From Phaeosaccion multiseriatum (taxonomy: Eukaryota > Protista > Ochrophyta, other classes): 64,000 nucleotides of DNA. The translations under genes and the position numbers were made by a program. Positions within the stretch are counted from its first letter, which is position 1. Each line of letters begins with the position of its first letter. The stretch lies in assembly GCA_965112735.1 (NCBI GenBank), contig OZ218951.1, positions 496,001-560,000 of the forward strand, in the 5' to 3' direction. The notes under the pieces are model-generated. The model made no database searches. It worked only from the letters and a program-made list of their open reading frames with translations, and was not told the origin of the DNA. Of the stretch, positions 1 to 64,000 are shown one piece after another.

Positions 1-1260
1 GACGTGAGCTTCATCGAGGCGCACGGCACGGGCACGCCCCTCGGGGACCGCACGGAGTGGGCTTCCATCGCCGGAACCTATGGAGACCACGACCTGGCAA
101 CAGCCCGCCGTCTCGTCGTTGGAGCGATCAAGACCAACCTTGGTCACGCGGAGGCTGCGGCAGGCATTGCAGGGCTCATCAAGACGGTGCTGGTGCTCAG
201 GCATGTCCAAGCGCCTCCCAACCTCAACCTGTCCACGCTGAACCCTGCACTGAAGACGGAGGGCAACAGCGCTCTGCTACCCATCCCCGGACGCATGACC
301 CCCATCTCTACCCGAATCGGAGGTGCGTTGGGGCCCTTATTCAAAAACGTTTCCTGTGACCACTCACTCACTCACTCACTTCACTCACTCACTCACTCAC
401 TCACTCACTCACTCACTCACTCACTCACTCACTCACTCACTCACTCACTCACTCACTCACTCACCCAATCACTCACTCACTCACTCACTCACTCACCCAA
501 TCACTCACTCACTCATTCACTCACTCACTCACTCACTCACCCAATCACTCACTCACTCACTCACTCAATCACTCACTCACCCAATCACTCACTCACTCAT
601 TCACTCACTCACTCACTCACTCACTCTCACTCACCCAATCACTCACTCACTCACTCACTCACTCACTCACCCAATCACTCACTCACCCACTCCCACTCAC
701 TCACTCGCGTCTTCTTGAGACAAGTTAAGGATTACTTTAGAGGGTATGAGCTATCGTATGATGGTAAATGGCTCAACCCGTTCTCACCATGCACTTCTGC
801 TCGCTGTGGTTACTTCTGCTCCTTTCGCAGCTGTCAACTCCTTTGGGTTTGGCGGTGTCAATGCCCACGTCATCCTGGAGGGGACGGCCACCTCACAAGC
901 GGAGAAGACCAACGTCAGAGCCTCCCCGTTCACGAGCAGAAAGGCCTTCAAGCTGCTGCCCCCCCCACCGACATCGGCGGCCGGAAAAAGCTCCTTGGCA
1001 GTAGAGCTCCGCGGTGTCAGTCCAGCCGAACGCCAAGAGAGGCTTCGATCCGTCATCTCCGACATCGCCCTCTCCAGCACGGCAGGCTCTGTCGGCATCG
1101 ACATGGACAAGCCTCTCATGGAGGCTGGCATGGATTCGTTGGCGCTCATGGAGCTGAGGCAGCGTCTGCACCTGCTCACGGACATTCCCGTTAGCAGTGC
1201 CGCCCTCTTTGCCCACCCCACCGTGGCGGCCTTGGCGGAGTGGTTGGGCTCGGCGCTCAT
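1..1260 (+). other. PKS module 0 (partial): KS C-terminal half followed directly by ACP; no AT and no reductive domains
   Basis: EAHGTGT, KTNLGH and [11 protein letters not shown], then a short linker and an ACP with the [10 protein letters not shown] phosphopantetheine motif (Ser codon 1136-1138). Confidence 0.85.
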
Positions 1261-4200
1261 GGAGGGAAGTGCGAGCAGCCTGCGCCTGTCCAGGAGGATG
1301 CCATCGTCTCAAGGGGGGGGCGACGCTTCTGCCCCGCTGGCAATAGTGAGCATGGCGTGCCGCTTCCCCGGAGGCGCAGACAGTCCCGACGCTTTCTGGT
1401 CCATGCTGCTGGAGGGAAAGGACTGCATCACCGCCATGCCCTCGGGAAGACTCACTGGTGCGGCGAAGGAGTGGCACGGAGGCTTCATCGACGGCGTGGA
1501 GATGTTCGACAACGCCACCTTTGGCATCTCCGTGGCTGAGGCCGAGGCCATGGACCCCACTCAGCGCATCATGCTGGAGGTCGGCTACGAGGCGCTGCAC
1601 GAGGCAGGCTTCTCTATGGCCACGCTGCGCAACAGCAACACCGGAGTGTTCGTCGGCTCCATGCAGCACGGCGACTGGGCCGCGCTGAACAAGGATGGTG
1701 ACACCAAAGCTCACTCAATGATGGGCGAGTCAGCGGGCTGCCCTGCAAATCGCCTGTCCTATGCACTGGGCTTGCGAGGCCCAAGCATATCTGTTGATAC
1801 GCTTTGCTCTTCCTCGCTCGTTGCCTTGGACACGGCTTGTCGCTACCTTCGCTTCGGCACGTGCGATGCTGCGGTTGTGGGAGGAGTGAACCTGCTACTC
1901 GGCTCCCGTTCCTTCGAGCAGCTCGACAAGGGAGGTTTCTTGTCCAAGGACTGGTACGTACGGGAGAATGGGGGGGCTGGCCTTGGGGAGCATCGAGCTC
2001 CTGTAACTCGAGTAGAGTCATAGAGTGCTTGCTGACAGGTAATCACAAGCATCATTCCTCTCATCGGCTTGTCCTTCCTTCTCTGCCCCCATCTGCCTCG
2101 TGCTGCTACCGAAGGCGCTGCAAGGCCTTCGACGCAGCGGCTAACGGCTACGTCCGAGGAGAGGGCTGCGGCGCCTTGGTGGTGAAGCGGCTTGACGACG
2201 CGGAGCGCAGTGGAGACAACATCCTGGCCGTCGTGCGGGGAAGCTCCGTGAACCACAATGGGCGCTCTATGCGGCTCACAGCACCCAGTCCAGACGCACA
2301 GCGGACACTGATTGAGGCAGCCTTGGAGGAGGCGGATGTAGCGGGCAGCGAGGTTCACTTCGTGGAGGCGCACGGCACCGGCACGGCTCTTGGCGACCCC
2401 ATCGAGATGAGCGCTCTCAAAGCCGCCTACGGAGAAGGGCGGGAGAGCTCTTTCCCACTCATGGTGGGAGCGGTCAAGACCAACATTGGTCACTTGGAGG
2501 GCGCCGCAGGCATCGCGGGACTCATCAAGACCATCCTCGCGCTTCAGCACCGAGCTGTTCCACGCAATCTGCACCTCGGCAAGCTCAATCCTGAGATTGG
2601 GGTTGATGGATTTGCGGTGGCATTCCCTTCGTCGAGACTATCTCCATTGGGTAGCGAGGAGGGACACCCCAATGACAGCGAGGAGGTGCTGTACGCAGGA
2701 GTAAGCTCGTTCGGAGCAGGAGGCACCAACGCCCATGTGGTGCTGAGCAGCGCTGCGCCGAGAGTGGAGGGAGGGGTCTCGAAAGCGCCGAAGGGGAGTG
2801 AGGATACGGAGGTCGCCTCACCTGCGCACGTCTTTGTCTTCACGGGGCAAGGCTCGCAGTACCCCGGAATGGGCAAGGAGCTCTACGACGAGGTTAGTTG
2901 ATTCGTTGCGCGCACCATCTCCGTCTCAGTCCTCTCTTGGCATCCATCACCTCGGCCCACCTGCCCTCGTTCTCATATTCGTCTCTCTCTCTCTTGTTCC
3001 CTCCGCTCTCTGTGTCTCTCTTTTGGTGCCTCAACAGCGTGCGGTCTTTCGCGAGTGCGTGCAGCGGTGCAGGAGGCTGCTCATGGAGCGGGCCTGGCTG
3101 GACAAGTCTGTGGTGGAGCTCATGTACCCGGCGGTCGCTGAGGACGGGGAGGAGGAGGAGGAGGGGGAGACTGCACAGGCGCTGCTGAAGGAGACACGCT
3201 ACTGCCAGCCGTGCCTGTTTGTGCTGGAATACGCCCTTTGCGCGCTGTGGAAGTCGGAGGGAGTGGAGCCGTCGATGGTGATGGGCCACAGCCTGGGCGA
3301 GGTAGTGGCGGCGTGCGTGGCCGGCGTCATGTCGCTGGAGGACGGGCTGATGCTGTCCGCCAAGAGAGGAGCCGCCATGCAGGCCTGCCCCGAGGGGAGT
3401 GGAGTGATGTTCGCAGTGAAAACGGGCAGGGAAGCAGCAATGGCAAGGATTGACGCTGCGGGGGTGGCAGGGGAGGTGGTGCTGGCGTCCTCCAACGGCC
3501 CTCAGGCCTGCGTGATCTCTGGTGCTCGCAGCGCTGTGGACAAGGTGGTGGAGAGACTCACAGCCGATGGGGTGGGCTGCAAGGCCCTGGAGGTGTCGCA
3601 CGCCTTCCACTCTCCTCTCATGGAGCCCGCTGTACGTGCGCTGGAGGAGGCACTGAGGCAGGTGTCATTCAGCGCCCCACGCATCCCCCTGGTGTCCAAC
3701 GTGACAGGCGAGGTGGTGAAGGCTGAGGAGGTGACGCAGGTAGCGTACTGGGTGCAACACATGCTATCGCCGGTGCTGTTCGTGGAGAGTATCACCACGC
3801 TGCTCCGGGAGAGGCCTGAAGGTGTACGAGTGGTAGAGATTGGGCCCAGCTCTGTGCTGATCAACATGGCGCGGCAATGCGAGGGAGAGAGGTCGGACGT
3901 GATGTGGCAGCCGTCCATGCGGCGGGAGGGGAGCGACACCGCCTCGTTCGACAGAGCAGTGGCGGCAGTACTGGGCAAGCCCACACCTCTGTTCCCCACC
4001 CGTCGTGCGCTCCCTTGGTTCGAGCAGCAGGCGCATGCGATGGTACCAAGCGGCGGCGTCGTCGAGAAGAAGGGAGGAACACTCCTCTCATGCCGCTTCA
4101 CCCCTCAGCTCAAGGGCTTGCTGCAGGATCACGCGGTGGGAGGAGTGGTGCTCATGCCGGGCATGGGGTACATCGAGATTGGCCTTGCCGCCTTGCTGAA

Positions 4201-7200
4201 GGGCAAGCCTTTCCCTAGCGAGACGCAAGTGGTCCTGAAGGGCCTGGTCTTCATGGCTCCACTGGAAATTGCAGGCGCTCGTGCCCCCGATGTGGACCGT
4301 ACGGTGGAGGGCTCCACCACTGTGGTCGCTTCTGAAGTCAGTGCCTTCGTCACTGCCCGCGGCAGCGTGCAGTTTATCGGAGGTCCCCACGGCAAGGCTG
4401 GAGAGACGGTGGCGAAGGCGACTTCCCTTCACTTGTGCACAAGGACGGAGGCAGAGACATTGGACGTGGCGCGGGTGAGAGCCGCGGTAGGGGACGAGGA
4501 CATCGCCGAGGGGCTCTACCTCAAGCTTGCCAGTGCTGGTTATGACTACGGTGCCAGCTTTGTCCGAACGCAGCACCTTTTCGCAGCCAGTGGACAGGCC
4601 TTGTCGGTTGCGGCGGCAATGGATGGCAGCCTATCGGCGGAGTGGGAGATCAACGGCTTCTACCTCCACCCTGCAGTGTTGGATAATGCCGCGCACACGA
4701 TGTTGGCGCTCTTGCCGGAGGAGCTGACGAGCAAGGCCTTTGCCGCCGTCTTCTTGCCCACCGGCTGCGAAGAGGTGCTTGTGCGAGGGGCCATCACGGG
4801 CGAGAAGGTGTGGGTTCATGCGGTGGTGAAGGAGGTGGACTCTCAAGCTCGTGCGATCGAGTGCGACATCGTGATAGCACACTTTGAGACGAAGCAAGTG
4901 CTCGTGCAGCTTAACCGCTTCCGGATGCAGCTGGCCCGAGGCTTCTCCCGCACCAACCCCGTCAGCCGAGCGCTGTATTCTCTAGAGTGGCTGCCCAACG
5001 ATTCCATCTCCCGCAGCAGAGGTGACGTGGAAGAGCGAGAGGAAGCTTGGCTGCTCCTCACCAGCGGCGCTCGTGGCAGCTTGGACAAGGCAGCGAAAGA
5101 GAGCTTGCCCATCTCTGTGACACTGACGGAGAGGGAGGTCAAGATCATCGACGACTCCACCCTCGCTTCAGAAGCGCCAGCAGGATGGGGCCGTGTGGTG
5201 TGCACCTTGTTCGGCGGCAAGCAGCAGAGCCCCAGCCAAGAGGCACAGACACTCCACTTGTTGCTACAGCAGCTCTTACGAAGGCCAGCTCCCTTGATGG
5301 TGCTGGTGCAGGACACGCTGAGTGGCGGCGAGGGGTGGAGGCATCACTGGGTGTACGGCATGATTCGAACCGCTCGTGTCGAGCACCCTTCGCTGGCCAT
5401 GACGGTGGTGGACGTGGGCAGCGAGGACCTGCCCAAGTGCTGGGCCATTGAATCACTGGGGCAGGACGTTTGGGTGCGAGACGGACGATATCTCACGCCT
5501 CAGCTGACTCGCTCCTCGGTAGTCAGTCTTCCCTTCTCCTTCGATCTCATGGCGAGGGGAAGCATCGAGGGAGGCTTGAAGCGCAGAGACGTACTCCCTT
5601 CCGAGAGAGACGCTGCCTTGCAGGACGGGGAGATTGAAATTTGTGTCAAGGCGGTGGGGCTCAACTTCAGAGACGTGCTGAATGTGCTCGACCTGTACCC
5701 TGGCGACCCTGGGCAGCCTGGCATCGAGCTATCGGGGGTGGTCACTCGAGCATCGCGAAACTCGCGCTTTCAAGTGGGAGACAAGGTCTACGGGTTTCCG
5801 GACAAGGGCTGCTTCTGCTCCCACGTAACGACACGTGACGTGTGTCTGGCCATCATGCCTTCCAACAGGACCTTTGATGACATGGCAGCGTTGCCTATCG
5901 CGTGGCTCACAGTGGTGCACGCCTTTGAGCAACTCGCTGGCTTGAAGCGTGGTGAGAAGGTGCTCATCCATGCCGCGTCAGATGGAGTGGGTCTGGTGGC
6001 CGTGCAGATTGCTCAGCGCATCGGAGCGGAGATCTACGCCACTGCTGGATCCGAGGAGAAGCACGCCTACTTGCGAGGCCTGGGCGTGAAGCACGTTGCG
6101 TCGTCGAGAGATGCGGAGGCCTTCAAGGCTACCATGGGAGCTGCAAAGGTGGATGTGGTGCTCAATTGCCTGTCCGACAACTTCATCCCTTACTCTCTGG
6201 AGCTGCTGACGAAGAACGGGCGCTTCATGGAGATCGGCAAGCGAGGCGTGTGGACCGGGGAGGCGATGAAGGCTGCCAGGCCCGACGTGCTGTACGAGCT
6301 GATTGCGCTGGACTCCATGATAGCAGACGACTTCAAGGCCGAGAAGCAGGGCTGGGGGTTCGCTAGGCTGGAGCAACTGACAGCGGACAGTGAGGCGGGC
6401 AGGGCCGAGGCGCTACCAGTGAAGACATTCGACTTGAGGGATGAGCTTGTGGAGGCAATGAACTTCCTCAGAACTGCGAAGCACATTGGGAAGGTTGTGC
6501 TCAGTAGCCCTGAGTGTGGCATTCCCGTCGTGCGAGATGGGACTTACGTTGTCAGCGGTGGGCTGGGGGCGCTGGGGCTGGCGACTGCGAAGCATTTGGC
6601 TGATAAAGGAGCTCGTCATCTTGTACTGCTCTCGCGAGGGGGAAAGGTCAAGGCGGACTCCCAGTCGCTGTGGGAGGAGCTTGTCACGGTGGCTGGCGGG
6701 GTGGGCACCAAGGCTGTATCGTGCGACGTGTCTAGCGCGCAGTCGCTTGAGAAGGCTCTAGGCACGGCGCTCAGTAGCATGCCGCCCGTACGAGGTGTCA
6801 TCCACGCTGCTGGCGTGCTCGACGATCGCTTGCTGGTGGACCAGACGCCCGAGAGTATCGAAGAGGTCTTCAAGCCGAAGGTGGAGGGCGCTTGGAATCT
6901 GCACGAGCTGTCGGTGCAGATGGCCTGGCCCTTGGACTTCTTTGTGTCCTACACATCCATGGCAGGTGTGCTAGGCAATGCAGGCCAGGCCAACTATGCT
7001 GCAGCCAACGCTGCTGTGGACGGGCTGATGCAGCATCGTCGGCGTCTCGGTTACTCCAGCTCTGTGGCCCTGCAGTGGGGGCCGTGGGGCGAAGCTGGCA
7101 TGGCCGCTCGATCCGAAGTTGCCATGGCCAGTCTGGAGATGGCCGGCGTTAGGCTCATCAGTAAGGCAGTAGGTATGGCGGCGCTTGATGCCGGCGTGTC

Positions 7201-10200
7201 GGCCCCATCTGCGGTATCGCGCGAGCTCTTGGTCCTGCCTGGCATGGACTGGCTTGCCTTTTCTCAGGCTGCTGGCAACCCGGGGATGCTTGATGCTCTC
7301 GTTAGAGAGGCTTCAATGGTTGGACCGCAGAACAAGGCTAGCAACAGTGTGACTACCGAGGTTAAGCGCGACCTACTGGAGCTTTCGAAGAAAGAGCGAA
7401 AACCCATGCTGCAGGCTTTAATCATGGAGATGGCAAAAGCATGCATTGGGGAAGCAGGCATCGAGCTCGACGCTTTGAGGCCTTTGATGGAGGCTGGGCT
7501 GGACTCCATGTCTACGGTGGAGCTTCGGAGTCGACTTCAAGCTCGTTTCGGCGTGCCTGTCCCCAACGACGTGCTCTTCAGTCACCCCTCAGTGGCAGCA
7601 CTGACTGTGTGGCTCGAGGGCTTGGTCTTGGGGGCTGAGGAGGGTGAATATGAGGAGAGGAATGCTGAACCGGCTGGAGGTAGCATGACTGCCCCCCTGG
7701 CTGTTGTGGGCATGGCGTGCCGCTTTCCGGGGGGCTCGAACAGTCCAGAGGCCTTTTGGTCAATGCTGCGCGCAGGTACTGACTGCATTCAGACTGCCCC
7801 TCTGAACCGGTGGGCGGGAAAAGAGGGGAGCGAGGATTGGCAAGGCAGCTTCATTGCTGAGGTGGAAATGTTTGACCCCGCCGTATTCGGCATCTCGTTT
7901 GCCGAAGCGGCTGCGATGGATCCGCACCAGCGAGTGATGCTGGAGGTTGGATACGAGGCATTGGTCAACGCGGGGTGCGACAAAGCAAGCTTGGCGGGCA
8001 GTCGGGCAGGCGTCTTCATCGGCATGATGAGCCTCGGCGACTGGGGCTACCAGGGCAAGGATGTAGGGGCTGGAGTATACCGCACTATGGGTCGCATCCA
8101 ATGTGGCGTTGCCAATCGGCTCTCGTACGTGCTGGGGCTGCAGGGCCCGTCCATGACCACTGACACGGCGTGCTCGTCATCGCTGGTGGCCTTGGAAAAC
8201 GCTTGCAGCAGCTTACGCATGGGCAAGTGCGATTCCGCTGTCGTCGGGGGCGTCAATTGCTTGCTCGGGCCAGTGGCCTTTGAGGACATTCAGGGCAGCG
8301 GCTTCCTGTCGCCGGACTGGTAAGTGCTTCCATTTTGTACCTCCGCACCAATGGTTCTGCTCCTCCGTCTCGTCCGACTTTACTTGCGCCGCCGACTAAA
8401 ACTCCCCTCACGCTACCCATGCCCTTCTCAGGCGCTGCAAGACGTTCGACGCGTCGGCAAACGGATACGTGCGTGGTGAAGGATGCGGTGCCGTTGTGCT
8501 GAAACGTCTAGATGACGCCCTCGCTGCCGGAGACACCGTCCTCGCTGTGATTGAGGGCTGTGCCGTGAACCACAACGGAACCAGTGCCCGCCTCACGGCC
8601 CCCAGCCCCGCCGCCCAGCAGAGACTCATCGAGGCGACGCTGCGTGAGGCCGGTCGAGAGGGCTCCGAGGTACGCATCGTGGAGGCACACGGCACGGGCA
8701 CATCTCTCGGCGACCCAATCGAGATGAGTGCTCTCAGGGCCACGTACGGAAAGAACCGTGACGACTCTTTCCCGCTGGTAGTGGGTGCGGTCAAGACCAA
8801 TATTGGCCATCTGGAGGGTGCGGCGGGCATTGCCGGGCTCATCAAGGCCGTCTTGATGCTGCAGCACCGCGCCGTGCCCGCCAACCTTCACCTCGAGAGC
8901 GTCAACCCGGAGCTGGCCATGGACGGCTTCCCCGTGCAGCTCCCGTCGGTGATGGTGCAGCTGGAGGACGAGGGAGACATGTTGGTGGGGGTGAGCTCAT
9001 TCGGGGCGGGAGGAACGAATGCACACGTGCTGCTGAGGAGCCATGGGGAGAAGAGTGACTCCGTACTGACGGCTGGTATGAAAAGCGATGGGGGCCCCTT
9101 CGTCAAGGAGGAGGCGCTCTTCCCGAATCGTGTGGCCTTCCCGTGGTACAAGAGCGATAATCACGCTTTATTTCCGAGTGGAGGGGTGCGAGATGAGAAG
9201 GGCGGGGTGCTGCTGTCCTGCCCATTCTCTCCAAGGCTCAAGGGCCTGCTGCAGGAGCACGCAGTGGGGGGGGTGGTGCTCATGCCGGGCATGGGCTACA
9301 TTGAGCTGGCCCTGGCCACGCTGCTGAGGGGCGAGGCCTTCCCCGCAGATGGCCAGGTGCGCATGAAGGGCCTCGTCTTCACGGCCCCGCTGGAGGTGGC
9401 AGGCGCCCGTGTGCCTGGCGTGGAGCGGATGGTGGATGGGTCCACGACGGTGGCATGCTCGGAGGTGAACGTGTTCCTCTCTGCCCACGGTAAGACGCGG
9501 ATCACGGGCGGCTCCCGCGGCAAGGCAGGTGAGGCTGTGGCCAGGGCGGCGTCAGTGGTGCTGGAGGCAAGAGAGGCTACTGCAATGATGGACGTGAGGA
9601 GCATCCAGGAGGCAGTGGGGCAGCGAGACGTGTCGGGTGAGCTGTACGCCACGTTCGCCAAGGCCGGCTTCAACTACGGTCCCCGCTTCAGGCGAACAGA
9701 GCGCTTGTACGCTGCCGAGGGACAGGCTCTGTCCGTGGCGACAGCGCAGGACCCCAGCCTGTGCTCTGAGTGGGAGGTGCGTGGATTCTACCTCCACCCC
9801 GCCGTGCTGGACAGTGCCGCACACACCATGCTTGCGCTTCTACCTTCTGATCTAACCAAGGGTGGTACGTTCTTGCCAGCTGGATGCAATGACGTGGTTG
9901 CGAAGGGCGCCATCAGAGGAGACAAGGTGTGGGTGCATACCGTGCTCACCGAGATCAGCGACAAGCGCGACAGCGTCAACTTTGACATTGTCATTGCCGA
10001 CTTTGACAGCCAGTACGTGCTCGTGACCATGAAGGGCGTCAAGCTGCAGAGGGCCAAGGGCTTTACGCTCCTGAACCCTCTTCGTCGAGCCTTATACTAT
10101 CTGGAGTGGCAGCCAGACAAGGCTCTGGCTCTGCCAACCACCACGGGGAAGGATGGTGTGGAGAAGGAGACGTGGCTGGCTTTGGTAGATAGAGTAAGTG

Positions 10201-13200
10201 CAGCTACAGCGTTGGTGAAGCGTATTGAGCAATCAGTGCCCGAGCACGTTACGCTGCGTGTGCAAGAGTGTGCCTATGACCAGGATGTGGTGAGGGCCTT
10301 GGAGAGGGGCGAGTGGTCGCGAGTGCTGTACGTGATCGGCGGTGGGGGAGAGGAGGGACAGACGGCAAGGTCATCAGCCAGCGCCGCTCAGCAGGAAGCA
10401 CAGAAGCTGCTGGCGGTAACGCAGCAGCTGGCCAAGAGACTAATCCCCTTGATGGTGCTACTACACGACACGCTGAGCGGGGGGGGCGAGGGATGGGCAC
10501 ACATGCTGGTCTTTGGCATGATTCGCTCCGTTCGTATCGAGCGGCCAGAGATGCAGATCATGGTCGTGGAAGCGGATGTGGAGGACATGAGCTTGGTGTT
10601 GTGTCTTCCCCTTCAGAGTCAGGACGTGCGTGTGCAAGGAGGAGAGTGCAAGACGCCTCAGCTGACTCGCTCCTCGGTAGTCAGCCTTCCATTCTCCTTC
10701 GATCTCATGGTGAGGGGAAGCATCGAAGGCGGCTTGAAGCGCAGGGACGTACTCCCTTCCGAGAGAGACGCTGCCTTGCAGGACGGGGAGATTGAAATTT
10801 GTGTCAAGGCGGTGGGGCTCAACTTCAGAGACGTGCTGAATGTGCTCGACCTGTACCCTGGCGACCCTGGACAGCCTGGCATCGAGCTATCGGGGGTGGT
10901 CACTCGAGCATCGCGAAACTCGCGCTTTCAAGTGGGAGACAAGGTCTACGGGTTTCCGGACAAGGGCTGCTTCTGCTCCCACGTAACGACAAGTGACGTG
11001 TGTCTGGCCAACATGCCTTCCAACAGGACCTTTGATGACATGGCAGCGCTGCCTATCGCGTGGCTCACAGTGGTGCACGCCTTTGAGCAACTCGCTGGCT
11101 TGAAGCGTGGTGAGAAGGTGCTCATCCATGCCGCCTCAGGTGGAGTGGGTCTGGTGGCCGTGCAGATTGCTCAGCGCATCGGAGCGGAGATCTACGCCAC
11201 TGCTGGATCCGAGGAGAAGCACGCCTACTTGCGAGGCATGGGCGTGAAGCACATTGCGTCGTCGCGAGATGCGGAGGCCTTCAATGCTTCCATGGGAGCT
11301 GCGAAGGTGGATGTGGTGCTCAATTGCCTGTCCGACAACTTCATCCCTTACTCTCTGGAGCTGCTGACGAAGAACGGGCGCTTCATGGAGATCGGCAAGC
11401 GAGGCGTGTGGACCGGGGAGGCGATGAAGGCTGCCAGGCCCGACGTGCTGTACGAGCTGATTGCGCTGGACTCCATGATAGCAGACGACTTCAAGGCCGA
11501 GAAGCAGGGCTGGGCGTTCGCCAGGCTGGAGCAGCTGACAGCGGACAGCGAGGCGGGCAGGGCCGAGGCGCTACCAGTGAAGACATTCGACTTGAGGGAT
11601 GAGCTTGCGGAGGCAATGAACTTCCTCAGAACTGCGAAGCACATTGGGAAGGTTGTGCTCAGTAGCCCTGAGTGTGGCATTCCCGTCGTGCGAGATGGGA
11701 CTTACGTTGTCAGCGGTGGGCTGGGGGCGCTGGGGCTGGCGACTGCGAAGCATTTGGCTGATAAAGGAGCTCGTCATCGTGTACTGCTCTCGCGAGGGGG
11801 AAAGGTCAAGGCGGACTCCCAGTCGCTGTGGGAGGAGCTTGTCACGGTGGCTGGCGGGGTGGGCACCAAGGCTGTATCGTGCGACGTGTCTAGCGCGCAG
11901 TCGCTTGAGAAGGCTCTAGGCACGGCGCTCAGTAGCATGCCGCCCGTACGAGGTGTCATCCACGCTGCTGGCGTGCTCGACGATCGCTTGCTGGTGGACC
12001 AGACGCCCGAGAGTATCGAAGAGGTCTTCAAGCCGAAGGTGGAGGGCGCTTGGAATCTGCACGAGCTGTCGGTGCAGATGGCCTGGCCCTTGGACTTCTT
12101 TGTGTCCTACACATCCATGGCAGGTGTGCTAGGCAATGCAGGCCAGGCCAACTATGCTGCAGCCAACGCTGCTGTGGACGGGCTGATGCAGCATCGTCGG
12201 CGTCTCGGTTACTCCAGCTCTGTGGCCCTGCAGTGGGGGCCGTGGGGCGAAGCTGGCATGGCCGCTCGGTCCGAAGTTGCCATGGCCAGTCTGGAGATGG
12301 CCGGCGTTAGGCTCATCAGTAAGGCATTGGGTATGGCGGCGCTTGATGCCAGCGTGTCAGCCCCATCTGCGGCATCACGCGAGCTCCTGGTGGCGCCGGG
12401 AATGGACTGGCAAGCATCCGCGCCGGGGGCTTTTGGTGGCTCGACAATGCTTGAGGCCCTCGTAGAGGGTGCGGGCTTGGGTAGCAGGGTGGAGAACAGC
12501 GTTACTGCTGCCGTGAGGCGTGACCTGCTGGAGATGCCAGAGCCGAGTCGGAAGGCCATGCTGGAAGGCCTCATCACGGAGATCGCAACGGCATGCATTG
12601 GTGAAGCGGGCACCGTGCTCGAAGCTGATACGCCTTTGATGGAGGCTGGGCTGGACTCCATGTCTACGGTGGAGCTTCGGAGTCGACTCCAAGCTCGCTT
12701 CGGCGTGTCCGTCCCCAACGACGTGCTCTTCAGTCACCCCTCAGTCCTAGCACTGTCTACCTGGCTGGAAACCTTGGTGATGGGATCTGAGGAGGATGAT
12801 GAGGGTGAGAGTGAGTCGGTTGGATACCAGGGGGGCGACACGAAGGCACCGTTGGCAGTGGTGGGCATGGCCTGCCGCTTGCCAGGTGGTTCGAACAGCC
12901 CAGAGGAGTTTTGGGCCATGCTTAGCAATGGCAAGGACTGTGTCCAGCCTGCTCCGCTCGACCGCTGGGCGAGCAAGGAGGAGGATGAGCAGCAGTGGCA
13001 AGGAAGCTTCATCGACGGCGTGGAAATGTTCGATCCATCTGTGTTCGGCATATCCAGTCCTGAGGCTTCTGCCATGGACCCACACCAACGGGTGATGCTG
13101 GAGGTGGGACTGGAGGCGCTTGTGAATGCGGGCTATACCAAGCGAAGCCTGAGTGGCAGTCAGACCGGAGTGTTCGTGGGCATGAGCGGCAGTGACTGGG

Positions 13201-16200
13201 GAGCACTCGGGGAAGGCTCATCCTCGACAGGCGTGTATAGCACCATGGGCGCAGCAGGGGCAAGCGTGTCCAATCGTCTGTCGTACACGCTCGGACTGCA
13301 GGGCCCGTCCATGACCACTGACACGGCGTGCTCGTCCTCTCTGGTGGCCCTGGACAGCGCTTGCAGCAGCTTACGCATGGGCAAGTGCGACGCAGCCGTG
13401 GTGGGCGGAGTGAATCTGTTGCTCGGCACGCAGAGCTTCGAAAGGCTGAAGGGCAGTGGTTTCTTATCACCCGACGGGTACGTGCGCGTGAGTGTGGAGT
13501 GCTTCCATTCCTGTTGTGTTGACCTCTCTTCTCCCTTTGGCCATCGGCTCTCTGGAAAGTCGCACAGTGAGAACGACTTGAGTGCCCTACCAAGTCAGCT
13601 TACCTTACCCCACCCCACACTTCGCATGCCCTTCTCAGACGCTGCAAGACGTTCGACGCGTCGGCAAACGGATATGTGCGTGGTGAAGGATGCGGTGCCG
13701 TTGTGCTGAAACTTTTGGACGACACCCTCGCTGCCGGAGACACCGTCCTTGCTGTGATTGAGGGCTGTGCCGTGAATCACAATGGAACCAGTGCCCGCCT
13801 CACGGCCCCCAGCCCCACCGCCCAGCAGAGACTCATCGAGGCGACGCTGCGTGAGGCCGGTCGAGAGGGCTCCGAGGTACGCATCGTGGAGGCACACGGC
13901 ACGGGAACCTCGCTAGGCGACCCCATCGAGATGAGCGCTCTCAGGGCCACGTACGGGAAGAACCGTGACGACTCTTTCCCGCTGGTAGTGGGTGCGGTCA
14001 AGACCAATATTGGCCATCTGGAGGGTGCGGCGGGCATTGCCGGGATCATCAAGGGCGTCTTGATGCTGCAGCACCGCGCTGTGCCCGCCAACCTCCACCT
14101 CGAGAGCATCAACCCGGAGCTGGACATGGACGGCTTCCACGTGCAGCTCCCGTCGGCAATGGTGCAGCTGGAGGACGAGGGAGACGTGATGGTGGGGGTG
14201 AGCTCGTTCGGGGCGGGAGGAGCGAACGCACACGTGCTGCTGAGGAGCTGCGGGAAGAAACGGAAAGGCGGTTTGGCACCATCTGTTCATGTTCATCAAG
14301 CACAAACGCCAGTGGCGTTCTTGTTCACCGGGCAGGGTTCGCAGTACGTGGGCATGGGCAGGGAGCTGTACGAGAAGGAGGGCGTGTTCCGCGAGTGCGT
14401 GCAGCGGTGCAGCTGGCTGCTCATAGAGCGGGACTGGCTGGACAAGTCTGCGGTGGAGCTCTTGTACCCAGCGGTCGCTGAGGACGGGGAGGAGCAGCAG
14501 GAGGAGGAGACTGCACAAGCGCTGCTGAAGGAGACACGCTACTGCCAGCCATGCCTGTTTTTGCTGGAGTACGCCCTGTGTGAGCTGTGGAAGTCGGAGG
14601 GCGTGGAGCCGGTGATGGTGATGGGGCACAGTCTGGGCCAGGTGGTCGCAGCGTGCGTGGCCGGCGTCATGTCGCTGGAGGACGGGCTGATGCTATCCGC
14701 CAAGAGAGGAGCCGCCATGCAGGCCTGCCCCGAGGGCGAGGGAGTGATGTTCGCAGTGAGGGCAGGCAAGGAGGCGACTTTGGCAAGTATCGACGCTGCG
14801 GGGGGGGCAGGGGAGGTGGTGCTGGCGTCGTCGAATGGACCGAGCGCGAGCGTGATCTCTGGAGCGCGCAGCGCTGTGGACAAGGTGCTGGAGAAGCTCA
14901 CGGCAGATGGAGTGGGCTGCAAGGCCCTGGAGGTGTCGCACGCCTTCCACTCTCCTCTGATGGAGCCCGCTGTACGTGCGCTGGAGGAGGCTCTGAGGCA
15001 GGTGTCGTTCAGCCCCCCACGCATTCCCCTGGTGTCCAACGTGACGGGTGAGGTGGTGACAGGGGAGGAGGTGACGCAGGCGACGTATTGGGTGCAGCAC
15101 ATGCTATCGCCGGTGCTGTTCGCAGAAGGCATCCACACGCTGGTGGAGCACTGGGTGGGCGACGGGAGGGGGGCTGACCTGAGCATCGTTGAGGTGGGCC
15201 CCAACCCTGTGCTGAGCAGCATGGGAGCCAAGTGCGAGCGTCGCGAGGGGCTGGTGTGGATACCCTCTCTAATGCGCGGGAAGAGCTCTGAGGATTCGTT
15301 TGGAGCGGCTGTGAGCACAGTGCACCGGCAAGAGAGGAAGGGCAAGGAGAGCATCCTCTTCCCAACGCGCAAGGCCTTTCCTTGGTACACAGCGCGAGTC
15401 ACAGCACCACCTCAGACGTGGAGTGAAGCGGAGCAGGGCCCGCTTTATGTTGTTGAGTGGGAGGCGGTGCAGGTGCCCACGGCTTCGCAGCAGGCTTTGC
15501 TGACCGGCAGCCTTCCGTGGCTCGTCGTGACTCCCCAGGAAGCCGAAGGGCAGCACGCATCGAGCAGCCACAGAGCCTTGGAAGCTGTCCAAAGCGCGGC
15601 GACAGCAAATGGTGTGGAGGTGCACGTGGTGGAGGCGGTCGGTTCAGACGCGCAGCCCCGTGGGGCCCATCTCTTCTACTTGACGTCGGCAACGGGCTCT
15701 CCTACCGATGGGGCAATCCACTTTGTACAAACTGTACAGAGCTTAGGCGGGGACGAGGCAATGATGCCCGTCACTGTGGTCACAACGGGAGTGTACAGCG
15801 GTGCTGGTTGGCAGGACAGCTGGGTGGTGGGGCTGGTGAGAAGCATACGCCTGGAGCCGGGCGACCTCTCCGTGAACCACGTGGACCTTGAGTGTGCCAT
15901 GTCTCCACAGTCTGAGGATGCCCGAACTACAGTAGAGGAGATGGAAGCCCAGACTGTCTCCCAGGCTGTGACGCTGGCTGCAGAAGCTCACGACGGAGCG
16001 CGAGGCATGGACCTGCTGGTTCGAGGGTGCGAGATCCTCGCTCCGAGGCTGGTGCCCAGCACACTCCATCTGACGCCGGCAGGAGTCGATCGCTTCACGT
16101 ACAGGGAGGATGGGACGTACCTGATCAGCGGTGGTCTGGGGGGGCTGGGTCTGGCGACGGCGAATCACTTGGTCTCCCAGGGCGCTCGACACCTGCTCCT

Positions 16201-19200
16201 CCTATCTCGAAGCGGCCGGGCGGCAGAGGAAGCTTCAGAGCTGTGGCTGGCCCTGCAGAGCATAGAAAATGTCACCGCTGTGGCTGTGGCCTGCGATGTG
16301 TCCAACATGGGCCAGCTTCGAGATGCTGTAGCAACGGCCTTGGTGGGTCTGCCTCACGTTCGGGGTGTGATTCACGCAGCGGGGGTTCTAGATGACGGCC
16401 AGTTGGCTGGGCAGACCGATCAGAGCGTGCGGAAAGTGTTCGCACCAAAGATTCAGGGGGCTTGGAATCTACATGAGCTGTCGCTTGAGTGGGCCGAGAG
16501 GGGAGAGAACTTGGATTTCTTCATATCGTATTCCTCTACGGCTGGGACACTTGGCAACATCGGGCAGACGAATTATGCCGCAGCCAACTCCGCGCTCGAT
16601 GGTCTGATGCGCTACCGCCGCCAGCAGCTCAGGCTGGCGGGCACCAGCATTCAGTGGGGGCCCTTTGGTGAGGCGGGCATGGCAGCGAAGTCTACGACAC
16701 TACGGAGCCTTTTCGAGATGGCCGGAGTTGGCCTGATCTCACTGGCGCTGGGTATGAAGGCACTGGATGCCGTCCTTGCATGTCAAGCGCAAACCAGCGT
16801 GCAGGAGGTGACCGTCATGCCGGCCATGAGGTGGGGCAAATTTCGAGCGAGCTTGGCCCCTGTGCACAGCGATTTCCTCGGGCACTTGACGGACCGCGAA
16901 GACAGTGGTGAGGCGGCGAAGGGCTACAGCGTCAATGCCGAGGTGCGGGAGGAGCTCCTGCTCTTGCCGGAGTCAGCACGGCGGGAGAGGATCGAGCAAG
17001 TCCTGACGGACATGGTGGTGGAGTGCGTTGGCGAGGACTTCACCTTGGCAGCAACGATGCCCTTGATGGAGGCCGGACTCGATTCGATGGCTTCCGTGGA
17101 GTTTCGCAAGCGAATCGAGGCCTGGTGTGGTGTCACCGTGTCGAATGGCGCCTTCTTCTCGTATCCATCGGTGTCTGCAATGGGCGCGTGGCTCGAGGCC
17201 CGGATTCTCGAGGTACTGGATGATGTAGAGGGGGCTAAAAAGGTGCTGACAGGACAGCACTTGTCCTCGGACTCTCGAGCCCCCATCGCTGTAGTGAGTA
17301 TGGCGTGTCGCCTCCCCGGTGGAGCCAATAGCCCGGAGCAGTTCTGGTCGATGATGTGCGAGGGCAGAGACTGCATTACGGCAGCGCCACCCGACAGGTG
17401 GGAGAGTAAGACGGGCGAGCTGCAGCTACAGGGAGGGTTCATCGAGGACGTGGAGATGTTCGACAATGCCTTCTTTGGCATCAGTGCTGCCGAGGCAGAG
17501 GCAATGGACCCCAATCAGCGCCTCATGCTGGAGGTGGCCTTCGAGGCCCTCCATCGCGCGGGCCACAGCAAGAGCAGCCTGCGGGGCAGCAACACCGGCG
17601 TGTTCGTGGGCTTGTCGGACACGGACTGGGGCTTCGTGGCAGGAGATGCCGCTGCTCAGAGTGCCTATGGCGGAATGGGCCTGACGGCTTCGAACATTGC
17701 GAATCGCGTATCCTACACTCTGGGTCTCTGCGGCCCCAGTGCGTTGCTGCAGACAGCATGCTCGTCGTCCCTGGTGGCTCTGGACGCTGCTTGCAGCAAC
17801 CTCCGCCTGGGCAAGTGCGACTCGGCGGTGGTCGGTGGCGTGAACCTGCTGCTCGGGAAGAGCACCTTCCAGTCCTTGATTACGGGGACCTTCCTCTCCC
17901 CCGACTGGTAAGTTGCTCTGGACACTCTGGTCTGTGAAGTCTGATTCATTTATCCTATTGCTGCTCTTGGGCGTCTTCTCTACAGTCAAACAAGACCTTC
18001 CGTTGCACCCCACTCACACCCCACCTATATTTCTCTACCTTGCGACAGGCGCTGCAAGACGTTTGACGCATCTGCAAATGGTTATGTCAGAGGCGAAGGA
18101 TGTGGTGCCATTGTGCTGAAGCGCTTTGATGATGCTATGGCCAGCGGGGACGCTGTGCTAGTGGTAATCGAGGGCTGTGCGGTCAACCACAATGGGGCCA
18201 GCGCTCGTCTGACGGCACCCAGTCCTCTTGCTCAGCAGCAGCTTCTGTCTGCCGCTCTGGCAGAGGCGGGAAGGGACCCCGCAGAGGTGAGCTTCGTGGA
18301 GGCGCACGGCACGGGAACGGCGCTGGGAGACCCCATCGAGATGAGCGCCCTTAAGGCAGTGTACTGCGGACCGGACCGCAGCGAGGCAAATGCCTTGGTG
18401 GTAGGTGCGCTGAAGGCCAATATCGGCCATCTGGAGGGTGCAGCAGGTATTGCAGGCCTCATCAAGACCGTACTGGTGCTGCAGCACCGCATCGCCCCTC
18501 CGAACCTGCATTTGAAGGACATCAACCCCGAGCTGGAGCTCGCCGGCGTCCCTGTGACGCTGCCTGTGACCATGGAGCCCGTGGGTCAGGGCGGGCGGAC
18601 AGGAGTGCTCGTTGCTGCCGTGAGCTCTTTCGGTGCCGGCGGAACCAATGCTCACGCCGTGCTATCCGGTCCCAGAGCTGGGAGTACGGCCGCGCATACC
18701 GACGGAGAGGGCGTCGGCTTCAACGATGCTCTTCAGAAGGACAGCGAGTCAGAGCGTGGCGCATTGTACCGCACACGCCAAGCGTTTCGTTGGTTCAGGC
18801 CTCCACTGGCATTCATGCCCAGCGGCGAGGTGGTCCAAGAGGGAGACGGAATGCGGCTCTCTTGCCCCTTCTCGCCTCACATCAAGGACCTTCTCAAGGA
18901 CCACGCAGTCAACAATGTGGTGATCATTCCAGGGGTGACGTACATTGAAGTGGGTGTTGTCACTGCTCTAGAAGCAAGACAGCTCGGGGTGGAGCAGCAA
19001 GTCGTCCTGCAAGGAGCCAACTTTGTGGCTCCATTGGAGATTGAGGGTTTCCAGCACACGGGCACGGACAAAGCGCAGAGCCGCAATACTATTGTCTGTG
19101 ACGGCTTGAGTGCTCTACACGCGAGCGATGGAAGCATGCAGTTTTTCGGAGGCGTTGAGGGTGACAAGGGAGCGACCGCGAGGATGGAACACGTGTCTGT

Positions 19201-22200
19201 CATGGAGCGAACCGAGCCGCGTGACATGCTGGATATAGAGGGAATCAAGGGGCGGGTAGGGACTGTGGACTTGGCCCATGGCCTGTACAAGGCCATGGCG
19301 GATGCCAACTTCAACTATGGCCCTCGCTTTGAGCGGAGTTTACAGATGTTCGCCAATGACGGAGAGGTGCTATCGGTCGTGCGTGCTCTCGACTCGGACC
19401 TGTGCGAGCCTTGGGAGGCGACGGGCTTTGCTCTGCACCCTGCGGTGCTCGACAATGCGACTCACTCACTTTTGCACGCAATCCCACGCCAGTTGTTGAG
19501 AGCGAGGGATGGAGCTCCATTCCTGCCCGTTGGCTTTGACGAGGTGATCGTTTCTGCCCCCATATCGGGAGCAAAGGTATGGGTGCACACGACGCTCGGT
19601 GAAGTGGAGCCCGGGGGCAACTGCGTCAAGTTTGACATCAAGATTGCCGACTTTGATAGCAAGCAGATTCTTTTGGAGATGCGTGGGTTCCGGGCTCAGC
19701 GGGCGAGAGGCTTTGTGCGCTCCAATCCGCTTCGTCGGGCGATGTACACGCTTAAATGGCAGACCACTGAGTCGTCTACACAGGAGGAGGCCCCTGGTAG
19801 TGATACTGACCCTGCTGAGGCGGCGGTGCCACAGAAGTGGCTGGTGGTTATTCCACAGGACGAGAGGGAGGAAGAGATTTCAATCATTGCTGCAGTGCGG
19901 CACTGTGTTCCGGAGAACGTGCACATACACACTCGATATGGGGGGATGGACGCCTCCTGGGATGATGGTGCTCTTCTTTTTGGAGAGGACGAGTGGGCTC
20001 GCGTCTTGTACGTGCCGATCTCTGGGGATGGCAAAGAAGACGCAGAAGGAAGCCCGCAAGCACGAGCGGCCTACGCTCTGCTATCGCTACTCAGGAGCAT
20101 GTCCACTACGTCGAATGTGCCGCTGACGGTCTTGACGAGGGGCGTCCAAAGCGGCGAGGACTGGCGTGACAGCTGGGTGACTGGGCTGGTGCGGACTGCG
20201 AGAGTGGAGCACCCCTCCCTGCAGATTGGCGTGGTGGACCTCAGCGGCAAGAAGGACCAAGACAGCGAGCTTGCCTTAGGCTTGGCCTTCCCTACTGCCA
20301 TAGAAGATGTGTGGGTACGCGACGGACAGTGCTGGGCTCCTCGGCTTGTACGTCAGCCCCTGCAGCTTCCCTTCTCAATAGATTTGAAGGCAAGAGGCAG
20401 CATTGCCGGTGCTTTCGCCCTTCGTGATGATGTGGACCATGGCAAACATCAACCCCGTGACCCAGCTGGCAGCTCAGTAGTGGTGGCAGTAAGGGCTGTT
20501 GGCCTTAACTTCCGGGACGTGCTGAATGTGCTGGACATGTACCCTGGCGATCCTGGAGATCCCTGCTCCGAGTTCGCCGGGCAGGTGATCAGTGTGGGAG
20601 GAAGTTCGCGCTTCCGTGTCGGCGATGCAGTGTTTGGCTTTGCGGACGGAGGATGTTTGCGCAGTCATGTGACGACGAGTGATGTGTGTCTGGCCGTGAT
20701 GCCGGCCGTGCTGAGCTTCGAGCAGGCCGCTGCAGTTCCCACCGTGTGCTTGACAGTAGTTAAGGCCTTCCACGACCTCAAGGCTGGAGAGAAGGTGTTG
20801 ATTCATGCCGCATCGGGCGGTGTGGGCCTTGCCGCCGTGCAGTATGCTCAGCGGGTGGGCGCGGAGGTGTACGCTACTGCCGGTGCTGCTGTGAAGCATC
20901 ACTTCCTCCGGAGCTTGGGAGTGCAGCACATTGCGTCTTCAAGAGACGCAGAGGCGTTCAAGCAGTCCATGGGTGAGATGAAGGTGGATGTGGTGCTCAA
21001 CTCACTGAGCGAGGATTACATTCCCTTCTCATTGGACATGCTGACAGAGGGAGGCAGATTCGTGGAGATTGGGAAGAGAGGTGTATGGAGTCACGAGCAG
21101 ATGCACACCGCCCGGTCCGATGTGAGGTACAACCTCGTCGCAGTGGACGCCATGATCGAGTTCGACTTTTCGGCGGGTGAGCCGGGCTGGATAAGCGACG
21201 AGCTGCAGCATCTGGCTAAAGAGTGCATGCCTGGCAATGTGAAGCCGTTACCGACCATACCCTTTGACATGAGGGAGGATACTCAGAAGGCCATGCTATA
21301 CATGAGCCAAGCGAAGCACATCGGCAAGGTGGTGCTGACCAACCCCTCGTACGGTGTGCAAGTGGTGTCCGATGGCACGTACGTCATCAGCGGCGGTCTG
21401 GGGGCTCTCGGCCTCGTGACGGCCCAGCACCTCGTGTCGAGGGGCGCTCGTCACCTTGTGCTGCTGTCGAGGAGTGGGAAGGTCGCCGAAAGCATGACAG
21501 AGCAGTGGCAGCAGCTTCAGAACAAGGTGGAGCTGACAATCCATACTCCTACTTGCGATGTTGCTGACGCGGAGGCACTTCGGACTCGCCTGGGGGGCGT
21601 GCTGCCTCTGCTCCCCCCTGTACGCGGTGTGGTGCATGCTGCCGGGGTGCTGGATGATATGCTGCTGGGAGAGCAGACGGCGGAGAGCGTGATGAACGTC
21701 TTCCGACCGAAGGTGCAGGGGGCGATTAACTTGCACGAGCTTTCGTTGGCTTGGGCGACGGAGGAGGGGCGCGCTCCTGGCCTTGACTTCTTCTTTTGCT
21801 TCACATCCATGGCCGGAGTACTGGGTAACGCTGGACAGGCCAACTACGCTGCAGCGAATGCGGCTGTGGACGGGCTGATGCGGCACAGGCGACACCTCGG
21901 GCTTGCAGGGGCGTCATTGCAGTGGGGGCCATGGGCTGACGTTGGTATGGCCGCCCAGCTCGATATCGTTCAGAAGCAGTTGGAGCTTGCGGGTGTGGGC
22001 ACGGTGTCAGCTGAACTGGGCATGGCTGCCTTAGATGCCGCTGCGATGTCGTCAACGTCTTCAGGTGACTTGGCCGTCCTGCCTGGCATGGACTGGGGCA
22101 AGTTTGCAGGCAGCTTGGGGGCATCCCGTACATCGCCCCTGCTGTCAGGGCTTGTCTCAACAACAGCAGGTGCGTCCAGCAACACCAAACTCAACAATGA

Positions 22201-25200
22201 AGTGCGCGAGGCGCTCTTGAGACTGCCGCCTGGCGACCGACAGCAATCAGTGCGATTGGCGGTGCTTGATATCGCCAAGGACCTACTTGGGGAAGGTGCC
22301 GACGAGCTGGACGCGAACACGCCTTTGATGGAAGCAGGTCTTGACTCTTTGTCAACAGTGGAGCTGCGCGGCCGGCTACAGGCTCGCTTCGGGGTTGTAG
22401 TGACCACTGACGTGCTCTTCGCGTATCCCACGGTAGCGGCGCTGGCAGTATGGATCGAAGCGGAGGTGCTTGGCGAGGTAGAGGAACCCTCTGGCAGTCG
22501 CTCTGCGGCGATCGCTGCTGAAGCGCACCGCATTGACTCAAGGGCGCCGCTGGCCGTCGTCGGGATAGCCTGTCGCTTCCCTGGAGGGGTAAAGAACACC
22601 GAGGACTTCTGGGCTATGCTCTGTGCAGGGACAGACTGTATTGGAGCCAGCCCTGTCGGTCGTTGGGGCGAGGAGGGTCAGAAGCAGTGGCATGGGGGCT
22701 TCATTGATGGAGTGGAGGCTTTTGACAACACCTTCTTCGGCATCTCTGCGGCCGAGGCGGGTGCCATGGACCCTCATCAGCGCGTCATGCTGGAGGTGGG
22801 GTACGAGGCTCTGCACAGGGCGGGATACCGCAAGGATACACTACATGGCAGCAACACCGGTGTGTTCGTGGGTATGTCCGGTAGCGAGTGGGGCTCAGTG
22901 GTTGACGATTCGAACAAGGGTGCGTACTCCGTCATGGGCATGTCCAATGCGAGTCCGGCAAATCGGATGTCTTACGTGCTGGGCCTCGGAGGGCCGAGCA
23001 TGAGTGTCGACACGGCGTGCTCGTCGTCTTTGGTGGCACTGGAAGGGGCCTGCAGCAGCTTGCGACTGGGCAAGTGTGACATCGCCTTGGTGGGAGGCGT
23101 CAACTTGCTGCTGGGTACACAGACGTTCGGGACCCTCGCCGAAGGAGGTTTCCTGAGTCTTGACTGGTAAGTGCGTGTCTCTTCTGTGTGGGTGGGAGCT
23201 TGTTCTTGGGGCCGGTATGAGAGCAAGATCAAAAGGCGCAAGCTGTCTGAAAGGCCCCTGTTGCTGATGGGTTTCCTCTTGTCTGTTCTTCACTTTTGCA
23301 AACCCTCAATGGTCAGGCGCTGCAAGACGTTCGACGCTGCGGCCAACGGTTACGTTCGAGGTGAGGGCTGCGGCGCCGTGGTACTGAAGCGACTGGACGA
23401 TGCACAGGCCAATGGCGACCACATCCTCGCAGTCGTCAATGGCTGCGCTGCGAACCACAACGGGAGAAGTTTGCGCTACACTGCCCCGTGCCCTTCTGCT
23501 CAGCAGCGTCTGATGGAGCAGGCACTGGCGGAGGCCGGCTTGAGCGGTGTGGAGGTTGATTACGTGGAGGCGCACGGCACCGGGACTTCTCTCGGCGACC
23601 CCATCGAGATGAGTGCTTTGAGGGCCGTGTATGGCCATGGCCGTGAGGAAGCTCGGCCCCTGGTGGTTGGGGCGGTGAAGACCAATATCGGGCATCTAGA
23701 GGGTGCGTCCGGAATCGCTGGCCTCATCAAAGCTCTGCTGGTCCTTCAGCATGGATCTGCTCCCCCCAATCTCCACATGAAAAAGCTCAATCCGGAGCTG
23801 CCCCTGGAAGGCTTTCCAGTGACTCTACCTTCCGCCATGGTATCTCTGAGTCACGAGAGCGGGGAGCGACGTATCGCTGCAGTCAGTTCCTTCGGTGCTG
23901 GTGGTGCCAATGCACACGCTGTGCTCAGCAGCTTCGGACCAACGTTGGTTGAGAGGGGCGAAGTCTTGCTGCAGCTGGATGGACAGCATAGCAAGAAGCG
24001 TTCACCGGTGGTGTTCTTGTTCACCGGACAGGGATCGCAGTACGTGGGCATGGGCAGGGAGCTGTACGAGAAGGAGGGCGTGTTCCGCGAGTGCGTGCAG
24101 CGATGCAGTAGGCTGCTCATGGAGCGGGCCTGGCTGGACAAGTCTGTGGTGGAGCTCATGTACCCCACAGCGGAGGGAGAGGAAACTGCACAAGCGCTGC
24201 TGAAGGAGACGCGCTACTGCCAGCCGTGCCTATTCGTGCTGGAGTACGCCCTGTGTGAGCTGTGGAAGTCGGGGGGCGTGGAGCTTTCCATGGTGATGGG
24301 CCACAGCCTGGGCGAGGTAGTGGCGGCGTGTGTGGCCGGCGTCATGTCGCTGGAGGACGGGCTGATGCTGTCCGCCAAGCGAGGAGCCGCCATGCAGGCC
24401 TGCCCCGAGGGCGATGGAGTGATGTTCGCAGCGAGGGCAGGCAAGGAGGCGACTTTGGCAAGCATCGACGCTGCAGGGGCAGGCGAGGTGGTGCTGGCGT
24501 CTTCGAATGGACCGAGCGCGAGCGTGATCTCTGGAGCGCGCAGTGCTGTGGACAAGGTGGTGGAGAGGCTCACGGCAGATGGAGTGGGCTGCAAGGCCCT
24601 GGAGGTGTCGCACGCCTTCCACTCTCCTCTGATGGAGCCCGCTGTACGTGCGCTGGAGGAGGTTCTGAGGCAGGTGTCGTTCAGCGCCCCACGCATTCCC
24701 CTGGTGTCCAACGTGACGGGTGAGGTGGCGAGAGGGGAGGAGGTGACGCAGGCGACGTATTGGGTGCAACACATGCTGTCGCCAGTGCTGTTCGCAGAAG
24801 GCATCCACACGCTGGTGGAGCACTGGATGGGAGACGGGAGGGGGGCTGACCTGAGCATCGTTGAGGTGGGTCCCAACCCTGTGCTGAGCAGCATGGGAGC
24901 CAAGTGCGAGCGTCGCGAGGGGCTGGCGTGGATCTCCTCCCTCACGCGCGGGAAGAGCTCTGATGATTCGTTTGGAGCGGCTTTGAGTACAGTACAGCAG
25001 CGAAAGTGTAAGGAGCACATCCTGTTCCCAACGCGCAAAGCCTTTCCTTGGTACGCAGCGCGAGTCACAGCAGCGCCTCAGACGTGGAGTGAAGCGGAGC
25101 AGGGCCCACTATATGTTGTTGAGTGGGAGGCGGTGGAGGTGCCCACGGCTTCGCAGCAGGCTTTGCTGACCGGCAGCCTTCCGTGGCTCGTCGTGATTCC

Positions 25201-28200
25201 CCAGGCAACCGAAGAGCAGCACGCATGGAGCAACCACAGAGCGTTGGAAGCTATCGGAAGCGCGGCGACAGCAAGTGGCGTAGAGGTGCACATGGTGGAG
25301 GCAGTCGGTTCCGACGCGCAGCCACGTGGGGCCCATCTCTTCTACTTGGCGTCAGCAGGGACGTGCTCTCCTACCGATGGGGCAATCCAGTTTGTGCAAA
25401 CTGTACAGAGCTTAGGCGGGGACGAGGCAGTGATGCCGATCACCGTGGTGACAACGGGTGTGTACAGCGGTGCTGGTTGGCAGGACAGCTGGGCAGTGGG
25501 ACTGGTGAGAAGCGTACGCCTGGAGCGGGGCGACCTCTCCGTGAACCACGTGGACCTTGAGTGCGCCATGTCTCCACAGTCTGAGGGTGCTCAACCTACA
25601 GTAGAGGAGATGGAAGTTCAAACTATCTCCCAGGCTGTGACGCTGGCTGCCGGAGCCTGCGGCGGAGGTCGAGGTGTGGACCTGCTGGTTCGAGGGTGTG
25701 AGATCCTCGCTCCGAGGCTGATGCCCAGCACACTCCATCTGACATCGGCAGGAGTCGATCGCCTCACGTGCAGGGAGGATGGGACCTACCTGATCAGCGG
25801 TGGCCTGGGGGGACTGGGTCTGGCGACCGCGAATCACTTGGTGTCCCAGGGCGCTCGATACCTGCTCCTCCTTTCTCGAAGCGGCCGGGCGGCAGAGGAA
25901 GTTTCAGAGCTGTGGCAGGCCCTGCAGAGTATGGAGAGTGTCACCGCTGTGGCCGTGGCCTGCGATGTCTCTGAGATGCATCAGCTTCGAGACGCTGTAG
26001 CCAACGCTTTGGTGGACCTGCCTACCGTTCGGGGTGTGATTCACGCAGCAGGGGTTCTAGATGACCGTAAGTTGGCGGGGCAGACCGACCAGAGCATGCG
26101 GAAAGTGTTCGCACCAAAGATTCACGGGGCTTGGAATCTGCATGAGCTGTCGCTTGAGTGGGCCGAGAGGGAAGAGAACTTGGACTTCTTCGCATCGTAT
26201 TCATCTACTTCTGGGATACTTGGTAACATCGGACAGACGAATTATGCCGCAGCCAACTCCGCGCTCGATGGTCTGATGCGCTACCGCCGCCAGCAGCTCA
26301 GGCTGGCGGGCACCAGCATTCAGTGGGGGCCCTTTGGTGAGGCGGGCATGGCAGCGAAGTCTACGACACTGCGGAGCCTTTTCGAGATGGCCGGAGTGGG
26401 CCTGATCTCATCGGCGCTGGGTATGAAGGCACTGGATGCCGTCCTTGCAAGTCAAGCGCAAGCCAACGTGCAGGAGGTGGCCGTCATGCCGGCCATGAGG
26501 TGGGGCAAATTTCGAGCGAGCTTGGCCCCTGTGCACAGCGATTTCCTCGGGCAATTGACAGACCGCGGAGAAAATGGCGAGGCATCAAAGGGCTACAGCG
26601 TCAACGCCGAGGTGCGGGAGGAGCTCCTGCTCTTACCGGAGTCAGCACGGCGGGAGAGGATCGAGCAGGTCCTGACGGACATGGTGGTGGAGTGCGTTGG
26701 CGAGGACTTCACCTTGGCAGCAACGATGCCCTTGATGGAAGCCGGACTCGATTCGATGGCGTCCGTAGAGTTTCGCAAGCGAATCGAGGCCTGGTGTGGT
26801 GTCACCGTTTCGAATGGCGCCTTCTTCTCGTCTCCATCAGTGTCTGCAATGGCCGCGTGGCTCGAGGCCCGGATTCTTGAGGTGCGGGATGATGTAGAGG
26901 GGGGTAAAGAGGTGCTGACAAGACAGCACTTGTCCTCGGACTCTCGAGCCCCCATCGCTGTAGTGAGTATGGCGTGTCGCCTCCCCGGTGGAGCCAATAG
27001 CCCGGAGCAGTTCTGGTCGATGATGTGCGAGGGCAGAGACTGCATTACGGCAGCGCCACCCGACAGGTGGGAGAGTAAGACGGGCGAGCTGCAGCTACAG
27101 GGAGGGTTCATCGAGGACGTGGAGATGTTCGACAATGCCTTCTTTGGCATCAGTGCTGCCGAGGCAGAGGCAATGGACCCCAATCAGCGCCTCATGCTGG
27201 AGGTGGCCTTCGAGGCCCTCCATCGCGCGGGCCACAGCAAGAGCAGCCTGCGGGGCAGCAACACCGGCGTGTTCGTGGGCTTGTCGGACACGGACTGGGG
27301 CTTCGTGGCAGGAGATGCCGCTGCTCAGAGTGCCTATGGCGGAATGGGCCTGACGGCTTCGAACATTGCGAATCGCGTATCCTACACTCTGGGTCTCTGC
27401 GGCCCCAGTGCGTTGCTGCAGACAGCATGCTCGTCGTCCCTGGTGGCTCTGGACGCTGCTTGCAGCAACCTCCGCCTGGGCAAGTGCGACTCGGCGGTGG
27501 TCGGTGGCGTGAACCTGCTGCTCGGGAAGAGCACCTTCCAGTCCTTGATTGCGGGGACCTTCCTCTCCCCCGACTGGTAAGTTGCTCTGGACACTCTGGT
27601 CTGTGAAGTCTGATTCATTTATCCTATTGCTGCTCTTGGGCGTCTTCTCTACAGTCAAACAAGACCTTCCGTTGCACCCCACTCACACCCCACCTATATT
27701 TCTCTACCTTGCGACAGGCGCTGCAAGACGTTTGACGCATCTGCAAATGGTTATGTCAGAGGCGAAGGATGTGGTGCCATTGTGCTGAAGCGCTTTGATG
27801 ATGCTATGGCCAGCGGGGACGCTGTGCTAGCGGTAATCGAGGGCTGTGCGGTCAACCACAATGGGGCCAGCGCTCGTCTGACGGCACCCAGTCCTCTTGC
27901 TCAGCAGCAGCTTCTGTCTGCCGCTCTGGCAGAGGCGGGAAGGGACCCCGCAGAGGTGAGCTTCGTGGAGGCGCACGGCACGGGAACGGCGCTGGGAGAC
28001 CCCATCGAGATGAGCGCCCTTAAGGCAGTGTACTGCGGACCGGACCGCAGCGAGGCAAATGCCTTGGTGGTAGGTGCGCTGAAGGCCAATATCGGCCATC
28101 TGGAGGGTGCAGCAGGTATTGCAGGCCTCATCAAGACCGTACTGGTGCTGCAGCACCGCATCGCCCCTCCGAACCTGCATTTGAAGGACATCAACCCCGA

Positions 28201-31200
28201 GCTGGAGCTCGCCGGCGTCCCTGTGACGCTGCCTGTGACCATGGAGCCCGTGGGTCAGGGCGGGCGGACAGGAGTGCTCGTTGCTGCCGTGAGCTCTTTC
28301 GGTGCCGGCGGAACCAATGCTCACGCCGTGCTATCCGGTCCCAGAGCTGGGAGTACGGCCGCGCATACCGACGGAGAGGGCGTCGGCTTCAACGATGCTC
28401 TTCAGAAGGACAGCGAGTCAGAGCGTGGCGCATTGTACCGCACACGCCAAGCGTTTCGTTGGTTCAGGCCTCCACTGGCATTCATGCCCAGCGGCGAGGT
28501 GGTCCAAGAGGGAGACGGAATGCGGCTCTCTTGCCCCTTCTCGCCTCACATCAAGGACCTTCTCAAGGACCACGCAGTCAACAATGTGGTGATCATTCCA
28601 GGGGTGACGTACATTGAAGTGGGTGTTGTCACTGCTCTAGAAGCAAGACAGCTCGGGGTGGAGCAGCAAGTCGTCCTGCAAGGAGCCAACTTTGTGGCTC
28701 CATTGGAGATTGAGGGTTTCCAGCACACGGGCACGGACAAAGCGCAGAGCCGCAATACTATTGTCTGTGACGGCTTGAGTGCTCTACACGCGAGCGATGG
28801 AAGCATGCAGTTTTTCGGAGGCGTTGAGGGTGACAAGGGAGCGACCGCGAGGATGGAACACGTGTCTGTCATGGAGCGAACCGAGCCGCGTGACATGCTG
28901 GATATAGAGGGAATCAAGGGGCGGGTAGGGACTGTGGACTTGGCCCATGGCCTGTACAAGGCCATGGCGGATGCCAACTTCAACTATGGCCCTCGCTTTG
29001 AGCGGAGTTTACAGATGTTCGCCAATGACGGAGAGGTGCTATCGGTCGTGCGTGCTCTCGACTCGGACCTGTGCGAGCCTTGGGAGGCGACGGGCTTTGC
29101 TCTGCACCCTGCGGTGCTCGACAATGCGACTCACTCACTTTTGCACGCAATCCCACGCCAGTTGTTGAGAGCGAGGGATGGAGCTCCATTCCTGCCCGTT
29201 GGCTTTGACGAGGTGATCGTTTCTGCCCCCATATCGGGAGCAAAGGTATGGGTGCACACGACGCTCGGTGAAGTGGAGCCCGGGGGCAACTGCGTCAAGT
29301 TTGACATCAAGATTGCCGACTTTGATAGCAAGCAGATTCTTTTGGAGATGCGTGGGTTCCGGGCTCAGCGGGCGAGAGGCTTTGTGCGCTCCAATCCGCT
29401 TCGTCGGGCGATGTACACGCTTAAATGGCAGACCACTGAGTCGTCTACACAGGAGGAGGCCCCTGGTAGTGATACTGACCCTGCTGAGGCGGCGGTGCCA
29501 CAGAAGTGGCTGGTGGTTATTCCACAGGACGAGAGGGAGGAAGAGATTTCAATCATTGCTGCAGTGCGGCACTGTGTTCCGGAGAACGTGCACATACACA
29601 CTCGATATGGGGGGATGGACGCCTCCTGGGATGATGGTGCTCTTCTTTTTGGAGAGGACGAGTGGGCTCGCGTCTTGTACGTGCCGATCTCTGGGGATGG
29701 CAAAGAAGACGCAGAAGGAAGCCCGCAAGCACGAGCGGCCTACGCTCTGCTATCGCTACTCAGGAGCATGTCCACTACGTCGAATGTGCCGCTGACGGTC
29801 TTGACGAGGGGCGTCCAAAGCGGCGAGGACTGGCGTGACAGCTGGGTGACTGGGCTGGTGCGGACTGCGAGAGTGGAGCACCCCTCCCTGCAGATTGGCG
29901 TGGTGGACCTCAGCGGCAAGAAGGACCAAGACAGCGAGCTTGCCTTAGGCTTGGCCTTCCCTACTGCCATAGAAGATGTGTGGGTACGCGACGGACAGTG
30001 CTGGGCTCCTCGGCTTGTACGTCAGCCCCTGCAGCTTCCCTTCTCAATAGATTTGAAGGCAAGAGGCAGCATTGCCGACGCTTTCGCCCTTCGCGATGAT
30101 GTGAACCATGGCAAACACCAGCCCCTTGACCCAGCTGGCAGCTCCGTACAGGTGGCAGTGAGGGCAGTTGGTCTTAACTTCCGAGACGTGCTGAATGTGC
30201 TGGACATGTACCCTGGCGACCCTGGAGATCCTTGCTCCGAGTTCGCCGGAGAGGTGATCAGTGTGGGAGGAAGCTCGCGCTTCAGTGTCGGCGATGCAGT
30301 GTTTGGCTTTGGCGATGCGGGATGTTTGCGCAGTCATGTGACGACGAGTGATGTGTGTCTGGCCGTGATGCCGGCCGTGCTGCGCTTCGAGCAGGCCGCT
30401 GCACTTCCCATCGTGTGCTTGACGGTAGTGAAGGCCTTCCACGACCTCAAGGCTGGAGAGAAGGTGTTGATTCACGCCGCATCGGGCGGTGTGGGTCTTG
30501 CCGCCGTGCAGTATGCTCAGCGGGTGGGCGCAGAGGTGTACGCTACTGCCGGTGCTGCTGTGAAGCATGACTTCCTCCGGAGCTTGGGAGTGGAGCACAT
30601 TGCGTCATCGAGAGACGCAGAGGCGTTCAAGCAGTCCATGGGTGAGGTGAAGGTGGATGTGGTGCTCAACTCACTGAGCAGGGACTACATTCCCTTCTCG
30701 CTGGCCATGCTAAGCGAGGGCGGTAGATTCGTGGAGATTGGGAAGAGAGGTGTATGGAGTCACGAGCAGATGCGCACCGCCCGGTCCGATGTGAGGTACA
30801 ACCTCGTCGCTGTGGACGCCATTGTCGAGTCCGACTTTTCGGCGGGTGAGCCGGGCTGGATAAGCGACGAGCTGCAGCATCTGGCTGAAGACTGCATGTC
30901 TGGCAATGTGAAGCCGTTACCGACCATACCATTTGACATGAGGGAGGATACCCAGAAGGCCATGGCACTCATGAGCCAAGCAAAGCACATCGGCAAGGTG
31001 GTGCTGACCAACCCCTCGTACGGTGTGCCAGTCGTGTCCGATGGCACGTACGTCATCAGCGGCGGTCTGGGCGCTCTCGGCCTCGTGACGGCCCAGCACC
31101 TCGTGTCGAGGGGCGCTCGTCACCTTGTGCTGCTGTCGAGGAGTGGGAAGGTCGCCGAAAGCATGACAGAGCAGTGGCAGCAGCTTCAGAACAAGGTGGA

Positions 31201-34200
31201 GCTGACAATCCATACTCCTACTTGCGATGTTGCTGACGCGGAGGCACTTCGGACTTGCCTGGGGGGCGTGCTGCCTCTGCTCCCCCCTGTACGCGGTGTG
31301 GTGCATGCTGCCGGGGTGCTGGATGATATGCTGCTGGGAGAGCAGACGGCGGAGAGCGTGATGAACGTCTTCCGACCGAAGGTGCAGGGGGCGATTAACT
31401 TGCACGAGCTTTCGTTGGCTTGGGCGACGGAGGAGGGGCGCGCTCCTGGCCTTGACTTCTTCTTTTGCTTCACATCCATGGCCGGAGTACTGGGTAACGC
31501 TGGACAGGCCAACTACGCTGCAGCGAATGCGGCTGTGGACGGGCTGATGCGGCACAGGCGACAGCTCGGGCTCACAGGGACGTCATTGCAGTGGGGGCCG
31601 TGGGCTGACGTTGGTATGGCTGCCCAGCTCGACATTGTTCAAAAACAGTTAGAGCTTGCGGGTGTGGGCACGGTGTCAGCAGAGCTCGGTATGGCTGCCT
31701 TAGATGCCGCTGCGATGCCGTCAGCGTACTTGGGCGATGTTGCCGTTCTGCCTGGGATGGACTGGGGCAAGTTTGCAGACAGCTTGGGTGCGTCCCGCGG
31801 CTCGTTCCTTCTGTCAGGGCTTGTCTCAACAGCAGCGGGCGCGTCGAGCAACACCGAAATCAACAATGAAGTGCGCGAGGCGCTCTTGAGACTGCCGCCT
31901 GGCGAGCGACTGCAATCAGTGCGATTGGCGGTGCTTGATATCGCCAAGGACCTACTTGGAGAGGGTTCCGAAGAGCTGGACGCGAACACGCCTTTGATGG
32001 AAGCAGGTCTTGACTCTTTGTCAACGGTGGAGCTGCGCGGCCGGCTACAGGCTCGCTTCGGGGTTGTAGTGACCACTGACGTGCTCTTCGCGTATCCCAC
32101 GGTAGCGGCGCTGGCAGTGTGGATCGAAGCGGAGGTGCTTGGCGAGGTAGAGGAACCCTCTAGCAGTCGCTCTGCGGCGATTGCTGCTGAAGCGCACCAC
32201 ACTGACTCAAGGGCGCCGCTGGCCGTCGTCGGGATAGCCTGTCGCTTCCCTGGAGGGGTTCAGAACCCCGAGGACTTCTGGGCTATGCTCTGTGCAGGGA
32301 CAGACTGTATTGGAGCCAGCCCACTTGGACGCTGGGCCGAGGAAGGTCAGAAGCAGTGGCAAGGGGGCTTCATTGATGGAGTGGAGGCTTTTGACAACAC
32401 CTTCTTCGGTATCTCTGCGGCCGAGGCGGGTGCCATGGACCCTCATCAGCGCGTCATGCTGGAGGTGGGGTACGAGGCTCTGCACAGGGCGGGATACCGC
32501 AAGGATACACTACATGGCAGCAACACGGGTGTGTTCGTGGGTATGTCCGGCAGCGAGTGGGGCTCAGTAGTAGACGATGCGAACAAGGGTGCGTACTCCG
32601 TCATGGGCATGTCCAATGCGAGTCCGGCAAATCGGATGTCTTACGTGCTGGGCCTCGGAGGGCCGAGCATGAGTGTCGACACGGCGTGCTCGTCGTCTTT
32701 GGTGGCACTGGAAGGGGCCTGCAGCAGCTTGCGACTGGGCAAGTGTGACATCGCCTTGGTGGGAGGCGTCAACTTGCTGCTGGGTACACAGTCGTTTGAG
32801 ACCCTCGCCGAAGGAGGTTTCCTGAGTCTTGACTGGTAAGTGCGTGTCTCTTCTGTGTGGGTGGGAGCTTGTTCTTGGGGCTGCTATGAGAGCCATATCA
32901 AAAGGCCCAAGCTGTCTGAAAGGCCCCTATTGCTGCTGATGGATTTCCTCTTGTCTGCTCTTCACTTTTGCAAACCCTCAATGGTCAGGCGCTGCAAGAC
33001 GTTCGACGCTGCGGCCAACGGTTACGTTCGAGGTGAGGGCTGCGGCGCCGTGGTACTGAAGCGACTGGACGATGCACAGGCCAATGGCGACCACATCCTC
33101 GCAGTCGTCAATGGCTGCGCTGCGAACCACAACGGGAGAAGTTTGCGCTACACTGCCCCGAGCCCTTCTGCTCAGCAGCGTCTGATGGAGCAGGCACTGG
33201 CGGAGGCCGGCTTGAGCGGTGTGGAGGTTGATTACGTGGAGGCGCACGGCACCGGGACTTCTCTCGGCGACCCCATCGAGATGAGTGCTTTGAGGGCCGT
33301 GTATGGCCATGGCCGTGAGGAAGCTCGGCCCCTGGTGGTTGGGGCGGTGAAGACCAACATCGGGCATCTAGAGGGTGCGTCCGGAGTCGCTGGCCTCATC
33401 AAAGCTCTGCTGGTCCTTCAGCACGGATCTGCTCCCCCCAATCTCCACATGAGGAAGCTCAACCCGGAGCTTCGTTTGGATGGCTTTCCGGTGACTTTGC
33501 CGTCTGCCATGGTGCCACTAAGTGCCAGGGATGGGGAGAGGCGTACTGCTGGTGTCAGCTCCTTCGGTGCGGGAGGAGCCAACGCCCATGTGGTGCTCAG
33601 CAGCTTCGGACCGACTCTAGTAGAGGAGAGCGAGAGCGGAGCCTTGCTGCAGCTTGATGTGCAGCAAAGCAAGAAGAGATCGCCGGTGACGTTCTTGTTC
33701 ACTGGACAGGGCTCGCAGTACGTGGGCATGGGCAGAGAGCTGTACGAGAAGGAGGGCGTGTTCCGCGAGTGCGTGCAGCGGTGCAGTACGCTGCTCATGG
33801 AGCGGGCTTGGCTGGACAAGTCTGTGGTGGAGCTCATGTACCCTGCCGCCGCTGAGGACGGGGAGGAGGATGAGGAGGAGGAGGAGACTGCACCAGCGCT
33901 GCTGAAGGAGACGCGCTACTGCCAGCCATGCCTGTTTGTGCTGGAGTACGCCCTGTGTGAGCTGTGGAGATCGGAGGGCGTGGAGCCGTCCATGGTGATG
34001 GGCCACAGCCTGGGCGAGGTAGTGGCGGCGTGCGTGGCCGGCGTCATGTCGCTGGAGGACGGGCTGATGCTGTCCGCCAAGAGAGGAGCCGCCATGCAGG
34101 CCTGCCCCGAGGGCAAGGGAGTGATGTTCGCAGTGAGGGCAGGCAAGGAGGCGACTTTGGCAAGCATCGACGCTGCGGGGGGAGCAGGCGAGGTGGTGCT

Positions 34201-37200
34201 GGCGTCGTCGAATGGACCGAGCGCGAGCGTGATCTCTGGAGCTCGCAGCGCTGTGGACAAGGTGGTGGAGAAGCTCACGGCAGATGGGGTGGGCTGCAAG
34301 GCCCTGGAGGTGTCGCACGCCTTCCACTCTCCTCTGATGGAGCCCGCTGTACTTGCGCTGGAGGAGGTTCTGAGGCAGGTGTCGTTCAGCGCCCCACGCA
34401 TTCCCCTGGTGTCCAACGTGACGGGTGAGGTGGTGAGAGCGGAGGAGGTGACGCAGGCGACGTATTGGGTGCAACACATGCTGTCGCCAGTGCTGTTCGC
34501 AGAAGGCATCCACACGGTGGTGGAGCACTGGATGGGAGACGGGAGGGGGGCTGACCTGAGCATCGTTGAGGTGGGCCCCAACCCTGTGCTGAGCAGTATG
34601 GGAGCCAAGTGCGAGCGTCGCGAGGGCCTGGCGTGGATCTCTTCTCTCACGCGCGGGAAGAGCTCTGAGGATTCGTTTCGAGTAGCTCTGAGTACAGTGC
34701 AGCAGCAAGAGAGTAAGGGCAAGGAGCACATCCTGTTCCCAACGCGCAAAGCCTTTCCTTGGTACACAGCGCGAGCCACAGCAGCACCTCAGCCGCGGAG
34801 TGAAGCTGAGCAGGGCCCGCTCTATGTTGTTGAGTGGGAGGCGGTGGGGGTGCCCACGGCTTCGCAGCAGGCTTCGCTGACCGGCAGCCTTCCGTGGCTC
34901 GTCGTGATTCCCCAGGCAGCTGAAGAGCAGCACGCTTCGAACAACCACAGAGCCTTGGAAGCTGTCCGAAGCGCGGCGACAGCAAGTGGTGTGGAGGTGC
35001 ACGTGGTGGAGGCGGTCGATTCAGACGCGCAGCCCCGTGGGGCCCATCTCTTCTACTTGACGTCAGCAACGGGCTCTGCTACCGATGGGGCAATCCACTT
35101 TGTGCAAACTGTACAGAGCTTCGACGGGGACGCGGCAGTGATACCGATCACGGTGGTGACAACGGGTGTGTACAGCGGGGCTGGTTGGCAGGACAGCTGG
35201 GCAGTGGGACTGGTGAGAAGCGTCCGCCTGGAGCGGGGCGACCTCGATATGAACCACATTGACCTTGAGTATGCCATGTATCCACATTCTGAGGATGCTC
35301 GACCTAGAGTAGAGAACATGGAAGCCCAAGCTATCTCCCAGGCTGTGACGCTGGCTGCAGGAGCCCGCGACGGCGGCCGAGGCGTGGACCTGCTGGTTCG
35401 AGAGTGTGAGATCCTCGCTCCGAGGCTGGTGCCCAGCACACTCCATCTGACATCGGCAGGAGTCGATCGCTTCACGTGCAGGGAGGATGGGACCTACCTG
35501 ATCAGCGGTGGTCTGGGGGGGCTGGGGCTGGTGACGGCGAATCACTTGGTCTCCCAGGGCGCTCGACACTTGCTCCTCCTTTCTCGTAGCGGCCGGGCGG
35601 CGGAGGAAGTTTCAGAGCTGTGGCAGGCCCTGCAGAGTATGGAGAGTGTCACCGCTGTGGCCGTGGCCTGCGATGTGTCCGACATGCATCAGCTTCGAGA
35701 TGCTGTGGCAACGGCCTTGGTGGGACTGCCTCATGTTCGGGGTGTGATCCACGCAGCGGGGGTGAATGGCGCAAAGAGAATGTTGTCGGGCGAGACGGAA
35801 GAGAACGTGCGAAATGTCTTTGCCGCCAAGGTCCAGGGAGGTTGGAACCTCCACGCGCTGTGCCTTGAGTGGGTGGCGAGCGGCAGGGAGGAGGTCGACT
35901 TCTTCGTCTCGTACTCATCGACCTCCGCTTTGCTTGGCTTGTCCAATCAAAGCGCCTATGCCGGGGCAAACGCTGCTTTGGACGGGCTGATGCGGTATCG
36001 CCGGCAGCAGCTTGGCCTTCCTGCTTCCAACGTTCAGTGGGGCCCATGGGGCGACGTGGGTATGGCGGTGCGGCTTGAGATGGCGTCGAAAGCTGCGGAG
36101 ATGGCCGGAGTGGGCCTGATCTCATCGGCGCTAGGTATGAAGGCTCTGGATGCCGTCCTTGCAAGTCAAACGCAAGCCAACGCGCAGGAGGTGGCCGTCA
36201 TGCCGGGCATGAGGTGGGGCAGATTTCGAGCGAGCTTGGACCCTGTGCACAGCGCTTTCCTCGGGCAGTTGACGGACCGCGGAGAAAGTGGTGAGGCGGC
36301 AAAGGGCTACAGCGTCAATGCCGAGGTGCGGGAGGAGCTCCTGCACTTGCCGGAGTCAGCACGGCGGGAGAGGATCGAGCAAGTCCTGACGGGTATGGCA
36401 GTCGAGTGTGTTGGAGATGACTTCACCTTGGCAGCAGAGATGCCCTTGGTGGAAGCCGGACTCGATTCGATGGCGGCCGTGGAGTTTGGCAAGCGAGTCG
36501 AGGCCTGGTGTGGTGTCACCATGTCGAGCGGCGCCTTCTTTACGTATCCATCGGTGTCTGCAATGGCTGCATGGGTCGAAGAGGAAGTGCTGGGAGCGGA
36601 CTCGGGGCCGCTGAGTGAGCTTGATGATCAAGCAACAGGTCTTTCGCACTACTCCTTGGATGCTGACGCCCCCGCGGCTTACCAGCAGGAGCACATGTAC
36701 CTTTCAGATATAGCACTGCGGACGACTGCACCTGGCGGGCAGAGCGCGTACAATCTCCCAGTGGTGCTGCCGCTGCCAGTCTCGCTGATCTCCGGACGAA
36801 CATCCGCTGAAATTGTGGACATGATAGCACAAGTGTTAGGCAGCATAGTGGAGCGACACGACGTTCTCCGGACGGTGCTTGAGTGGACAAAGCAGGGCTC
36901 TCTGAGGCAGGTTCAGCTTGGAATTACTGCAGCCGCGGTGGTGTCAGCTTGTCTCTCTTCTGCCGTGGCCAGCAGTGTTGGGGCGGCTCGGAGCCTGATC
37001 GAGGCCGATATCGCTCGTCCATTCGATTTGGAGCGGAGCCAGCCTCTATGGCGTACGTTGGTCGTACACCTCCCGCAGCAGAGCGGAGTGGAGGAGCAGT
37101 ATGCCGCGGTATCTACTTTCCATCATTGCATCTTTGATGGTGTATCCTACTTGCTCTTCCAGAGCGAGTTCAGGGCCACATGCGCAGCTGCCATGGCGGG

Positions 37201-40200
37201 GAGAGGCATTGCACAGGACCTACCGGCTCTGCCCTTCAGCTTCGCGGACTACTCCAGGTGGCAACGAGCTCGCCTGGACGGCGAAGGTCGTATTGAGGAG
37301 CTGCTCGAATATTGGCAGGGTCAACTGGCTGGTACCAGTCCACTGCAACTGCCTCTCCATCAGCGACATGCCCAAAAGGGCCTCAGTGGAGAAATGGTGC
37401 ATGAAGATATCAGTGTGGGAGGAAGTGGGAGGGTGGACTTGGTGCTACCCAATGCAGTGGTGGTCAAGTTGAGTAAACTGTGCGCGGATAGCTCCGCCAC
37501 GCTGTTTGTGGGGCTCATGGGCGCGTTCCAAGTGCTGCTGGCTCGTGTGTGCGGAGCGGAGGATGTGGTGGTGGGCACTGCGCACTTCGGAAGAGACATG
37601 GCGCAAGGCTTGGAGGGCGTGCTGGGATGCTTCGTCAACACCCTCGCGTTCCGTCTGGGCCTGGGAGGAAGGCCCAGCTTTCGGGAGGTGCTGCTTCGCG
37701 TACAGGTCGCGTATCTGGGTGCCATGAAGCATGCCGAGGCGCCATTCCACAAGGTGGTGGAGCGGGCCCAGCTGGGCAGAGATGCTCGTGGCAAGGCACT
37801 GCAGGCCTTCTTTGTACTGCAGGAGGCGGGTTTGGATACTTTGAAGAATCAGGAGGCGGGTGTGGATAGTTGGAAGAATAATACGACTGACATCGAGCTA
37901 AGCCTTGTGCGCAGCACGGACAGTGCGTCGGACATGCACGGCAGCCTGTGCTACAATACGGCGGTGCTCGACCAGGCCACAGTGGAGACCCTGGGGCGGA
38001 GCTTCCTGGCGCTGCTGGAGAGCGCAGTGGGCAGGCCGGGCCAGAACGTGTGGAAGCTGAGTCTCTTGGCACACGAGGACCGTGTGAAGGTGGTGGAGAC
38101 GTTGAGCGGCGCTGCACTGGTGGCGGGGGATGCCAATGGAGACGAGGAGGGAGGTGCAGAGGAAGCATCGCCACCACCGCCCCTCCTGCACGCGGTTTTC
38201 GAAGAGATGGCCTCTCGCAGTCCGGAGCAGGAAGCCCTGCACGAGTATGAGACGGGTCGAGTGATGAGCTACGGGGAGCTGAATGGGCATGCGAATGCGG
38301 TGGCATGCATGCTGCAGGGGAGGGGCGTGGGGCCGGAGTGCCTGGTGGGGGTGCTGATTGCTGGGGACTGCGTGGAGGCGGTTGTGGCAGTGCTGGGCGT
38401 GCTCAAGGCCGGGGCGGCGTACGTGCCCCTGGATCCCGAGCATCCCGACGATAGGCTGTCGATGATCGCACAAGACACCGGGCTGAGCGTCGTTCTGACG
38501 ACGGCAAAGGCATCAGGCGAGTCTGAGGTGCTGGCAACCGCCGATGCCAGCTTAGCGCGGCGTGTCGGAGACGTGAGCTGTGTGGACGTGGTGGCTGTGA
38601 TGCAAGTGGAGAGTACAGCGGAGCCTGTGTGCCACGCCGTGGGCGAGAACATGGCGTACGTGATTCACACGTCCGGTAGTACGGGCCGGCCAAAGGGCGT
38701 GATGATTGAGCACAGAAGCACGGCCAGCTTCATGGCGACTCTCTACGAAGAGGAACTGACCATAACGGCATCTTCGCGCGTGCTTCTGTGCAGCGCTTTG
38801 ACATTTGATGTGTCTGTGGCGTCGCTGTTTGGGGCGTTGTCGTGTGGGGCGACGCTGTGCTTGGCGGAGAAGGGCTCCATGCTGAACGACCTGCCGGAGG
38901 TGATACGGTCTTTGAGGGTAACAGACATGTACTGCACCCCGTCACTGCTGTCGCTACTTCGACCGCAAGACATCACCAATGGTGCTAAGGAGGCCACCTT
39001 ACGGTCCATCGCATTGATTGGGGAGCCGATCAAGGAAGGCCAAGTGGACATGTGGAGGCGCAGTGTTCGCCTTGTCAATAGCTACGGCCCAACAGAGGCG
39101 ACGGTTTCCGCTACCGCACATGAGTACAGTCCGGGTGCCATGTCGAGTGGGTTCGTCATCGGCAAGCCTCGAGCCGGCGTGCAGGTGTATGTGGTGGACA
39201 AGCGTCTGCAGCTGGTGCCTCAGGGCGTCGAGGGCGAGCTGTGCATTGGGGGGAGGCAGCTGGCGCGTGGGTACTTGAATCGCCCAGAGCTCACGTCGAA
39301 GGCCTTCATGCCCGCGCCCTTCCTGGCGGACCAGCGCAGGGTGTATCGTACGGTAAGTCGACAAGGTTGCCCATGGGTATGCGGCTTTGTGTGTGTGCGT
39401 GTATGGTGTGTACATTTGGCTTGCTTTTGGCCTGTCATGCGGTGAAAAGAAGAGAGCGCAGGGGGGGGGGGGTGGAGGTAGGTTTATCTGCTGCCTATGC
39501 TGTAGTAGTGTTCTGATCTGACACATCTCAAACTTAATACGTTCTGACAGGGTGACTTGGTGCGGCAGCTGGCAGACGGATCGCTGGTGTTTAGGGGTCG
39601 CCGAGACTCTCAAGTGAAGGTGCGCGGCCATCGCATTGAGCTGGGCGAGGTGGAGGCTGCGCTGCTCCATCAAGAAGGTGTGAGGAGCGCTGTGGCAGCC
39701 GTGGACAGAGAGCGCGAGACGGTTGTGGCGGCTCTGACACCTTCTAGTGCCGAAGCTGAGATGGTGCTGCAAGGAGTGAGCAAGCTGCTACCGGCATACA
39801 TGGTGCCGAGCACGGCTGTGGCCATGGATGCTCTACCAATGACGAGCAGCGGGAAGCGAGACGTGAAAGAGCTTCTTAGAGCCATTCGAGCGGCACATGA
39901 CCATGGCCCTGGCAGGCAGCGGAGCCTAGGCGTCAGCGATGACGCACCTATGGACGACACCACCCGTCAAGTGCTCGGCATTATGCGAGAGGCCATTGGG
40001 CGACCGGATCTGCGAGCCAGCGGCGACTTGTTCGCCGAGGGAGGCACTTCGCTTGACGCTGCAAGTGTCACAGCACGCATCCGCGCAGAGGTGCCAGGCT
40101 TCGAGGTGAGTGGGATAGAGGGCTGTCTTTCTGGTGTGGCCGGTAGTTCCAAATGGTTTGCTAATATAGTTGTGGACCGTCGGATATCCTTACTCGTTGC

Positions 40201-43200
40201 TGTACTCAGGCGCTCCGAGTGGCAGAGATGTTCCAGACACCCACCGCGAGGGGTGTATCTCGCTTATGTGCGAGCAGGGAGGACACGCTTCCTGGTATGA
40301 TGGTGGTATCGCGAGTTGGCGACCATCGTGAGGCTCCAGCGTCGTACCAACAGGAGCACATGCTGCTGTCGGACCTGGCGCTGCGAGCGGGCGACCCAGA
40401 CGGGAGGGCGCGATACAACGTGCCCATGCTTCTACCCGTGCCCAGCTCCGAATCGGAGAGAGAGCCCAGCGAGGTTGTGGACGGCTTGTCCCGTGCCCTG
40501 TGCGCCATGGTGGAGCGTCACGATGTTCTGCGATTGGCGCTAGGCTGGTCACCGGAGGGGACGCTGCAGCAGGTGCGGCTGCAGACCACAGCAGCGGAGG
40601 TTGTGGCGTCAGTGCTCCTGTCCGCCGAGGCGAACAGCATCGAAGAGGCCGAGAGCGTGCTATTGGCAGAGGCGGGGCGCCTGTTTGACTTGGAGGAAAG
40701 GCCACTCTGGCGCAGCACCATCGTCACCGTTGCACCACCCCAGGATGGTGAGAAGGAGCACCCGCTGGGGCGGCAAGCGGTGCTGTGTGTCTTCCACCAC
40801 TCCATCATGGATGGGTGGTCATCCAAGCTGTTCTCGCGCGAGCTGTTGGTCCTGTGGGGGGCTGTCGTGTCTGGCCGAGAGGCGACGAAGGCGCCAGCGG
40901 CTCTGCCGTTTGGGTATGCGGACTACTTCCGGTGGCAGCGGTTGCGACTGGACGGGGACAACGGCCTGGCTCTGGAGCAGCTGTTGGAGTACTGGCAGGG
41001 GCAGCTAACGGGGGCGTCTTCACTGACCCTGCCCCTGGACCGACCGCACGGTGCTTTCGGCCCGCATCTGACGGAGACTGTAGGTCAAGATGGGATTGTG
41101 GGGGGGCGCGGCGGGAGTGTCGCTGTTGTTCTGCCGGCTTCGCTGATAGTGAAGCTGAGCAAGCTATGCTCGAGCAGCTCCGTCACGCTGTTTGTGGGGC
41201 TCATGGGCGCGTTCCAAGTGCTGCTGGCTCGTGTGTGCGGAGCGGAGGATGTGGTGGTGGGCACTGCGCACTTCGGAAGGGACGTGGCGCAAGGCTTGGA
41301 GGGCGTGCTGGGATGCTTCGTCAACACCCTCGCGTTCCGTCTGGGCCTAGGAGGAAGCCCCAGCTTTCGGGAGGTGCTGCTTCGCGTACAGGTCGCGTAT
41401 CTGGGTGCCATGAAGCATGCCGAGGCACCGTTCCACAAGGTGGTGGAGCGGGCCCAACTGGGCACAAAGAGTGGTGGCAAGGCGCTACAAGCCTTCTTTG
41501 TACTGCAGGAGGGAAATGCCAGCGCCGTGGAGGAGGAGGCCCAGCTGTCAGCTGGAGCACTCCACGAGATCATGACGGAGGAGGCTGGAGAGCAGCAGGC
41601 CATTGACGTTAGCAAGACTGACATCGAGCTAAGCCTTGTGCGCAGCACGGACAGTGCATCGGACATGCACGGCAGCCTGTGCTACAATACGGCGGTGCTC
41701 GACCAGGCCACAGTGGAGACCCTGGCGCGGAGCTTCCTGGCGCTGCTGGAGAGTGCAGTGGGCAGGCCGGGCGAGAGCGTGTGGAAGCTGAGTCTCTTGG
41801 CACACGAGGACCGTGTGAAGGTGGTGGAGACGTTGAGCGGCGCTGCACTGGTGGCGGGGGATGCCAATGGAGACGAGGAGGGAGGTGCAGAGGAAGCATC
41901 GCCACCGCCGCCCCTCCTGCACGCGGCTTTCGAAGAGATGGCCTCTTGTAGTCCGGAGCAGGAAGCCCTGCACGAGTATGAGACAGGTCGAGTGATGAGC
42001 TACGGGGAGCTGAATGGGCATGCGAATACGGTGGCATGCATGCTGCAGGGGAGGGGCGTGGGGCCGGAGTGCCTGGTGGGGGTGCTGATTGCTGGGGACT
42101 GCGTGGAGGCGGTTGTGGCAGTGCTGGGCGTGCTCAAGGCCGGGGCGGCGTACGTGCCCCTGGATCCCGAGCATCCCCACGATAGGCTGTCGATGATCGC
42201 ACAAGATGCCGGGCTGAGCGTCGTTCTGACGACGGCAAAGGCAGTTGGCGAGTCTGAGGTGCTGGCAACCGCCGATGCCAGCTTAGCGCGGCGTGTCGGA
42301 GACGTGAGCTGCGTGGACGTGGTGGCTGTGATGCAAGTGGAGAGTACAGCGGAGCCTGTGTGCCACACCGTGGGCGAGAACATGGCGTACGTGATCTACA
42401 CGTCCGGTAGCACAGGCCGGCCAAAGGGCGTGATGATTGAGCACAGAAGCACGGCCTGCTTCATGGCGACTCTCTACGAATTCGAACTGACAGTGACAGC
42501 ATCTTCGCGCGTGCTTCTGAGCAGCGCTTTGACTTTCGATGTGTCTATGGCGTTGCTGTTCGGGACGTTGTCGTGTGGGGCGAAGCTGTGTTTGGCGGAG
42601 AAGGGCTCCCTGCTGAACGACCTGCCGGAGCTGATACGGTATTTCGGGGTGACGGAAGCTGAATTCACCCCCTCACTGTTGTCACTGCTGAAACCGGGAG
42701 ACATTATGGAGGAGGGCACCTTACGGTCGATCGCTTTGGGTGGGGAGACAGTGAAGCAGGATCAAGTGGACATGTGGAGGCACCATGTGCGCCTCGTTAA
42801 TAGCTACGGTCCAACAGAGGCGACGGTTTCCGCGACCGCACATGAGTACTCCTCTGGGGCCCTGTCGTGCGCATCTGTCATCGGCAAGCCTCTGACTGGC
42901 GTGCAAGTGTATGTGGTGGACAAGCGTCTGCAGCTGGTGCCTCAGGGCGTGGAGGGCGAGCTGTGCATTGGGGGGAGACAGCTGGCGCGGGGTTACTTGA
43001 ATCGCCCAGAGCTCACGTCGAAGGCCTTCATCCCCGCGCCCTTCCTGGCGGACCAGCGCAGAGTGTATCGTACGGTAAGTCGAAAAGGTTGCCCATGGGT
43101 GTGCGGCTTTGTGTGTGTGCGTGTATTGTGTGTACATTTGGCTTGCTTTTGGCATGTCATGCAGTGACAAGCAGAGCGCAGGGGGGGGTGGAGGTAGGTT

Positions 43201-46200
43201 TATCTGCTGCCTATGGTGTAGTGTTCTGACGCGTCTCAAACTGAACACGTTCGGACAGGGTGACTTGGTGCGGCAGCTGGGAGACGGATCGCTGGTGTTT
43301 AGCGGTCGCCGAGACTCTCAAGTGAAGGTGCGCGGCTATCGCATTGAGTTGGGCGAGGTGGAGGCTGCGCTGCTCCATCAAGAGGGGGTGGTGAGCGCTG
43401 TGGCAGCGGTGGACAGAGAGCGCGAGATGATTGTGGCAGCTCTGACACCTTCTAGTGCCGAAGTTGAGATGGTGCTGCAAGGAGTGAGCAGGCTGCTACC
43501 GTCATACATGGTGCCGAGCACGGCTGTGGCCGTGGATGCTCTACCGATGACGAGCAGTGGGAAGAGAGACGTGAAAGAGGTGCTGAGGATGATCAAGGCG
43601 GAAGCGAAGGGAAACAAAACCGCTGTAAAGGCGTCCGACGGCGACGAGGCGTTAGGCGACACTGCCCGCCAAGTGCTGGGCATCCTGAGGCAGGCCACGG
43701 AGCAGCCTCACTTGCAGGCCAATGACGACTTGTTCGCAGAGGGAGGCACATCGTTGAGTGCAGCTCAGGCGGTTTCGCGTATTCGGGCAGAGGTTCCCGG
43801 CTTCGAGGTGAGTGACTTTGAGCACAAAGCTTTCGTCGTGTTGTGTCTCGCCCTTGTTGCTGACCCTGTTGTGTCTGTGTGACTCCTGCAGGCTCTGACA
43901 GTAATGCAGATCTTCCAGAACCGAACCGCTGTGGCACTTTCAGTGCTTGGTGCCGCGGAGGAGGGCGGAGGTCGAGGAGACAGCGGGCAAGAGTCGTCGG
44001 CAGCAAGCGAAGCCCGACTGAAGGACGAGGAGCGCGATTTTGAGTCAGTCGGTGAAGAAGGGGAAGCGATGAAGGCGCACAGGAGGCTCAGCACTGGCAA
44101 GCAAGTGGTGCTGCAGGTTCTGACTTGGCTGCTCGTCGTTGCTGTGCTCAGCTGCGGGTTTTCTCCCAGCTTCGTTGGCGTGTACTTGCTACGTAGAGCA
44201 GGGCGCGGCAATACGACGATTCTTTCTTGGCTACCACTCCTCGTCGTCGTGTCAGTAGGCTGGGTCCTTGCCCTGATTGTAGTGGTGAAGTGGACTATGC
44301 TTGGCCGCATGCGACCGGGGCGATGGTCCGTGAGGAGCTGGTACTACTGGCGGTGGTATGCTGTGCAGAATGTGCTGAAACTTGCCGCACTGCTGATTTC
44401 TGTTCTCCGTGGTACCTTCGCCTTGCGGGTGTGGAACCGCCTGCTGGGGGCACGAATCAGTGGAAGCGCGCGCTTAGAGAGCTGGCTGCTGCACGAGCAT
44501 GACTTGATCGAGATTGGAGAAGGGGCCGTGATCGAGTACGGAGCCGTCATTCGCCCGTCTGTCATTACTCGAAATGGCATGCTCCATGTCCATCGCGTGA
44601 GGATCGGGAAGGGAGCAAAGGTGGGCATACTGTCCAACGTGTGTCCGTCTCCATGGGAGGGGGGGCAGACGCAGGAGCGGGGGGAGGGCCTGAAGAAGGA
44701 GCCGAAGGAGCCGAAGGACTTGGTCATCGGCGAGGGGACGGAGCTCGGTCCGTACGCGTCGCTCGGCCATTCGTCACTCTCTGGCCCGCTGGCAGAGGTC
44801 GAGCGCGAGGAGGGGCTGCGGCGGACAGGAAAAGAGCTTTTTGCCTTGGCCCTGCTTTCAGTGACCAACTTGGGGTCGTACGTGCTGCCCCTCTGGATAC
44901 TCGTGCTTGCCGGCGGGGGTGATGACGACGGCGCGGGGGAGAGTGTCCCCATCTTCGCTCGTGCATTGGCGTTCCCCGTGCTTCTGTTGATCGGAAGCAT
45001 GCTGTACATGGTGGCAGTGCTATCGATCCAGCGTGTATTTTTGCTGCTCGGCCCCAGCGCCACCACACGGCTGTCACTCGGAGTTCTTCAGGAGAGTCCT
45101 CTCTTCACGGTTGGCTCCCTTCTTGTGGCAAAATGTGGGCTCAACCGTGTTGTTGCTTCCGCCATGGGCGCCAGGCTGGAGCGGGGGTGCGCACTTTCTA
45201 CCCTTCCTATCACTACGATATGGGAGAAGCTCAGGATAGGGGAAAACTCCCAGCTCGCGGGCTCTGTGCACCTTTTCGCTGATGGGGGTGGTCGTGGAGA
45301 CGAGGATACGCAAAGCATCACAATCGGCCGCTTCAGTATTGTTGCGAACGAAGCTCTTCTCATGGGCGGAGCTTGCATTGGGGACGGAAGCACGGTCGCA
45401 GATCGCACCGTTGTGAGAAGAGACGATGACGTACCGTGCAACTCTTCTGTAGTGGGCGCCCCTCGGCCGTTTGTATTGCCGAACCCAGTGAGTGCTGCTG
45501 GTGAGAAGGATGGCGTCGATGCAGCAGGCAGTCTTCCTGTTCCGTCGAGGATGCACAATGCGCTCCGTGGGCTTGCGACTGTGGTACTGCTCCTCGGCGT
45601 ATGGTGTCCGGGGGTGCTGATCAGCGCGTCGGTATCTGACCTGCTGTTGCGCAATGGCCATGTGCATGGGGCTGCCGCCTTCTGTCCCTTCGTCCTTCCA
45701 GAAGTGGTGGCGAAGGATACTCTGAGCGAGAGCCATACTGGAGTGTTCTTCCTTGTGTTGGGGAGCTTCGTCTTTCAAGTTCTCATGGCCTTGGCGGGCG
45801 CTTGCTCAGCCATTCATTTCCATCGAGTTCTGGGCACATCCTTGCATGCCAAAGAGGGGCAGCCTCCCATAGCGCTCGATTCGCCTTCGCTGGATATATA
45901 CCACTTGGGCAGCATGGCCCCTGCCTTCATTGAGGCTCTCTGCATCAAGTACTTCGCGGGCGGGCCGGTGTACGCGGCGTGGCTGCGGCTGCTGGGGGCA
46001 AGTGTTGGCAAGGACACATCTTTATGGCTCAGGCCTTATGATGTGCATCTTCTCGTCATTGGAGACGAAGCGGTGGTGTTGCAAGACTCCACAATCTTCG
46101 CGCACACCATCGAAGGCACGGGAGGGTTCGTCTTCAAGACTGTGCAAGTCGGGGAGAACGCGTGGCTCGGAGCAAGGGCTCACTTGCAGCCTGGATGCCG

Positions 46201-46537
46201 CGTTGAAGCAGGAGCTAACGTTGGTGACCTGAGCATGGCCATGAGAGGTGAAAGTGTCACCAATTCAAAGCGTGGAGACGTGGTGTGGGTGGGCATACCG
46301 CTGAGAAAGTACTTCTTGTCCTCCCGAGCGCTCACTGCGCCGCGTCACGGAACGGAGCTGGACAGCGGCAGAGCCCCGGCAGAAGAGCGAACCCTTCGCA
46401 ACAAGGGCAGAGGGGGGTCGAGGAGACATGTGGTTCGAGAGGGAAACAGCCCTCGCCGAGGAGGAGCGTCTTTCCGGTGGAAGAGTGTGCATCAGCCTGA
46501 GGAGACGAAGAATACGGATAGATTCGATGTAGTTTGA
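1..46537 (+). CDS. Giant hybrid modular type I PKS-NRPS (5'-partial, >=14,764 aa; 8 KS, 4 AT, 4 DH, 4 ER, 7 KR, 8 ACP, 2 C-A-PCP, Pls-like terminal domain)
   Basis: The ORFs join in frame through GT-AG introns. Exons: 1-322, 831-1953, 2115-2892, 3038-8319, 8432-13477, 13639-17907, 18049-23166, 23317-27576, 27718-32835, 32989-39352, 39551-40105, 40210-43074, 43259-43807, 43892-46537 (total 44,295 nt, divisible by 3; TGA at 46535-46537). The junctions restore split conserved motifs ([10 protein letters not shown][W/G]RCK[T/A]FD, ELYDE|RAVFREC, YRT|GDL, PGFE|AL). Confidence 0.9.
361..706 (+). repeat. (TCAC)n microsatellite in PKS intron 323-830
   Basis: Tandem TCAC with CCAA interruptions. Confidence 0.97.
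1331..7630 (+). other. PKS module 1: KS-AT(malonyl)-DH-ER-KR-ACP
   Basis: KS DTLCSSS/HGTGT/KTNIGH; AT FTGQGSQ, GHSLG, HAFHS; [13 protein letters not shown] and HPAVLD; ER LNFRD and HAASDGVG; [17 protein letters not shown]; ACP GLDSMS. Confidence 0.9.
5495..12320 (+). repeat. Internal duplication: ER-KR block about 5495-7160 repeated at about 10653-12320 (offset 5158)
   Basis: Near-identical DNA; the ORF track shows matching shadow ORFs at a constant offset of 5158 (e.g. 5500/10658, 6616/11774). Confidence 0.95.
7690..12780 (+). other. PKS module 2: KS-DH-ER-KR-ACP (AT-less)
   Basis: KS DTACSSS/HGTGT/KTNIGH; only about 40 aa separate the KS end (NAHVLL) from the DH region, with no GQGSQ or GHSxG; [10 protein letters not shown]; KR LDD/YAAAN; ACP GLDSMS. 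Confidence 0.9.
12846..17215 (+). other. PKS module 3: KS-AT(malonyl)-KR-ACP
   Basis: KS DTACSSS; AT FTGQGSQ, GHSLGQ, HAFHS; no DH or ER motifs; [17 protein letters not shown]; ACP GLDSMAS. Confidence 0.9.
17278..22470 (+). other. PKS module 4: KS-DH-ER-KR-ACP (AT-less)
   Basis: KS QTACSSS/HGTGT/KANIGH; no AT motifs; [13 protein letters not shown] and HPAVLD; ER LNFRD and HAASGGVG; KR LDD/YAAAN; ACP GLDSLS. Confidence 0.9.
22545..26885 (+). other. PKS module 5: KS-AT(malonyl)-KR-ACP
   Basis: KS DTACSSS; AT GHSLG/HAFHS; KR LDD/YAAAN; ACP GLDSMAS; paralogous to module 3. Confidence 0.9.
26947..32140 (+). other. PKS module 6: KS-DH-ER-KR-ACP (AT-less)
   Basis: Near-identical copy of module 4 at an offset of 9669 nt, with the same motif set. 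Confidence 0.9.
32214..36595 (+). other. PKS module 7: KS-AT(malonyl)-KR(non-LDD)-ACP
   Basis: KS DTACSSS; AT GHSLG/HAFHS; [20 protein letters not shown] (no LDD), QSAYAGAN; ACP GLDSMAA. Confidence 0.9.
36665..40270 (+). other. NRPS module 1: C-A-PCP
   Basis: C domain HHCIFDG (codon start 37121); A-domain cores [49 protein letters not shown]|[28 protein letters not shown]; PCP GGTSL. Confidence 0.92.
37490..43570 (+). repeat. Duplicated NRPS module (offset about 3.7 kb), including the intron at YRT|GD
   Basis: Shadow ORFs 37898/41629 and 38269/42000 lie at offset 3731, and introns 39353-39550 and 43075-43258 are clearly homologous. Confidence 0.93.
40330..43950 (+). other. NRPS module 2: C-A-PCP
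   Basis: C domain HHSIMDG (codon start 40795); full set of A-domain core motifs; PCP GGTSL; paralogous to NRPS module 1. Confidence 0.92.
44080..46320 (+). other. Membrane-bound NRPS terminal domain of the epsilon-poly-L-lysine synthetase (Pls)/TIGR02353 type: three repeats of TM hairpin plus hexapeptide-repeat segment
   Basis: Hydrophobic segments alternate with the motifs [101 protein letters not shown]. Recognised by eye, not by HMM. Confidence 0.8.
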
Positions 46538-46756
46538 TCCCTCTAGTACGATACGGACGATTGAAGAATGGGGCGATGATGTATTCTTGGCTGGTCCCGG
46601 ACCCATGATGTGATCCATGATCCACATGAATTTTTTCATGCTCCGCCTCCCCCAATCATACAACAGTATTCACAGAAAAAAAATTACCTATTACTAGTAC
46701 TACGGAGTATGTTTTATCTTCAATTATCGATGAAAAGCTCTCTGATATATGGGCAA

Positions 46757-49700
46757 TCAGATGGGTAGGCTGTCCGACATGAAGGCCTTCATGTAGAAAA
46801 AGGTCAGAGGCAGCACGATGAGCTGACAGTCGAAGCGGTCCGCCGCCCCTCCGTGACCGGGAATGGTGTTGCCGTAGTCCTTGACGCCGGTGGCTCGCTT
46901 CACCGCACTGGCCAGGAAGCCTCCGTAGGGCCCCACGATGGAGGCAATGACCGCCAGGCCCATGCCGTGCACATCGGCCCAGGAGAGAGAAACACGCCCT
47001 GACAGGAGGCTCAAGCCTTGCCCTGCTCCTCTTGCGTAGAGCCAATCTGTGGAGGGAGGGGGGGGGGTGGACGGCACGCTCAGCAGGAGGAAAGACAGCC
47101 GTGAAGGGAGCGAGGAGGAGGATTGGATGGAAGGGGAGGACAGGAGGGGGTGGGAATGGATGGGAGGGGAGGGGATGATGCCCCGATGGGCTGCTCGGTC
47201 AGGCCCTGCCCAGGCACTGCACAGGGCGATGTAAGTAAGACGTCGCGTGCCCTGCCTCCCTGAGCCCTGCCTCCCCGAGGGTGTCTCGTCACTGCACGCA
47301 CGCACCGGAGTCGGGAGCGCCAATGGCGGGGGCGTGTCCCCGGAGGAAAATGTTCCCGGGCTGAGTCATCCACGCAACTCCACTCAGGAGACGAGTGGCC
47401 AGGAGGCTCGTCAGCACCGTGCCTACAGCCGCCCCCCAGTAGCCCTGTGTGTGGTACATTATGTGGGTATGGGGACAGTCTTTAGGGGTCGAGCGTTTCG
47501 GCAGCACCAACCCCCCGGTGTGAAGGTGTAGGACTCACCGAGCCCACCTTTTGTTACGATGTAAGGCATCCCAATATGCCTTGGATAATACTGAAGGCAT
47601 ATTGGGATGCCTTACATCGAAACAAAAGAGGGGTAACATACATTGAATGCATGGACGGGGCTGTGTGTGAGGAGCGGTAGGCTAGCAACGATGTAGATGG
47701 GGGGGGTGAATGACAGACAGACTGGCCTGCCTGTCTGCCCGACAAGAGAGACCGGGCGTAATCCTTGCGTAACGGACGGGCATGTTGACGAGGTGGGGTC
47801 ATAGCACCGCAGCGATCAGGAAGCGCAGCACAGCTATTCGTTCCCTCCAGCACCACACCTCTCTCGGCCTTCAGGGCACTTCCTTCCTTCCTTCCTTCCT
47901 TCCTGCCTGCCTGCCTGCCTTCCCTTCCGCGCTCTCTCTGCCTCCCCACCTCATGCATCATGCGTGCTTCTCCCCCCTCTCTCTCCCACTCCGTATCTCC
48001 CGGTGTGCACACACACACGCACGCACAAACACACGCACTCACGTACACACACACACCTCGCGGGTCTTCTTGGGGGAGAGGGAGATGAGAGGCGTCTTGC
48101 CCCAAATGTTTCCACAGAAGTAGGCCAGGATGTCGTTGATGATCACCAAGGCAGAGGGCAGCACGAACCTGCATGCGCACGCACACGCACGCGCGGGGCA
48201 AGCCGATGCGTTTGGTGCGAGGATATCCAGTCGCACACACAAGGAAGGACGTCGTCAGCAACCGATTACTATCAAAAGGGGGCGGGGGGAGGGTGCACAC
48301 TCAATTTGGGGGTGTGGGAATGGAGTAGAGTAGGGAAGTCAGACCCCCAACTTGAAGTGTCCCCTCTTATATTTCGCACTGAAATGAAAGGTGTTTGCGT
48401 ACCAGATGAGGCCCGCGCGCATGGCGCTGAGAGAGAGGGTGGCGCACAGCACCAGGAAGGACGCGAAGTGGGCCACAGCGAAGTTGGCGAGTTGGTACGC
48501 CAGAGTGTCGCTGTGAGGCAGACAGGCAGCAGGCAGGCAGGCAGGGGGGGGCGAGGGTGGGTTACGATGTGAGTGTGGTGAGGAGGAGGCTACAATGTCA
48601 GTAGCGACGAGAGGGGGGATGGGGTCAGTCCCCGCGGCTTGGCGGCTGCATGGCTCACTCTCCTTGACATGCGCCTCCCTGCCTGCGCACTTGCTCTGCC
48701 TGTTCCAAAACCACATGAGCGCCACCGCTAGAAGGGCGAGCGCCATCTCGGCTGCTCCTGCCTCCTCTCTCTCTCTCTCTCTATTCCCTCACCTGTTGCT
48801 GAGTGTGCGGATGAAAGTGCAGAAGACTCCGATGTACGCCGCAGCCACGCCGGGGAGGTGGTACTTGGAGAACAGGCGCAGAGGGGACGGCATGCCACTC
48901 TGCCACGTCGAGGTGGGAGGGGTGAGGGGTGGGTGGGTGGGTAGCAAGGGTGGGGCTGGGCATGTGAGGCGGGTTCAGGTAGGGCGAGGACGATGACAAC
49001 ATACGCTCATGCCCCTCCTCGAACGTGTGTTGGGCTGGCTGTACGGGCATACATGTCCACTCCACACTACACACGTACCTCAGCCTCGAAAGACGCCCCC
49101 GCTGCCTCTGTGATGAGCTCGCTGCCGTATGCGTACATCGCGAACACCGCCACGATGGCCCACTTGAAGAGGCGCGAACAGCCCTGGCCTGCCTTCTTGA
49201 GCGAGCTCTCCTTCTCCTCCTCCACCAACGTGCCCATCCCTTCCTGTTGGCGGCGACGGCAGCAGCACAGAGGGCGTCGGTGAGAGAGATGCACATGACG
49301 AAACAGAAGAGGATCAGCCATACGTCCTGAGCACCTCCATACACAAGTGCCTCCTTGCCCCTCTATCTGCAACCTCCTCCGTCACAGCGATGCCTTCCTC
49401 GAAGGTGGAAATTCATCTGCTGCATCCAAACACACTGAGTTCGCACCTTGAAAATGGACATCTGGAGCATGAACACGAGGAGCGCACACCCGGATTGCCT
49501 GCCTCCCACTATGCAGAGCAAGAACATGGCAATGAGGGCCACCGCGCTTTCGACCCGCACTCTCAGGTCCGTCATGCGCCCCCCGGTACCCCCGCCCCCT
49601 CGAGGAAATCCCCACACGCGCTGCCGCTGCTCTTGCCCCTGCTCCTCCTCCTGCTCCTTTCTGAGAGAAGGTCCTCCTACAGGACCCGCTGCTGCGGTCT

Positions 49701-49974
49701 CTACGGCATCCCGGATGCTCCTAAAGCGGCCATGCCTGACTCTGCTCTCCCCACCTCGCAAGAGCACAGCTGGCGAGGAAGCAAAGCGCGTACCCCGATG
49801 CCGCTGCTGAGCTCCTGCTGACCCGTCCCCCAGTGTTACTGCTGCACCCCATTGGCGGAGGCTAGCGTTTGCCTGGGCGGCATCAGCCGCTGCTGCAGCT
49901 GCATCTGCCGCTCCACAAAGCGCCAAGACAGTCACAGCCACAGTGGCGGCTACCACTGCTCCTGAGGCCTTCAT
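46757..49974 (-). CDS. CDS: Phosphatidate cytidylyltransferase (CDP-diacylglycerol synthase) with N-terminal signal/targeting extension
   Basis: Exons (minus strand) 49974-49447, 49243-49079, 48899-48793, 48510-48403, 48168-48057, 47444-47306, 47046-46757. Motifs [29 protein letters not shown] and the family signature [34 protein letters not shown]. Confidence 0.9.
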
Positions 49975-52707
49975 ATACGGCTATTCTCCCTCCCCTTGAT
50001 ACACACATGTCCTCACCCGCCGCCGGACAAGGGTAAAATGTCGTTACCCCCCCCCCGTCTCGATCCCGTCTCACCAAAAGGCGGCATGGTGCAGGACAAG
50101 GGGGATGAGGAGTTCGCGGGGCCCATCGAGCAAGAGGCTGCTGAGCGAGCAGGTAGCGCAAAGAGAGACGCAGGTGAGAGACAGAGAGAGAGAGAGAGAG
50201 AGCCAGAAAGGCGAAGAGACAGCCTGAGAGAGAGGGAGACGGGGAGACGTGGAAGAGAGGGAGAGGGGAACGGAGGAGATGTCCCCAATTAAACGCAGCC
50301 AAGCTCTGCCATGCGTTATCCACACGCTCGCTTTCTCTTCCTGCTTACTGACCTCGCTATCTGCCAAAATCTTCCGCCTGGCTCTGCTCAGCTCTTGAGC
50401 GTCGCAAATCGATTGTGGCGATGAGAGGGAGGGGGTCGACACAAGCCGCCACCGCAACCACAGAAGCAGCAGCAGCATTACTAGCAGCAGCAATACAAGG
50501 CCCCGCAGCAGAAGAGTTCCCCTCCGGTCGGAGAAAGACGCACCGAAGCGCGGCGGCAGGGGGCTGACGAGTCGTCTCCCGTCAAGGAAAGCGAGAGCAC
50601 GAGCCGAGTCGCGGGAGAGGCCTGCCTCTTGCCCCTCTCCGGCACGGCTGGGGCCCGCTCCACCGCTCTACGAGGAGCCGTGAGGATAGACGTCAGCAGA
50701 GACCTAGGCTGGTCTGAGCCGGCTCCCTGCCACCCTTGACAAGAGGACAGCGACGTCAGCAAGTCGTGTGAGCGGTGTAAGAGTCTTTGTAGGCCTCTCG
50801 CCTCACCCCCGCCCAAGTGAGGGGCATGGCGTGACGAGGCATGCAGTGCTCAGCTGACTTCTTGTGTGGTAAAGGGACGAAGGGGTGAAGGGGGGGGTCC
50901 TGGGAACACAACAAAGGCCTCAGACCTGTCAGCCTCCGTAGCTATCCCACCCGCCCAACCGAATCTCCCTGCCTGTATGCCTATGCGATGTGGAAATTGA
51001 GACTAAGGTTCATTTCACAATTGGTGGCGTAGCGCAGTAGCCTCTCACCCAACGGAGTGCCTGGGCCGCTTCGAATAACGAGCGAGGAAGCCTCGAGGCA
51101 GTGCAAAGGGCGAGGCGGAGGCGGAGTGAGTGAAGGGCCGGCAACATGCGTAGACACAACTGATGGCAAGCAAGCTGCTCGTCTTTGGTCATGAATACAT
51201 ACAGTACGACCATAAGAGAAGGGCCGCCTGCCTGCCTTTTCTCCTCTCTTTTCCCTTCTCACTTCCGCCTTGAATGTGTGTCATACGGGGACCCATGATC
51301 AATGAATGACCAATCCCTTTCTGTCGTCAGTTGGGCACAGAGAGAGGACTTTTGCCCGCCGGTACCGAAGGACTCAGCGCATCCTCCTCCCTGCTCGCTC
51401 TGCTCAGCGAAGGGCAGAAAGCGGGGGTGGGCGCGGGTCTTGAGGATGATCGTTCAATGCCGGTGCTACAGCTGTGAGAACGAAGCACAGCCACGAGGAA
51501 GTTGGACAGACAAAACGGCCGTGAGACAAAAGCAGAAAGACAGAAGCTCAACCGGCGAGCAGGAAGGGTGGAGGATGGGGGAATGGGGTAGAAAGAAGGT
51601 CTCGCTCCACCTGGGAGGATCCACATTGCTTGAAGATGGGTGCGGAGCCAGCACAAACGACAGACGAGTTTGGGGCGGCAGCAGCAGACAGCTCGACATT
51701 CCACGCATGAGTGCTCTACTCAGCAACATTGTACTTATCCACAGCGCTTGCTTTGATGCTTACGTGAGAAGGACGGGGCTCCAGGGAGAGAGGCGTTGAT
51801 CCGGCCCAGCAGCAACAAACCGGCCAAGCGTAAGAGACAGCGAGATACATGGCTCATTGCGAGTGAAGGCGAAGCAAGTAGAGAGCTCCACAGCAGATTC
51901 GAAGCGTCCTAGACCCTGAGGTACTGCGGCAGGTGTGCGTGGTCTGTAGCTTTGCTTATCAAGTGTCGGAGAGAGTGAGTCTGGGACCAAAAGGGAGGCC
52001 TCAGCTTTTCCAGAGGCCTCCAGAGCTGCGCCTCCCGCTCGAATAAGTGTCGTGCTCCTTTGATGGAGGCATTGCGAGCAAGGGTCAGCGAAGTGAAGCT
52101 TGAGGCATCGCGATGTTCTCTTCGATGCTATGGTTTTCCTCTTGCCCTTTTAGCCTCTGTGTGAAGGAGGTGTGAGGCCTTCCAAGAAAGAGGCCTCCGT
52201 GAAGGCACAACCCCTTTCACAATGCAAGTAGCGAGGGTGGCATAGAGCGCGATGGCTCGCTGCTCGCTCTTCTTCCAAGCCCTACGCTAAAAGAAGGTGA
52301 GAGGGGCTTGGGGACACGAAAGTGAAAAAAGGAGTCATTTCTTTGCGCCTGCTCGCATCTCTTCTCTCTCTCTCACTCACTCACTGTCCCACTCTCTCTC
52401 TCTCTCTTGCTCACGGAAACGCCTCGCCTCTCCTTTTAAGTAAGCAGGACTGCGCCTCACCTCTGCGGCTCTGCCTTTTGGTCTCCCTCCTCACACCCGC
52501 CCTCCCCAGGCCATCTGTTAAATTAAGGGTACCTCGGCGTCCATCTGCCCCCCCTCCTGCACGCCAAGTTGACTTCTCGCCTCGACGGCAACAACTGCTC
52601 CCCGCGGAGGAGAGAAGGGAAGGACGTCGCACTCACTCCCAACCCCTCCGCTACCATCTCCCCTCCCCTCCGCTGCCATCTCTCTCCCGCTACTCCCGGC
52701 CAGCCCC

Positions 52708-53374
52708 TTACAGACGCGCACAGAGCCTGATGAGGTGTTTGAGCTTGGCTATCCAGTCCTTGTGCAGCGACCAGTAGTTGCTGGACAGGTCCTGGTTCAC
52801 CGCCCCGGCGGTTTGCTGTTGTCCAGCCGGGTGCAAGTAGAGCAAAAAAAAACAGGCAGCAGCAGCGCACAAGGGAATGACGAAGTGCCTCTGTTAGACA
52901 GCGCTCGACTCAGAGGGCACACATGGCGGAGGCAGTAGCAGCAACGAGGATGAGGAGGATGTACGGAGAGGGACCGATCCGTAACCGCTCCCCCCCCGCT
53001 TTCGCCCTCCAGCAGGGCACAAGAGGAGCGCTGCACGCGTAGATAGGCGGCGCACACCCCTTACGTAACTATGCCCCAAGTCAAGTCACCACGTACCATG
53101 TCTCTGGCCTGCAGCGCGTGCACAAAGGTGGCCACCCTCTCCAGCACTTCGGACTCGAGCTCCCCCTTGCCCATCTTGTCGTAGAGCACGGCCACCGCCA
53201 CGTTCACCTGCCCCAGCATCTTCTTCTCAGGGGCGTTGAGCACCGAGCCCGTCAGCGCGGCGAGCATCTGATTCAGCGCAGCAACAATGGCGCCGCACTC
53301 GGCAGACGCCTGTGCAGCCGCGGGTGCGGTGACTGCGGGGTCCGTCGGGGCGGGCGCTGGGGATGGGGCTGCTG

Positions 53375-53408
<34 letters not shown>

Positions 53409-55663
53409 TGGAGCCTGCACCTTGTGCTGGTGTTGCTGCTGCTGCTGTGGGGGCATCCCTGGGCCTCCTGGCCTGGAGGGGGCGCCGATGCTGGCGGCGG
53501 GGTTCATGACGGTGGGCTGCATCACGGAAGGCGCCTGACGAACGAGGGGACGGGGCAGGCAGCAGCATACGCGGTCAGTCATGCCATGCTAGAGGCTATA
53601 CATACAGATTCTTCTCGGTGCCCCACTCGCCCCTTATGCCCCTTGCCCGCCAGGTGCCCACCCATATGCCTGTCCGTACGTACCTGCGGCATGCCCGGGT
53701 TCGAGGGGGCCACAGGTCGGCCATAAGCTCCGGCGGCGGACGGGGCCGCAGGGGCGCCGTACCCCCCTGGGGCTGTAGGAGCCGCGGGGGCAGCGGGTCT
53801 GTTGCCGTACGGGGAGGGTGCCTGACCGGCGGCTGGTGCCAAGACCGGTGCTGCTGCTGCTGGCGGTGCCGGTGCTGGTACTGGAGCCGCTGCTGCTTGC
53901 TGGACGAACCCACCGGGCACCGCAGAGGGCATGGCGGGTCGTGGCGTTGGCGTGTTGTACTGGGCGGCAGGCTGGCGCTGGGGCTGCATGCGGAGGGGCT
54001 GTTGAGGCGCTGCGGCCGCTGCGGGGGGAGGGGCAGGTCGCTCCCACTGCGTCTCTCCCGTGGCTTGATTGCAGTAGTAAGGAATGCCTCGGGAGGGGTC
54101 CACCATTTGTGTCCACCCCGGGGGCAGAGGCTGCGCCCCCCCTGCCGCCCCTGCTCCTCCTGCTGGCGCCTGCTGCTGCTGCTGCTGATGCTGTTGCTGC
54201 TGGGCTTGCTGGCCAAAGTGCTGTCCTTGCTGACCGGATTGCTGCATGGCCGACTGCCCCACTGCTGCCGCTCCTGCCACGTCTCCCGCCCCTGCCTCCT
54301 GAGGCGAAACACCCACCACCTTGGGACCCTCGAAGGGGAAAGTGGGTACCGGAGCCCCATTGAAGGCGGCGGGGTTGCTCTTGTAGAGCCTGTCCTGGAG
54401 GATGGCCCCGCTGAGCACCTCTCCCGAAGAGTACTTCATGGCCGCCTCCTGCAAGCCAAGAGTCAAGCAACGTGTCAAGCAGGGTGTCAAGCAAGAGTCA
54501 ATAGCTAGGTCCGACCCTCTCACGGCACCCCGATAAGCTCCCGCGGTCCTGCGCGACCAATAGTCTCGATGCGCTTTTCTCCTCGCGCTCACACACGCAC
54601 GCAGACGGCCTCACGCACGACGCACTCACAGCACTCACAGCACTCACAGCACTCACAGCACTCACAGCACTCACAGCACTCACAGCACCCACAGCACTCA
54701 CAGCACCCACAGCACTCACAGCACTCACAGCACTCACAGCACTCACAGCACTCACAGCACTCACAGCACTCACAGCACCCACAGCACTCACAGCACTCAC
54801 AGCACTCACCAGCTCTCCCTCCGCCGCGAGCACGTGCGCGTATTGTGCGAACATGTCCAGCACCTCGGGCTGCAGAGGCGTGCCGGGCTCCGCCTGGCTG
54901 AAAATAGACACCTGGGCATGAGGGAGAAGGGGCGGGGAGACTCATGAGGAAGGGGGGCATTGACATACGCGGGAGTTGCGTCGGCAGTGAAGAGGGAGAA
55001 GACACGTCTGGCCGACGACCTCCTTCGTGCTCTCCTCCCCTCTCCTCTCCTCTCCTCTCCTCCCCTGCCCTCTCCTCCCCTCTCCTCTCCTCTTCTCCCT
55101 TCTCTCCTCCCCTCCCCTCCCCTCCCCATCAACTGCGGTCCCATCCCCCCTTCCCCCTCACCTTCTCCACAAAAGCGTGCAGGGCTCTCGTGTCCTTGCT
55201 GCCCTCCTCCCCCTGCTGCAGCACCCGCAGCTCGTCCAGCCAAATACCAATGGTCTTGGTCACGCTCACCGCGCACATGTAACACAAGTTGGCACTCCGG
55301 CGGTCGCCAACCTCCGCCTCCAGCCTCGACCCCAGCGTCTCACATAAGGCAGGGAACTCGTCGCTCTTGGCGTATGTGGACAGGATCGCGAGAGTTTCTG
55401 GCCAGCGAGAGAGGTCGGACGACTGCACAAGGCCGCCGAGCTCGGACTTGATGATGGCAGACACAACGTGCAGGAAGGGGCGAGATGCGGCCTCACGCAC
55501 AAAGTAAGCCTTTTGTGGAGCAGAGGAGCGAGAGGCGAAGAGGTCAGGCATATGGGTGGGTGAGGGTGGGTAACAGGGGATGGGGAGGGGAGGGGAGGGG
55601 TGAGTCGGCGGGCGAGTTCACTTTCAAACAAGGAGCGACAGACAGACAGAGAGACAGAGAGAC

Positions 55664-55727
<64 letters not shown>

Positions 55728-56514
55728 GGACAGACGGACAGACAGAGAGAAAGGGCCCAGAAGCTGGAAATACAAGTCCAATGACGGGAGACTTACCGCC
55801 TGCGTCTTGGCCCAGAGGTCCGCCCCCCCGCAGCTGGCGAGAAGCAGCGCGTCTGCCATGTTTCCTGTCTGCAGGCAGCACTGCACCGCCGCCTCAAAGT
55901 TCCCCACAAGCAGCGCCCGCTTGATGAGGGTTTCTGCACCCACATCCATGGTCACGGGAGGGTGTGCCAACAGACCGTGTTGCGTGGCGGCAGCGAACAT
56001 GCCTTCCAAGCCCCCCCCTTCCCCTCCTGCCGCTGTTGAGGCGCCTCCTTCCGCTCCCCCAGCCGCCCCGCTGGCCGTCGCTCCGTCTGCGGGAGGAGCG
56101 CTGCCGAAGTCCACGCCCGGAGGAGGAGGGGAAGCACCACCAGCAGCAGCAGCGGCGGCAGCGGCGGAGGGAGAGACGGGTGGCAGGGGGATGTTCTCTG
56201 TCGGTGGAAGTCCAAAGTCTCCCCCTCCCGCGCTGGCCCCTCCCGGCCCTGCTGGGCTGAAGAGGGAGGATGTCCCTGCCCCATCAGCGCCGTCTGTAGA
56301 GCGTCGGACGAGTCAGACGATGGGCCGGGGGGGGGGAGAGGGGAGAGAAATGGTGAGGAATGGGGAAAGGTGGGGAGAGGAGAGGGGTGAGCAAATGGGC
56401 AGTAGAAAAGGCAGGGCATGCACAAAGACGCACAACCGAACACTTGTTACTCACCACCCCGACAAGGTCGGACACTGGGGACGCAACATGGCGTGAGCAA
56501 CAGCCCAATACACC

Positions 56515-56554
<40 letters not shown>

Positions 56555-59036
56555 CGAGCACCACCCATAACCCCCCCCCCTGCTCACCTAGCGCCCCCTC
56601 GGGCATGGCGAAGGAGCTCATGGGCGGAGTGGCAAGGTCCACAGCCTCCAGGCCCGTAGACAGGCCGGACAAGCCGTCGCCACCCTTGACGCTGGTGCTC
56701 CCATTGCTGAAGCCTCCGTCGCTAGGAGTAGCGGAGAAGTCTCCTGAGGAGGGAGTGGTTACGAGTCCGAGACGTGTGTATGCATGTGCGAGAGCGAGAG
56801 AGGGAGGGGGGGGCAGAGGAGAGGGAGCGACAAGAACAAGATGGATAAGGAGCTGAGCATGAATGGTTACACGTCTTCCCTTCAGCAGCGGTGGTCGTTC
56901 CTTTCGCTTGCCCTATAGTTATCGCCCCCTCCCCCCCCCCTGTGTACCTGCGACACTGAGCGGTGGCGTGAGAGTGCCCGCCGTGGCCGATACGCTGACT
57001 GAGTCGAGATCAGCGGAGGTGACGAGAGATGACGATGAGAGCGGGGTGGCCTCCACTCCGTTGCTCATGTTGAGTCCCTACATCATAGAGGGACAGGGGG
57101 GGGGGGGGTGTTCAGTTTGTGAGTTTGAGTTGTCCAATACGGCACGGGGAGTGGGGAGGGCGGAGGAGGTTCGTGTTTCCAAACACAGGAAATGGAAGGC
57201 GAGTTACAACTTCCGTTCCGTCAATTGATACACACCAAACTTGTGAGATGAGAGAGGGGGAGAGAGGCACAAAAGAAACACACACAGAGAGAGGGAGAGA
57301 GAGGCACAAAAGAAACACACACAGAGAGAGCCCCTCACCTGCTGGGACGAAGGCGGTCCCGGCGTGTCCACCACTCCCCTCGGCGAGCGCAATCCTTCTA
57401 CCCCTTCTGCCGCAACCGGCTCCGGCCCCGTCCCTGCCCCCGCTTCTCCTCCTGCTGTCGCTGCATCACCATCGCCGACAGCTGCTTTATCACCAACCGC
57501 TGCTGTAGCACCACTTGCTGCCGCCTTAACCCCTGCGAGCACTCCGGTCTGAATGTAGTTGGCGGCCTCCTTGGCAATCTCTTCGGCGTCGAAGCCAAGG
57601 TGGCTGAGCAGCTGCTCCCTCGCGTTCTTCTCGAAGATGACCTTCATGAACTGCCACACCTGCTTGTCGTACGCGTCCGACGCTGCCTTGTCTTTGGCTT
57701 CACAGAACGCACGGAAGTCGCGGCTCACCTTCAGCACACACGGACACAGAGACGAACGAGACACAAAACAAACAGACAGACAAGAGGAGCAAGACACAAG
57801 ATACACACACAATGGTGAGTCACAAAGAGACGTGGATGCCTTTGGATGCCTTCAGAGGTCCACTCCCTCCCCTCCCCCCTCCCCTCCCCTCCCCTCACCA
57901 TTGTCTCTTCGAAGGTGCGAGAGCTCTGCACCAGCTGAGGGTCCTCTGCCACGGAGCTGAGCTGCACAACCTTGGCCTCCCCTGCTCCGCGCTGCGTCCC
58001 TCCCAAGCCCCCCGGAGGAGCCCCTGGCGCCCCCACCCCCGCCCCGCCGAGCCCTCCTCCTCCTGCTGCTGCTGCTGACTTCTTGCCGAAATTGACCAGC
58101 TTTCCTCCGAAACCAAACGAAGCCCCGCACGGCCGATTCAGCCACTTGGGAGCCCTTCCCGAGCTGCTCTTAAAGCCCTGCATGCTGAACAGTTGTACCT
58201 TGCGATCGAAGCTGCAAGTGGAGAGTACGGCGGGGATTTCTGGTGACCATGACACCTGGTACCGGCGGGTGCTGGTGTTGCCATGGGCGCCGAACATCTG
58301 CTGCTGCGGCTGTTGGTGACCGTGTCCGTCGCCATCTGGGCCTCCTGAAGGAAGCTCAAAGACAGGCTGCATGGAGAAGAGGTCCCACACGATGGTCCTG
58401 TTGTCCTTGCCGCACGACACCAGCAAGGAGGTGTCGTGTGGGCACCAGTCGCAAGACAGGATGCCCTGTGTGTGCCCTGTTCGGGGTGAGGTGAGGTGAG
58501 GTGAGGTGAGGTGAAGTGTGGTGGGGGAGGGTGAGGTGAGGTGAGGTGAGGGGAGGTGACGAGAGCGGAGAGTGGCACGGGGGAGGAGGGTGGAGAGTGA
58601 GGGCAAGGAGGGTATGAATGGGCCATAGAAGGCGCGGAGCGAGGCCAAAACAGACCCACATTGGCATGTGTGTGCGTGAGGAAACCACGCGAATGAGCGC
58701 CTTTGCACACACGCGTACACAATTGAGGAGCAGCCTTCCCATCCCCTACCATCCCCTGCCATCCTCAGCTGCCCTCCTTACCCGACAAGGTGGCGAGGGG
58801 CAGACTCGTGGAGCCGCGGAGGTCCCAGAGCTTCAGCACGGGGTTGTTGTCGTCGCCGCTCGCAGTCACCAGGTTCATGCCCTGTGGGAGGAGAGAAAAC
58901 GAGACACAGAGAGGGGGGGGATGTTTGCATATCACATGCCGCAGTGCTTGAGTAAGAGCCGAGGGAGGAAGGGGAGGAAGAGAGGGGAGGAAGAGAGGGA
59001 GAGAGGGAGGGAGGCAGGGAAGGCAGGCAGGTAGGT

Positions 59037-59075
<39 letters not shown>

Positions 59076-61487
59076 CATGGCACAGCGTCTTCCTTCCCTT
59101 GCGAGTCGCGCTTCTCCGCTCTACCCGCTTCGGTGCTGCTTCTGAAACTCAAAACTATTTGGTGCGTGGGTGCGTGCGTGGGTGCGTGGGTGGGTGGGTG
59201 CATGCGTGCGTACCTCTTCTGGGTTCCAGCAGCAAGCGGTGCAGGAGGCCCTGACGGAGTCCCTGAGCTCACACCAAGGCTTCTTGGAGCGAAGGTCCCA
59301 CACAATCGTGCTGCCGTTCATGGCGGACGTGGCGAGGATGTGGGAGACTTTGGTGTTCCACGCACACTTCGTCACCTCTGCACAGTGCTTGGTCTGGCAG
59401 GGGGAGGGGGAAGGAACGGGGGAGGGCGCAGCAGCAGCAGATGGGGGGTTTACAGAGCAGGAGAGGGCAGCAGAGAGCAGAGCAGAGCAGGAGACAGGGG
59501 GGTGGGTTGAGGGGAGAGGCAAGGGGCGAGGAGCGAGGAGGGGATGAGACAGACGCCCGCTTTGGCACTGTCTCTTACCCTGTCTCTGTCTCTCCACGCC
59601 ATCTCGTGGCCGACACACTTTGAAAGCATTACGTTTCCCCACCCCCCACCCCACCCCACCCCATGCACGCACGCACGCACGCACCACCACCACCAACCCG
59701 GCCCCTCACTTGTTCTCCCCCCTTCCTTCCCCTTCCCTACTTACGGCGTTGGGTGGCTGTGAGGGTACGAAGACGTTGGGCGCATCGGGTCTCTCGAGAT
59801 TCATGATGTAGACCTCGTTGTCGGCGCCGCCGCTGGCGAGGAGCTGGCTGCTGGAGGGGTGGGGGTTGAACTGCAGCCCGTTCACAGGACCTGTGGGGAG
59901 TAGAATAGACAGAGGCAGAGTAGAGGGGTCGGACGGGGAGGAGTGAGGGGGGGCCAGGCGGGCCATGCAGAAACAGAGCACCGCCACCACTATGCCCAAC
60001 ACCACCACCACCATCACCACCATCACCACCATCACCACCACCAGACCATGCCAACGCCACTGAGGTGATCCACGCGCAAGCGCCCGCCCCCCAAGCCCCG
60101 GGCCAAGCCCCCCCCCCAAGTCCACTCACAAAGCCCCCCCCCCCAAGTCCACTCACAAAGCCCCCATCTCAAGTGCACTCACCCTTGTGTCTCTGCACGC
60201 TGGCCACTTGCGGCTGTGCGTGGTTGCCCACGAGCTTAGCGGGGTCCCATACGTTGACGGTTCCGTCCCCCATGCCGCCCGCGATGAGGCCGTAGCTAAA
60301 GTCGCTCTGGCGTGTGGCCATCTCGGACCAGGCCAGCACCGCGAAGCGAGAGCTAAGGAGGTAATGAAGAGAAGAGACAGAACACCAAGGAACAATTGGG
60401 GCGATGGGAGGAATGGTTGCGTAGGGTGTTAGACGAAGCGAGAACTAAGGAAGAGAAGAGGCAGAGGAGGGGAAGTGGTGAGTGTGGGCAGAACAAACAC
60501 CAAGGAACACATGGGGGCGGTGGGAGGAATGGTTGTGTATGGGGTTGTTAGTGCGAGCGCAATGGACTGTTGATTGGCTCATATGAATGGATTGGGCAAC
60601 GTGCCGCTCCCTCCACGCTGGTAAGTGCGCTTGGCGGCATGTCGCTGTGTCCCCACCCTCATGCCCTTGTCTGACTGACTGACTGACTGACTGACTGGCT
60701 GACTGAATGATGAGAGCACCACAACTGCTCTGCGCTGCTCTCCTCACCTGGTCTTGACCTTGCCCAGCAGCGTGTCGGCATGTTCATCAACAAAGTCAAG
60801 CTTGTGAAGCTCCAGCTCGCCCCCGTAGTCGTCAAACCCCGCCCCTGCGCTATCCTGCAGGTGGGAGAGGGGAAGGGGCAAGGTCGTGTTTTCGTGTTTG
60901 GGGGGAGGGAAGGAGAGACGTGAGTTTGAGTATACTCCCAGGGTAGCGCGCATCTGGATTGGGTGGGCCAGGTGTCTATGCAGAGTCGTGGGAGTATGTG
61001 TGAAGATGGGGGCGACGAGCAGGGTTCAGACAGGGATAGAGGGGTAAGCGAGAATTTCTTCAGAACTCAGTCCGCCCGTCGGCTCTTCTCCCTCGCCATC
61101 GCTGAAAAAGCGCAGTCAGAGAGTAGATTCAAGAGCACAGAAGTGCACAGCTCACTACACACACTCGCGTAACGACTGACAAGCCAACGTCCGCGTTGGT
61201 GGTCGCCCACATTTCCAGGGAACATGCTTCTTGCAGCGAAGAATGAAGGCGTGAAAAACTTGTCCGACTTGGGAGGGAGGGATGAAGACATAAGCAGTGT
61301 CTAGAATCCCGTGCTATCTGCTTGCTTCTTCCGTCATGCCCATTGCCTGCTACCCCATGTAAGCTTTCCGGACCCTCTCACTCCTCCCTCTCACCTTTGT
61401 TCCCAGCGCCAGCAGCTTGGGGTGCTGCTTCACGTTGCACCATGCTGTGGTAGCGCCCTTATCTGGCAGCTCCTTCAGCAACGACAT
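52708..61487 (-). CDS. SEC31: COPII outer-coat protein Sec31 (multi-exon)
   Basis: ATG at 61487 (MSLLKELPDKGATTAW..LLALGTK|DSAGAGFDDYGGELELH). WD40 repeats (GLIAGGMGDGTVNVWD, GPVNGLQFNP, STIVWDLR, GHTQGILSCDWCPHD..SCGKDNRTIVWD), APKWLNRPCGASFGFGGKL, ACE1-region IKRALLVGNFEAAV..MADALLLA, WPETLAILSTYA, a Pro/Gln-rich region and a C-terminal helical domain ending HKDWIAKLKHLIRLCARL* (stop 52710-52708). Confidence 0.93.
54622..54809 (-). repeat. 9-bp tandem repeat (GTGAGTGCT, about 21 copies) at the 5' end of a SEC31 intron
   Basis: Plus strand reads (agcactcac)n with occasional agcacccac variants. Confidence 0.95.
55637..55746 (+). repeat. (GACA)n microsatellite in a SEC31 intron
   Basis: Seen directly in the sequence. 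Confidence 0.95.
56517..56550 (+). repeat. (CA)n microsatellite in a SEC31 intron
   Basis: Seen directly in the sequence. Confidence 0.9.
58485..58559 (+). repeat. (GGTGA)n pentamer repeat in a SEC31 intron
   Basis: Seen directly in the sequence. Confidence 0.85.
59023..59076 (+). repeat. (GGCA)n microsatellite in a SEC31 intron
   Basis: Seen directly in the sequence. Confidence 0.9.
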
Positions 61488-61867
61488 GACACACTGCACC
61501 CCCAGCTTTCCTCTCTCCCTCTTTCTCCTGCTTTGTCCCGTCTCAGCCGCCGCCAGGTGAGCCGGTCCTCGTACGAGACGAGGCTCCTCGCGTCTCCCGC
61601 GCAACTACCAGCCTCCGCAAGTCAGCCGAGGTGGAGAGCGGAGAGAGCAGTGCCGCACTGCCCAATGCAGCCTTATGCCTCTATCTCCTGTATCCGTTCT
61701 CCGTTGTATCGCACGACTGGGCAAAAGCGTATATGGGCATGGGCATTGATTGCCATCCTGGTAATAGTAAAATACGATTTTATTCTCTGTCGTGGCGCGC
61801 TCGCTGAAAGTGCCAGGCGAGTCAGAGAGAAGGAGAAGTCGGTCTCGCTAAGATCTGTATATAGAAA
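61488..61867. promoter_or_regulatory. Probable compact bidirectional promoter between head-to-head SEC31 and the plastid-protein gene
   Basis: Only 380 nt separate the divergent start codons, and the core (about 61670-61870) is relatively AT-rich. Confidence 0.5.
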
Positions 61868-62917
61868 ATGTTTTTTCGACCACTGCTGCTGGTGCTGGTG
61901 CTTGTGCAGGTGCACGTTAGCCAAGCCTGGCACCTCACGAACGTCAATCACTTACGCCACTCTCAGGGCCCATCAACCTCGCTCAGGATGATGGCCACAA
62001 GCCAGGGTGAAAGCAGCAGTAGAGCTTCTTTCCTCCAGAATTCTCTTGGCTGGTCTGTAGCCACAGCGGTGGCCACTGTGGTGGTTTCACCGCCCGAGGC
62101 CGGTGCCGTCAGCCCCATGGAGTACTACAGGTGAGCACTTGGCCGTCACCTTTGGAGCTTGCGGCAGCCTTGACTCAGGACATCGAGGAGTCGGGGCTAC
62201 CATTCCCTACGCCTTGGAGTCGCATGTGCTACTTACCTGTGTTGCTGTGCCTGTGCCTGTGTGCGCGCGTGCTCACATGTGTGTTGTGCGTGCCCTCCCC
62301 TCCACCCCCTTGACATCACGCCATGTACCGCCCCACGTAGAGCTTGGAAGCAAGAGGAGGCAGATGCTCTCTTGGGTGGCGAGCTAGCAGATGCCCTGGG
62401 CCGAAAGACGCTGCCCGGAACCATCGCCCTCGTGCCGGTGGCGAAGCTGCGACAGACGCTGGACGTGTTGACTGAGCTCATCGGCGATAGAGGCACGTGG
62501 GGCAAGGCGGAGGCAATGCTGGAAGGCGCAGAGTGGAGCCCCAAGGAGATGAAGCGCGCTTTCAATGGCTACTCTGACAACCTCTACATGGCAGAGGGAG
62601 ACGGGAGGGCGAACCAGTACCTCGACGGAGGAGCAAGCCCAAGCAACACAGAAACTCTGCAATACCTCCTGCGCAACGAGGCCATCGGTAACGTGGACGC
62701 TCTCCGCGCTGAAGTGTCCTACCAGATCAGGCTGGCGGACAAGGGCGGACCAGGGGCGGCTTCAACTGCCGAGGAGAAGGCGGAGCTGGAGGCCGGCCCT
62801 GCCACACTCAAAGAGTACTTGGAGGCTGCCAAGACAAACTTTGATGACTATTTGGCCATGGCAGGGGACACGGACAGGGAGCAGGCGATGGCAGTGGCCA
62901 AGGGGGCGCAGCGGTGA
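61868..62917 (+). CDS. Uncharacterised protein with bipartite plastid-targeting presequence and probable thylakoid-lumen signal (about 279 aa)
   Basis: Exons 61868-62130 and 62341-62917 (GT-AG, phase 2). Signal peptide MFFRPLLLVLVLVQVHVSQA|W (aromatic residue at +1, ASAFAP-like), Ser/Arg-rich transit peptide, then SRASFL, a hydrophobic stretch and an AxA site (EAGA). Confidence 0.7.
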
Positions 62918-64000
62918 TAGTGAGGAGAGAACACGAGGGGCCGGTAGCAGGTGAAGCTGGAGCTGGAGCTGGAGCTGGGGCCTCACAGGACATCACTGCG
63001 ACACTGGCCACGGTCAGCTTTCGGCTGATGCCCCCGGTGGTGCATGAGCTGCCTATGGGCCGCCGTGCAGCGGATAGGCACAGGAAGTGTGGTGAGGTGT
63101 CATTTGGTCTGCCCGCCCTGCCGGAGGCAATTTGCTGGAGGCAGAAACGCTGCCAACAGGCAGGCATAGGAGTGACGAGAGCAAGCTCTGCATGACGACG
63201 ACGGTGAGGATTTCGCGTGTCGTGCGAGGAGTACACGCACGCACCCACACACGCCATCGCCTGTCTCAAGAGCGTGAAGCGCTATTCCTCGCGCCCTCAT
63301 GCTGGTGCCAAACCACTTGACTGCTTCTGCCGCTCGTCGCCGTGTGCGTGTGCGTGTGAGCATGCGCAGAGCAGAGTTAGCCCCTCCTCGCTCCTCCACG
63401 ACGGCCTGTCCACACCTGTCCCCCCACCGCACGTGTGCTGTACCTTGAGCCGGGTGTGGGCGGATGAAGAGATGCAGACTCCCTGCCGGCTCCAGGCCGC
63501 CCCTTGCTTTGCGATGGTTGGAATACAAAGATATGTACCATACATACGTACATATATATGTACACACATGCATACATACATACATGCACACATACATACA
63601 TACATAGATACAAAAAAAAGTAGTTACAGAGAATGGACTGTGAATAGACCGTGGTGGGATCTTGGAGCGAACATCTCTCTCTCGCTTGATTCAAATAGGT
63701 ACAAGAAGTTGCCATTCCGTGTACAGTTGTAGCTGGACTCCATCTGTCCGCGCCATCGTAGGCAAGGGCCACGTATCTCGTCACAAAAACAAAACACACA
63801 TGGAGACAGACACGCTTCCCCAGGAGCTGCCTCCAAGGAGTGTGCTCGAAGGAAGGTTGCTCGTGTCTCCTCTCTCAAGTTGGCGGAGCGACGTGTCACC
63901 GCTTCTCCTTCCCGTTGGCGCCTCCCTGTCTGCCCCTCTTCCTCCCCACCACCGCTGCCGCTGCCCCCGGCGACGCCTCGCCCCCCCCATCTTCGTCCTT

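What the first reader, a model, noticed from the sequence alone, without database searches (positions are those of the whole stretch)
1..36595. Strict alternation of AT-less and cis-AT modules: a one-AT-per-two-modules PKS
Seen: AT presence across the 8 modules is -,+,-,+,-,+,-,+. All four ATs carry the catalytic GHSLG and malonyl-type HAFH. The complete AT-less KSs keep the catalytic Cys and both His residues, and their modules have full DH-ER-KR sets. Known: modular PKSs are normally either cis-AT (an AT in every module) or trans-AT (a free-standing AT), and no free AT is present in this window. Inference: each embedded AT may load both its own ACP and a neighbouring one, an intermediate architecture. 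Alternatively, the AT-less modules are non-elongating tailoring stations as in trans-AT dehydrating bimodules.
Basis: partly seen in the sequence, partly recalled or inferred. Interest (0 to 1): 0.88.

Follow-up and report, generated by a model that had tools for sequence, protein, structure and literature searches.

The report
Algal PKS with shared acyltransferases
A giant algal polyketide assembly line really carries a building-block loader (AT) in only every second module, but the neat alternation comes mostly from a tandem duplication, and related enzymes with too few loaders are already known, one of them shown to work, so this is a good test case rather than a new kind of enzyme.

Summary
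Observation confirmed. Window 1-46537 (+) is one 14-exon reading frame of over 14,764 aa, open at the 5' end: eight PKS modules with AT pattern -,+,-,+,-,+,-,+, two NRPS modules and a polylysine-synthetase-like membrane end. A spliced contig from another sample reads KS5 straight into DH5 with no AT. The strictness is largely a by-product: modules 4-8 are 2.5 copies of a 9.67-kb two-module unit, leaving five independent states (chance 0.1). The AT-less modules 3, 5 and 7 keep intact KS, KR, DH and ER sites, so they are not dehydrating bimodules. The gene belongs to a clade without the KS-AT linker domain (Chrysoparadoxa, chromerids, apicomplexans, dinoflagellates, some bacteria) whose AT patterns vary freely. 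Fungal LasD falls in this clade. LasC/LasD (ATs only in modules 2, 4, 7) makes its full product in a foreign host without an added AT (PMC13749307). Best reading (0.55): the AT-less modules elongate and get malonyl from the embedded ATs, directly or by ACP-to-ACP relay. A free AT elsewhere in the genome is not excluded (0.25). The scan noted mixed or alternating PKSs on other DNA of this genome (unchecked). New member of a known kind.

The parts
1..46537 (+). One PKS-NRPS gene, 14 exons, at least 14,764 aa, open at the 5' end
   Evidence: (spliced frame without stops)
1..1246 (+). M1 (AT-less): KS C-terminal part 1-880 (intron 323-830), ACP 1085-1246; no reductive domains
1334..7618 (+). M2 (AT): KS 1334-2745, AT 2830-3928, DH 4046-4930, ER 5597-6502 (NADPH motif GGVG reads DGVG), KR 6536-7102, ACP 7415-7618
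7694..12770 (+). M3 (AT-less): KS 7694-9035, 46-aa link, DH 9174-10052, ER 10755-11660, KR 11694-12260, ACP 12570-12770; paralog of M2 (ER 97%, KR 99%, ACP 82%)
12849..17197 (+). M4 (AT): KS 12849-14242, AT 14312-15283, KR 16109-16681, ACP 16997-17197
17282..22456 (+). M5 (AT-less): KS 17282-18664, 50-aa link, DH 18815-19702, ER 20426-21340, KR 21371-21949, ACP 22259-22456; KS-DH junction also read in a spliced contig
22547..26866 (+). M6 (AT): KS 22547-23926, AT 24008-24955, KR 25778-26350, ACP 26666-26866
26951..32125 (+). M7 (AT-less): KS 26951-28333, DH 28484-29371, ER 30095-31009, KR 31040-31618, ACP 31928-32125; KS and DH ~100% identical to M5
32216..36577 (+). M8 (AT): KS 32216-33598, AT 33686-34660, KR 35486-36064 (no LDD motif), ACP 36380-36577
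14312..36579 (+). Tandem repeat: unit AT-KR-ACP-KS-DH-ER-KR-ACP-KS of ~9.67 kb, about 2.5 copies, 92% nt overall with a ~3-kb stretch at ~100%
36668..43807 (+). Two NRPS modules C-A-PCP (C 36668-38068, A 38183-39868, PCP ~40040; C 40333-41799, A 41914-43576, PCP ~43742), themselves a duplicate pair
43892..46537 (+). Terminal membrane/hexapeptide domain resembling the Pls/PosA end (TIGR02353, E 1e-38, below its cut-off); no thioesterase or reductase

Best explanation
A collinear PKS-NRPS of a stramenopile-type alga in which all eight modules elongate with malonyl units. It belongs to a clade whose modules lack the KS-AT linker domain: the AT hangs on a 23-29-aa tether between the KS and the conserved post-AT motif (R..F.W). 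It can therefore be dropped cleanly, which has happened repeatedly. The AT-less ACPs are charged from within the megasynthase by the embedded ATs, either by a loosely tethered AT reaching a neighbouring ACP or by ACP-to-ACP malonyl relay. One AT+/AT- pair was then multiplied by tandem duplication, giving the strict pattern. Shown: architecture, intact sites, duplication, clade, missing linker domain. Inferred: elongation by AT-less modules (strong, from sites and from Las), internal malonyl supply (moderate), direct versus relay (open). Inferred product: at least 16 carbons added, with hydroxyls every four carbons (1,5,9-triol from M4, M6, M8), then two amino acids, released at a membrane.
For: Intact KS Cys/His/His and KR, DH, ER sites in M3, M5, M7. 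ACP3 (AT-less) is 82% identical to ACP2 (AT-bearing), and ATs 79-95% alike serve ACPs only ~51% alike, so these ATs tolerate both ACP types. KS3 (no AT) and KS4 (AT) are sisters (83% aa; C-half 94% nt), and AT presence changes 15 times among 56 KSs of the clade. An AlphaFold model of the Chrysoparadoxa KS-AT shows no linker domain, a low-confidence tether, pTM 0.65 at pLDDT 90, and rmsd 17-21 A to the listed solved KS-AT didomains. LasD (P0437 has the paper's H765 and E791) has the same linkerless layout and falls in the same KS clade (SH-aLRT 97, quick tree). LasC/LasD, with ATs in 3 of 8 modules, makes a nine-C2-unit product in Aspergillus oryzae without an added AT, and ACP-to-ACP malonyl transfer was shown (PMC13749307). 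No free AT in the window. The two named eukaryote hits of a search for short AT homologs are PKS fragments.
Against: No biochemistry on this enzyme, and the rest of the genome could not be searched for a free AT. Some clade members have runs of 2-4 AT-less modules (Chromera Cvel_19857 --+, marine L011 ---+, P0394 ----), which a strict next-neighbour rule cannot serve. An unchecked scan note (s1-365138) lists a FAAL-ACP-KS-ACP gene in this genome with no AT in its stated layout, which would need malonyl from outside. In Las the host's own malonyl transferases were not excluded, as far as I read, and the relay was shown only towards the loading ACP. Las KSs are long branches in a quick tree. The structural model is of a relative and its domain orientation is uncertain.
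Confidence: 0.55

Rival explanations
1. All modules elongate, but AT-less ACPs are loaded by a free-standing cytosolic malonyl transferase encoded elsewhere. The embedded ATs serve only their own modules (an ordinary cis/trans hybrid on the way to trans-AT).
For: Most algal modular PKSs are AT-less and are thought to rely on a trans AT (PMC4661987). Clade members with long AT-less runs exist. FabD can replace an inactivated cis AT in vitro (PMC10204065). Unchecked note s1-365138.
Against: No free AT in the window. No free-standing relative of this AT type among named eukaryote hits. The four ATs are kept intact and homogenised (91-95% for AT4/6/8). Las needs no added AT. No free AT in view beside the bacterial +--+ clusters (flanks short).
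Confidence: 0.25
2. AT-less ACPs load themselves from malonyl-CoA (self-acylation).
For: Self-acylation is reported for three of four ACPs of Toxoplasma TgPKS2 (10.1101/2023.05.23.541938), an apicomplexan PKS; apicomplexan PKSs sit in the same KS clade.
Against: ACP3 is barely different from ACP2, which has its own AT, and ACPs do not sort by AT presence. Self-acylation is usually slow (own knowledge).
Confidence: 0.08
3. Stuttering: each AT module condenses twice and passes the second beta-keto product to the AT-less module, whose KS only transfers and whose KR-DH-ER reduce it. The product is the same as in the collinear model.
For: Proposed for conglobatin, where AT3 is dead but KS3 keeps its triad (PMC4504003). 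M3, M5 and M7 each follow an AT module.
Against: It cannot serve AT-less first modules, which are common in the clade (Chrysoparadoxa P0002, Chromera, Las module 1). A fully reducing M2 would have to skip its own reductions in round two.
Confidence: 0.07
4. AT-less modules are non-elongating tailoring stations (dehydrating-bimodule style) that dehydrate and reduce the hydroxyl made upstream, giving a shorter, mostly saturated chain.
For: M5 and M7 follow KR-only modules, the order seen in dehydrating bimodules. ER2 carries a possibly inactivating Gly-to-Asp change that M3 could cover.
Against: The KS His residues are intact, and the KRs keep NADPH motif, LDD, Lys and Tyr despite ~40% divergence from other KRs. 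M3 follows a module that already has DH and ER. In Las all modules elongate.
Confidence: 0.05

Closest known systems
Fungal modular PKS LasC/LasD (strasseriolide C), Lasiodiplodia; PMC13749307
   Same: Eight modules, ATs in only some (2, 4, 7; pattern -+-+--+-, the first five as here). Same linkerless KS-AT and KS-DH joins with the R..FPW motif, same KS clade, no trans-AT identified.
   Different: Two proteins, MT domains, four tandem ACPs in module 2, thioesterase release. Here: one polypeptide, no MT found, single ACPs, NRPS modules and a Pls-like end; the strict pattern comes from a recent duplication.
Linkerless protist PKS/FAS-I of Chrysoparadoxa australica, Chromera, Gregarina, coccidians and dinoflagellates
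   Same: Closest sequences (KS sister group Chrysoparadoxa, support 87-90). AT tether 13-39 aa. Mixed AT+/AT- modules with intact KSs. Missing ATs in chromerid enzymes are noted in PMC7464705.
   Different: Patterns irregular (-+, --+, ++-, ---+); none seen with eight alternating modules; products unknown.
Algal trans-AT modular PKSs (Shelest 2015, PMC4661987)
   Same: Algal giant PKSs that grow by module duplication and lose ATs.
   Different: Those have no embedded AT at all; here four intact ATs remain.
Bacterial cis/trans hybrid assembly lines (473 of 8799, PMC10394414), e.g. Melittangium P0035, Opitutus P0038, and a linkerless +--+ NRPS-PKS in Marinagarivorans, Acinetobacter and others
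   Same: One intact AT beside an AT-less module with an intact KS on the same protein (about 20 of 120 hits); no free AT within 10 kb in Melittangium.
   Different: Most keep the ~100-aa linker domain or AT remnants; only the +--+ group is linkerless and in this clade.
Bacterial trans-AT PKSs and their dehydrating bimodules
   Same: AT-less KS-DH modules.
   Different: Separate KS clade (support 99), KS-DH gap ~200 aa with flanking subdomain versus ~50 here; bimodule KS0 lacks the His that is present here.

Membership tests
Canonical cis-AT modular PKS | An AT in every extension module | tested here: not met
   4 of 8 modules lack any AT or remnant
Canonical cis-AT modular PKS | ~100-aa KS-AT linker domain fixing the didomain | tested here: not met
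   KS-AT gap 23-29 aa versus 88-130 in bacteria; no linker domain in the model of a relative
Canonical cis-AT modular PKS | KS and AT of cis-AT type | tested here: met
   KSs on the cis side of the split from trans-AT KSs; best AT hits are modular ATs, FabD model below cut-off
Trans-AT PKS | No embedded AT | tested here: not met
   Four intact ATs
Trans-AT PKS | KS in the trans-AT clade with flanking subdomain | tested here: not met
Trans-AT PKS | A free-standing AT serves the modules | not testable with these tools
   None in the window; the genome could not be searched directly
Dehydrating bimodule | Second KS non-elongating (no HGTGT His) and no KR of its own | tested here: not met
   KS3, 5, 7 keep Cys/His/His; their KRs are intact
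Linkerless mixed-AT PKS clade (protists, LasC/LasD, some bacteria; my working name) | Short KS-AT and KS-DH joins with the R..F.W motif | tested here: met
   Motif after all eight KS/AT units and in relatives
Linkerless mixed-AT PKS clade (protists, LasC/LasD, some bacteria; my working name) | KS in the same clade as these enzymes | tested here: met
   SH-aLRT 96-97 in two quick trees; Las rows are long branches
Las-type internal malonyl supply | AT-less modules elongate without a dedicated trans-AT | not testable with these tools
   Needs expression and loading assays

The most novel reading that the evidence does not exclude
Loss of the KS-AT linker domain turned the AT into a mobile arm that directly loads the ACPs of neighbouring modules in this whole clade, and the duplicated AT+/AT- pair is a selected functional unit. 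I found no paper that links the missing linker domain to AT sharing, or that groups Las, algal, apicomplexan and these bacterial enzymes on this feature (limited search).
Probability: 0.3. Interest if true: 0.62.

Novelty: new member of a known kind. Interest (0 to 1): 0.4.

Why it matters
How AT-less modules are fed when no trans-AT is known was left open by the only characterised enzyme of this clade (LasC/LasD). This gene gives a clean natural test: near-identical modules with and without an AT (M2/M3), single ACPs, and a repeated two-module unit. The answer bears on predicting products of giant algal, dinoflagellate and apicomplexan PKSs, on the proposed cis-to-trans route of PKS evolution, and on engineering modules with detachable ATs. 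The alternation itself is not surprising once the duplication is seen.

Tried and rejected
Cryptic AT exons: introns too short, six-frame scan blank, spliced contig has none. Assembly artefact: three different AT-less junctions, all in frame, one read independently. The ~3-kb stretch at ~100% between M5 and M7 may be recent conversion or polishing; no contig spans the repeat, so copy number is not independently confirmed. Alternation as a family rule: rejected; adjacency of every AT-less module to an AT module holds in several systems but has chance 0.07-0.67 and clear exceptions. Free-standing AT relatives: the Vitrella 461-aa hit is a mis-split PKS piece and the Chrysoparadoxa 516-aa hit is a KS-AT fragment at a contig end. 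The representative search with a DH profile returned mostly bacterial trans-AT proteins. The first metagenome scan found nothing. Scan notes gave no FabD or free-AT entry, which is uninformative. The nemamide paper did not address AT sharing.

Full report
Gene. The + strand from 1 to 46537 is one gene. Thirteen GT-AG introns of 84-508 nt join 14 exons into 14,764 codons without a stop; the frame is open at the 5' end. Seven KS domains share a phase-2 intron at the same place. Profiles built from the window and its homologs give: KS(part)-ACP | KS-AT-DH-ER-KR-ACP | KS-DH-ER-KR-ACP | KS-AT-KR-ACP | KS-DH-ER-KR-ACP | KS-AT-KR-ACP | KS-DH-ER-KR-ACP | KS-AT-KR-ACP | C-A-PCP | C-A-PCP | Pls/PosA-like membrane end. 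The source is a eukaryote: the genes downstream read as intron-rich housekeeping genes, and the closest named proteins are from the ochrophyte Chrysoparadoxa australica.

Observation. The AT pattern is -,+,-,+,-,+,-,+. All four ATs keep GQGSQ, GHSLG, the Arg and HAFH; KS2-8 keep Cys, His, His; KR, DH and ER sites of modules 3, 5 and 7 are intact. The AT-less joins are clean: 46-50 aa from KS to DH, with no remnant. A contig of run X5, a different sample and study, is 96% identical, is joined exactly across intron 17908-18048 and runs from KS5 into DH5 without a gap; a loose end at 23167 matches the next exon. The run's type is only guessed as DNA and it may hold a paralog or another strain. 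It most simply shows a spliced transcript with an AT-less junction.

Is the strictness more than chance? Only weakly. 13635-26865 matches 23313-36579 at 92%. The unit starts at AT4 and is AT-KR-ACP-KS-DH-ER-KR-ACP-KS, about 9.67 kb, present 2.5 times, with patchy identity up to 100% over 3 kb. Five independent states remain; strict alternation of two ATs among five has chance 0.1. Modules 2 and 3 are also a duplicate pair (ER 97%, KR 99%, ACP 82%; KS3/KS4 83%), one with and one without the AT.

Family. The KS-AT gap is 23-29 aa, against about 100 in bacterial cis-AT modules, and the post-AT motif R..F.W follows every KS or AT, so the AT sits as a cassette in a scaffold without the linker domain. 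An AlphaFold model of the Chrysoparadoxa KS-AT shows two confident domains joined by a low-confidence loop, no linker domain, and rmsd 17-21 A to the listed solved KS-AT structures; the orientation itself is not reliable. In KS trees the window's KSs form one clade (100), sister to Chrysoparadoxa, inside a linkerless clade (96-97) with chromerids, apicomplexans and dinoflagellates, on the cis-AT side of the split from bacterial trans-AT KSs. AT presence changes 15 times among 56 KSs. Patterns seen: Chrysoparadoxa -+, Chromera --+ and -+, Gregarina -+, marine contigs ---+, three dinoflagellates ++-, Cystoisospora x+- (x = dead AT), and a bacterial NRPS-PKS +--+ in at least five lineages. About 20 of 120 hits, mostly bacterial, also pair an intact AT module with an AT-less module whose KS is intact.

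Key precedent. LasC/LasD of Lasiodiplodia has ATs only in modules 2, 4 and 7 of eight. The two genes alone give strasseriolide C, with nine intact C2 units, in Aspergillus oryzae. The authors found no trans-AT, showed malonyl transfer from module-2 ACPs to the loading ACP, and suggest such relays feed the other AT-less modules (PMC13749307). P0437 carries the paper's H765 and E791, so I take it as LasD. It has the same short joins and motif and falls in the same clade, as long branches in a quick tree. Mixed lines are 473 of 8799 catalogued assembly lines (PMC10394414), and AT displacement with module duplication is the published model for algal PKSs (PMC4661987).

Mechanism. Most likely (0.55) all modules elongate and the embedded ATs supply the AT-less ACPs from inside the protein. 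ACP3 is nearly ACP2, the same AT type serves two ACP classes only ~51% alike, and ACPs do not sort by AT presence, so compatibility is not a barrier. Direct loading by a tethered AT and ACP-to-ACP relay cannot be told apart from sequence. A free AT remains possible (0.25): relatives with long AT-less runs need something beyond next neighbours, and an unchecked scan note describes a small PKS in this genome with no AT in its stated layout. Self-acylation (TgPKS2), stuttering (conglobatin) and non-elongating stations are less likely. The inferred product carries hydroxyls every four carbons from M4, M6 and M8, then two amino acids; ER2 has a Gly-to-Asp change in its NADPH motif and may leave a double bond.

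Verdict. Real, apparently expressed, and a clean system for a question left open by the Las study. The headline pattern is a duplication product and the mixed architecture is known. New member of a known kind; interest 0.4.

Noticed in passing
window 43892-46537: The line ends in a membrane domain with hexapeptide repeats resembling the Pls/PosA terminal domain, not a thioesterase or reductase; scan notes list several other PKS genes of this genome with the same end.
   Followed up: partly
window 5969-5992: ER2 NADPH motif reads HAASDGVG (codon GAT) where ER3, 97% identical, has HAASGGVG: possibly an inactive ER, or a sequence error.
   Followed up: partly
window 3044-3782: The AT2 core is ~89% nt identical to AT4/6/8 while its flanks are 50-70%; the tract starts right after the AT2-only intron 2893-3037, which looks like gene conversion between ATs.
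   Followed up: partly
window 17518-20217 vs ~27187-29886: About 3 kb, intron included, is ~100% identical between repeat copies while the ER that follows differs at 54 codons: recent conversion or assembly polishing.
   Followed up: partly
window 35486-36064: KR8 lacks the LDD motif present in KR2-7, so the last hydroxyl may have the opposite configuration.
   Followed up: no
window 37463-43579: The two NRPS modules are a duplicate pair (92% nt over the A domains) that differ around the substrate pocket.
   Followed up: no
L089, L090, L091, L092, L094 (whole loci); P0415: A conserved linkerless NRPS-PKS with AT pattern +--+ occurs in scattered bacteria (Paracoccaceae, Marinagarivorans, Xanthomonas, a deltaproteobacterium, Neptunochlamydia, Acinetobacter); its KSs nest in the protist clade. 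L089 and L090 have nearly identical coordinates, so one may be a mis-binned contig.
   Followed up: partly
L007 and L011 (contig Ga0247598_1000001): A 47.6-kb marine contig, apparently without introns, encodes a linkerless PKS of over 14,896 aa; only its last module has an AT in the 20 kb seen.
   Followed up: partly
P0392, P0393, P0395, P0396: Module 1 of the Toxoplasma, Cystoisospora and Chromera type I FAS-like proteins has a full-length AT without the GHSxG motif; Chrysoparadoxa P0029 likewise (GHGLG).
   Followed up: no
L088 2283-21143: Melittangium cluster: three PKS genes and a P450, one AT-less elongating module and no free AT within 10 kb; product not identified.
   Followed up: partly
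window 17300-23290: Runs X1 and X4 lay thousands of variant contigs here, deepest over ER-KR-ACP, which suggests many paralogous modules in the genome.
   Followed up: no
window 46700-59700 (- strand): Intron-rich housekeeping genes, by eye a phosphatidate cytidylyltransferase-like gene and a Sec31-like WD40 gene; no tailoring genes recognised next to the PKS.
   Followed up: no
window 361-706: Intron 1 holds a ~350-nt TCAC microsatellite.
   Followed up: no

Follow-up and report, generated by a model that had tools for sequence, protein, structure and literature searches.

A giant intron-split PKS-NRPS gene of the ochrophyte Phaeosaccion multiseriatum ends in a Pls-type membrane domain

We analysed 64,000 nucleotides of Phaeosaccion multiseriatum (GCA_965112735.1, contig OZ218951.1, positions 496,001 to 560,000; hereafter the window) and find a single intron-split nuclear gene for a one-chain PKS-NRPS that exceeds 14,700 residues and carries, where a thioesterase would stand, a terminal domain of the Pls/PosA type. 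Giant single-gene PKS-NRPSs are a known kind of enzyme; it is the Pls-type release domain on such an enzyme of which we found no description, and this most unusual part had been left out of the first-pass annotation. We consider it probable, with some reserve, that this single-chain enzyme is anchored by its membrane end and releases a lipopeptide by acyl transfer to an amine or hydroxyl acceptor.

Fourteen long stop-free stretches tile positions 1 to 46,537 of the forward strand. The 13 introns placed between them independently, from the sequence, all have GT..AG ends; they measure 84–508 nt and total 2,242 nt, so that the visible coding sequence is 46,537 − 2,242 = 44,295 nt, i.e. 14,764 codons and a stop (46535–46537), for a protein of about 1.566 MDa. 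The first-pass annotation had arrived at the same length of frame and protein, and had described open reading frames that break inside conserved domains at GT-AG sites; the introns, once relocated, do break KS, AT and A domains. Each exon is free of stops in the phase inherited from the preceding introns, and none appears among the split codons. These junctions are not arbitrary, because seven introns share one homologous phase-2 site across the seven complete KS domains, the pairs 10/12 and 11/13 occupy matching sites in the two NRPS modules, Pfam profiles broken off at a junction are taken up again at an adjoining position (ketoacyl-synt about 222 to 223; AT 21 to 23), seven of the nine GTAAGT hexamers in the 46.5 kb are intron donors, and the introns, GC-poor (0.48–0.56 vs 0.61), have 3' ends rich in pyrimidines. 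The remaining GTAAGT and GTGAGT sites of the region stand in ordinary coding context, and no hidden in-frame introns were found there. Position 1 falls within a KS domain; the frame is therefore open upstream, as had been proposed, and the start of the gene lies outside the window.

Two details of the introns may be added. In intron 1, 87 copies of a CACT microsatellite (361–706) create a spurious open frame through the intron. The codon split by the shared KS intron is predicted to encode Trp instead of the usual KS residue Gly in 6 of 7 KS domains (D-W-R-C vs D-G-R-C), the Trp codons being at the ends of exons 2, 4, 6, 7, 8 and 9; Gly is kept in KS4.

Table 1. Features of the megasynthase locus (positions in the window)
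Feature	Positions	Strand	Description
Megasynthase gene	1–46537	+	14 exons, 13 GT-AG introns; 5' end beyond window; 14,764 aa visible
Module 1 (cut)	1–1246	+	C-terminal KS half with both His, then ACP; no AT, no KR
Module 2	1334–7606	+	KS-AT-DH-ER-KR-ACP; ER nucleotide-binding motif with Asp for Gly, possibly inactive; introns 2, 3
Module 3	7694–12767	+	KS-DH-ER-KR-ACP, no AT; intron 4
Module 4	12849–17194	+	KS-AT-KR(B-type)-ACP; intron 5
Module 5	17282–22447	+	KS-DH-ER-KR-ACP, no AT; intron 6
Module 6	22547–26863	+	KS-AT-KR(B-type)-ACP; intron 7
Module 7	26951–32116	+	KS-DH-ER-KR-ACP, no AT; intron 8; recent duplicate of module 5
Module 8	32216–36577	+	KS-AT-KR-ACP; KR with Tyr, no LDD motif; intron 9
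NRPS module 9	36737–40093	+	C-A1-T; pocket code D-V-A-Y-A-I-S-V-S-K; intron 10
NRPS module 10	40210–43807	+	C-A2-T; pocket code D-V-A-E-A-G-S-V-S-K; intron 12
Last exon	43892–46537	+	Pls/PosA-type terminal domain: three helical membrane hairpins, each followed by a left-handed beta-helix
Near-identical block	17253–20408	+	3,156 bp, intron included; 2 differences from 26922–30077
Intron 1	323–830	+	in module 1; contains CACT microsatellite
Intron 2	1954–2114	+	in module 2
Intron 3	2893–3037	+	in module 2
Intron 4	8320–8431	+	in module 3
Intron 5	13478–13638	+	in module 4
Intron 6	17908–18048	+	in module 5
Intron 7	23167–23316	+	in module 6
Intron 8	27577–27717	+	in module 7
Intron 9	32836–32988	+	in module 8
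Intron 10	39353–39550	+	in NRPS module 9
Intron 11	40106–40209	+	GT..AG
Intron 12	43075–43258	+	in NRPS module 10
Intron 13	43808–43891	+	GT..AG, just before last exon

A first-pass suggestion was to follow all 13 junctions in RNA. All or part of the 3' stretch occurs in six public runs, not one of them labelled RNA; X1, X2 and X5 were compared over 38950–44800 by means of short contigs, not reads. Contigs of runs X1 and X2 span retained introns and are thus DNA. Run X5, from another sample, study and strain, behaves as RNA: one joint omits the 104 nt with GT..AG ends of intron 11; in one contig exon 12, at its end, is continued by a start of the exon 11/13 type, so that intron 10 or 12—the two are paralogous—has been removed; loose contig ends at 43,808 and 43,890 mark the join of exons 13 and 14 without intron 13; and the bins of introns 10 and 12 have depths of only 0 and 9. 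Splicing at the four 3'-most intron positions (10 and 12 not being told apart) is thus seen for this gene or a close copy of it in another strain. X1, X2 and X5 differ from the window at more than 100 places, with extra variant contigs, and the spliced contigs of X5 may derive from a paralogue or another allele.

The samples also vary in the A2 pocket region (42644–42916), where contigs depart from the window at 42644 for an A1-like sequence. X5 has zero depth over 42674–42869, its contigs there turning A1-like, and is devoid of the A2 form; in X2, the contigs bearing the A2 pocket and the 3' end differ little from the window, and the A2 form stands at roughly half the last exon's depth, contig depth being no copy number. 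This variation suggests an allelic or paralogous swap of amino-acid specificity.

Three other accounts of the fragmented reading frames are ruled out: separate genes for each frame, by breaks that cut through KS, AT and A domains; a frameshifted pseudogene or sequencing errors, by the fact that every break is a GT..AG insert of 84–508 nt at homologous sites, and also by the splicing in X5; and a bacterial contaminant, by the introns and by two intron-rich neighbours on the reverse strand. The first of these neighbours (46757–50100) has a last exon matching the cytidylyltransferase family PF01148 (CDP-diacylglycerol synthase-like, E 1e-22), and its stop lies tail to tail with that of the megasynthase, about 220 bp away. 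The second (52700–64000), with microsatellites in its introns, resembles the COPII coat gene Sec31, on the basis of a weak PF12931 match on exon 55144–55512, a proline-rich exon and a Sec31-like C-terminus.

The visible assembly line comprises eight PKS modules, with an AT in every second one only (2, 4, 6 and 8), then two NRPS modules and the membrane domain. The collinear modules carry catalytic motifs whose meaning is established knowledge, and these are intact with one doubtful case: Cys-His-His in all seven complete KSs and both His in the cut one, the active Ser (GHSLG) and the malonyl-type HAFH motif (HAFHS) in 4/4 ATs, His and Asp in 4/4 DHs, Tyr in all KRs (six with the B-type LDD motif, lacking in KR8), the carrier Ser in the carrier domains, and HHxxxDG in both C domains. 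The doubtful case is the ER of module 2 (5969–5991), with Asp at the first Gly of the nucleotide-binding motif, where Gly is found in the ER of module 3, to which it is 98% identical; a single base may thus switch a saturated position to a double bond.

The distribution of ATs departs from the canonical cis-AT scheme. A canonical cis-AT PKS has an AT per module and a linker of about 100 residues between KS and AT, whereas four modules here have no AT, and the distance from the KS end to the AT is 28–34 residues, against 99–111 in five canonical cis-AT reference proteins. Moreover, the motif which follows the AT elsewhere comes directly after the KS in the modules deprived of AT. From this spacing and this motif, the ATs behave as inserts in an AT-less scaffold. 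The four malonyl ATs would also load the ACPs of the neighbouring AT-less modules. Such a mixed layout works in another eukaryotic modular PKS, the fungal LasC/LasD, where three modules only have an AT and no trans-AT seems involved (PMC13749307); that system differs by its two proteins, its TE macrocyclisation and the lack of NRPS modules and of a membrane end.

The first-pass annotation recognised no product, but part of one is predictable, in particular hydroxyl positions and two amino acids. The starter would be loaded upstream of the window, and malonate units added to the chain by seven of the visible PKS modules at least, and probably by all eight, in which fully reducing AT-less modules alternate with KR-only AT-bearing ones, leaving methylene-separated hydroxyls at C3, C7 and C11. 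Assuming collinearity and counting backwards from ACP8, one predicts OH at C3, CH2 at C5, OH at C7, CH2 at C9, OH at C11 and CH2 at C13; C15 would be CH2 or, should ER2 be inactive, part of a C14=C15 double bond, and C17 perhaps a ketone, provided that module 1 elongates. The two NRPS modules would then append one amino acid followed by a probably basic one, giving a malonate-derived chain amide-linked to two amino acids. In an alignment anchored on LgrA, the A2 pocket shares 6 of 10 residues, including Glu at position 278, with the ornithine signature cited in PMC3992020, and its substrate is probably a basic amino acid; no substrate can be assigned to A1 from its pocket code. Nothing points to a toxin.

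The terminal domain combines six membrane helices with three left-handed beta-helices. Against TIGR02353 (Pls/PosA), the last exon gives a match in three stretches (E 1e-38) whose score, 132.9 bits, is below the curated cut-off of 423.1. An AlphaFold model from a 93-row alignment (pTM 0.89) displays three helical hairpins and, after each of them, a beta-helix, as in the fold modelled for PosA (PMC10522769), and structure matches in the Atlas reach a TM-score of 0.79–0.83 with clusters of the Pls/PosA type. The nearest solved folds are the trimeric beta-helix acyltransferases LpxA and serine and maltose acetyltransferases; a sequence search of the PDB with this domain gave weak hexapeptide matches only. 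The domain retains only 50 of 104 family-conserved columns; erosion is strongest in the middle repeat, and in the third a 99%-conserved Asp is replaced by His. For Pls-type ends there is neither a solved structure nor established catalytic residues (PMC10522769). We found this end described only on bacterial polylysine-type enzymes, and in the literature no description of a PKS or PKS-NRPS bearing it; unloading in this manner is not known from giant algal enzymes.

Relatives of the end domain are all distant, mostly at about 30% sequence identity, and the best matches of the NRPS part reach 30–35%. The DH, ER and KR domains are closer (47–55%) to an unnamed protein of Chrysoparadoxa australica, CAM9397790.1, which fits the ochrophyte host proposed at first. 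This protein likewise ends AT-DH-ER-KR-ACP-C-A-T followed by a Pls-type end, with the same post-AT motif; it differs by a single NRPS module, another intron site and an end domain only 27% identical. Its annotation (L001 1–2076) begins in the middle of the ER, although the open frame continues through DH and the AT end as far as the contig reaches; the locus is another giant gene cut by assembly and annotation. Searches with single exons, within their length limits, found no identical, close or characterised enzyme; together with the breaks inside domains and the splicing at the 3' end, this leaves an uncharacterised PKS-NRPS of at least 1.5 MDa, as first proposed, as the best reading.

The same end occurs in other contexts: directly after the ACP of two PKS modules, the second AT-less, with no amino-acid module, in a protein of Stygiella incarcerata (P0233); likewise directly after the ACP in a PKS with no amino-acid module in a JGI protein (P0240); after C-A-T in Phalansterium solitarium; and on a metagenomic FAAL-PKS. 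In a quick tree the Phaeosaccion domain falls among ten long-branched rows with multi-module fusions, apart from the named stand-alone Pls/PosA, a grouping to which long-branch attraction possibly contributes. Besides, Eucalyptus proteins of about 2,300 residues (P0281, P0311–P0318) match this end domain and combine amine oxidase, FAAL-like, ACP, hexapeptide and catalase-like domains; they form a plant branch of the family.

Does the end polymerise, as in Pls/PosA? Those enzymes also have an A-T immediately before six membrane helices in three pairs and three left-handed beta-helices (TIGR02353, PMC10522769); they are, however, stand-alone enzymes of about 1,300 residues polymerising a diamino acid, whereas the present domain terminates a ten-module line. 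Given the shared fold, the adjacent A-T and the ornithine-like A2 pocket with its Glu at 278, A2-T2 might be reloaded while a basic amino-acid chain grows on a lipid primer, or lipopeptide units might be joined head to tail through a side-chain amine. We regard this as unlikely: both A1 and A2 have Ala where all homopolymer synthetases have a conserved Glu at 239 (Glu221 in PosA; PMC10522769), the end scores far below the family cut-off and groups, on long branches, with the fusions, a canonical C2 already attaches the last residue, and relatives bear the end with no preceding A domain. The gene product is thus not a Pls/PosA member. Since lines devoid of amino-acid modules have this end right after a bare ACP, and since A2 lacks the pocket Glu of homopolymer synthetases, we read it as a release transferase: most likely it transfers the product to an acceptor at the membrane. 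The triple beta-helix domain would anchor the enzyme while the acyl chain moves from the last T to a free amine or hydroxyl, yielding a membrane or cell-covering amphiphile.

The modules have been duplicated. Segment 13,635–26,865 matches 23,313–36,579 at 92%, introns included, and the two NRPS modules match each other at 88%. The duplicated modules have a dN/dS of 0.26–0.37 and indels that are all multiples of three; the copies are therefore under selection. Outside the near-identical block of Table 1 the duplicates stand at dS 0.08–0.25; the block itself could reflect a recent conversion or an assembly effect, and the number of modules may vary by strain or assembly. Through unequal crossover within it, the chain would gain or lose a hydroxylated unit of four carbons, and its length may thus vary between strains. 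Between A1 and A2, dN is 0.17 in the pocket stretch vs 0.02–0.06 elsewhere.

Fast duplication and conversion of modules, divergence focused on the A1/A2 pocket and variation between strains are typical of specialised-metabolite genes, and the predicted chain has internal nucleophiles. The product might accordingly be a soluble bioactive lipopeptide (allelochemical, surfactant or defence compound), the end cyclising it through its own hydroxyl or amine, or hydrolysing it, and coupling release to export. This seems to us improbable, for beta-helix trimers are group transferases between two substrates, and the characterised algal non-toxin precedent, PKS1 of Chlamydomonas reinhardtii, serves wall formation (cited in PMC11808170 and in the PKZILLA paper). 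PKS1, a giant algal type I PKS gene of about 83 kb, offers a precedent for a structural product; it belongs to a green alga, and is likened here by gene form and role. Finally, the block with its two differences, the variant contigs of the public runs and the ER2 change could be taken for a partial assembly mosaic with a wrong number of bimodules, or for a decaying copy silent while paralogues are expressed, which is very improbable given the purifying selection on the duplicates outside the block, 44 kb devoid of stop or frameshift, and X2 contigs with the A2 pocket and 3' end that nearly match the window.

The comparison first made with the PKZILLAs of Prymnesium parvum stands for the form of the gene: they too are multi-module type I PKSs, each encoded by one intron-split gene with GT-AG introns, fragmented by automatic annotation. 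It fails for size, acyltransferases and release. PKZILLA-1 and -2 (4.7 and 3.2 MDa; 56 trans-AT modules, TE; 10.1101/2024.01.29.577497) are 2–3 times larger than the visible part of our protein, at least 1.57 MDa, and trans-AT throughout, whereas cis ATs are present here in every second module. They have KS0 bimodules and make the polyene precursor of a polyether toxin, while we find no KS0 among seven complete KSs and DH modules provided with an ER; they release by a TE with no NRPS tail, at the opposite of C-A-T-C-A-T and a Pls-type end. The window gene has none of the PKZILLA-specific features.

More tentatively, and with the odds rather against it, the gene might represent an undescribed class of membrane-anchored eukaryotic megasynthases, whose Pls-type end would perform a new release chemistry, joining a polyol-peptide to a membrane or wall acceptor or polymerising it, within an expanded and recombining family that would provide an ochrophyte alga with a tunable material for its cell surface.

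Gene callers routinely fragment the giant PKS genes of algae, hardly any of which has been linked to a product. Here the predicted 1,5-spaced hydroxyls with two amino acids are a chemistry that can be searched by mass spectrometry. The release domain is of a kind with no characterised example on an assembly line, and the last 1,900 residues (C2-A2-T2-end) make a tractable construct to learn how Pls-type domains form bonds. Judging by the relatives in another ochrophyte, a jakobid and an amoebozoan, the answer would apply widely.

Follow-up and report, generated by a model that had tools for sequence, protein, structure and literature searches.

Does an intron that cuts every chain-extending ketosynthase (KS) domain of a modular polyketide synthase at the same codon allow modules to be added or dropped, or was it simply inherited together with the modules? 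The question is raised by an algal gene in a 64-kb stretch of DNA (the window), for which it had originally been predicted that alternative splicing or intron-mediated recombination could add or remove single modules.

Architecture of the gene

The gene encodes a modular (assembly-line) type I polyketide synthase (PKS). Its KS domains match PF00109 and PF02801 with E-values of 1e-39 to 1e-72 (Pfam) and contain the Cys-His-His residues expected of a KS, and on the + strand seven repeated KS-(AT)-(DH-ER)-KR-ACP modules are followed by two C-A units. The end of an upstream module (1-1953; Pfam and reading frames) comprises the C-terminal part of KS0, an ACP, and the N-half of KS1 (1328-1953); KS0 is interrupted by the start of the window and by an intron with a (CACT)n array at 361-706 (tandem repeat). 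Downstream, Pfam assigns KS1c-AT-DH-ER-KR-ACP-KS2n to an exon pair at 2115-8319 (6060 nt of coding sequence, a multiple of three), inside which an extra phase-0 intron lies in the AT domain (2893-3037). The five exons that follow encode KS2c-DH-ER-KR-ACP-KS3n, without AT (8432-13477, 5046 nt); KS3c-AT-KR-ACP-KS4n (13639-17907, 4269 nt); KS4c-DH-ER-KR-ACP-KS5n, without AT (18049-23166, 5118 nt); KS5c-AT-KR-ACP-KS6n (23317-27576, 4260 nt); and KS6c-DH-ER-KR-ACP-KS7n, a copy of 18049-23166 (27718-32835, 5118 nt). KSc-AT-KR-ACP-KSn exons alternate with AT-less KSc-DH-ER-KR-ACP-KSn exons, each with a half-KS at either end, and none of these five exons has an in-frame stop. In the exon at 8432-13477, the KS C-half takes up the first ~600-630 nt and is 93-96% identical to 13639-14260. 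The remainder of the gene (32989-46537, exon limits mapped to 39445) encodes KS7c-AT-KR-ACP-C-A, a second C-A, and a hexapeptide-repeat tail, and has no KS domain beyond KS7. No RNA families were found in the window with Rfam.

All seven KS domains, KS1 to KS7, are split by a GT-AG phase-2 intron at the codon D-[W/G]|R-C-K. The introns, each running from its donor to the base before the next exon, lie on the + strand at 1954-2114 (KS1, type a, 161 nt), 8320-8431 (KS2, type b, 112 nt), 13478-13638 (KS3, type c, 161 nt), 17908-18048 (KS4, type e, 141 nt), 23167-23316 (KS5, type d, 150 nt), 27577-27717 (KS6, type e, 141 nt), and 32836-32988 (KS7, type d, 153 nt). The codon is cut after its second base, as TG|G (Trp) in six introns and as GG|A (Gly) in the one at 13478. 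All seven introns have the motif GT[AC][AC]GT...AG, and their splice sites, predicted from the sequence, are near-consensus. In the 252-position Pfam profile for the N-terminal part of the KS, the split falls at position 222/224, so that removal of the intron restores the profile with no gain or loss. In KS2-KS7, the catalytic Cys motif is upstream of the intron, and both His motifs (H-G-T-G and N-I-G-H) are downstream of it. The KS4 and KS6 introns are 100% identical, and the KS5 and KS7 introns are 95% identical.

The geometry that had been described for this locus, seven phase-2 KS introns enclosing exons of 5046, 4269, 5118, 4260, and 5118 nt, was confirmed exactly. It also holds that the loss or gain of one exon with one intron amounts to exactly one module with a rebuilt KS, all donors being in frame with all later acceptors. 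However, the exon lengths are multiples of three because the intron phases are equal and thus are not additional evidence. A position shared by seven of seven domains is far above chance if the insertions were independent, but these KS copies are duplicates and therefore not independent.

Spread of the intron through the genome and beyond

A profile search with PF00109 found 121 KS N-domains in the 67-Mb genome, the ~120 KS domains being distributed over ~20 loci. Judged from the end-points of the profile matches, ~116 of the 121 (~96%) stop at position 220-233, three are unsplit, one reaches position 243 with an internal stop, and one is truncated. Five loci were read base by base (256 kb: this gene and four of the ~20 other PKS loci), and a GT-AG phase-2 intron interrupts the exact codon in 39 of their 40 KSs, among them divergent KS classes in which the next residues are H-C-K, Y-C-K, or R-T-A. 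In the environmental contig L102 from JGI sample 3300045918, which stems from another organism, a 59-nt intron of unrelated sequence splits this codon in phase 2 as well; at the nucleotide level, the KS of the contig reaches no more than 70% identity to this genome in the N-half and 78% in the C-half.

With the intron in ~96% of the KS domains of the genome and in another organism, the shared position points to inheritance. The original prediction had named duplication of one ancestral intron as the alternative that would account for the position, and it is this alternative that the survey bears out. The near-absence of losses over ~116 copies may reflect how rarely introns are lost from very long genes, together with homogenisation between the copies. 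In the closest named eukaryotic homologue, from Chrysoparadoxa australica at 61% identity, the KS is unsplit; together with the three unsplit KSs here, this indicates that some lineages lost the intron or never had it, which brackets its age only loosely. Relatives in metagenomes (80 loci, presumably bacterial) are all at most 49% identical, and the 72 of their KSs for which the locus holds both halves (55, plus 17 with mere alignment-end gaps) read through from one half to the other in a single frame. A fungal-like contig, L100, was rejected as a further case, as its intron lies seven codons upstream and is a different intron.

Intron sequences

The KS introns fall into five types, 85-100% alike within a type and with no detectable shared sequence between the types of different KSs, and intron relatedness tracks KS relatedness. 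Copies of the type-a intron (1954-2114), 90-97% identical, adjoin KS matches in six paralogous genes. A search of the whole genome with two KS introns returned only positional homologues beside KS matches in paralogous genes; for these two, no near-identical copies at unrelated loci, such as an introner would leave, were found. Between paralogues, the introns have an identity of 0.90 with indels, compared with 0.94 at third codon positions and 0.98 at first and second positions, and positional introns contain no conserved elements beyond the splice sites that might control splicing. The KS introns drift neutrally, like silent sites, and are not mobile.

The unrelated sequences of the different types could be taken as a sign of repeated independent gain at a favoured site, for example, through a mobile introner element or at a proto-splice site. 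However, ~116 copies have the same codon and phase, the searched introns have no matches other than positional homologues beside KS domains, the relatedness of the introns parallels that of the KSs, and the position is common to a second organism. Repeated gain is already close to refuted.

Recombination in the intron and splicing as alternatives

Could crossovers in the KS intron have added, removed, or swapped module exons with the coding sequence left intact, and so explain the diversification of the family? All the exons are symmetric (21 open phase 2-2 exons across the five loci), and the paralogous genes of this genome do differ in the number and order of entire modules: the KS types run a-b-c-e-d-e-d in this gene (W), a-b-c-d-e-d in paralogue R3, and a-b-c-c-d-e-d in paralogue R1. 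One chimeric KS class, type b, even has its seam in the intron. Its N-half is just 70% identical to that of type c and its C-half 95-100%, and in three paralogues the homology switches inside the intron, 14-15 nt upstream of the acceptor, so that the last 14-15 nt of the KS2 intron belong to a homology tract common with the type-c intron. The intron has therefore marked an edge of recombination or conversion at least once, although this edge could equally well be that of a conversion tract that halted where homology ends, in the diverged intron. To this extent the DNA fits the predicted intron-mediated recombination, but the mechanism itself is not supported. The sole traceable change in module number, a segment of ~3.42 kb with KR-ACP-KS4n, the intron, and KS4c (15322-18750, + strand) that is missing from the paralogue at C1:1380001-1417500 (96% identical), has both breakpoints inside exons, in inter-domain linkers. 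By sequence comparison, a ~3-kb tract at 17300-20350 (+ strand), ~100% identical to ~26970-30020, crosses the KS4/KS6 intron unbroken and has both edges inside exons, and the left edge of a 9.67-kb repeat (~14300) is inside the exon at 13639-17907. Over the five loci, ~20 classes of tract edges are exon-internal and one, the b/c switch, is intron-located, the events being partly shared by descent. Since introns with 20 nt on either side make up 3.1% of the sequence, 0.65 intron classes would be expected, and the one seen is at chance level (P about 0.5). Thus, at these five loci, with intron drift taken into account, tract edges are neither enriched nor concentrated at introns. A first count that placed 34 of 134 tract ends at introns was rejected as an artefact because introns drift faster, so that a near-perfect alignment is interrupted there and picks up again on the far side, as was the case for 48 of the 62 raw ends located at introns. 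The KS halves also stay linked, with only 5 of 20 possible N/C combinations among 32 KSs, and the exon border, at position 222 of 252 inside the KS, coincides with no domain or module border as would be expected of exon shuffling. In bacteria, which have no such introns, modules are duplicated and converted in the same manner (PMC8256042). We consider the intron an improbable driver of module exchange.

Alternatively, the modules could be cassette exons that alternative splicing skips or reorders, giving assembly lines of varied length from one gene. Only a permissive geometry speaks for it, in which any donor is in frame with later acceptors and a complete KS would be rebuilt; the natural b/c chimera shows that KS halves of mixed origin can persist under purifying selection. 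However, introns of 112-161 nt between exons of 4-6 kb favour splice-site pairing across the intron, the splice sites are all near-consensus, and the introns lack conserved elements beyond them. With exons of 5 kb between introns of 150 nt, skipping is unlikely. According to PMC6335736, exon skipping is reported to be frequent in bilaterian animals and not in other eukaryotes, and for the one giant algal PKS examined by RNA and proteomics, the PKZILLA preprint arrives at a single major product per gene. Protein searches aimed at transcript-derived fragments, with single-exon queries short enough to detect fragments spanning the junction, returned nothing above 61% identity for the KS C-half and 67% for the last 100 residues of a KS N-half, and so revealed neither constitutive nor skipped junctions; the whole analysis was run exon by exon. 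The literature searches turned up neither a fixed KS intron nor module skipping by splicing. If it did occur, one gene would yield a family of products varying by C2/C4 units and hydroxyl spacing, and splicing would be a new way to programme an assembly line; nothing here indicates that it does, and we regard it as highly improbable.

Discussion

Most probably, one ancestral KS intron was copied passively with module and gene duplication, and the module-sized exons are a by-product. We infer a single origin: a spliceosomal intron that follows base two of the Gly/Trp codon in the KS motif D-G/W-R-C-K would already have been present in the founding KS of the modular PKS family of this alga, and each duplication of a module or of a whole gene would have carried it along passively. 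Exons that run from half-KS to half-KS are neutral to the reading frame because the repeat unit has only this one intron, whose phase never changes from repeat to repeat. The family evolves as similar stretches recombine unequally or undergo gene conversion, for the most part within exons, with both KS halves and their intron acting as one linked unit; the introns drift neutrally and would most likely be spliced out constitutively, as is assumed here.

Both gene conversion and the duplication of modules are on record for bacterial PKSs, which lack introns, and for the PKSs of algae (PMC8256042, PMC1592344, and PMC4661987). As in bacterial assembly-line PKSs with their mosaic modules (Nivina et al. 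2021, PMC8256042; Jenke-Kodama et al. 2006, PMC1592344), near-identical tracts of 0.3-3 kb are shared by paralogues and by modules within a gene, and unequal recombination alters module number with edges in or between domains. Unlike those, the genes here are nuclear and spliced, with an intron per KS that has no evident part in the process. Shelest et al. (2015, PMC4661987) described module duplication and AT displacement in algal multimodular type I PKSs, and this gene resembles theirs as a giant algal modular PKS whose duplicated modules are 89-98% identical and include some with an AT and some without, whereas the KS domains here are many more (~120 over ~20 loci); we found no statement on a conserved KS intron position in that paper. 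The PKZILLA genes of Prymnesium parvum (bioRxiv 10.1101/2024.01.29.577497) are likewise algal PKS genes of great length with canonical GT-AG introns, but these introns number 34, against well over a hundred domains, and the portion of the preprint considered does not describe them as lying one per KS at a fixed codon. The predicted skipping has its model in titin, in which tandem in-frame exons are skipped under Rbm20 to shorten a modular protein (PMC3575840). In titin, skipping is documented in animal transcripts and needs a dedicated splicing regulator, whereas here the exons are 4-6 kb long, the introns have no conserved elements, and no isoform is known.

The intron is therefore neat but ordinary, and its shared position is no sign that modules are added or dropped by splicing or through the intron. 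It is a tidy example of intron inheritance through massive domain duplication, with ~116 copies in one genome. For the PKS genes of this alga it provides a gene-model rule, namely, that the KS should be expected to be split at D-G/W|R-C-K, which should avert the fragmented "single KS" models common in algal annotation. It is also a marker of a PKS lineage, common to the organism of contig L102. Finally, a junction in the middle of the KS is tolerated, as the chimeric class kept in three paralogues indicates, and this may interest PKS engineers.

Results

The window (~60% GC) holds the bulk of a giant + strand PKS gene whose seven complete ketosynthases (KS1–KS7) each carry an intron. The coordinates and exon sizes of the original prediction were reproduced by reading and computation. 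The donors lie on the + strand at 1954, 8320, 13478, 17908, 23167, 27577 and 32836, and the post-intron exons start at 2115, 8432, 13639, 18049, 23317, 27718 and 32989. The introns, 112–161 nt long and GT...AG in 7/7, all follow the second codon base (TG|G in six, GG|A in one), and the five module exons of 5046, 4269, 5118, 4260 and 5118 nt have no stop; their symmetry is automatic, because the KS introns are all of equal phase. The intron was also claimed to lie between the Cys and His residues, and indeed the Cys motif is 5′ and both His motifs 3′ of it. On the Pfam profile of the KS N-terminal domain, positions 222 and 224 flank the split, and splicing thus rebuilds an unbroken KS; five ORFs stop three bases beyond the donor, since GTAAGT in phase 2 gives an instant TAA if the intron is retained.

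Two module forms alternate, KSc-AT-KR-ACP-KSn and the AT-less KSc-DH-ER-KR-ACP-KSn (KSn and KSc, the N- and C-terminal KS halves). The first module (AT-DH-ER-KR-ACP) has an extra phase-0 intron in its AT domain (2893–3037, + strand), and KS7 is followed by AT-KR-ACP, two C-A units and a tail. Upstream, a (CACT) microsatellite of ~87 copies (361–706) fills an extra intron in the C-terminal half of the partial KS0.

The entire 67-Mb genome was surveyed in six frames with PF00109, with categories counted from profile end-points. It contains 121 KS N-domains, of which three run unsplit to position 252, one runs to 243 with an internal stop, one is truncated, and all others stop at position 220–233. 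At base level, five loci (the window gene and four PKS loci on contig C1) have a GT-AG phase-2 intron at exactly the same codon in 39 of 40 KSs, including divergent ones in which the following residues are H-C-K, Y-C-K or R-T-A. The unsplit KS (L020:4455-6989, - strand), where N-M-G-N replaces N-I-G-H and an ACP follows directly, may be a non-elongating KS; it retains the active-site Cys, has a Ser/Gly-rich insert, and only the ACP lies downstream. Genome-wide, this KS and the two other unsplit ones (C3:381710-382501 and C8:1933227-1934018) occupy equivalent places in three paralogous loci, with a split KS ~1.9 kb after each.

Five KS N-half types (a, KS1; b, KS2; c, KS3; d, KS5/KS7; e, KS4/KS6) share 70–78% nucleotide identity, and the intron sequence tracks the type. 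When two KS introns were searched against the whole genome, every match lay at the equivalent KS site of a paralogous gene; the introns are therefore not mobile. The split codon is Trp in four of the five types (1952–1954+2115; also at 8320, 17908, 23167, 27577 and 32836), and Gly (D-G-R-C-K) in type c, in divergent KSs of this genome and in almost every relative encountered, whether bacterial or not, a single-base difference at the first codon position (GG to TG). Between paralogues, the positional introns are 0.90 identical, with indels, third codon positions 0.94, and first and second positions 0.98; purifying selection acts on the exons, while the introns drift. An Rfam search of the entire window matched no family.

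Among other organisms, the KS of the best named eukaryotic homolog (Chrysoparadoxa australica, 61% identity) is uninterrupted at the intron site, and metagenomic relatives (≤49% identity) are unsplit. A fungal-like PKS contig has a different phase-2 intron seven codons upstream (L100:2415-2482), which is independent, though in the same KS stretch. P0121, a short environmental protein with 67% identity, terminates a few residues past S-P-D-G; its contig L102 (JGI sample 3300045918, 60% GC, T-L-C in the KS active-site motif) reads G-G|GTACGT...CAG|G and then R-C-K-T-F-D at 672–730, with the codon and phase found in this alga. That intron is only 59 nt and unrelated in sequence. As the best nucleotide identity of L102 to this genome is 70% (N-half) and 78% (C-half), it belongs to another organism, and the intron is therefore older than the PKS expansion of this genome.

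Module number and order vary among the paralogous PKS genes: a-b-c-e-d-e-d in the window gene, a-b-c-d-e-d in R3 (C1:1380001-1417500), a-b-c-c-d-e-d in R1 and a-x-y-c-c-c-d-d-e in R4. R3 is collinear with the window gene and 96% identical, except that it lacks 15322–18750 (KR-ACP-KS4n, intron, KS4c), and thus has a single 6072-nt exon (KSc-AT-DH-ER-KR-ACP-KSn) in place of two module exons. The fusion of both module types as one KS-AT-DH-ER-KR-ACP module in a 96%-identical paralog (L014:3222-9290) suggests that post-AT and post-KS linkers are interchangeable. In R1, one exon (L005 ~7779, - strand; C1:~1223779) is 5044 nt, 2 nt below the usual 5046, and hits stops; the cause is a recent frameshift or else an error in the assembly.

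Discussion

The shared position is very probably due to duplication of one ancestral intron, the null offered by the original prediction itself; about 116 of the 121 KSs, by profile end-points, and L102 share it. One KS intron would have been copied along with the duplicated modules. Gene conversion and module duplication occur in bacterial assembly-line PKSs (PMC8256042, PMC1592344) as in this alga, and algal PKSs behave in the same way (PMC4661987); this family differs in the additional intron hitch-hiking in every KS, of which a literature search found no description.

It had been proposed that modules recombine through the intron, but this now seems unlikely. The b/c chimera speaks for it and earns it a small share: types b and c are ~70% identical throughout the N-half and 95–100% in the C-half, with the switch inside the intron, 14–15 nt upstream of the acceptor, and the tract closing at the KS end. 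Type b is, however, the single exception to exon-internal edges. When tracts of 97% identity or more in the five loci were scanned for their edges, a first tally placed 34/134 at introns. This apparent enrichment was dropped, as 48 of 62 raw intron-located ends just resume past the faster-drifting intron; the 14 real switches are all of the b/c class. One edge class at introns stands against ~20 exon-internal ones, a chance level given that introns ±20 nt make up 3.1% of the sequence (0.65 classes expected). The sole traceable module-number difference, that of R3, has both breakpoints in exon-internal inter-domain linkers. Homology in a 9.67-kb repeat begins only at ~14300, ~680 nt into exon 3, and a ~3-kb tract of 100% identity (~17300–20350 vs 26970–30020) spans an intron with both edges exonic. 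Moreover, in 32 KSs the N and C halves are paired in just 5 of the 20 ways conceivable; evolutionarily, each KS acts as a linked unit, with shuffling between KSs.

Programmed skipping of modules by splicing is more improbable still. Its prior is low here because ~150-nt introns between 4–6 kb exons favor splice-site pairing across the intron, because frequent exon skipping is reported as a trait of bilaterian animals (PMC6335736), and because RNA and proteomics, applied to giant algal PKSs in one case only, led to the conclusion that each gene gives a single major product (bioRxiv 10.1101/2024.01.29.577497). Searches aimed at transcript fragments returned none from the PKSs of this organism.

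In a paralogous PKS gene on the - strand, one type-d KS intron holds, 11 nt in, a ~12.6-kb element (C1:1290883-1303617; L010:1-4617 plus L009:1883-10000) with terminal direct repeats of ~195 nt and an ORF for RT-RNaseH-integrase. Exons on either side bear frameshifts and stops, so this PKS gene copy looks degenerate.

Finally, KR-only modules with an AT alternate with fully reducing modules without one across 2115–39445. If the assembly line is collinear, every other extender unit is predicted to carry a hydroxyl.

Follow-up and report, generated by a model that had tools for sequence, protein, structure and literature searches.

The megasynthase gene of Phaeosaccion multiseriatum raises the question of how its finished chain leaves the last carrier. 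Chain release determines the final product of an assembly line, and the known options are thioesterases (TE), reductases (R) and terminal condensation-type domains. The gene is a giant, intron-containing PKS-NRPS gene, whose 3' end lies within the window (the whole stretch of 64,000 nucleotides analysed) and whose 5' end lies beyond the window edge. The parts upstream of the last exon are as follows:

1..36736, + strand: PKS part, from Pfam scans of long + strand ORFs, extending beyond the window at its 5' end
36737..40270, + strand: NRPS module 1, C-A-PCP, with introns at 39353-39550 and 40106-40209
40106..40209, + strand: intron in PCP1, GTGAGT..CAG, phase 0, right after AEVPGFE; the downstream exon reads into C2
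40210..43807, + strand: NRPS module 2, the last, C-A-PCP, with an A-domain intron at 43075-43258
43808..43891, + strand: last intron, 84 nt, GT-AG, phase 0, splitting PCP2

According to Pfam, the domain order of the PKS part is ..KS-ACP-KS-AT-DH-ER-KR-ACP-KS-DH-ER-KR-ACP-KS-AT-KR-ACP in the first half and KS-DH-ER-KR-ACP-KS-AT-KR-ACP-KS-DH-ER-KR-ACP-KS-AT-KR-ACP in the second. At least eight PKS modules precede the NRPS part, which consists of two C-A-PCP modules with intact motifs: HHxxxDG is kept in both C domains (HHCIFDG at nt 37121 and HHSIMDG at nt 40795) and GGTSL in both PCPs. Sequence identity between the two modules is 74%. Of the nine pocket positions compared between their A-domain codes, DVAYAISVS(K) and DVAEAGSVS(K), two are occupied by different residues (278 and 301). 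The code of the last module (A2) has Asp at position 1, Ala at position 3 and an acidic residue at position 4; its pocket is acidic at position 278. The relatives found for the C2-A2 exon are bacterial NRPSs only, at about 30-36% identity.

The terminal domain, referred to here as Phaeosaccion Cterm, is encoded by exon 43892-46537 (+ strand; product of 881 aa). These limits, proposed in the first-pass annotation, are exact: the AG acceptor is at 43890-43891 and the stop codon at 46535-46537. The exon could in principle be a separate gene starting at ATG 43904, which is in frame four codons past the acceptor, or an unspliced remnant outside the megasynthase. Sequencing runs over 42300-47300 (n=4, of unknown kind), which gave DNA-type contigs, one colinear through the intron, and no splice joints, would agree with this. 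However, PCP2 is split across the exons, with its serine motif upstream and its last helices opening the final exon, and the junction 43807/43892 is crossed by 80 homologue alignments with at least 20 aa on either side. Left unspliced, the upstream frame stops at 43880-43882 and yields a truncated PCP2. The PCP1 intron provides an internal control for the last splice: it lies at the identical codon of the duplicated PCP, and splicing is obligatory there to reach C2-A2. On account of the shared PCP2, the matching PCP1 intron and the premature stop, the separate-gene reading is rejected as highly improbable. Through the predicted splicing, Phaeosaccion Cterm becomes continuous with the last PCP of the multimodular PKS-NRPS.

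On this gene model, Phaeosaccion Cterm follows the last carrier in place of a TE or R domain. The earlier observation that no GxSxG TE or NAD-binding R domain follows the last PCP is upheld, since Pfam and NCBIfam detect neither a TE nor an NAD(P)-binding R domain in 43892-46534. Moreover, no TE, R or PPTase gene was seen among the larger ORFs of the 17 kb downstream. The exon is instead organised as follows:

43892..44092, + strand: C-terminal helices of PCP2 and acidic Gly-rich linker (homologue alignments, hydropathy)
44093..44287, + strand: TM hairpin 1, aa 68-90 and 107-132 (hydropathy, long helices in the AlphaFold2 (AF2) model)
44318..44791, + strand: soluble repeat C1, comprising a beta-strand, two core helices and a left-handed beta-helix, with LGARISG at aa 185 (TIGR02353, AF2)
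44813..45049, + strand: TM hairpin 2, aa 308-340 and 354-386, with an acidic loop (hydropathy, AF2)
45059..45496, + strand: soluble repeat C2, core helices and beta-helix, with MGARLERG at aa 425 (NCBIfam, PDB sequence search, AF2)
45548..45841, + strand: TM hairpin 3, aa 553-586 and 616-650 (hydropathy, AF2)
45884..46315, + strand: soluble repeat C3, core helices and beta-helix, with LGASVGK at aa 701 and a near-invariant His (Pfam Hexapep)
46328..46537, + strand: Arg/Gly-rich disordered tail and stop codon (pLDDT <50, composition)

In the Pls/PosA layout (PMC10522769), three pairs of TM helices are interspersed with three mutually related soluble segments, C1 to C3, of roughly 150-180 aa each. 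Phaeosaccion Cterm has this layout, with TM hairpins alternating with beta-helix regions (about aa 143-300, 390-535 and 665-808). The alternation of TM segments with three hexapeptide repeats carrying a GA motif had been recognised earlier, and is confirmed by hydropathy, by the AF2 model and by the positions of the three (L/M)GA(R/S) motifs. The motif glycines (aa 186, 426 and 702) are the sole invariant columns in an 85-sequence family alignment. The C3 histidine (aa 738 in FAHTIEG, nt 46103-46105) is conserved in 98% of 84 homologues, and C3 is the only repeat of Phaeosaccion Cterm to keep the conserved His. The segment after TM2 carries six K/R and no D/E, and the TM3-4 loop is acidic, a charge distribution that fits soluble repeats on the PCP side.

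The best family match of ORF 43904-46534 is TIGR02353 (NCBIfam; E 1.2e-38, 132.9 bits, three stretches, the best at exon aa 74-252, or ORF aa 70-248), which is well outside what chance would give and 30 orders of magnitude ahead of the second-best family (E 2e-08). TIGR02353 describes the Pls/PosA family NRPS terminal domain as an equivalog_domain, and Phaeosaccion Cterm fails its curated cutoff of 423.1 bits. The same model gives 602-831 bits for bacterial A-T-Cterm proteins and 170-233 bits for other members that are fused or eukaryotic; the Phaeosaccion score is the lowest among the fused relatives tested. The only Pfam match in the last exon is Hexapep PF00132 (54.8 bits against a 27-bit cutoff, exon aa 751-778, or ORF aa 747-774), which places the domain in the left-handed beta-helix (hexapeptide) acyltransferase superfamily. 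Further matches to hexapeptide acetyltransferases cover about exon aa 434-527 (NCBIfam; ORF aa 430-523) and exon aa 447-561 (PDB sequence search). An ordinary soluble acetyltransferase was considered for the last exon and rejected.

The AF2 model (pLDDT 79.4, pTM 0.84) is confident across all three repeats. Its best Swiss-Prot fold match (Foldseek, AFDB) is PosA, the delta-poly-L-ornithine synthetase of Acinetobacter baumannii (A0A5K6CNB8; PMC10522769). The alignment pairs query residues 11-753 with PosA residues 618-1329 over 815 columns (E 1.8e-25, query TM 0.64), both structures being predictions. Matches to AFDB clusters reach TM 0.66-0.69, to 'Carrier domain-containing' proteins, and other Swiss-Prot and PDB fold matches include LpxA, maltose O-acetyltransferase and WcaF. 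Foldseek against the PDB returned single beta-helix acyltransferases only, LpxA among them; the PDB sequence search gave weak hexapeptide acetyltransferase matches only (E of at least 0.013) and no Pls/PosA terminal-domain structure.

Similarity to TIGR02353 and to the Pls-type structure, on which the first-pass annotation made its reading depend, is therefore found by both HMM and Foldseek. The proposed match to TIGR02353 and Pls stands as far as homology is concerned, given the HMM score and the fold shared with PosA over the whole domain. It does not extend further: the score is below the cutoff, near-invariant residues differ, and the domain groups with uncharacterised fusions rather than with polymerases. 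Phaeosaccion Cterm is a divergent but genuine Pls/PosA-type homologue and no equivalog. It keeps 34 of 63 conserved family columns, as well as the C3 histidine and the three invariant glycines. The altered near-invariant residues are W340L, R369S, G376E, K589F, T637G and D665H (model numbering), most of which are retained in the Stygiella and Chrysoparadoxa fusions.

In the family tree, Phaeosaccion Cterm lies in a clade of long branches, apart from the bacterial A-T-Cterm polymerases, together with uncharacterised, mostly eukaryotic fusion proteins that all score below the TIGR02353 cutoff. Its nearest neighbours are P0045 together with P0049 (SH-aLRT 94), and its terminal branch is very long (2.39 changes per column). 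Three of the fusion proteins likewise are PKS or PKS-NRPS proteins ending in a Pls/PosA-type domain:

P0045, Chrysoparadoxa australica CAM9397790.1: ..ER-KR-ACP-C-A-Cterm, the PCP between A and Cterm not separately scored
P0110, Stygiella incarcerata EP01028_P005930: KS-AT-KR-ACP-KS-ER-KR-ACP-Cterm
P0120, a JGI metagenome protein: FAAL-ACP-KS-AT-KR-Cterm

They score 170-233 bits, share about 20-30% identity with Phaeosaccion Cterm and keep several of the near-invariant residues changed in it. No function or publication was found for them in the literature searched. A word-index search with the terminal region of P0110 recovered P0110 itself and a Marchantia protein only, the index being insensitive at such divergence.

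The long terminal branch, the lowest score among fused relatives and the substituted near-invariant positions, including the charged ones D665H, R369S and K589F, would fit a domain that has lost its catalytic role and persists for membrane anchoring or targeting. Release would then occur by hydrolysis, by spontaneous cyclisation or through an enzyme encoded elsewhere. Against such decay, the predicted fold is confident in every repeat, neither the C3 histidine nor any invariant glycine has been lost, and other organisms have endings of this type as well. In addition, near-identical copies in the reads differ by 12 synonymous and 19 non-synonymous changes, a synonymous excess over neutrality in a weak and incomplete sample. 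A degenerate anchor seems improbable in view of these features.

It is more probable that Phaeosaccion Cterm is a chain-release catalyst that works at the membrane and hands the acyl group from the PCP to a nucleophile held non-covalently. The acyl-ACP-dependent LpxA/LpxD-type enzymes and the hexapeptide acetyltransferases use an acyl thioester donor and a histidine as general base, and form trimeric assemblies. By analogy with these enzymes and with Pls/PosA, the three TM hairpins would hold the three left-handed beta-helix repeats as one compact domain on the same membrane side as the carrier. This domain would bind the PCP-tethered polyketide-dipeptidyl thioester and pass the acyl group to a nucleophile bound non-covalently, with the C3 histidine (aa 738) as a candidate general base. 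The nucleophile would most likely be an amine and less likely an alcohol; candidates for the amine are polyamines, free basic amino acids and side-chain amines of further product molecules. The acidic residue in the pocket of A2 (DVAEAGSVS) would suit a basic amino acid, which would bring in such an amine. Release would thus take place at the membrane, and the TM helices may help product export or insertion. Catalytic activity, type of acceptor and membrane coupling are all attributed to Phaeosaccion Cterm by this analogy. No experimentally established catalytic residues of Pls/PosA terminal domains were found in the literature searched. The release reading is weakened by the score of 133 bits against a 423-bit cutoff, by the altered near-invariant residues and by the uncharacterised status of the fusion clade.

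An amine could also be used iteratively. A2-PCP2-Cterm might reload a basic amino acid in a Pls-like manner and build up an isopeptide-linked oligomer or polymer, with the polyketide-peptide as its cap or attachment point; the product would be a lipo-polycation. The polymerases share the terminal A-PCP-Cterm order, and the fold match to PosA takes in the entire polymerisation domain. The A2 pocket is acidic at position 278, as in ornithine-type codes, and of the pocket positions compared only this one and 301 differ between the two modules, which are otherwise 74% identical in sequence overall. However, A2 has Ala at code position 3, where 89 of the 96 A domains of relatives have Asp or Glu, as PosA does with Glu221 (PMC10522769). 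Furthermore, Phaeosaccion Cterm falls among non-polymerase architectures and below the equivalog cutoff, and the upstream C domain would normally acylate the alpha-amine in every cycle. In sister fusions, Cterm directly follows an ACP. Indeed, P0110, where this is the case, and P0120 are PKS contexts in which amino-acid homopolymerisation is impossible, pointing to general acyl transfer from a carrier. Polymerisation is therefore possible but unlikely, and less likely than a single release by transfer.

The occurrence of this divergent Pls/PosA branch in Phaeosaccion and scattered protists invites a broader, quite tentative proposal: it may be a general assembly-line terminator for membrane-coupled release of PKS, NRPS and hybrid products, either by ligating the finished chain to an acceptor, be it an amine or a lipid, or by joining units into a lipo-polycation or polymer extruded at the membrane. 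If this were true, both the release chemistry and the product class would be undescribed.

The first-pass annotation regarded this termination mode as unfamiliar in multimodular PKSs. The literature searched yielded no description of a PKS or multimodular NRPS that terminates in a Pls/PosA-type domain, and the algal PKS survey PMC4661987 makes no mention of such a PKS. The ending is nevertheless not confined to Phaeosaccion, since unannotated PKS and PKS-NRPS fusions exist in other eukaryotes. The similarity network of the PosA paper was limited to proteins of 1100-1800 aa (PMC10522769), so that such giant fusions would be excluded from it.

A membrane-embedded Pls-type beta-helix acyltransferase ending a PKS-NRPS would, if the release reading is true, represent a further release mode and tie a megasynthase of soluble type to a membrane. 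If active, it predicts amide-linked lipopeptide conjugates or lipo-polycations in algae. The Pls/PosA family would be widened from single-module polymerases to a modular terminator in several eukaryotic lineages. Biochemists would thereby gain a setting other than polymerisation for investigating the mechanism of a domain that still lacks a solved structure.

Among characterised systems, the canonical terminators (type I TE, thioester reductase and terminal condensation-like domains) occupy the same slot, right after the last carrier, but have no sequence or fold relationship to Phaeosaccion Cterm. The closest parallel is with PosA, whose carrier domain is likewise followed immediately by a domain of three TM pairs and three beta-helix repeats, at a sequence identity of about 16-20%. 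The strand and two core helices described before each PosA beta-helix (PMC10522769) are also present in the AF2 model. However, PosA, an ornithine homopolymerase of about 1330 aa, has just one A-T-Cterm module, whereas the domain here comes after no fewer than eight PKS modules plus two of C-A-PCP type. The other cationic homo-poly-amino-acid (CHPA) synthetases (Pls and the PDAP/PDAB synthetases) are single-module A-T-Cterm proteins as well. In PosA, Asp217 and Glu221 (code positions 1 and 3) bind the side-chain amine, and Glu221 is stated to be conserved in all CHPA synthetases (PMC10522769). The CHPA code thus combines Asp at position 1 with Glu at position 3, while A2 has the Asp but Ala at position 3; relatives with a PosA-type code pass TIGR02353 (P0085, 643 bits). 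Pls, the epsilon-poly-L-lysine synthetase of Streptomyces albulus, shares TIGR02353 and the arrangement of six TM helices with C1-C3, as seen for example in the family protein P0029 (Streptomyces galbus). The bacterial Pls/PosA family has A-T-Cterm only and scores 600-830 bits, and Phaeosaccion Cterm belongs to a separate long-branch clade. Finally, the fold of LpxA, LpxD and the maltose and galactoside O-acetyltransferases equals that of each single repeat. These enzymes are soluble homotrimers, whereas Phaeosaccion Cterm carries three non-identical repeats in one chain, interleaved with TM hairpins.

A single very long, intron-interrupted megasynthase gene lies on the + strand and is already running at the start of the window, inside a KS. 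The first-pass annotation read it as a PKS-NRPS line that ends in a polylysine-synthetase-like membrane domain in place of a thioesterase (TE) or reductase.

Domain order of the megasynthase (modules from Pfam scans of successive long ORFs)
PKS part, + strand: ..KS-ACP, KS-AT-DH-ER-KR-ACP, KS-DH-ER-KR-ACP, KS-AT-KR-ACP, KS-DH-ER-KR-ACP, KS-AT-KR-ACP, KS-DH-ER-KR-ACP, KS-AT-KR-ACP
NRPS part, after the last PKS ACP, + strand: C-A-PCP, C-A-PCP
43904-46537, + strand: last ORF of the megasynthase
43892-46537, + strand: terminal exon, 881-aa product, numbered here from the exon start

Over positions 1-36700, modules with and without an AT take turns in a regular pattern: KS-AT-KR-ACP, then the AT-less but fully reducing KS-DH-ER-KR-ACP. 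Whole PKS modules have been duplicated in tandem very recently. Between 18113-23167 and 27782-32836 (5.05 kb), identity reaches 97.2% for DNA and 96.6% for protein, and the pair 13676-17908 and 23171-27577 shows about 90% DNA identity.

The two NRPS modules are 74% identical; both C domains carry HHxxxDG and both PCPs carry GGTSL. The A domains (38198-39352 and 41929-43074) are near-duplicates. Their core motifs, together with a family alignment, give the specificity codes DVAYAISVS(K) for A1, in the first module, and DVAEAGSVS(K) for A2, in the second. Of the nine code residues only two differ, 278 (Tyr versus Glu) and 301 (Ile versus Gly), a difference that resembles a pocket switch following module duplication. 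Glu278 of A2 is reminiscent of ornithine-type codes and suggests a basic amino acid substrate. At code position 3, however, A2 has no Glu, a residue reported to be conserved there in all cationic homo-poly-amino-acid synthetases (PMC10522769).

The terminal exon is joined to the last PCP across a predicted 84-nt, phase 0 GT-AG intron at 43808-43891 (..GGC TTC GAG / GTGAGT .. CTCCTGCAG / GCT CTG ACA GTA ATG..). Splicing from 43807 to 43892 would thus place the PCP2 serine motif and first helices in one exon and the last helices in the next. Aligned to the collected family proteins, the spliced sequence gives 80 domain alignments that extend 20 residues or more to either side of the junction. 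The duplicated module provides an internal control: the PCP1 intron (40106-40209, GTGAGT..CAG, phase 0) sits after the same ..AEVPGFE codon, and the exon downstream of it runs on into C2-A2, so that the gene could not work without splicing here. The unspliced upstream frame meets a stop at 43880-43882. The four public runs that match this DNA look like contigs of DNA origin; one passes colinearly through the intron at 43808-43891, and no joints were reported. That the terminal ORF is instead a separate gene seems highly improbable.

Summed contig depth in these four runs is 10-50x higher over 42.3-46.5 kb than over the adjacent single-copy flank (46650-47300), with many variant positions, which suggests that the sample contains many near-identical paralogues or alleles with a similarity of 95% or more. 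Beyond the gene, a convergent CDP-diacylglycerol synthase exon (46757-47323, - strand; PF01148, E 2.7e-22) lies about 220 nt past the megasynthase stop codon. Farther on, exons matching WW, Sec16/Sec23-binding and WD40 (53579-58762, - strand) are consistent with a Sec31-like COPII coat gene.

Three hydrophobic helix pairs (aa 68-90/107-132, 308-340/354-386 and 553-586/616-650) alternate in the terminal exon product with three soluble segments bearing hexapeptide-type beta-helices, the repeats C1 to C3, before a disordered Arg/Gly-rich tail of about 70 aa. The GA-type hexapeptide motif noticed at first reading is indeed present in the three repeats, including LGASVGK, and its glycines form the only three invariant columns of the family alignment (85 sequences). 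Pfam matches only Hexapep here. The top NCBIfam family is TIGR02353, the Pls/PosA terminal domain (E 1.2e-38), which leads the next by 30 orders of magnitude, its 132.9 bits lying below the curated cutoff of 423.1. Neither Pfam nor NCBIfam detects a TE or reductase domain in the terminal exon, and none occurs in the larger ORFs downstream of the megasynthase.

AlphaFold2, given the family alignment, yields a confident model (mean pLDDT 79.4, pTM 0.84), in which confidence is low only for two C1 loops, the TM5-TM6 region and the tail. Each beta-helix is preceded by a strand and two to three core helices, as in the model of PosA itself (PMC10522769). The top Foldseek match in AlphaFold Swiss-Prot is delta-poly-L-ornithine synthetase PosA (residues 618-1329 against query residues 11-753; E 1.8e-25, TM 0.64); all remaining matches there are single beta-helix acyltransferases. 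Matches over the whole domain (TM 0.66-0.69) also come from AFDB cluster representatives that bear the names 'Carrier domain-containing protein' or 'AMP-binding protein'. Sequence and fold searches of the PDB returned no structure of a Pls/PosA-type terminal domain; what matched, to single repeats of the domain, was LpxA, GlmU, maltose acetyltransferase and proteins of that kind. The first-pass annotation would have been refuted by a lack of TIGR02353 or Pls structural similarity, and it withstands this test.

Run exhaustively against 1.84 billion representatives, phmmer gave 1,217 matches (best E 6e-39). Identity does not exceed about 33% for any of them, so that a close relative is absent from this set. 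The majority have the architecture A-T-Cterm (Cterm being the Pls/PosA-type terminal domain) and a length of about 1,300 aa; their A-domain codes are mostly DAESIGTVV, the lysine type, or DMEHNGTV(T/S), the PosA ornithine-type code (PMC10522769). A minority have other architectures.

Other architectures among the matches
Stygiella incarcerata: KS-AT-KR-ACP-KS-ER-KR-ACP-Cterm, 4,380 aa
Chrysoparadoxa australica: ..ER-KR-ACP-C-A-Cterm, PCP between A and Cterm not scored separately
Eukaryote-like metagenome contig: FAAL-ACP-KS-AT-KR-Cterm
Phalansterium: C-A-PCP-Cterm
Plant proteins: amine oxidase-A-PCP-Cterm, with a catalase-like insert
Metagenome protein: two amine oxidases, three PCPs, then Cterm
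Bacterial contig L002, 3952-9444: cNMP-binding-A-PCP-Cterm-FMN-dependent dehydrogenase, one 1,830-aa protein

The combination of flavin amine oxidase, A, PCP and Pls-type membrane domain recurs in land plants and other eukaryotes, in proteins of 2,100-2,500 aa from Eucalyptus (cluster P0165, which additionally has the catalase-like insert), Marchantia (P0199) and a metagenome (P0049); no literature on such plant or eukaryote proteins was found.

In a quick IQ-TREE tree the window domain joins the Chrysoparadoxa PKS-NRPS and an amine-oxidase protein (SH-aLRT 94), within a 19-member clade of unusual architectures (SH-aLRT 96) that stands apart from about 70 bacterial A-T-Cterm sequences. Since the branches of this clade are all long (2.39 changes per column for the window), long-branch attraction may contribute to the grouping. 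TIGR02353 scores (602-831 bits for three bacterial A-T-Cterm proteins, 170-233 for fused members, 133 for the window) agree with the tree.

The terminal exon keeps 34 of the 63 columns conserved at 80% or more, including a near-invariant histidine in C3 (aa 738). The many substitutions at conserved sites (W340L, R369S, G376E, K589F, T637G and D665H, in model numbering) would suit a degenerate domain serving as a membrane anchor, a reading that we consider quite unlikely; the Stygiella and Chrysoparadoxa fusions, in contrast, mostly retain these residues. The variants listed for the exon, 12 synonymous and 19 non-synonymous, give a weak hint of constraint.

The most economical reading, and probably the correct one, is that the terminal domain releases the chain by acyl transfer at the membrane, with the C3 histidine as base. 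The number of membrane passes between successive soluble repeats is even, with a strongly basic segment following TM2 and an acidic loop between TM3 and TM4, so that C1, C2 and C3 should all lie on the PCP side. There the finished polyketide-dipeptidyl chain would pass to a bound amine; a hydroxyl acceptor is less likely. A built-in polymerase appending an oligo-basic tail is also conceivable, if unlikely: sister proteins carry Cterm directly after an ACP, which speaks against amino-acid homopolymerisation and favours general acyl transfer.

No paper describing a PKS or multimodular NRPS with a Pls/PosA-type ending was found in the literature searched; the PosA study mentions eukaryotic homologues, its similarity network being confined to proteins of 1,100-1,800 aa. 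The domain family is known, and its architecture here and the role that we propose for it appear to be previously undescribed. In Pls and PosA, the domain joins a carrier-bound aminoacyl thioester to a free acceptor, forming the amide bond at the acceptor's side-chain amine (PMC10522769 and its reference 5). The single repeats of the window domain share their fold with acyl-ACP-dependent acyltransferases.
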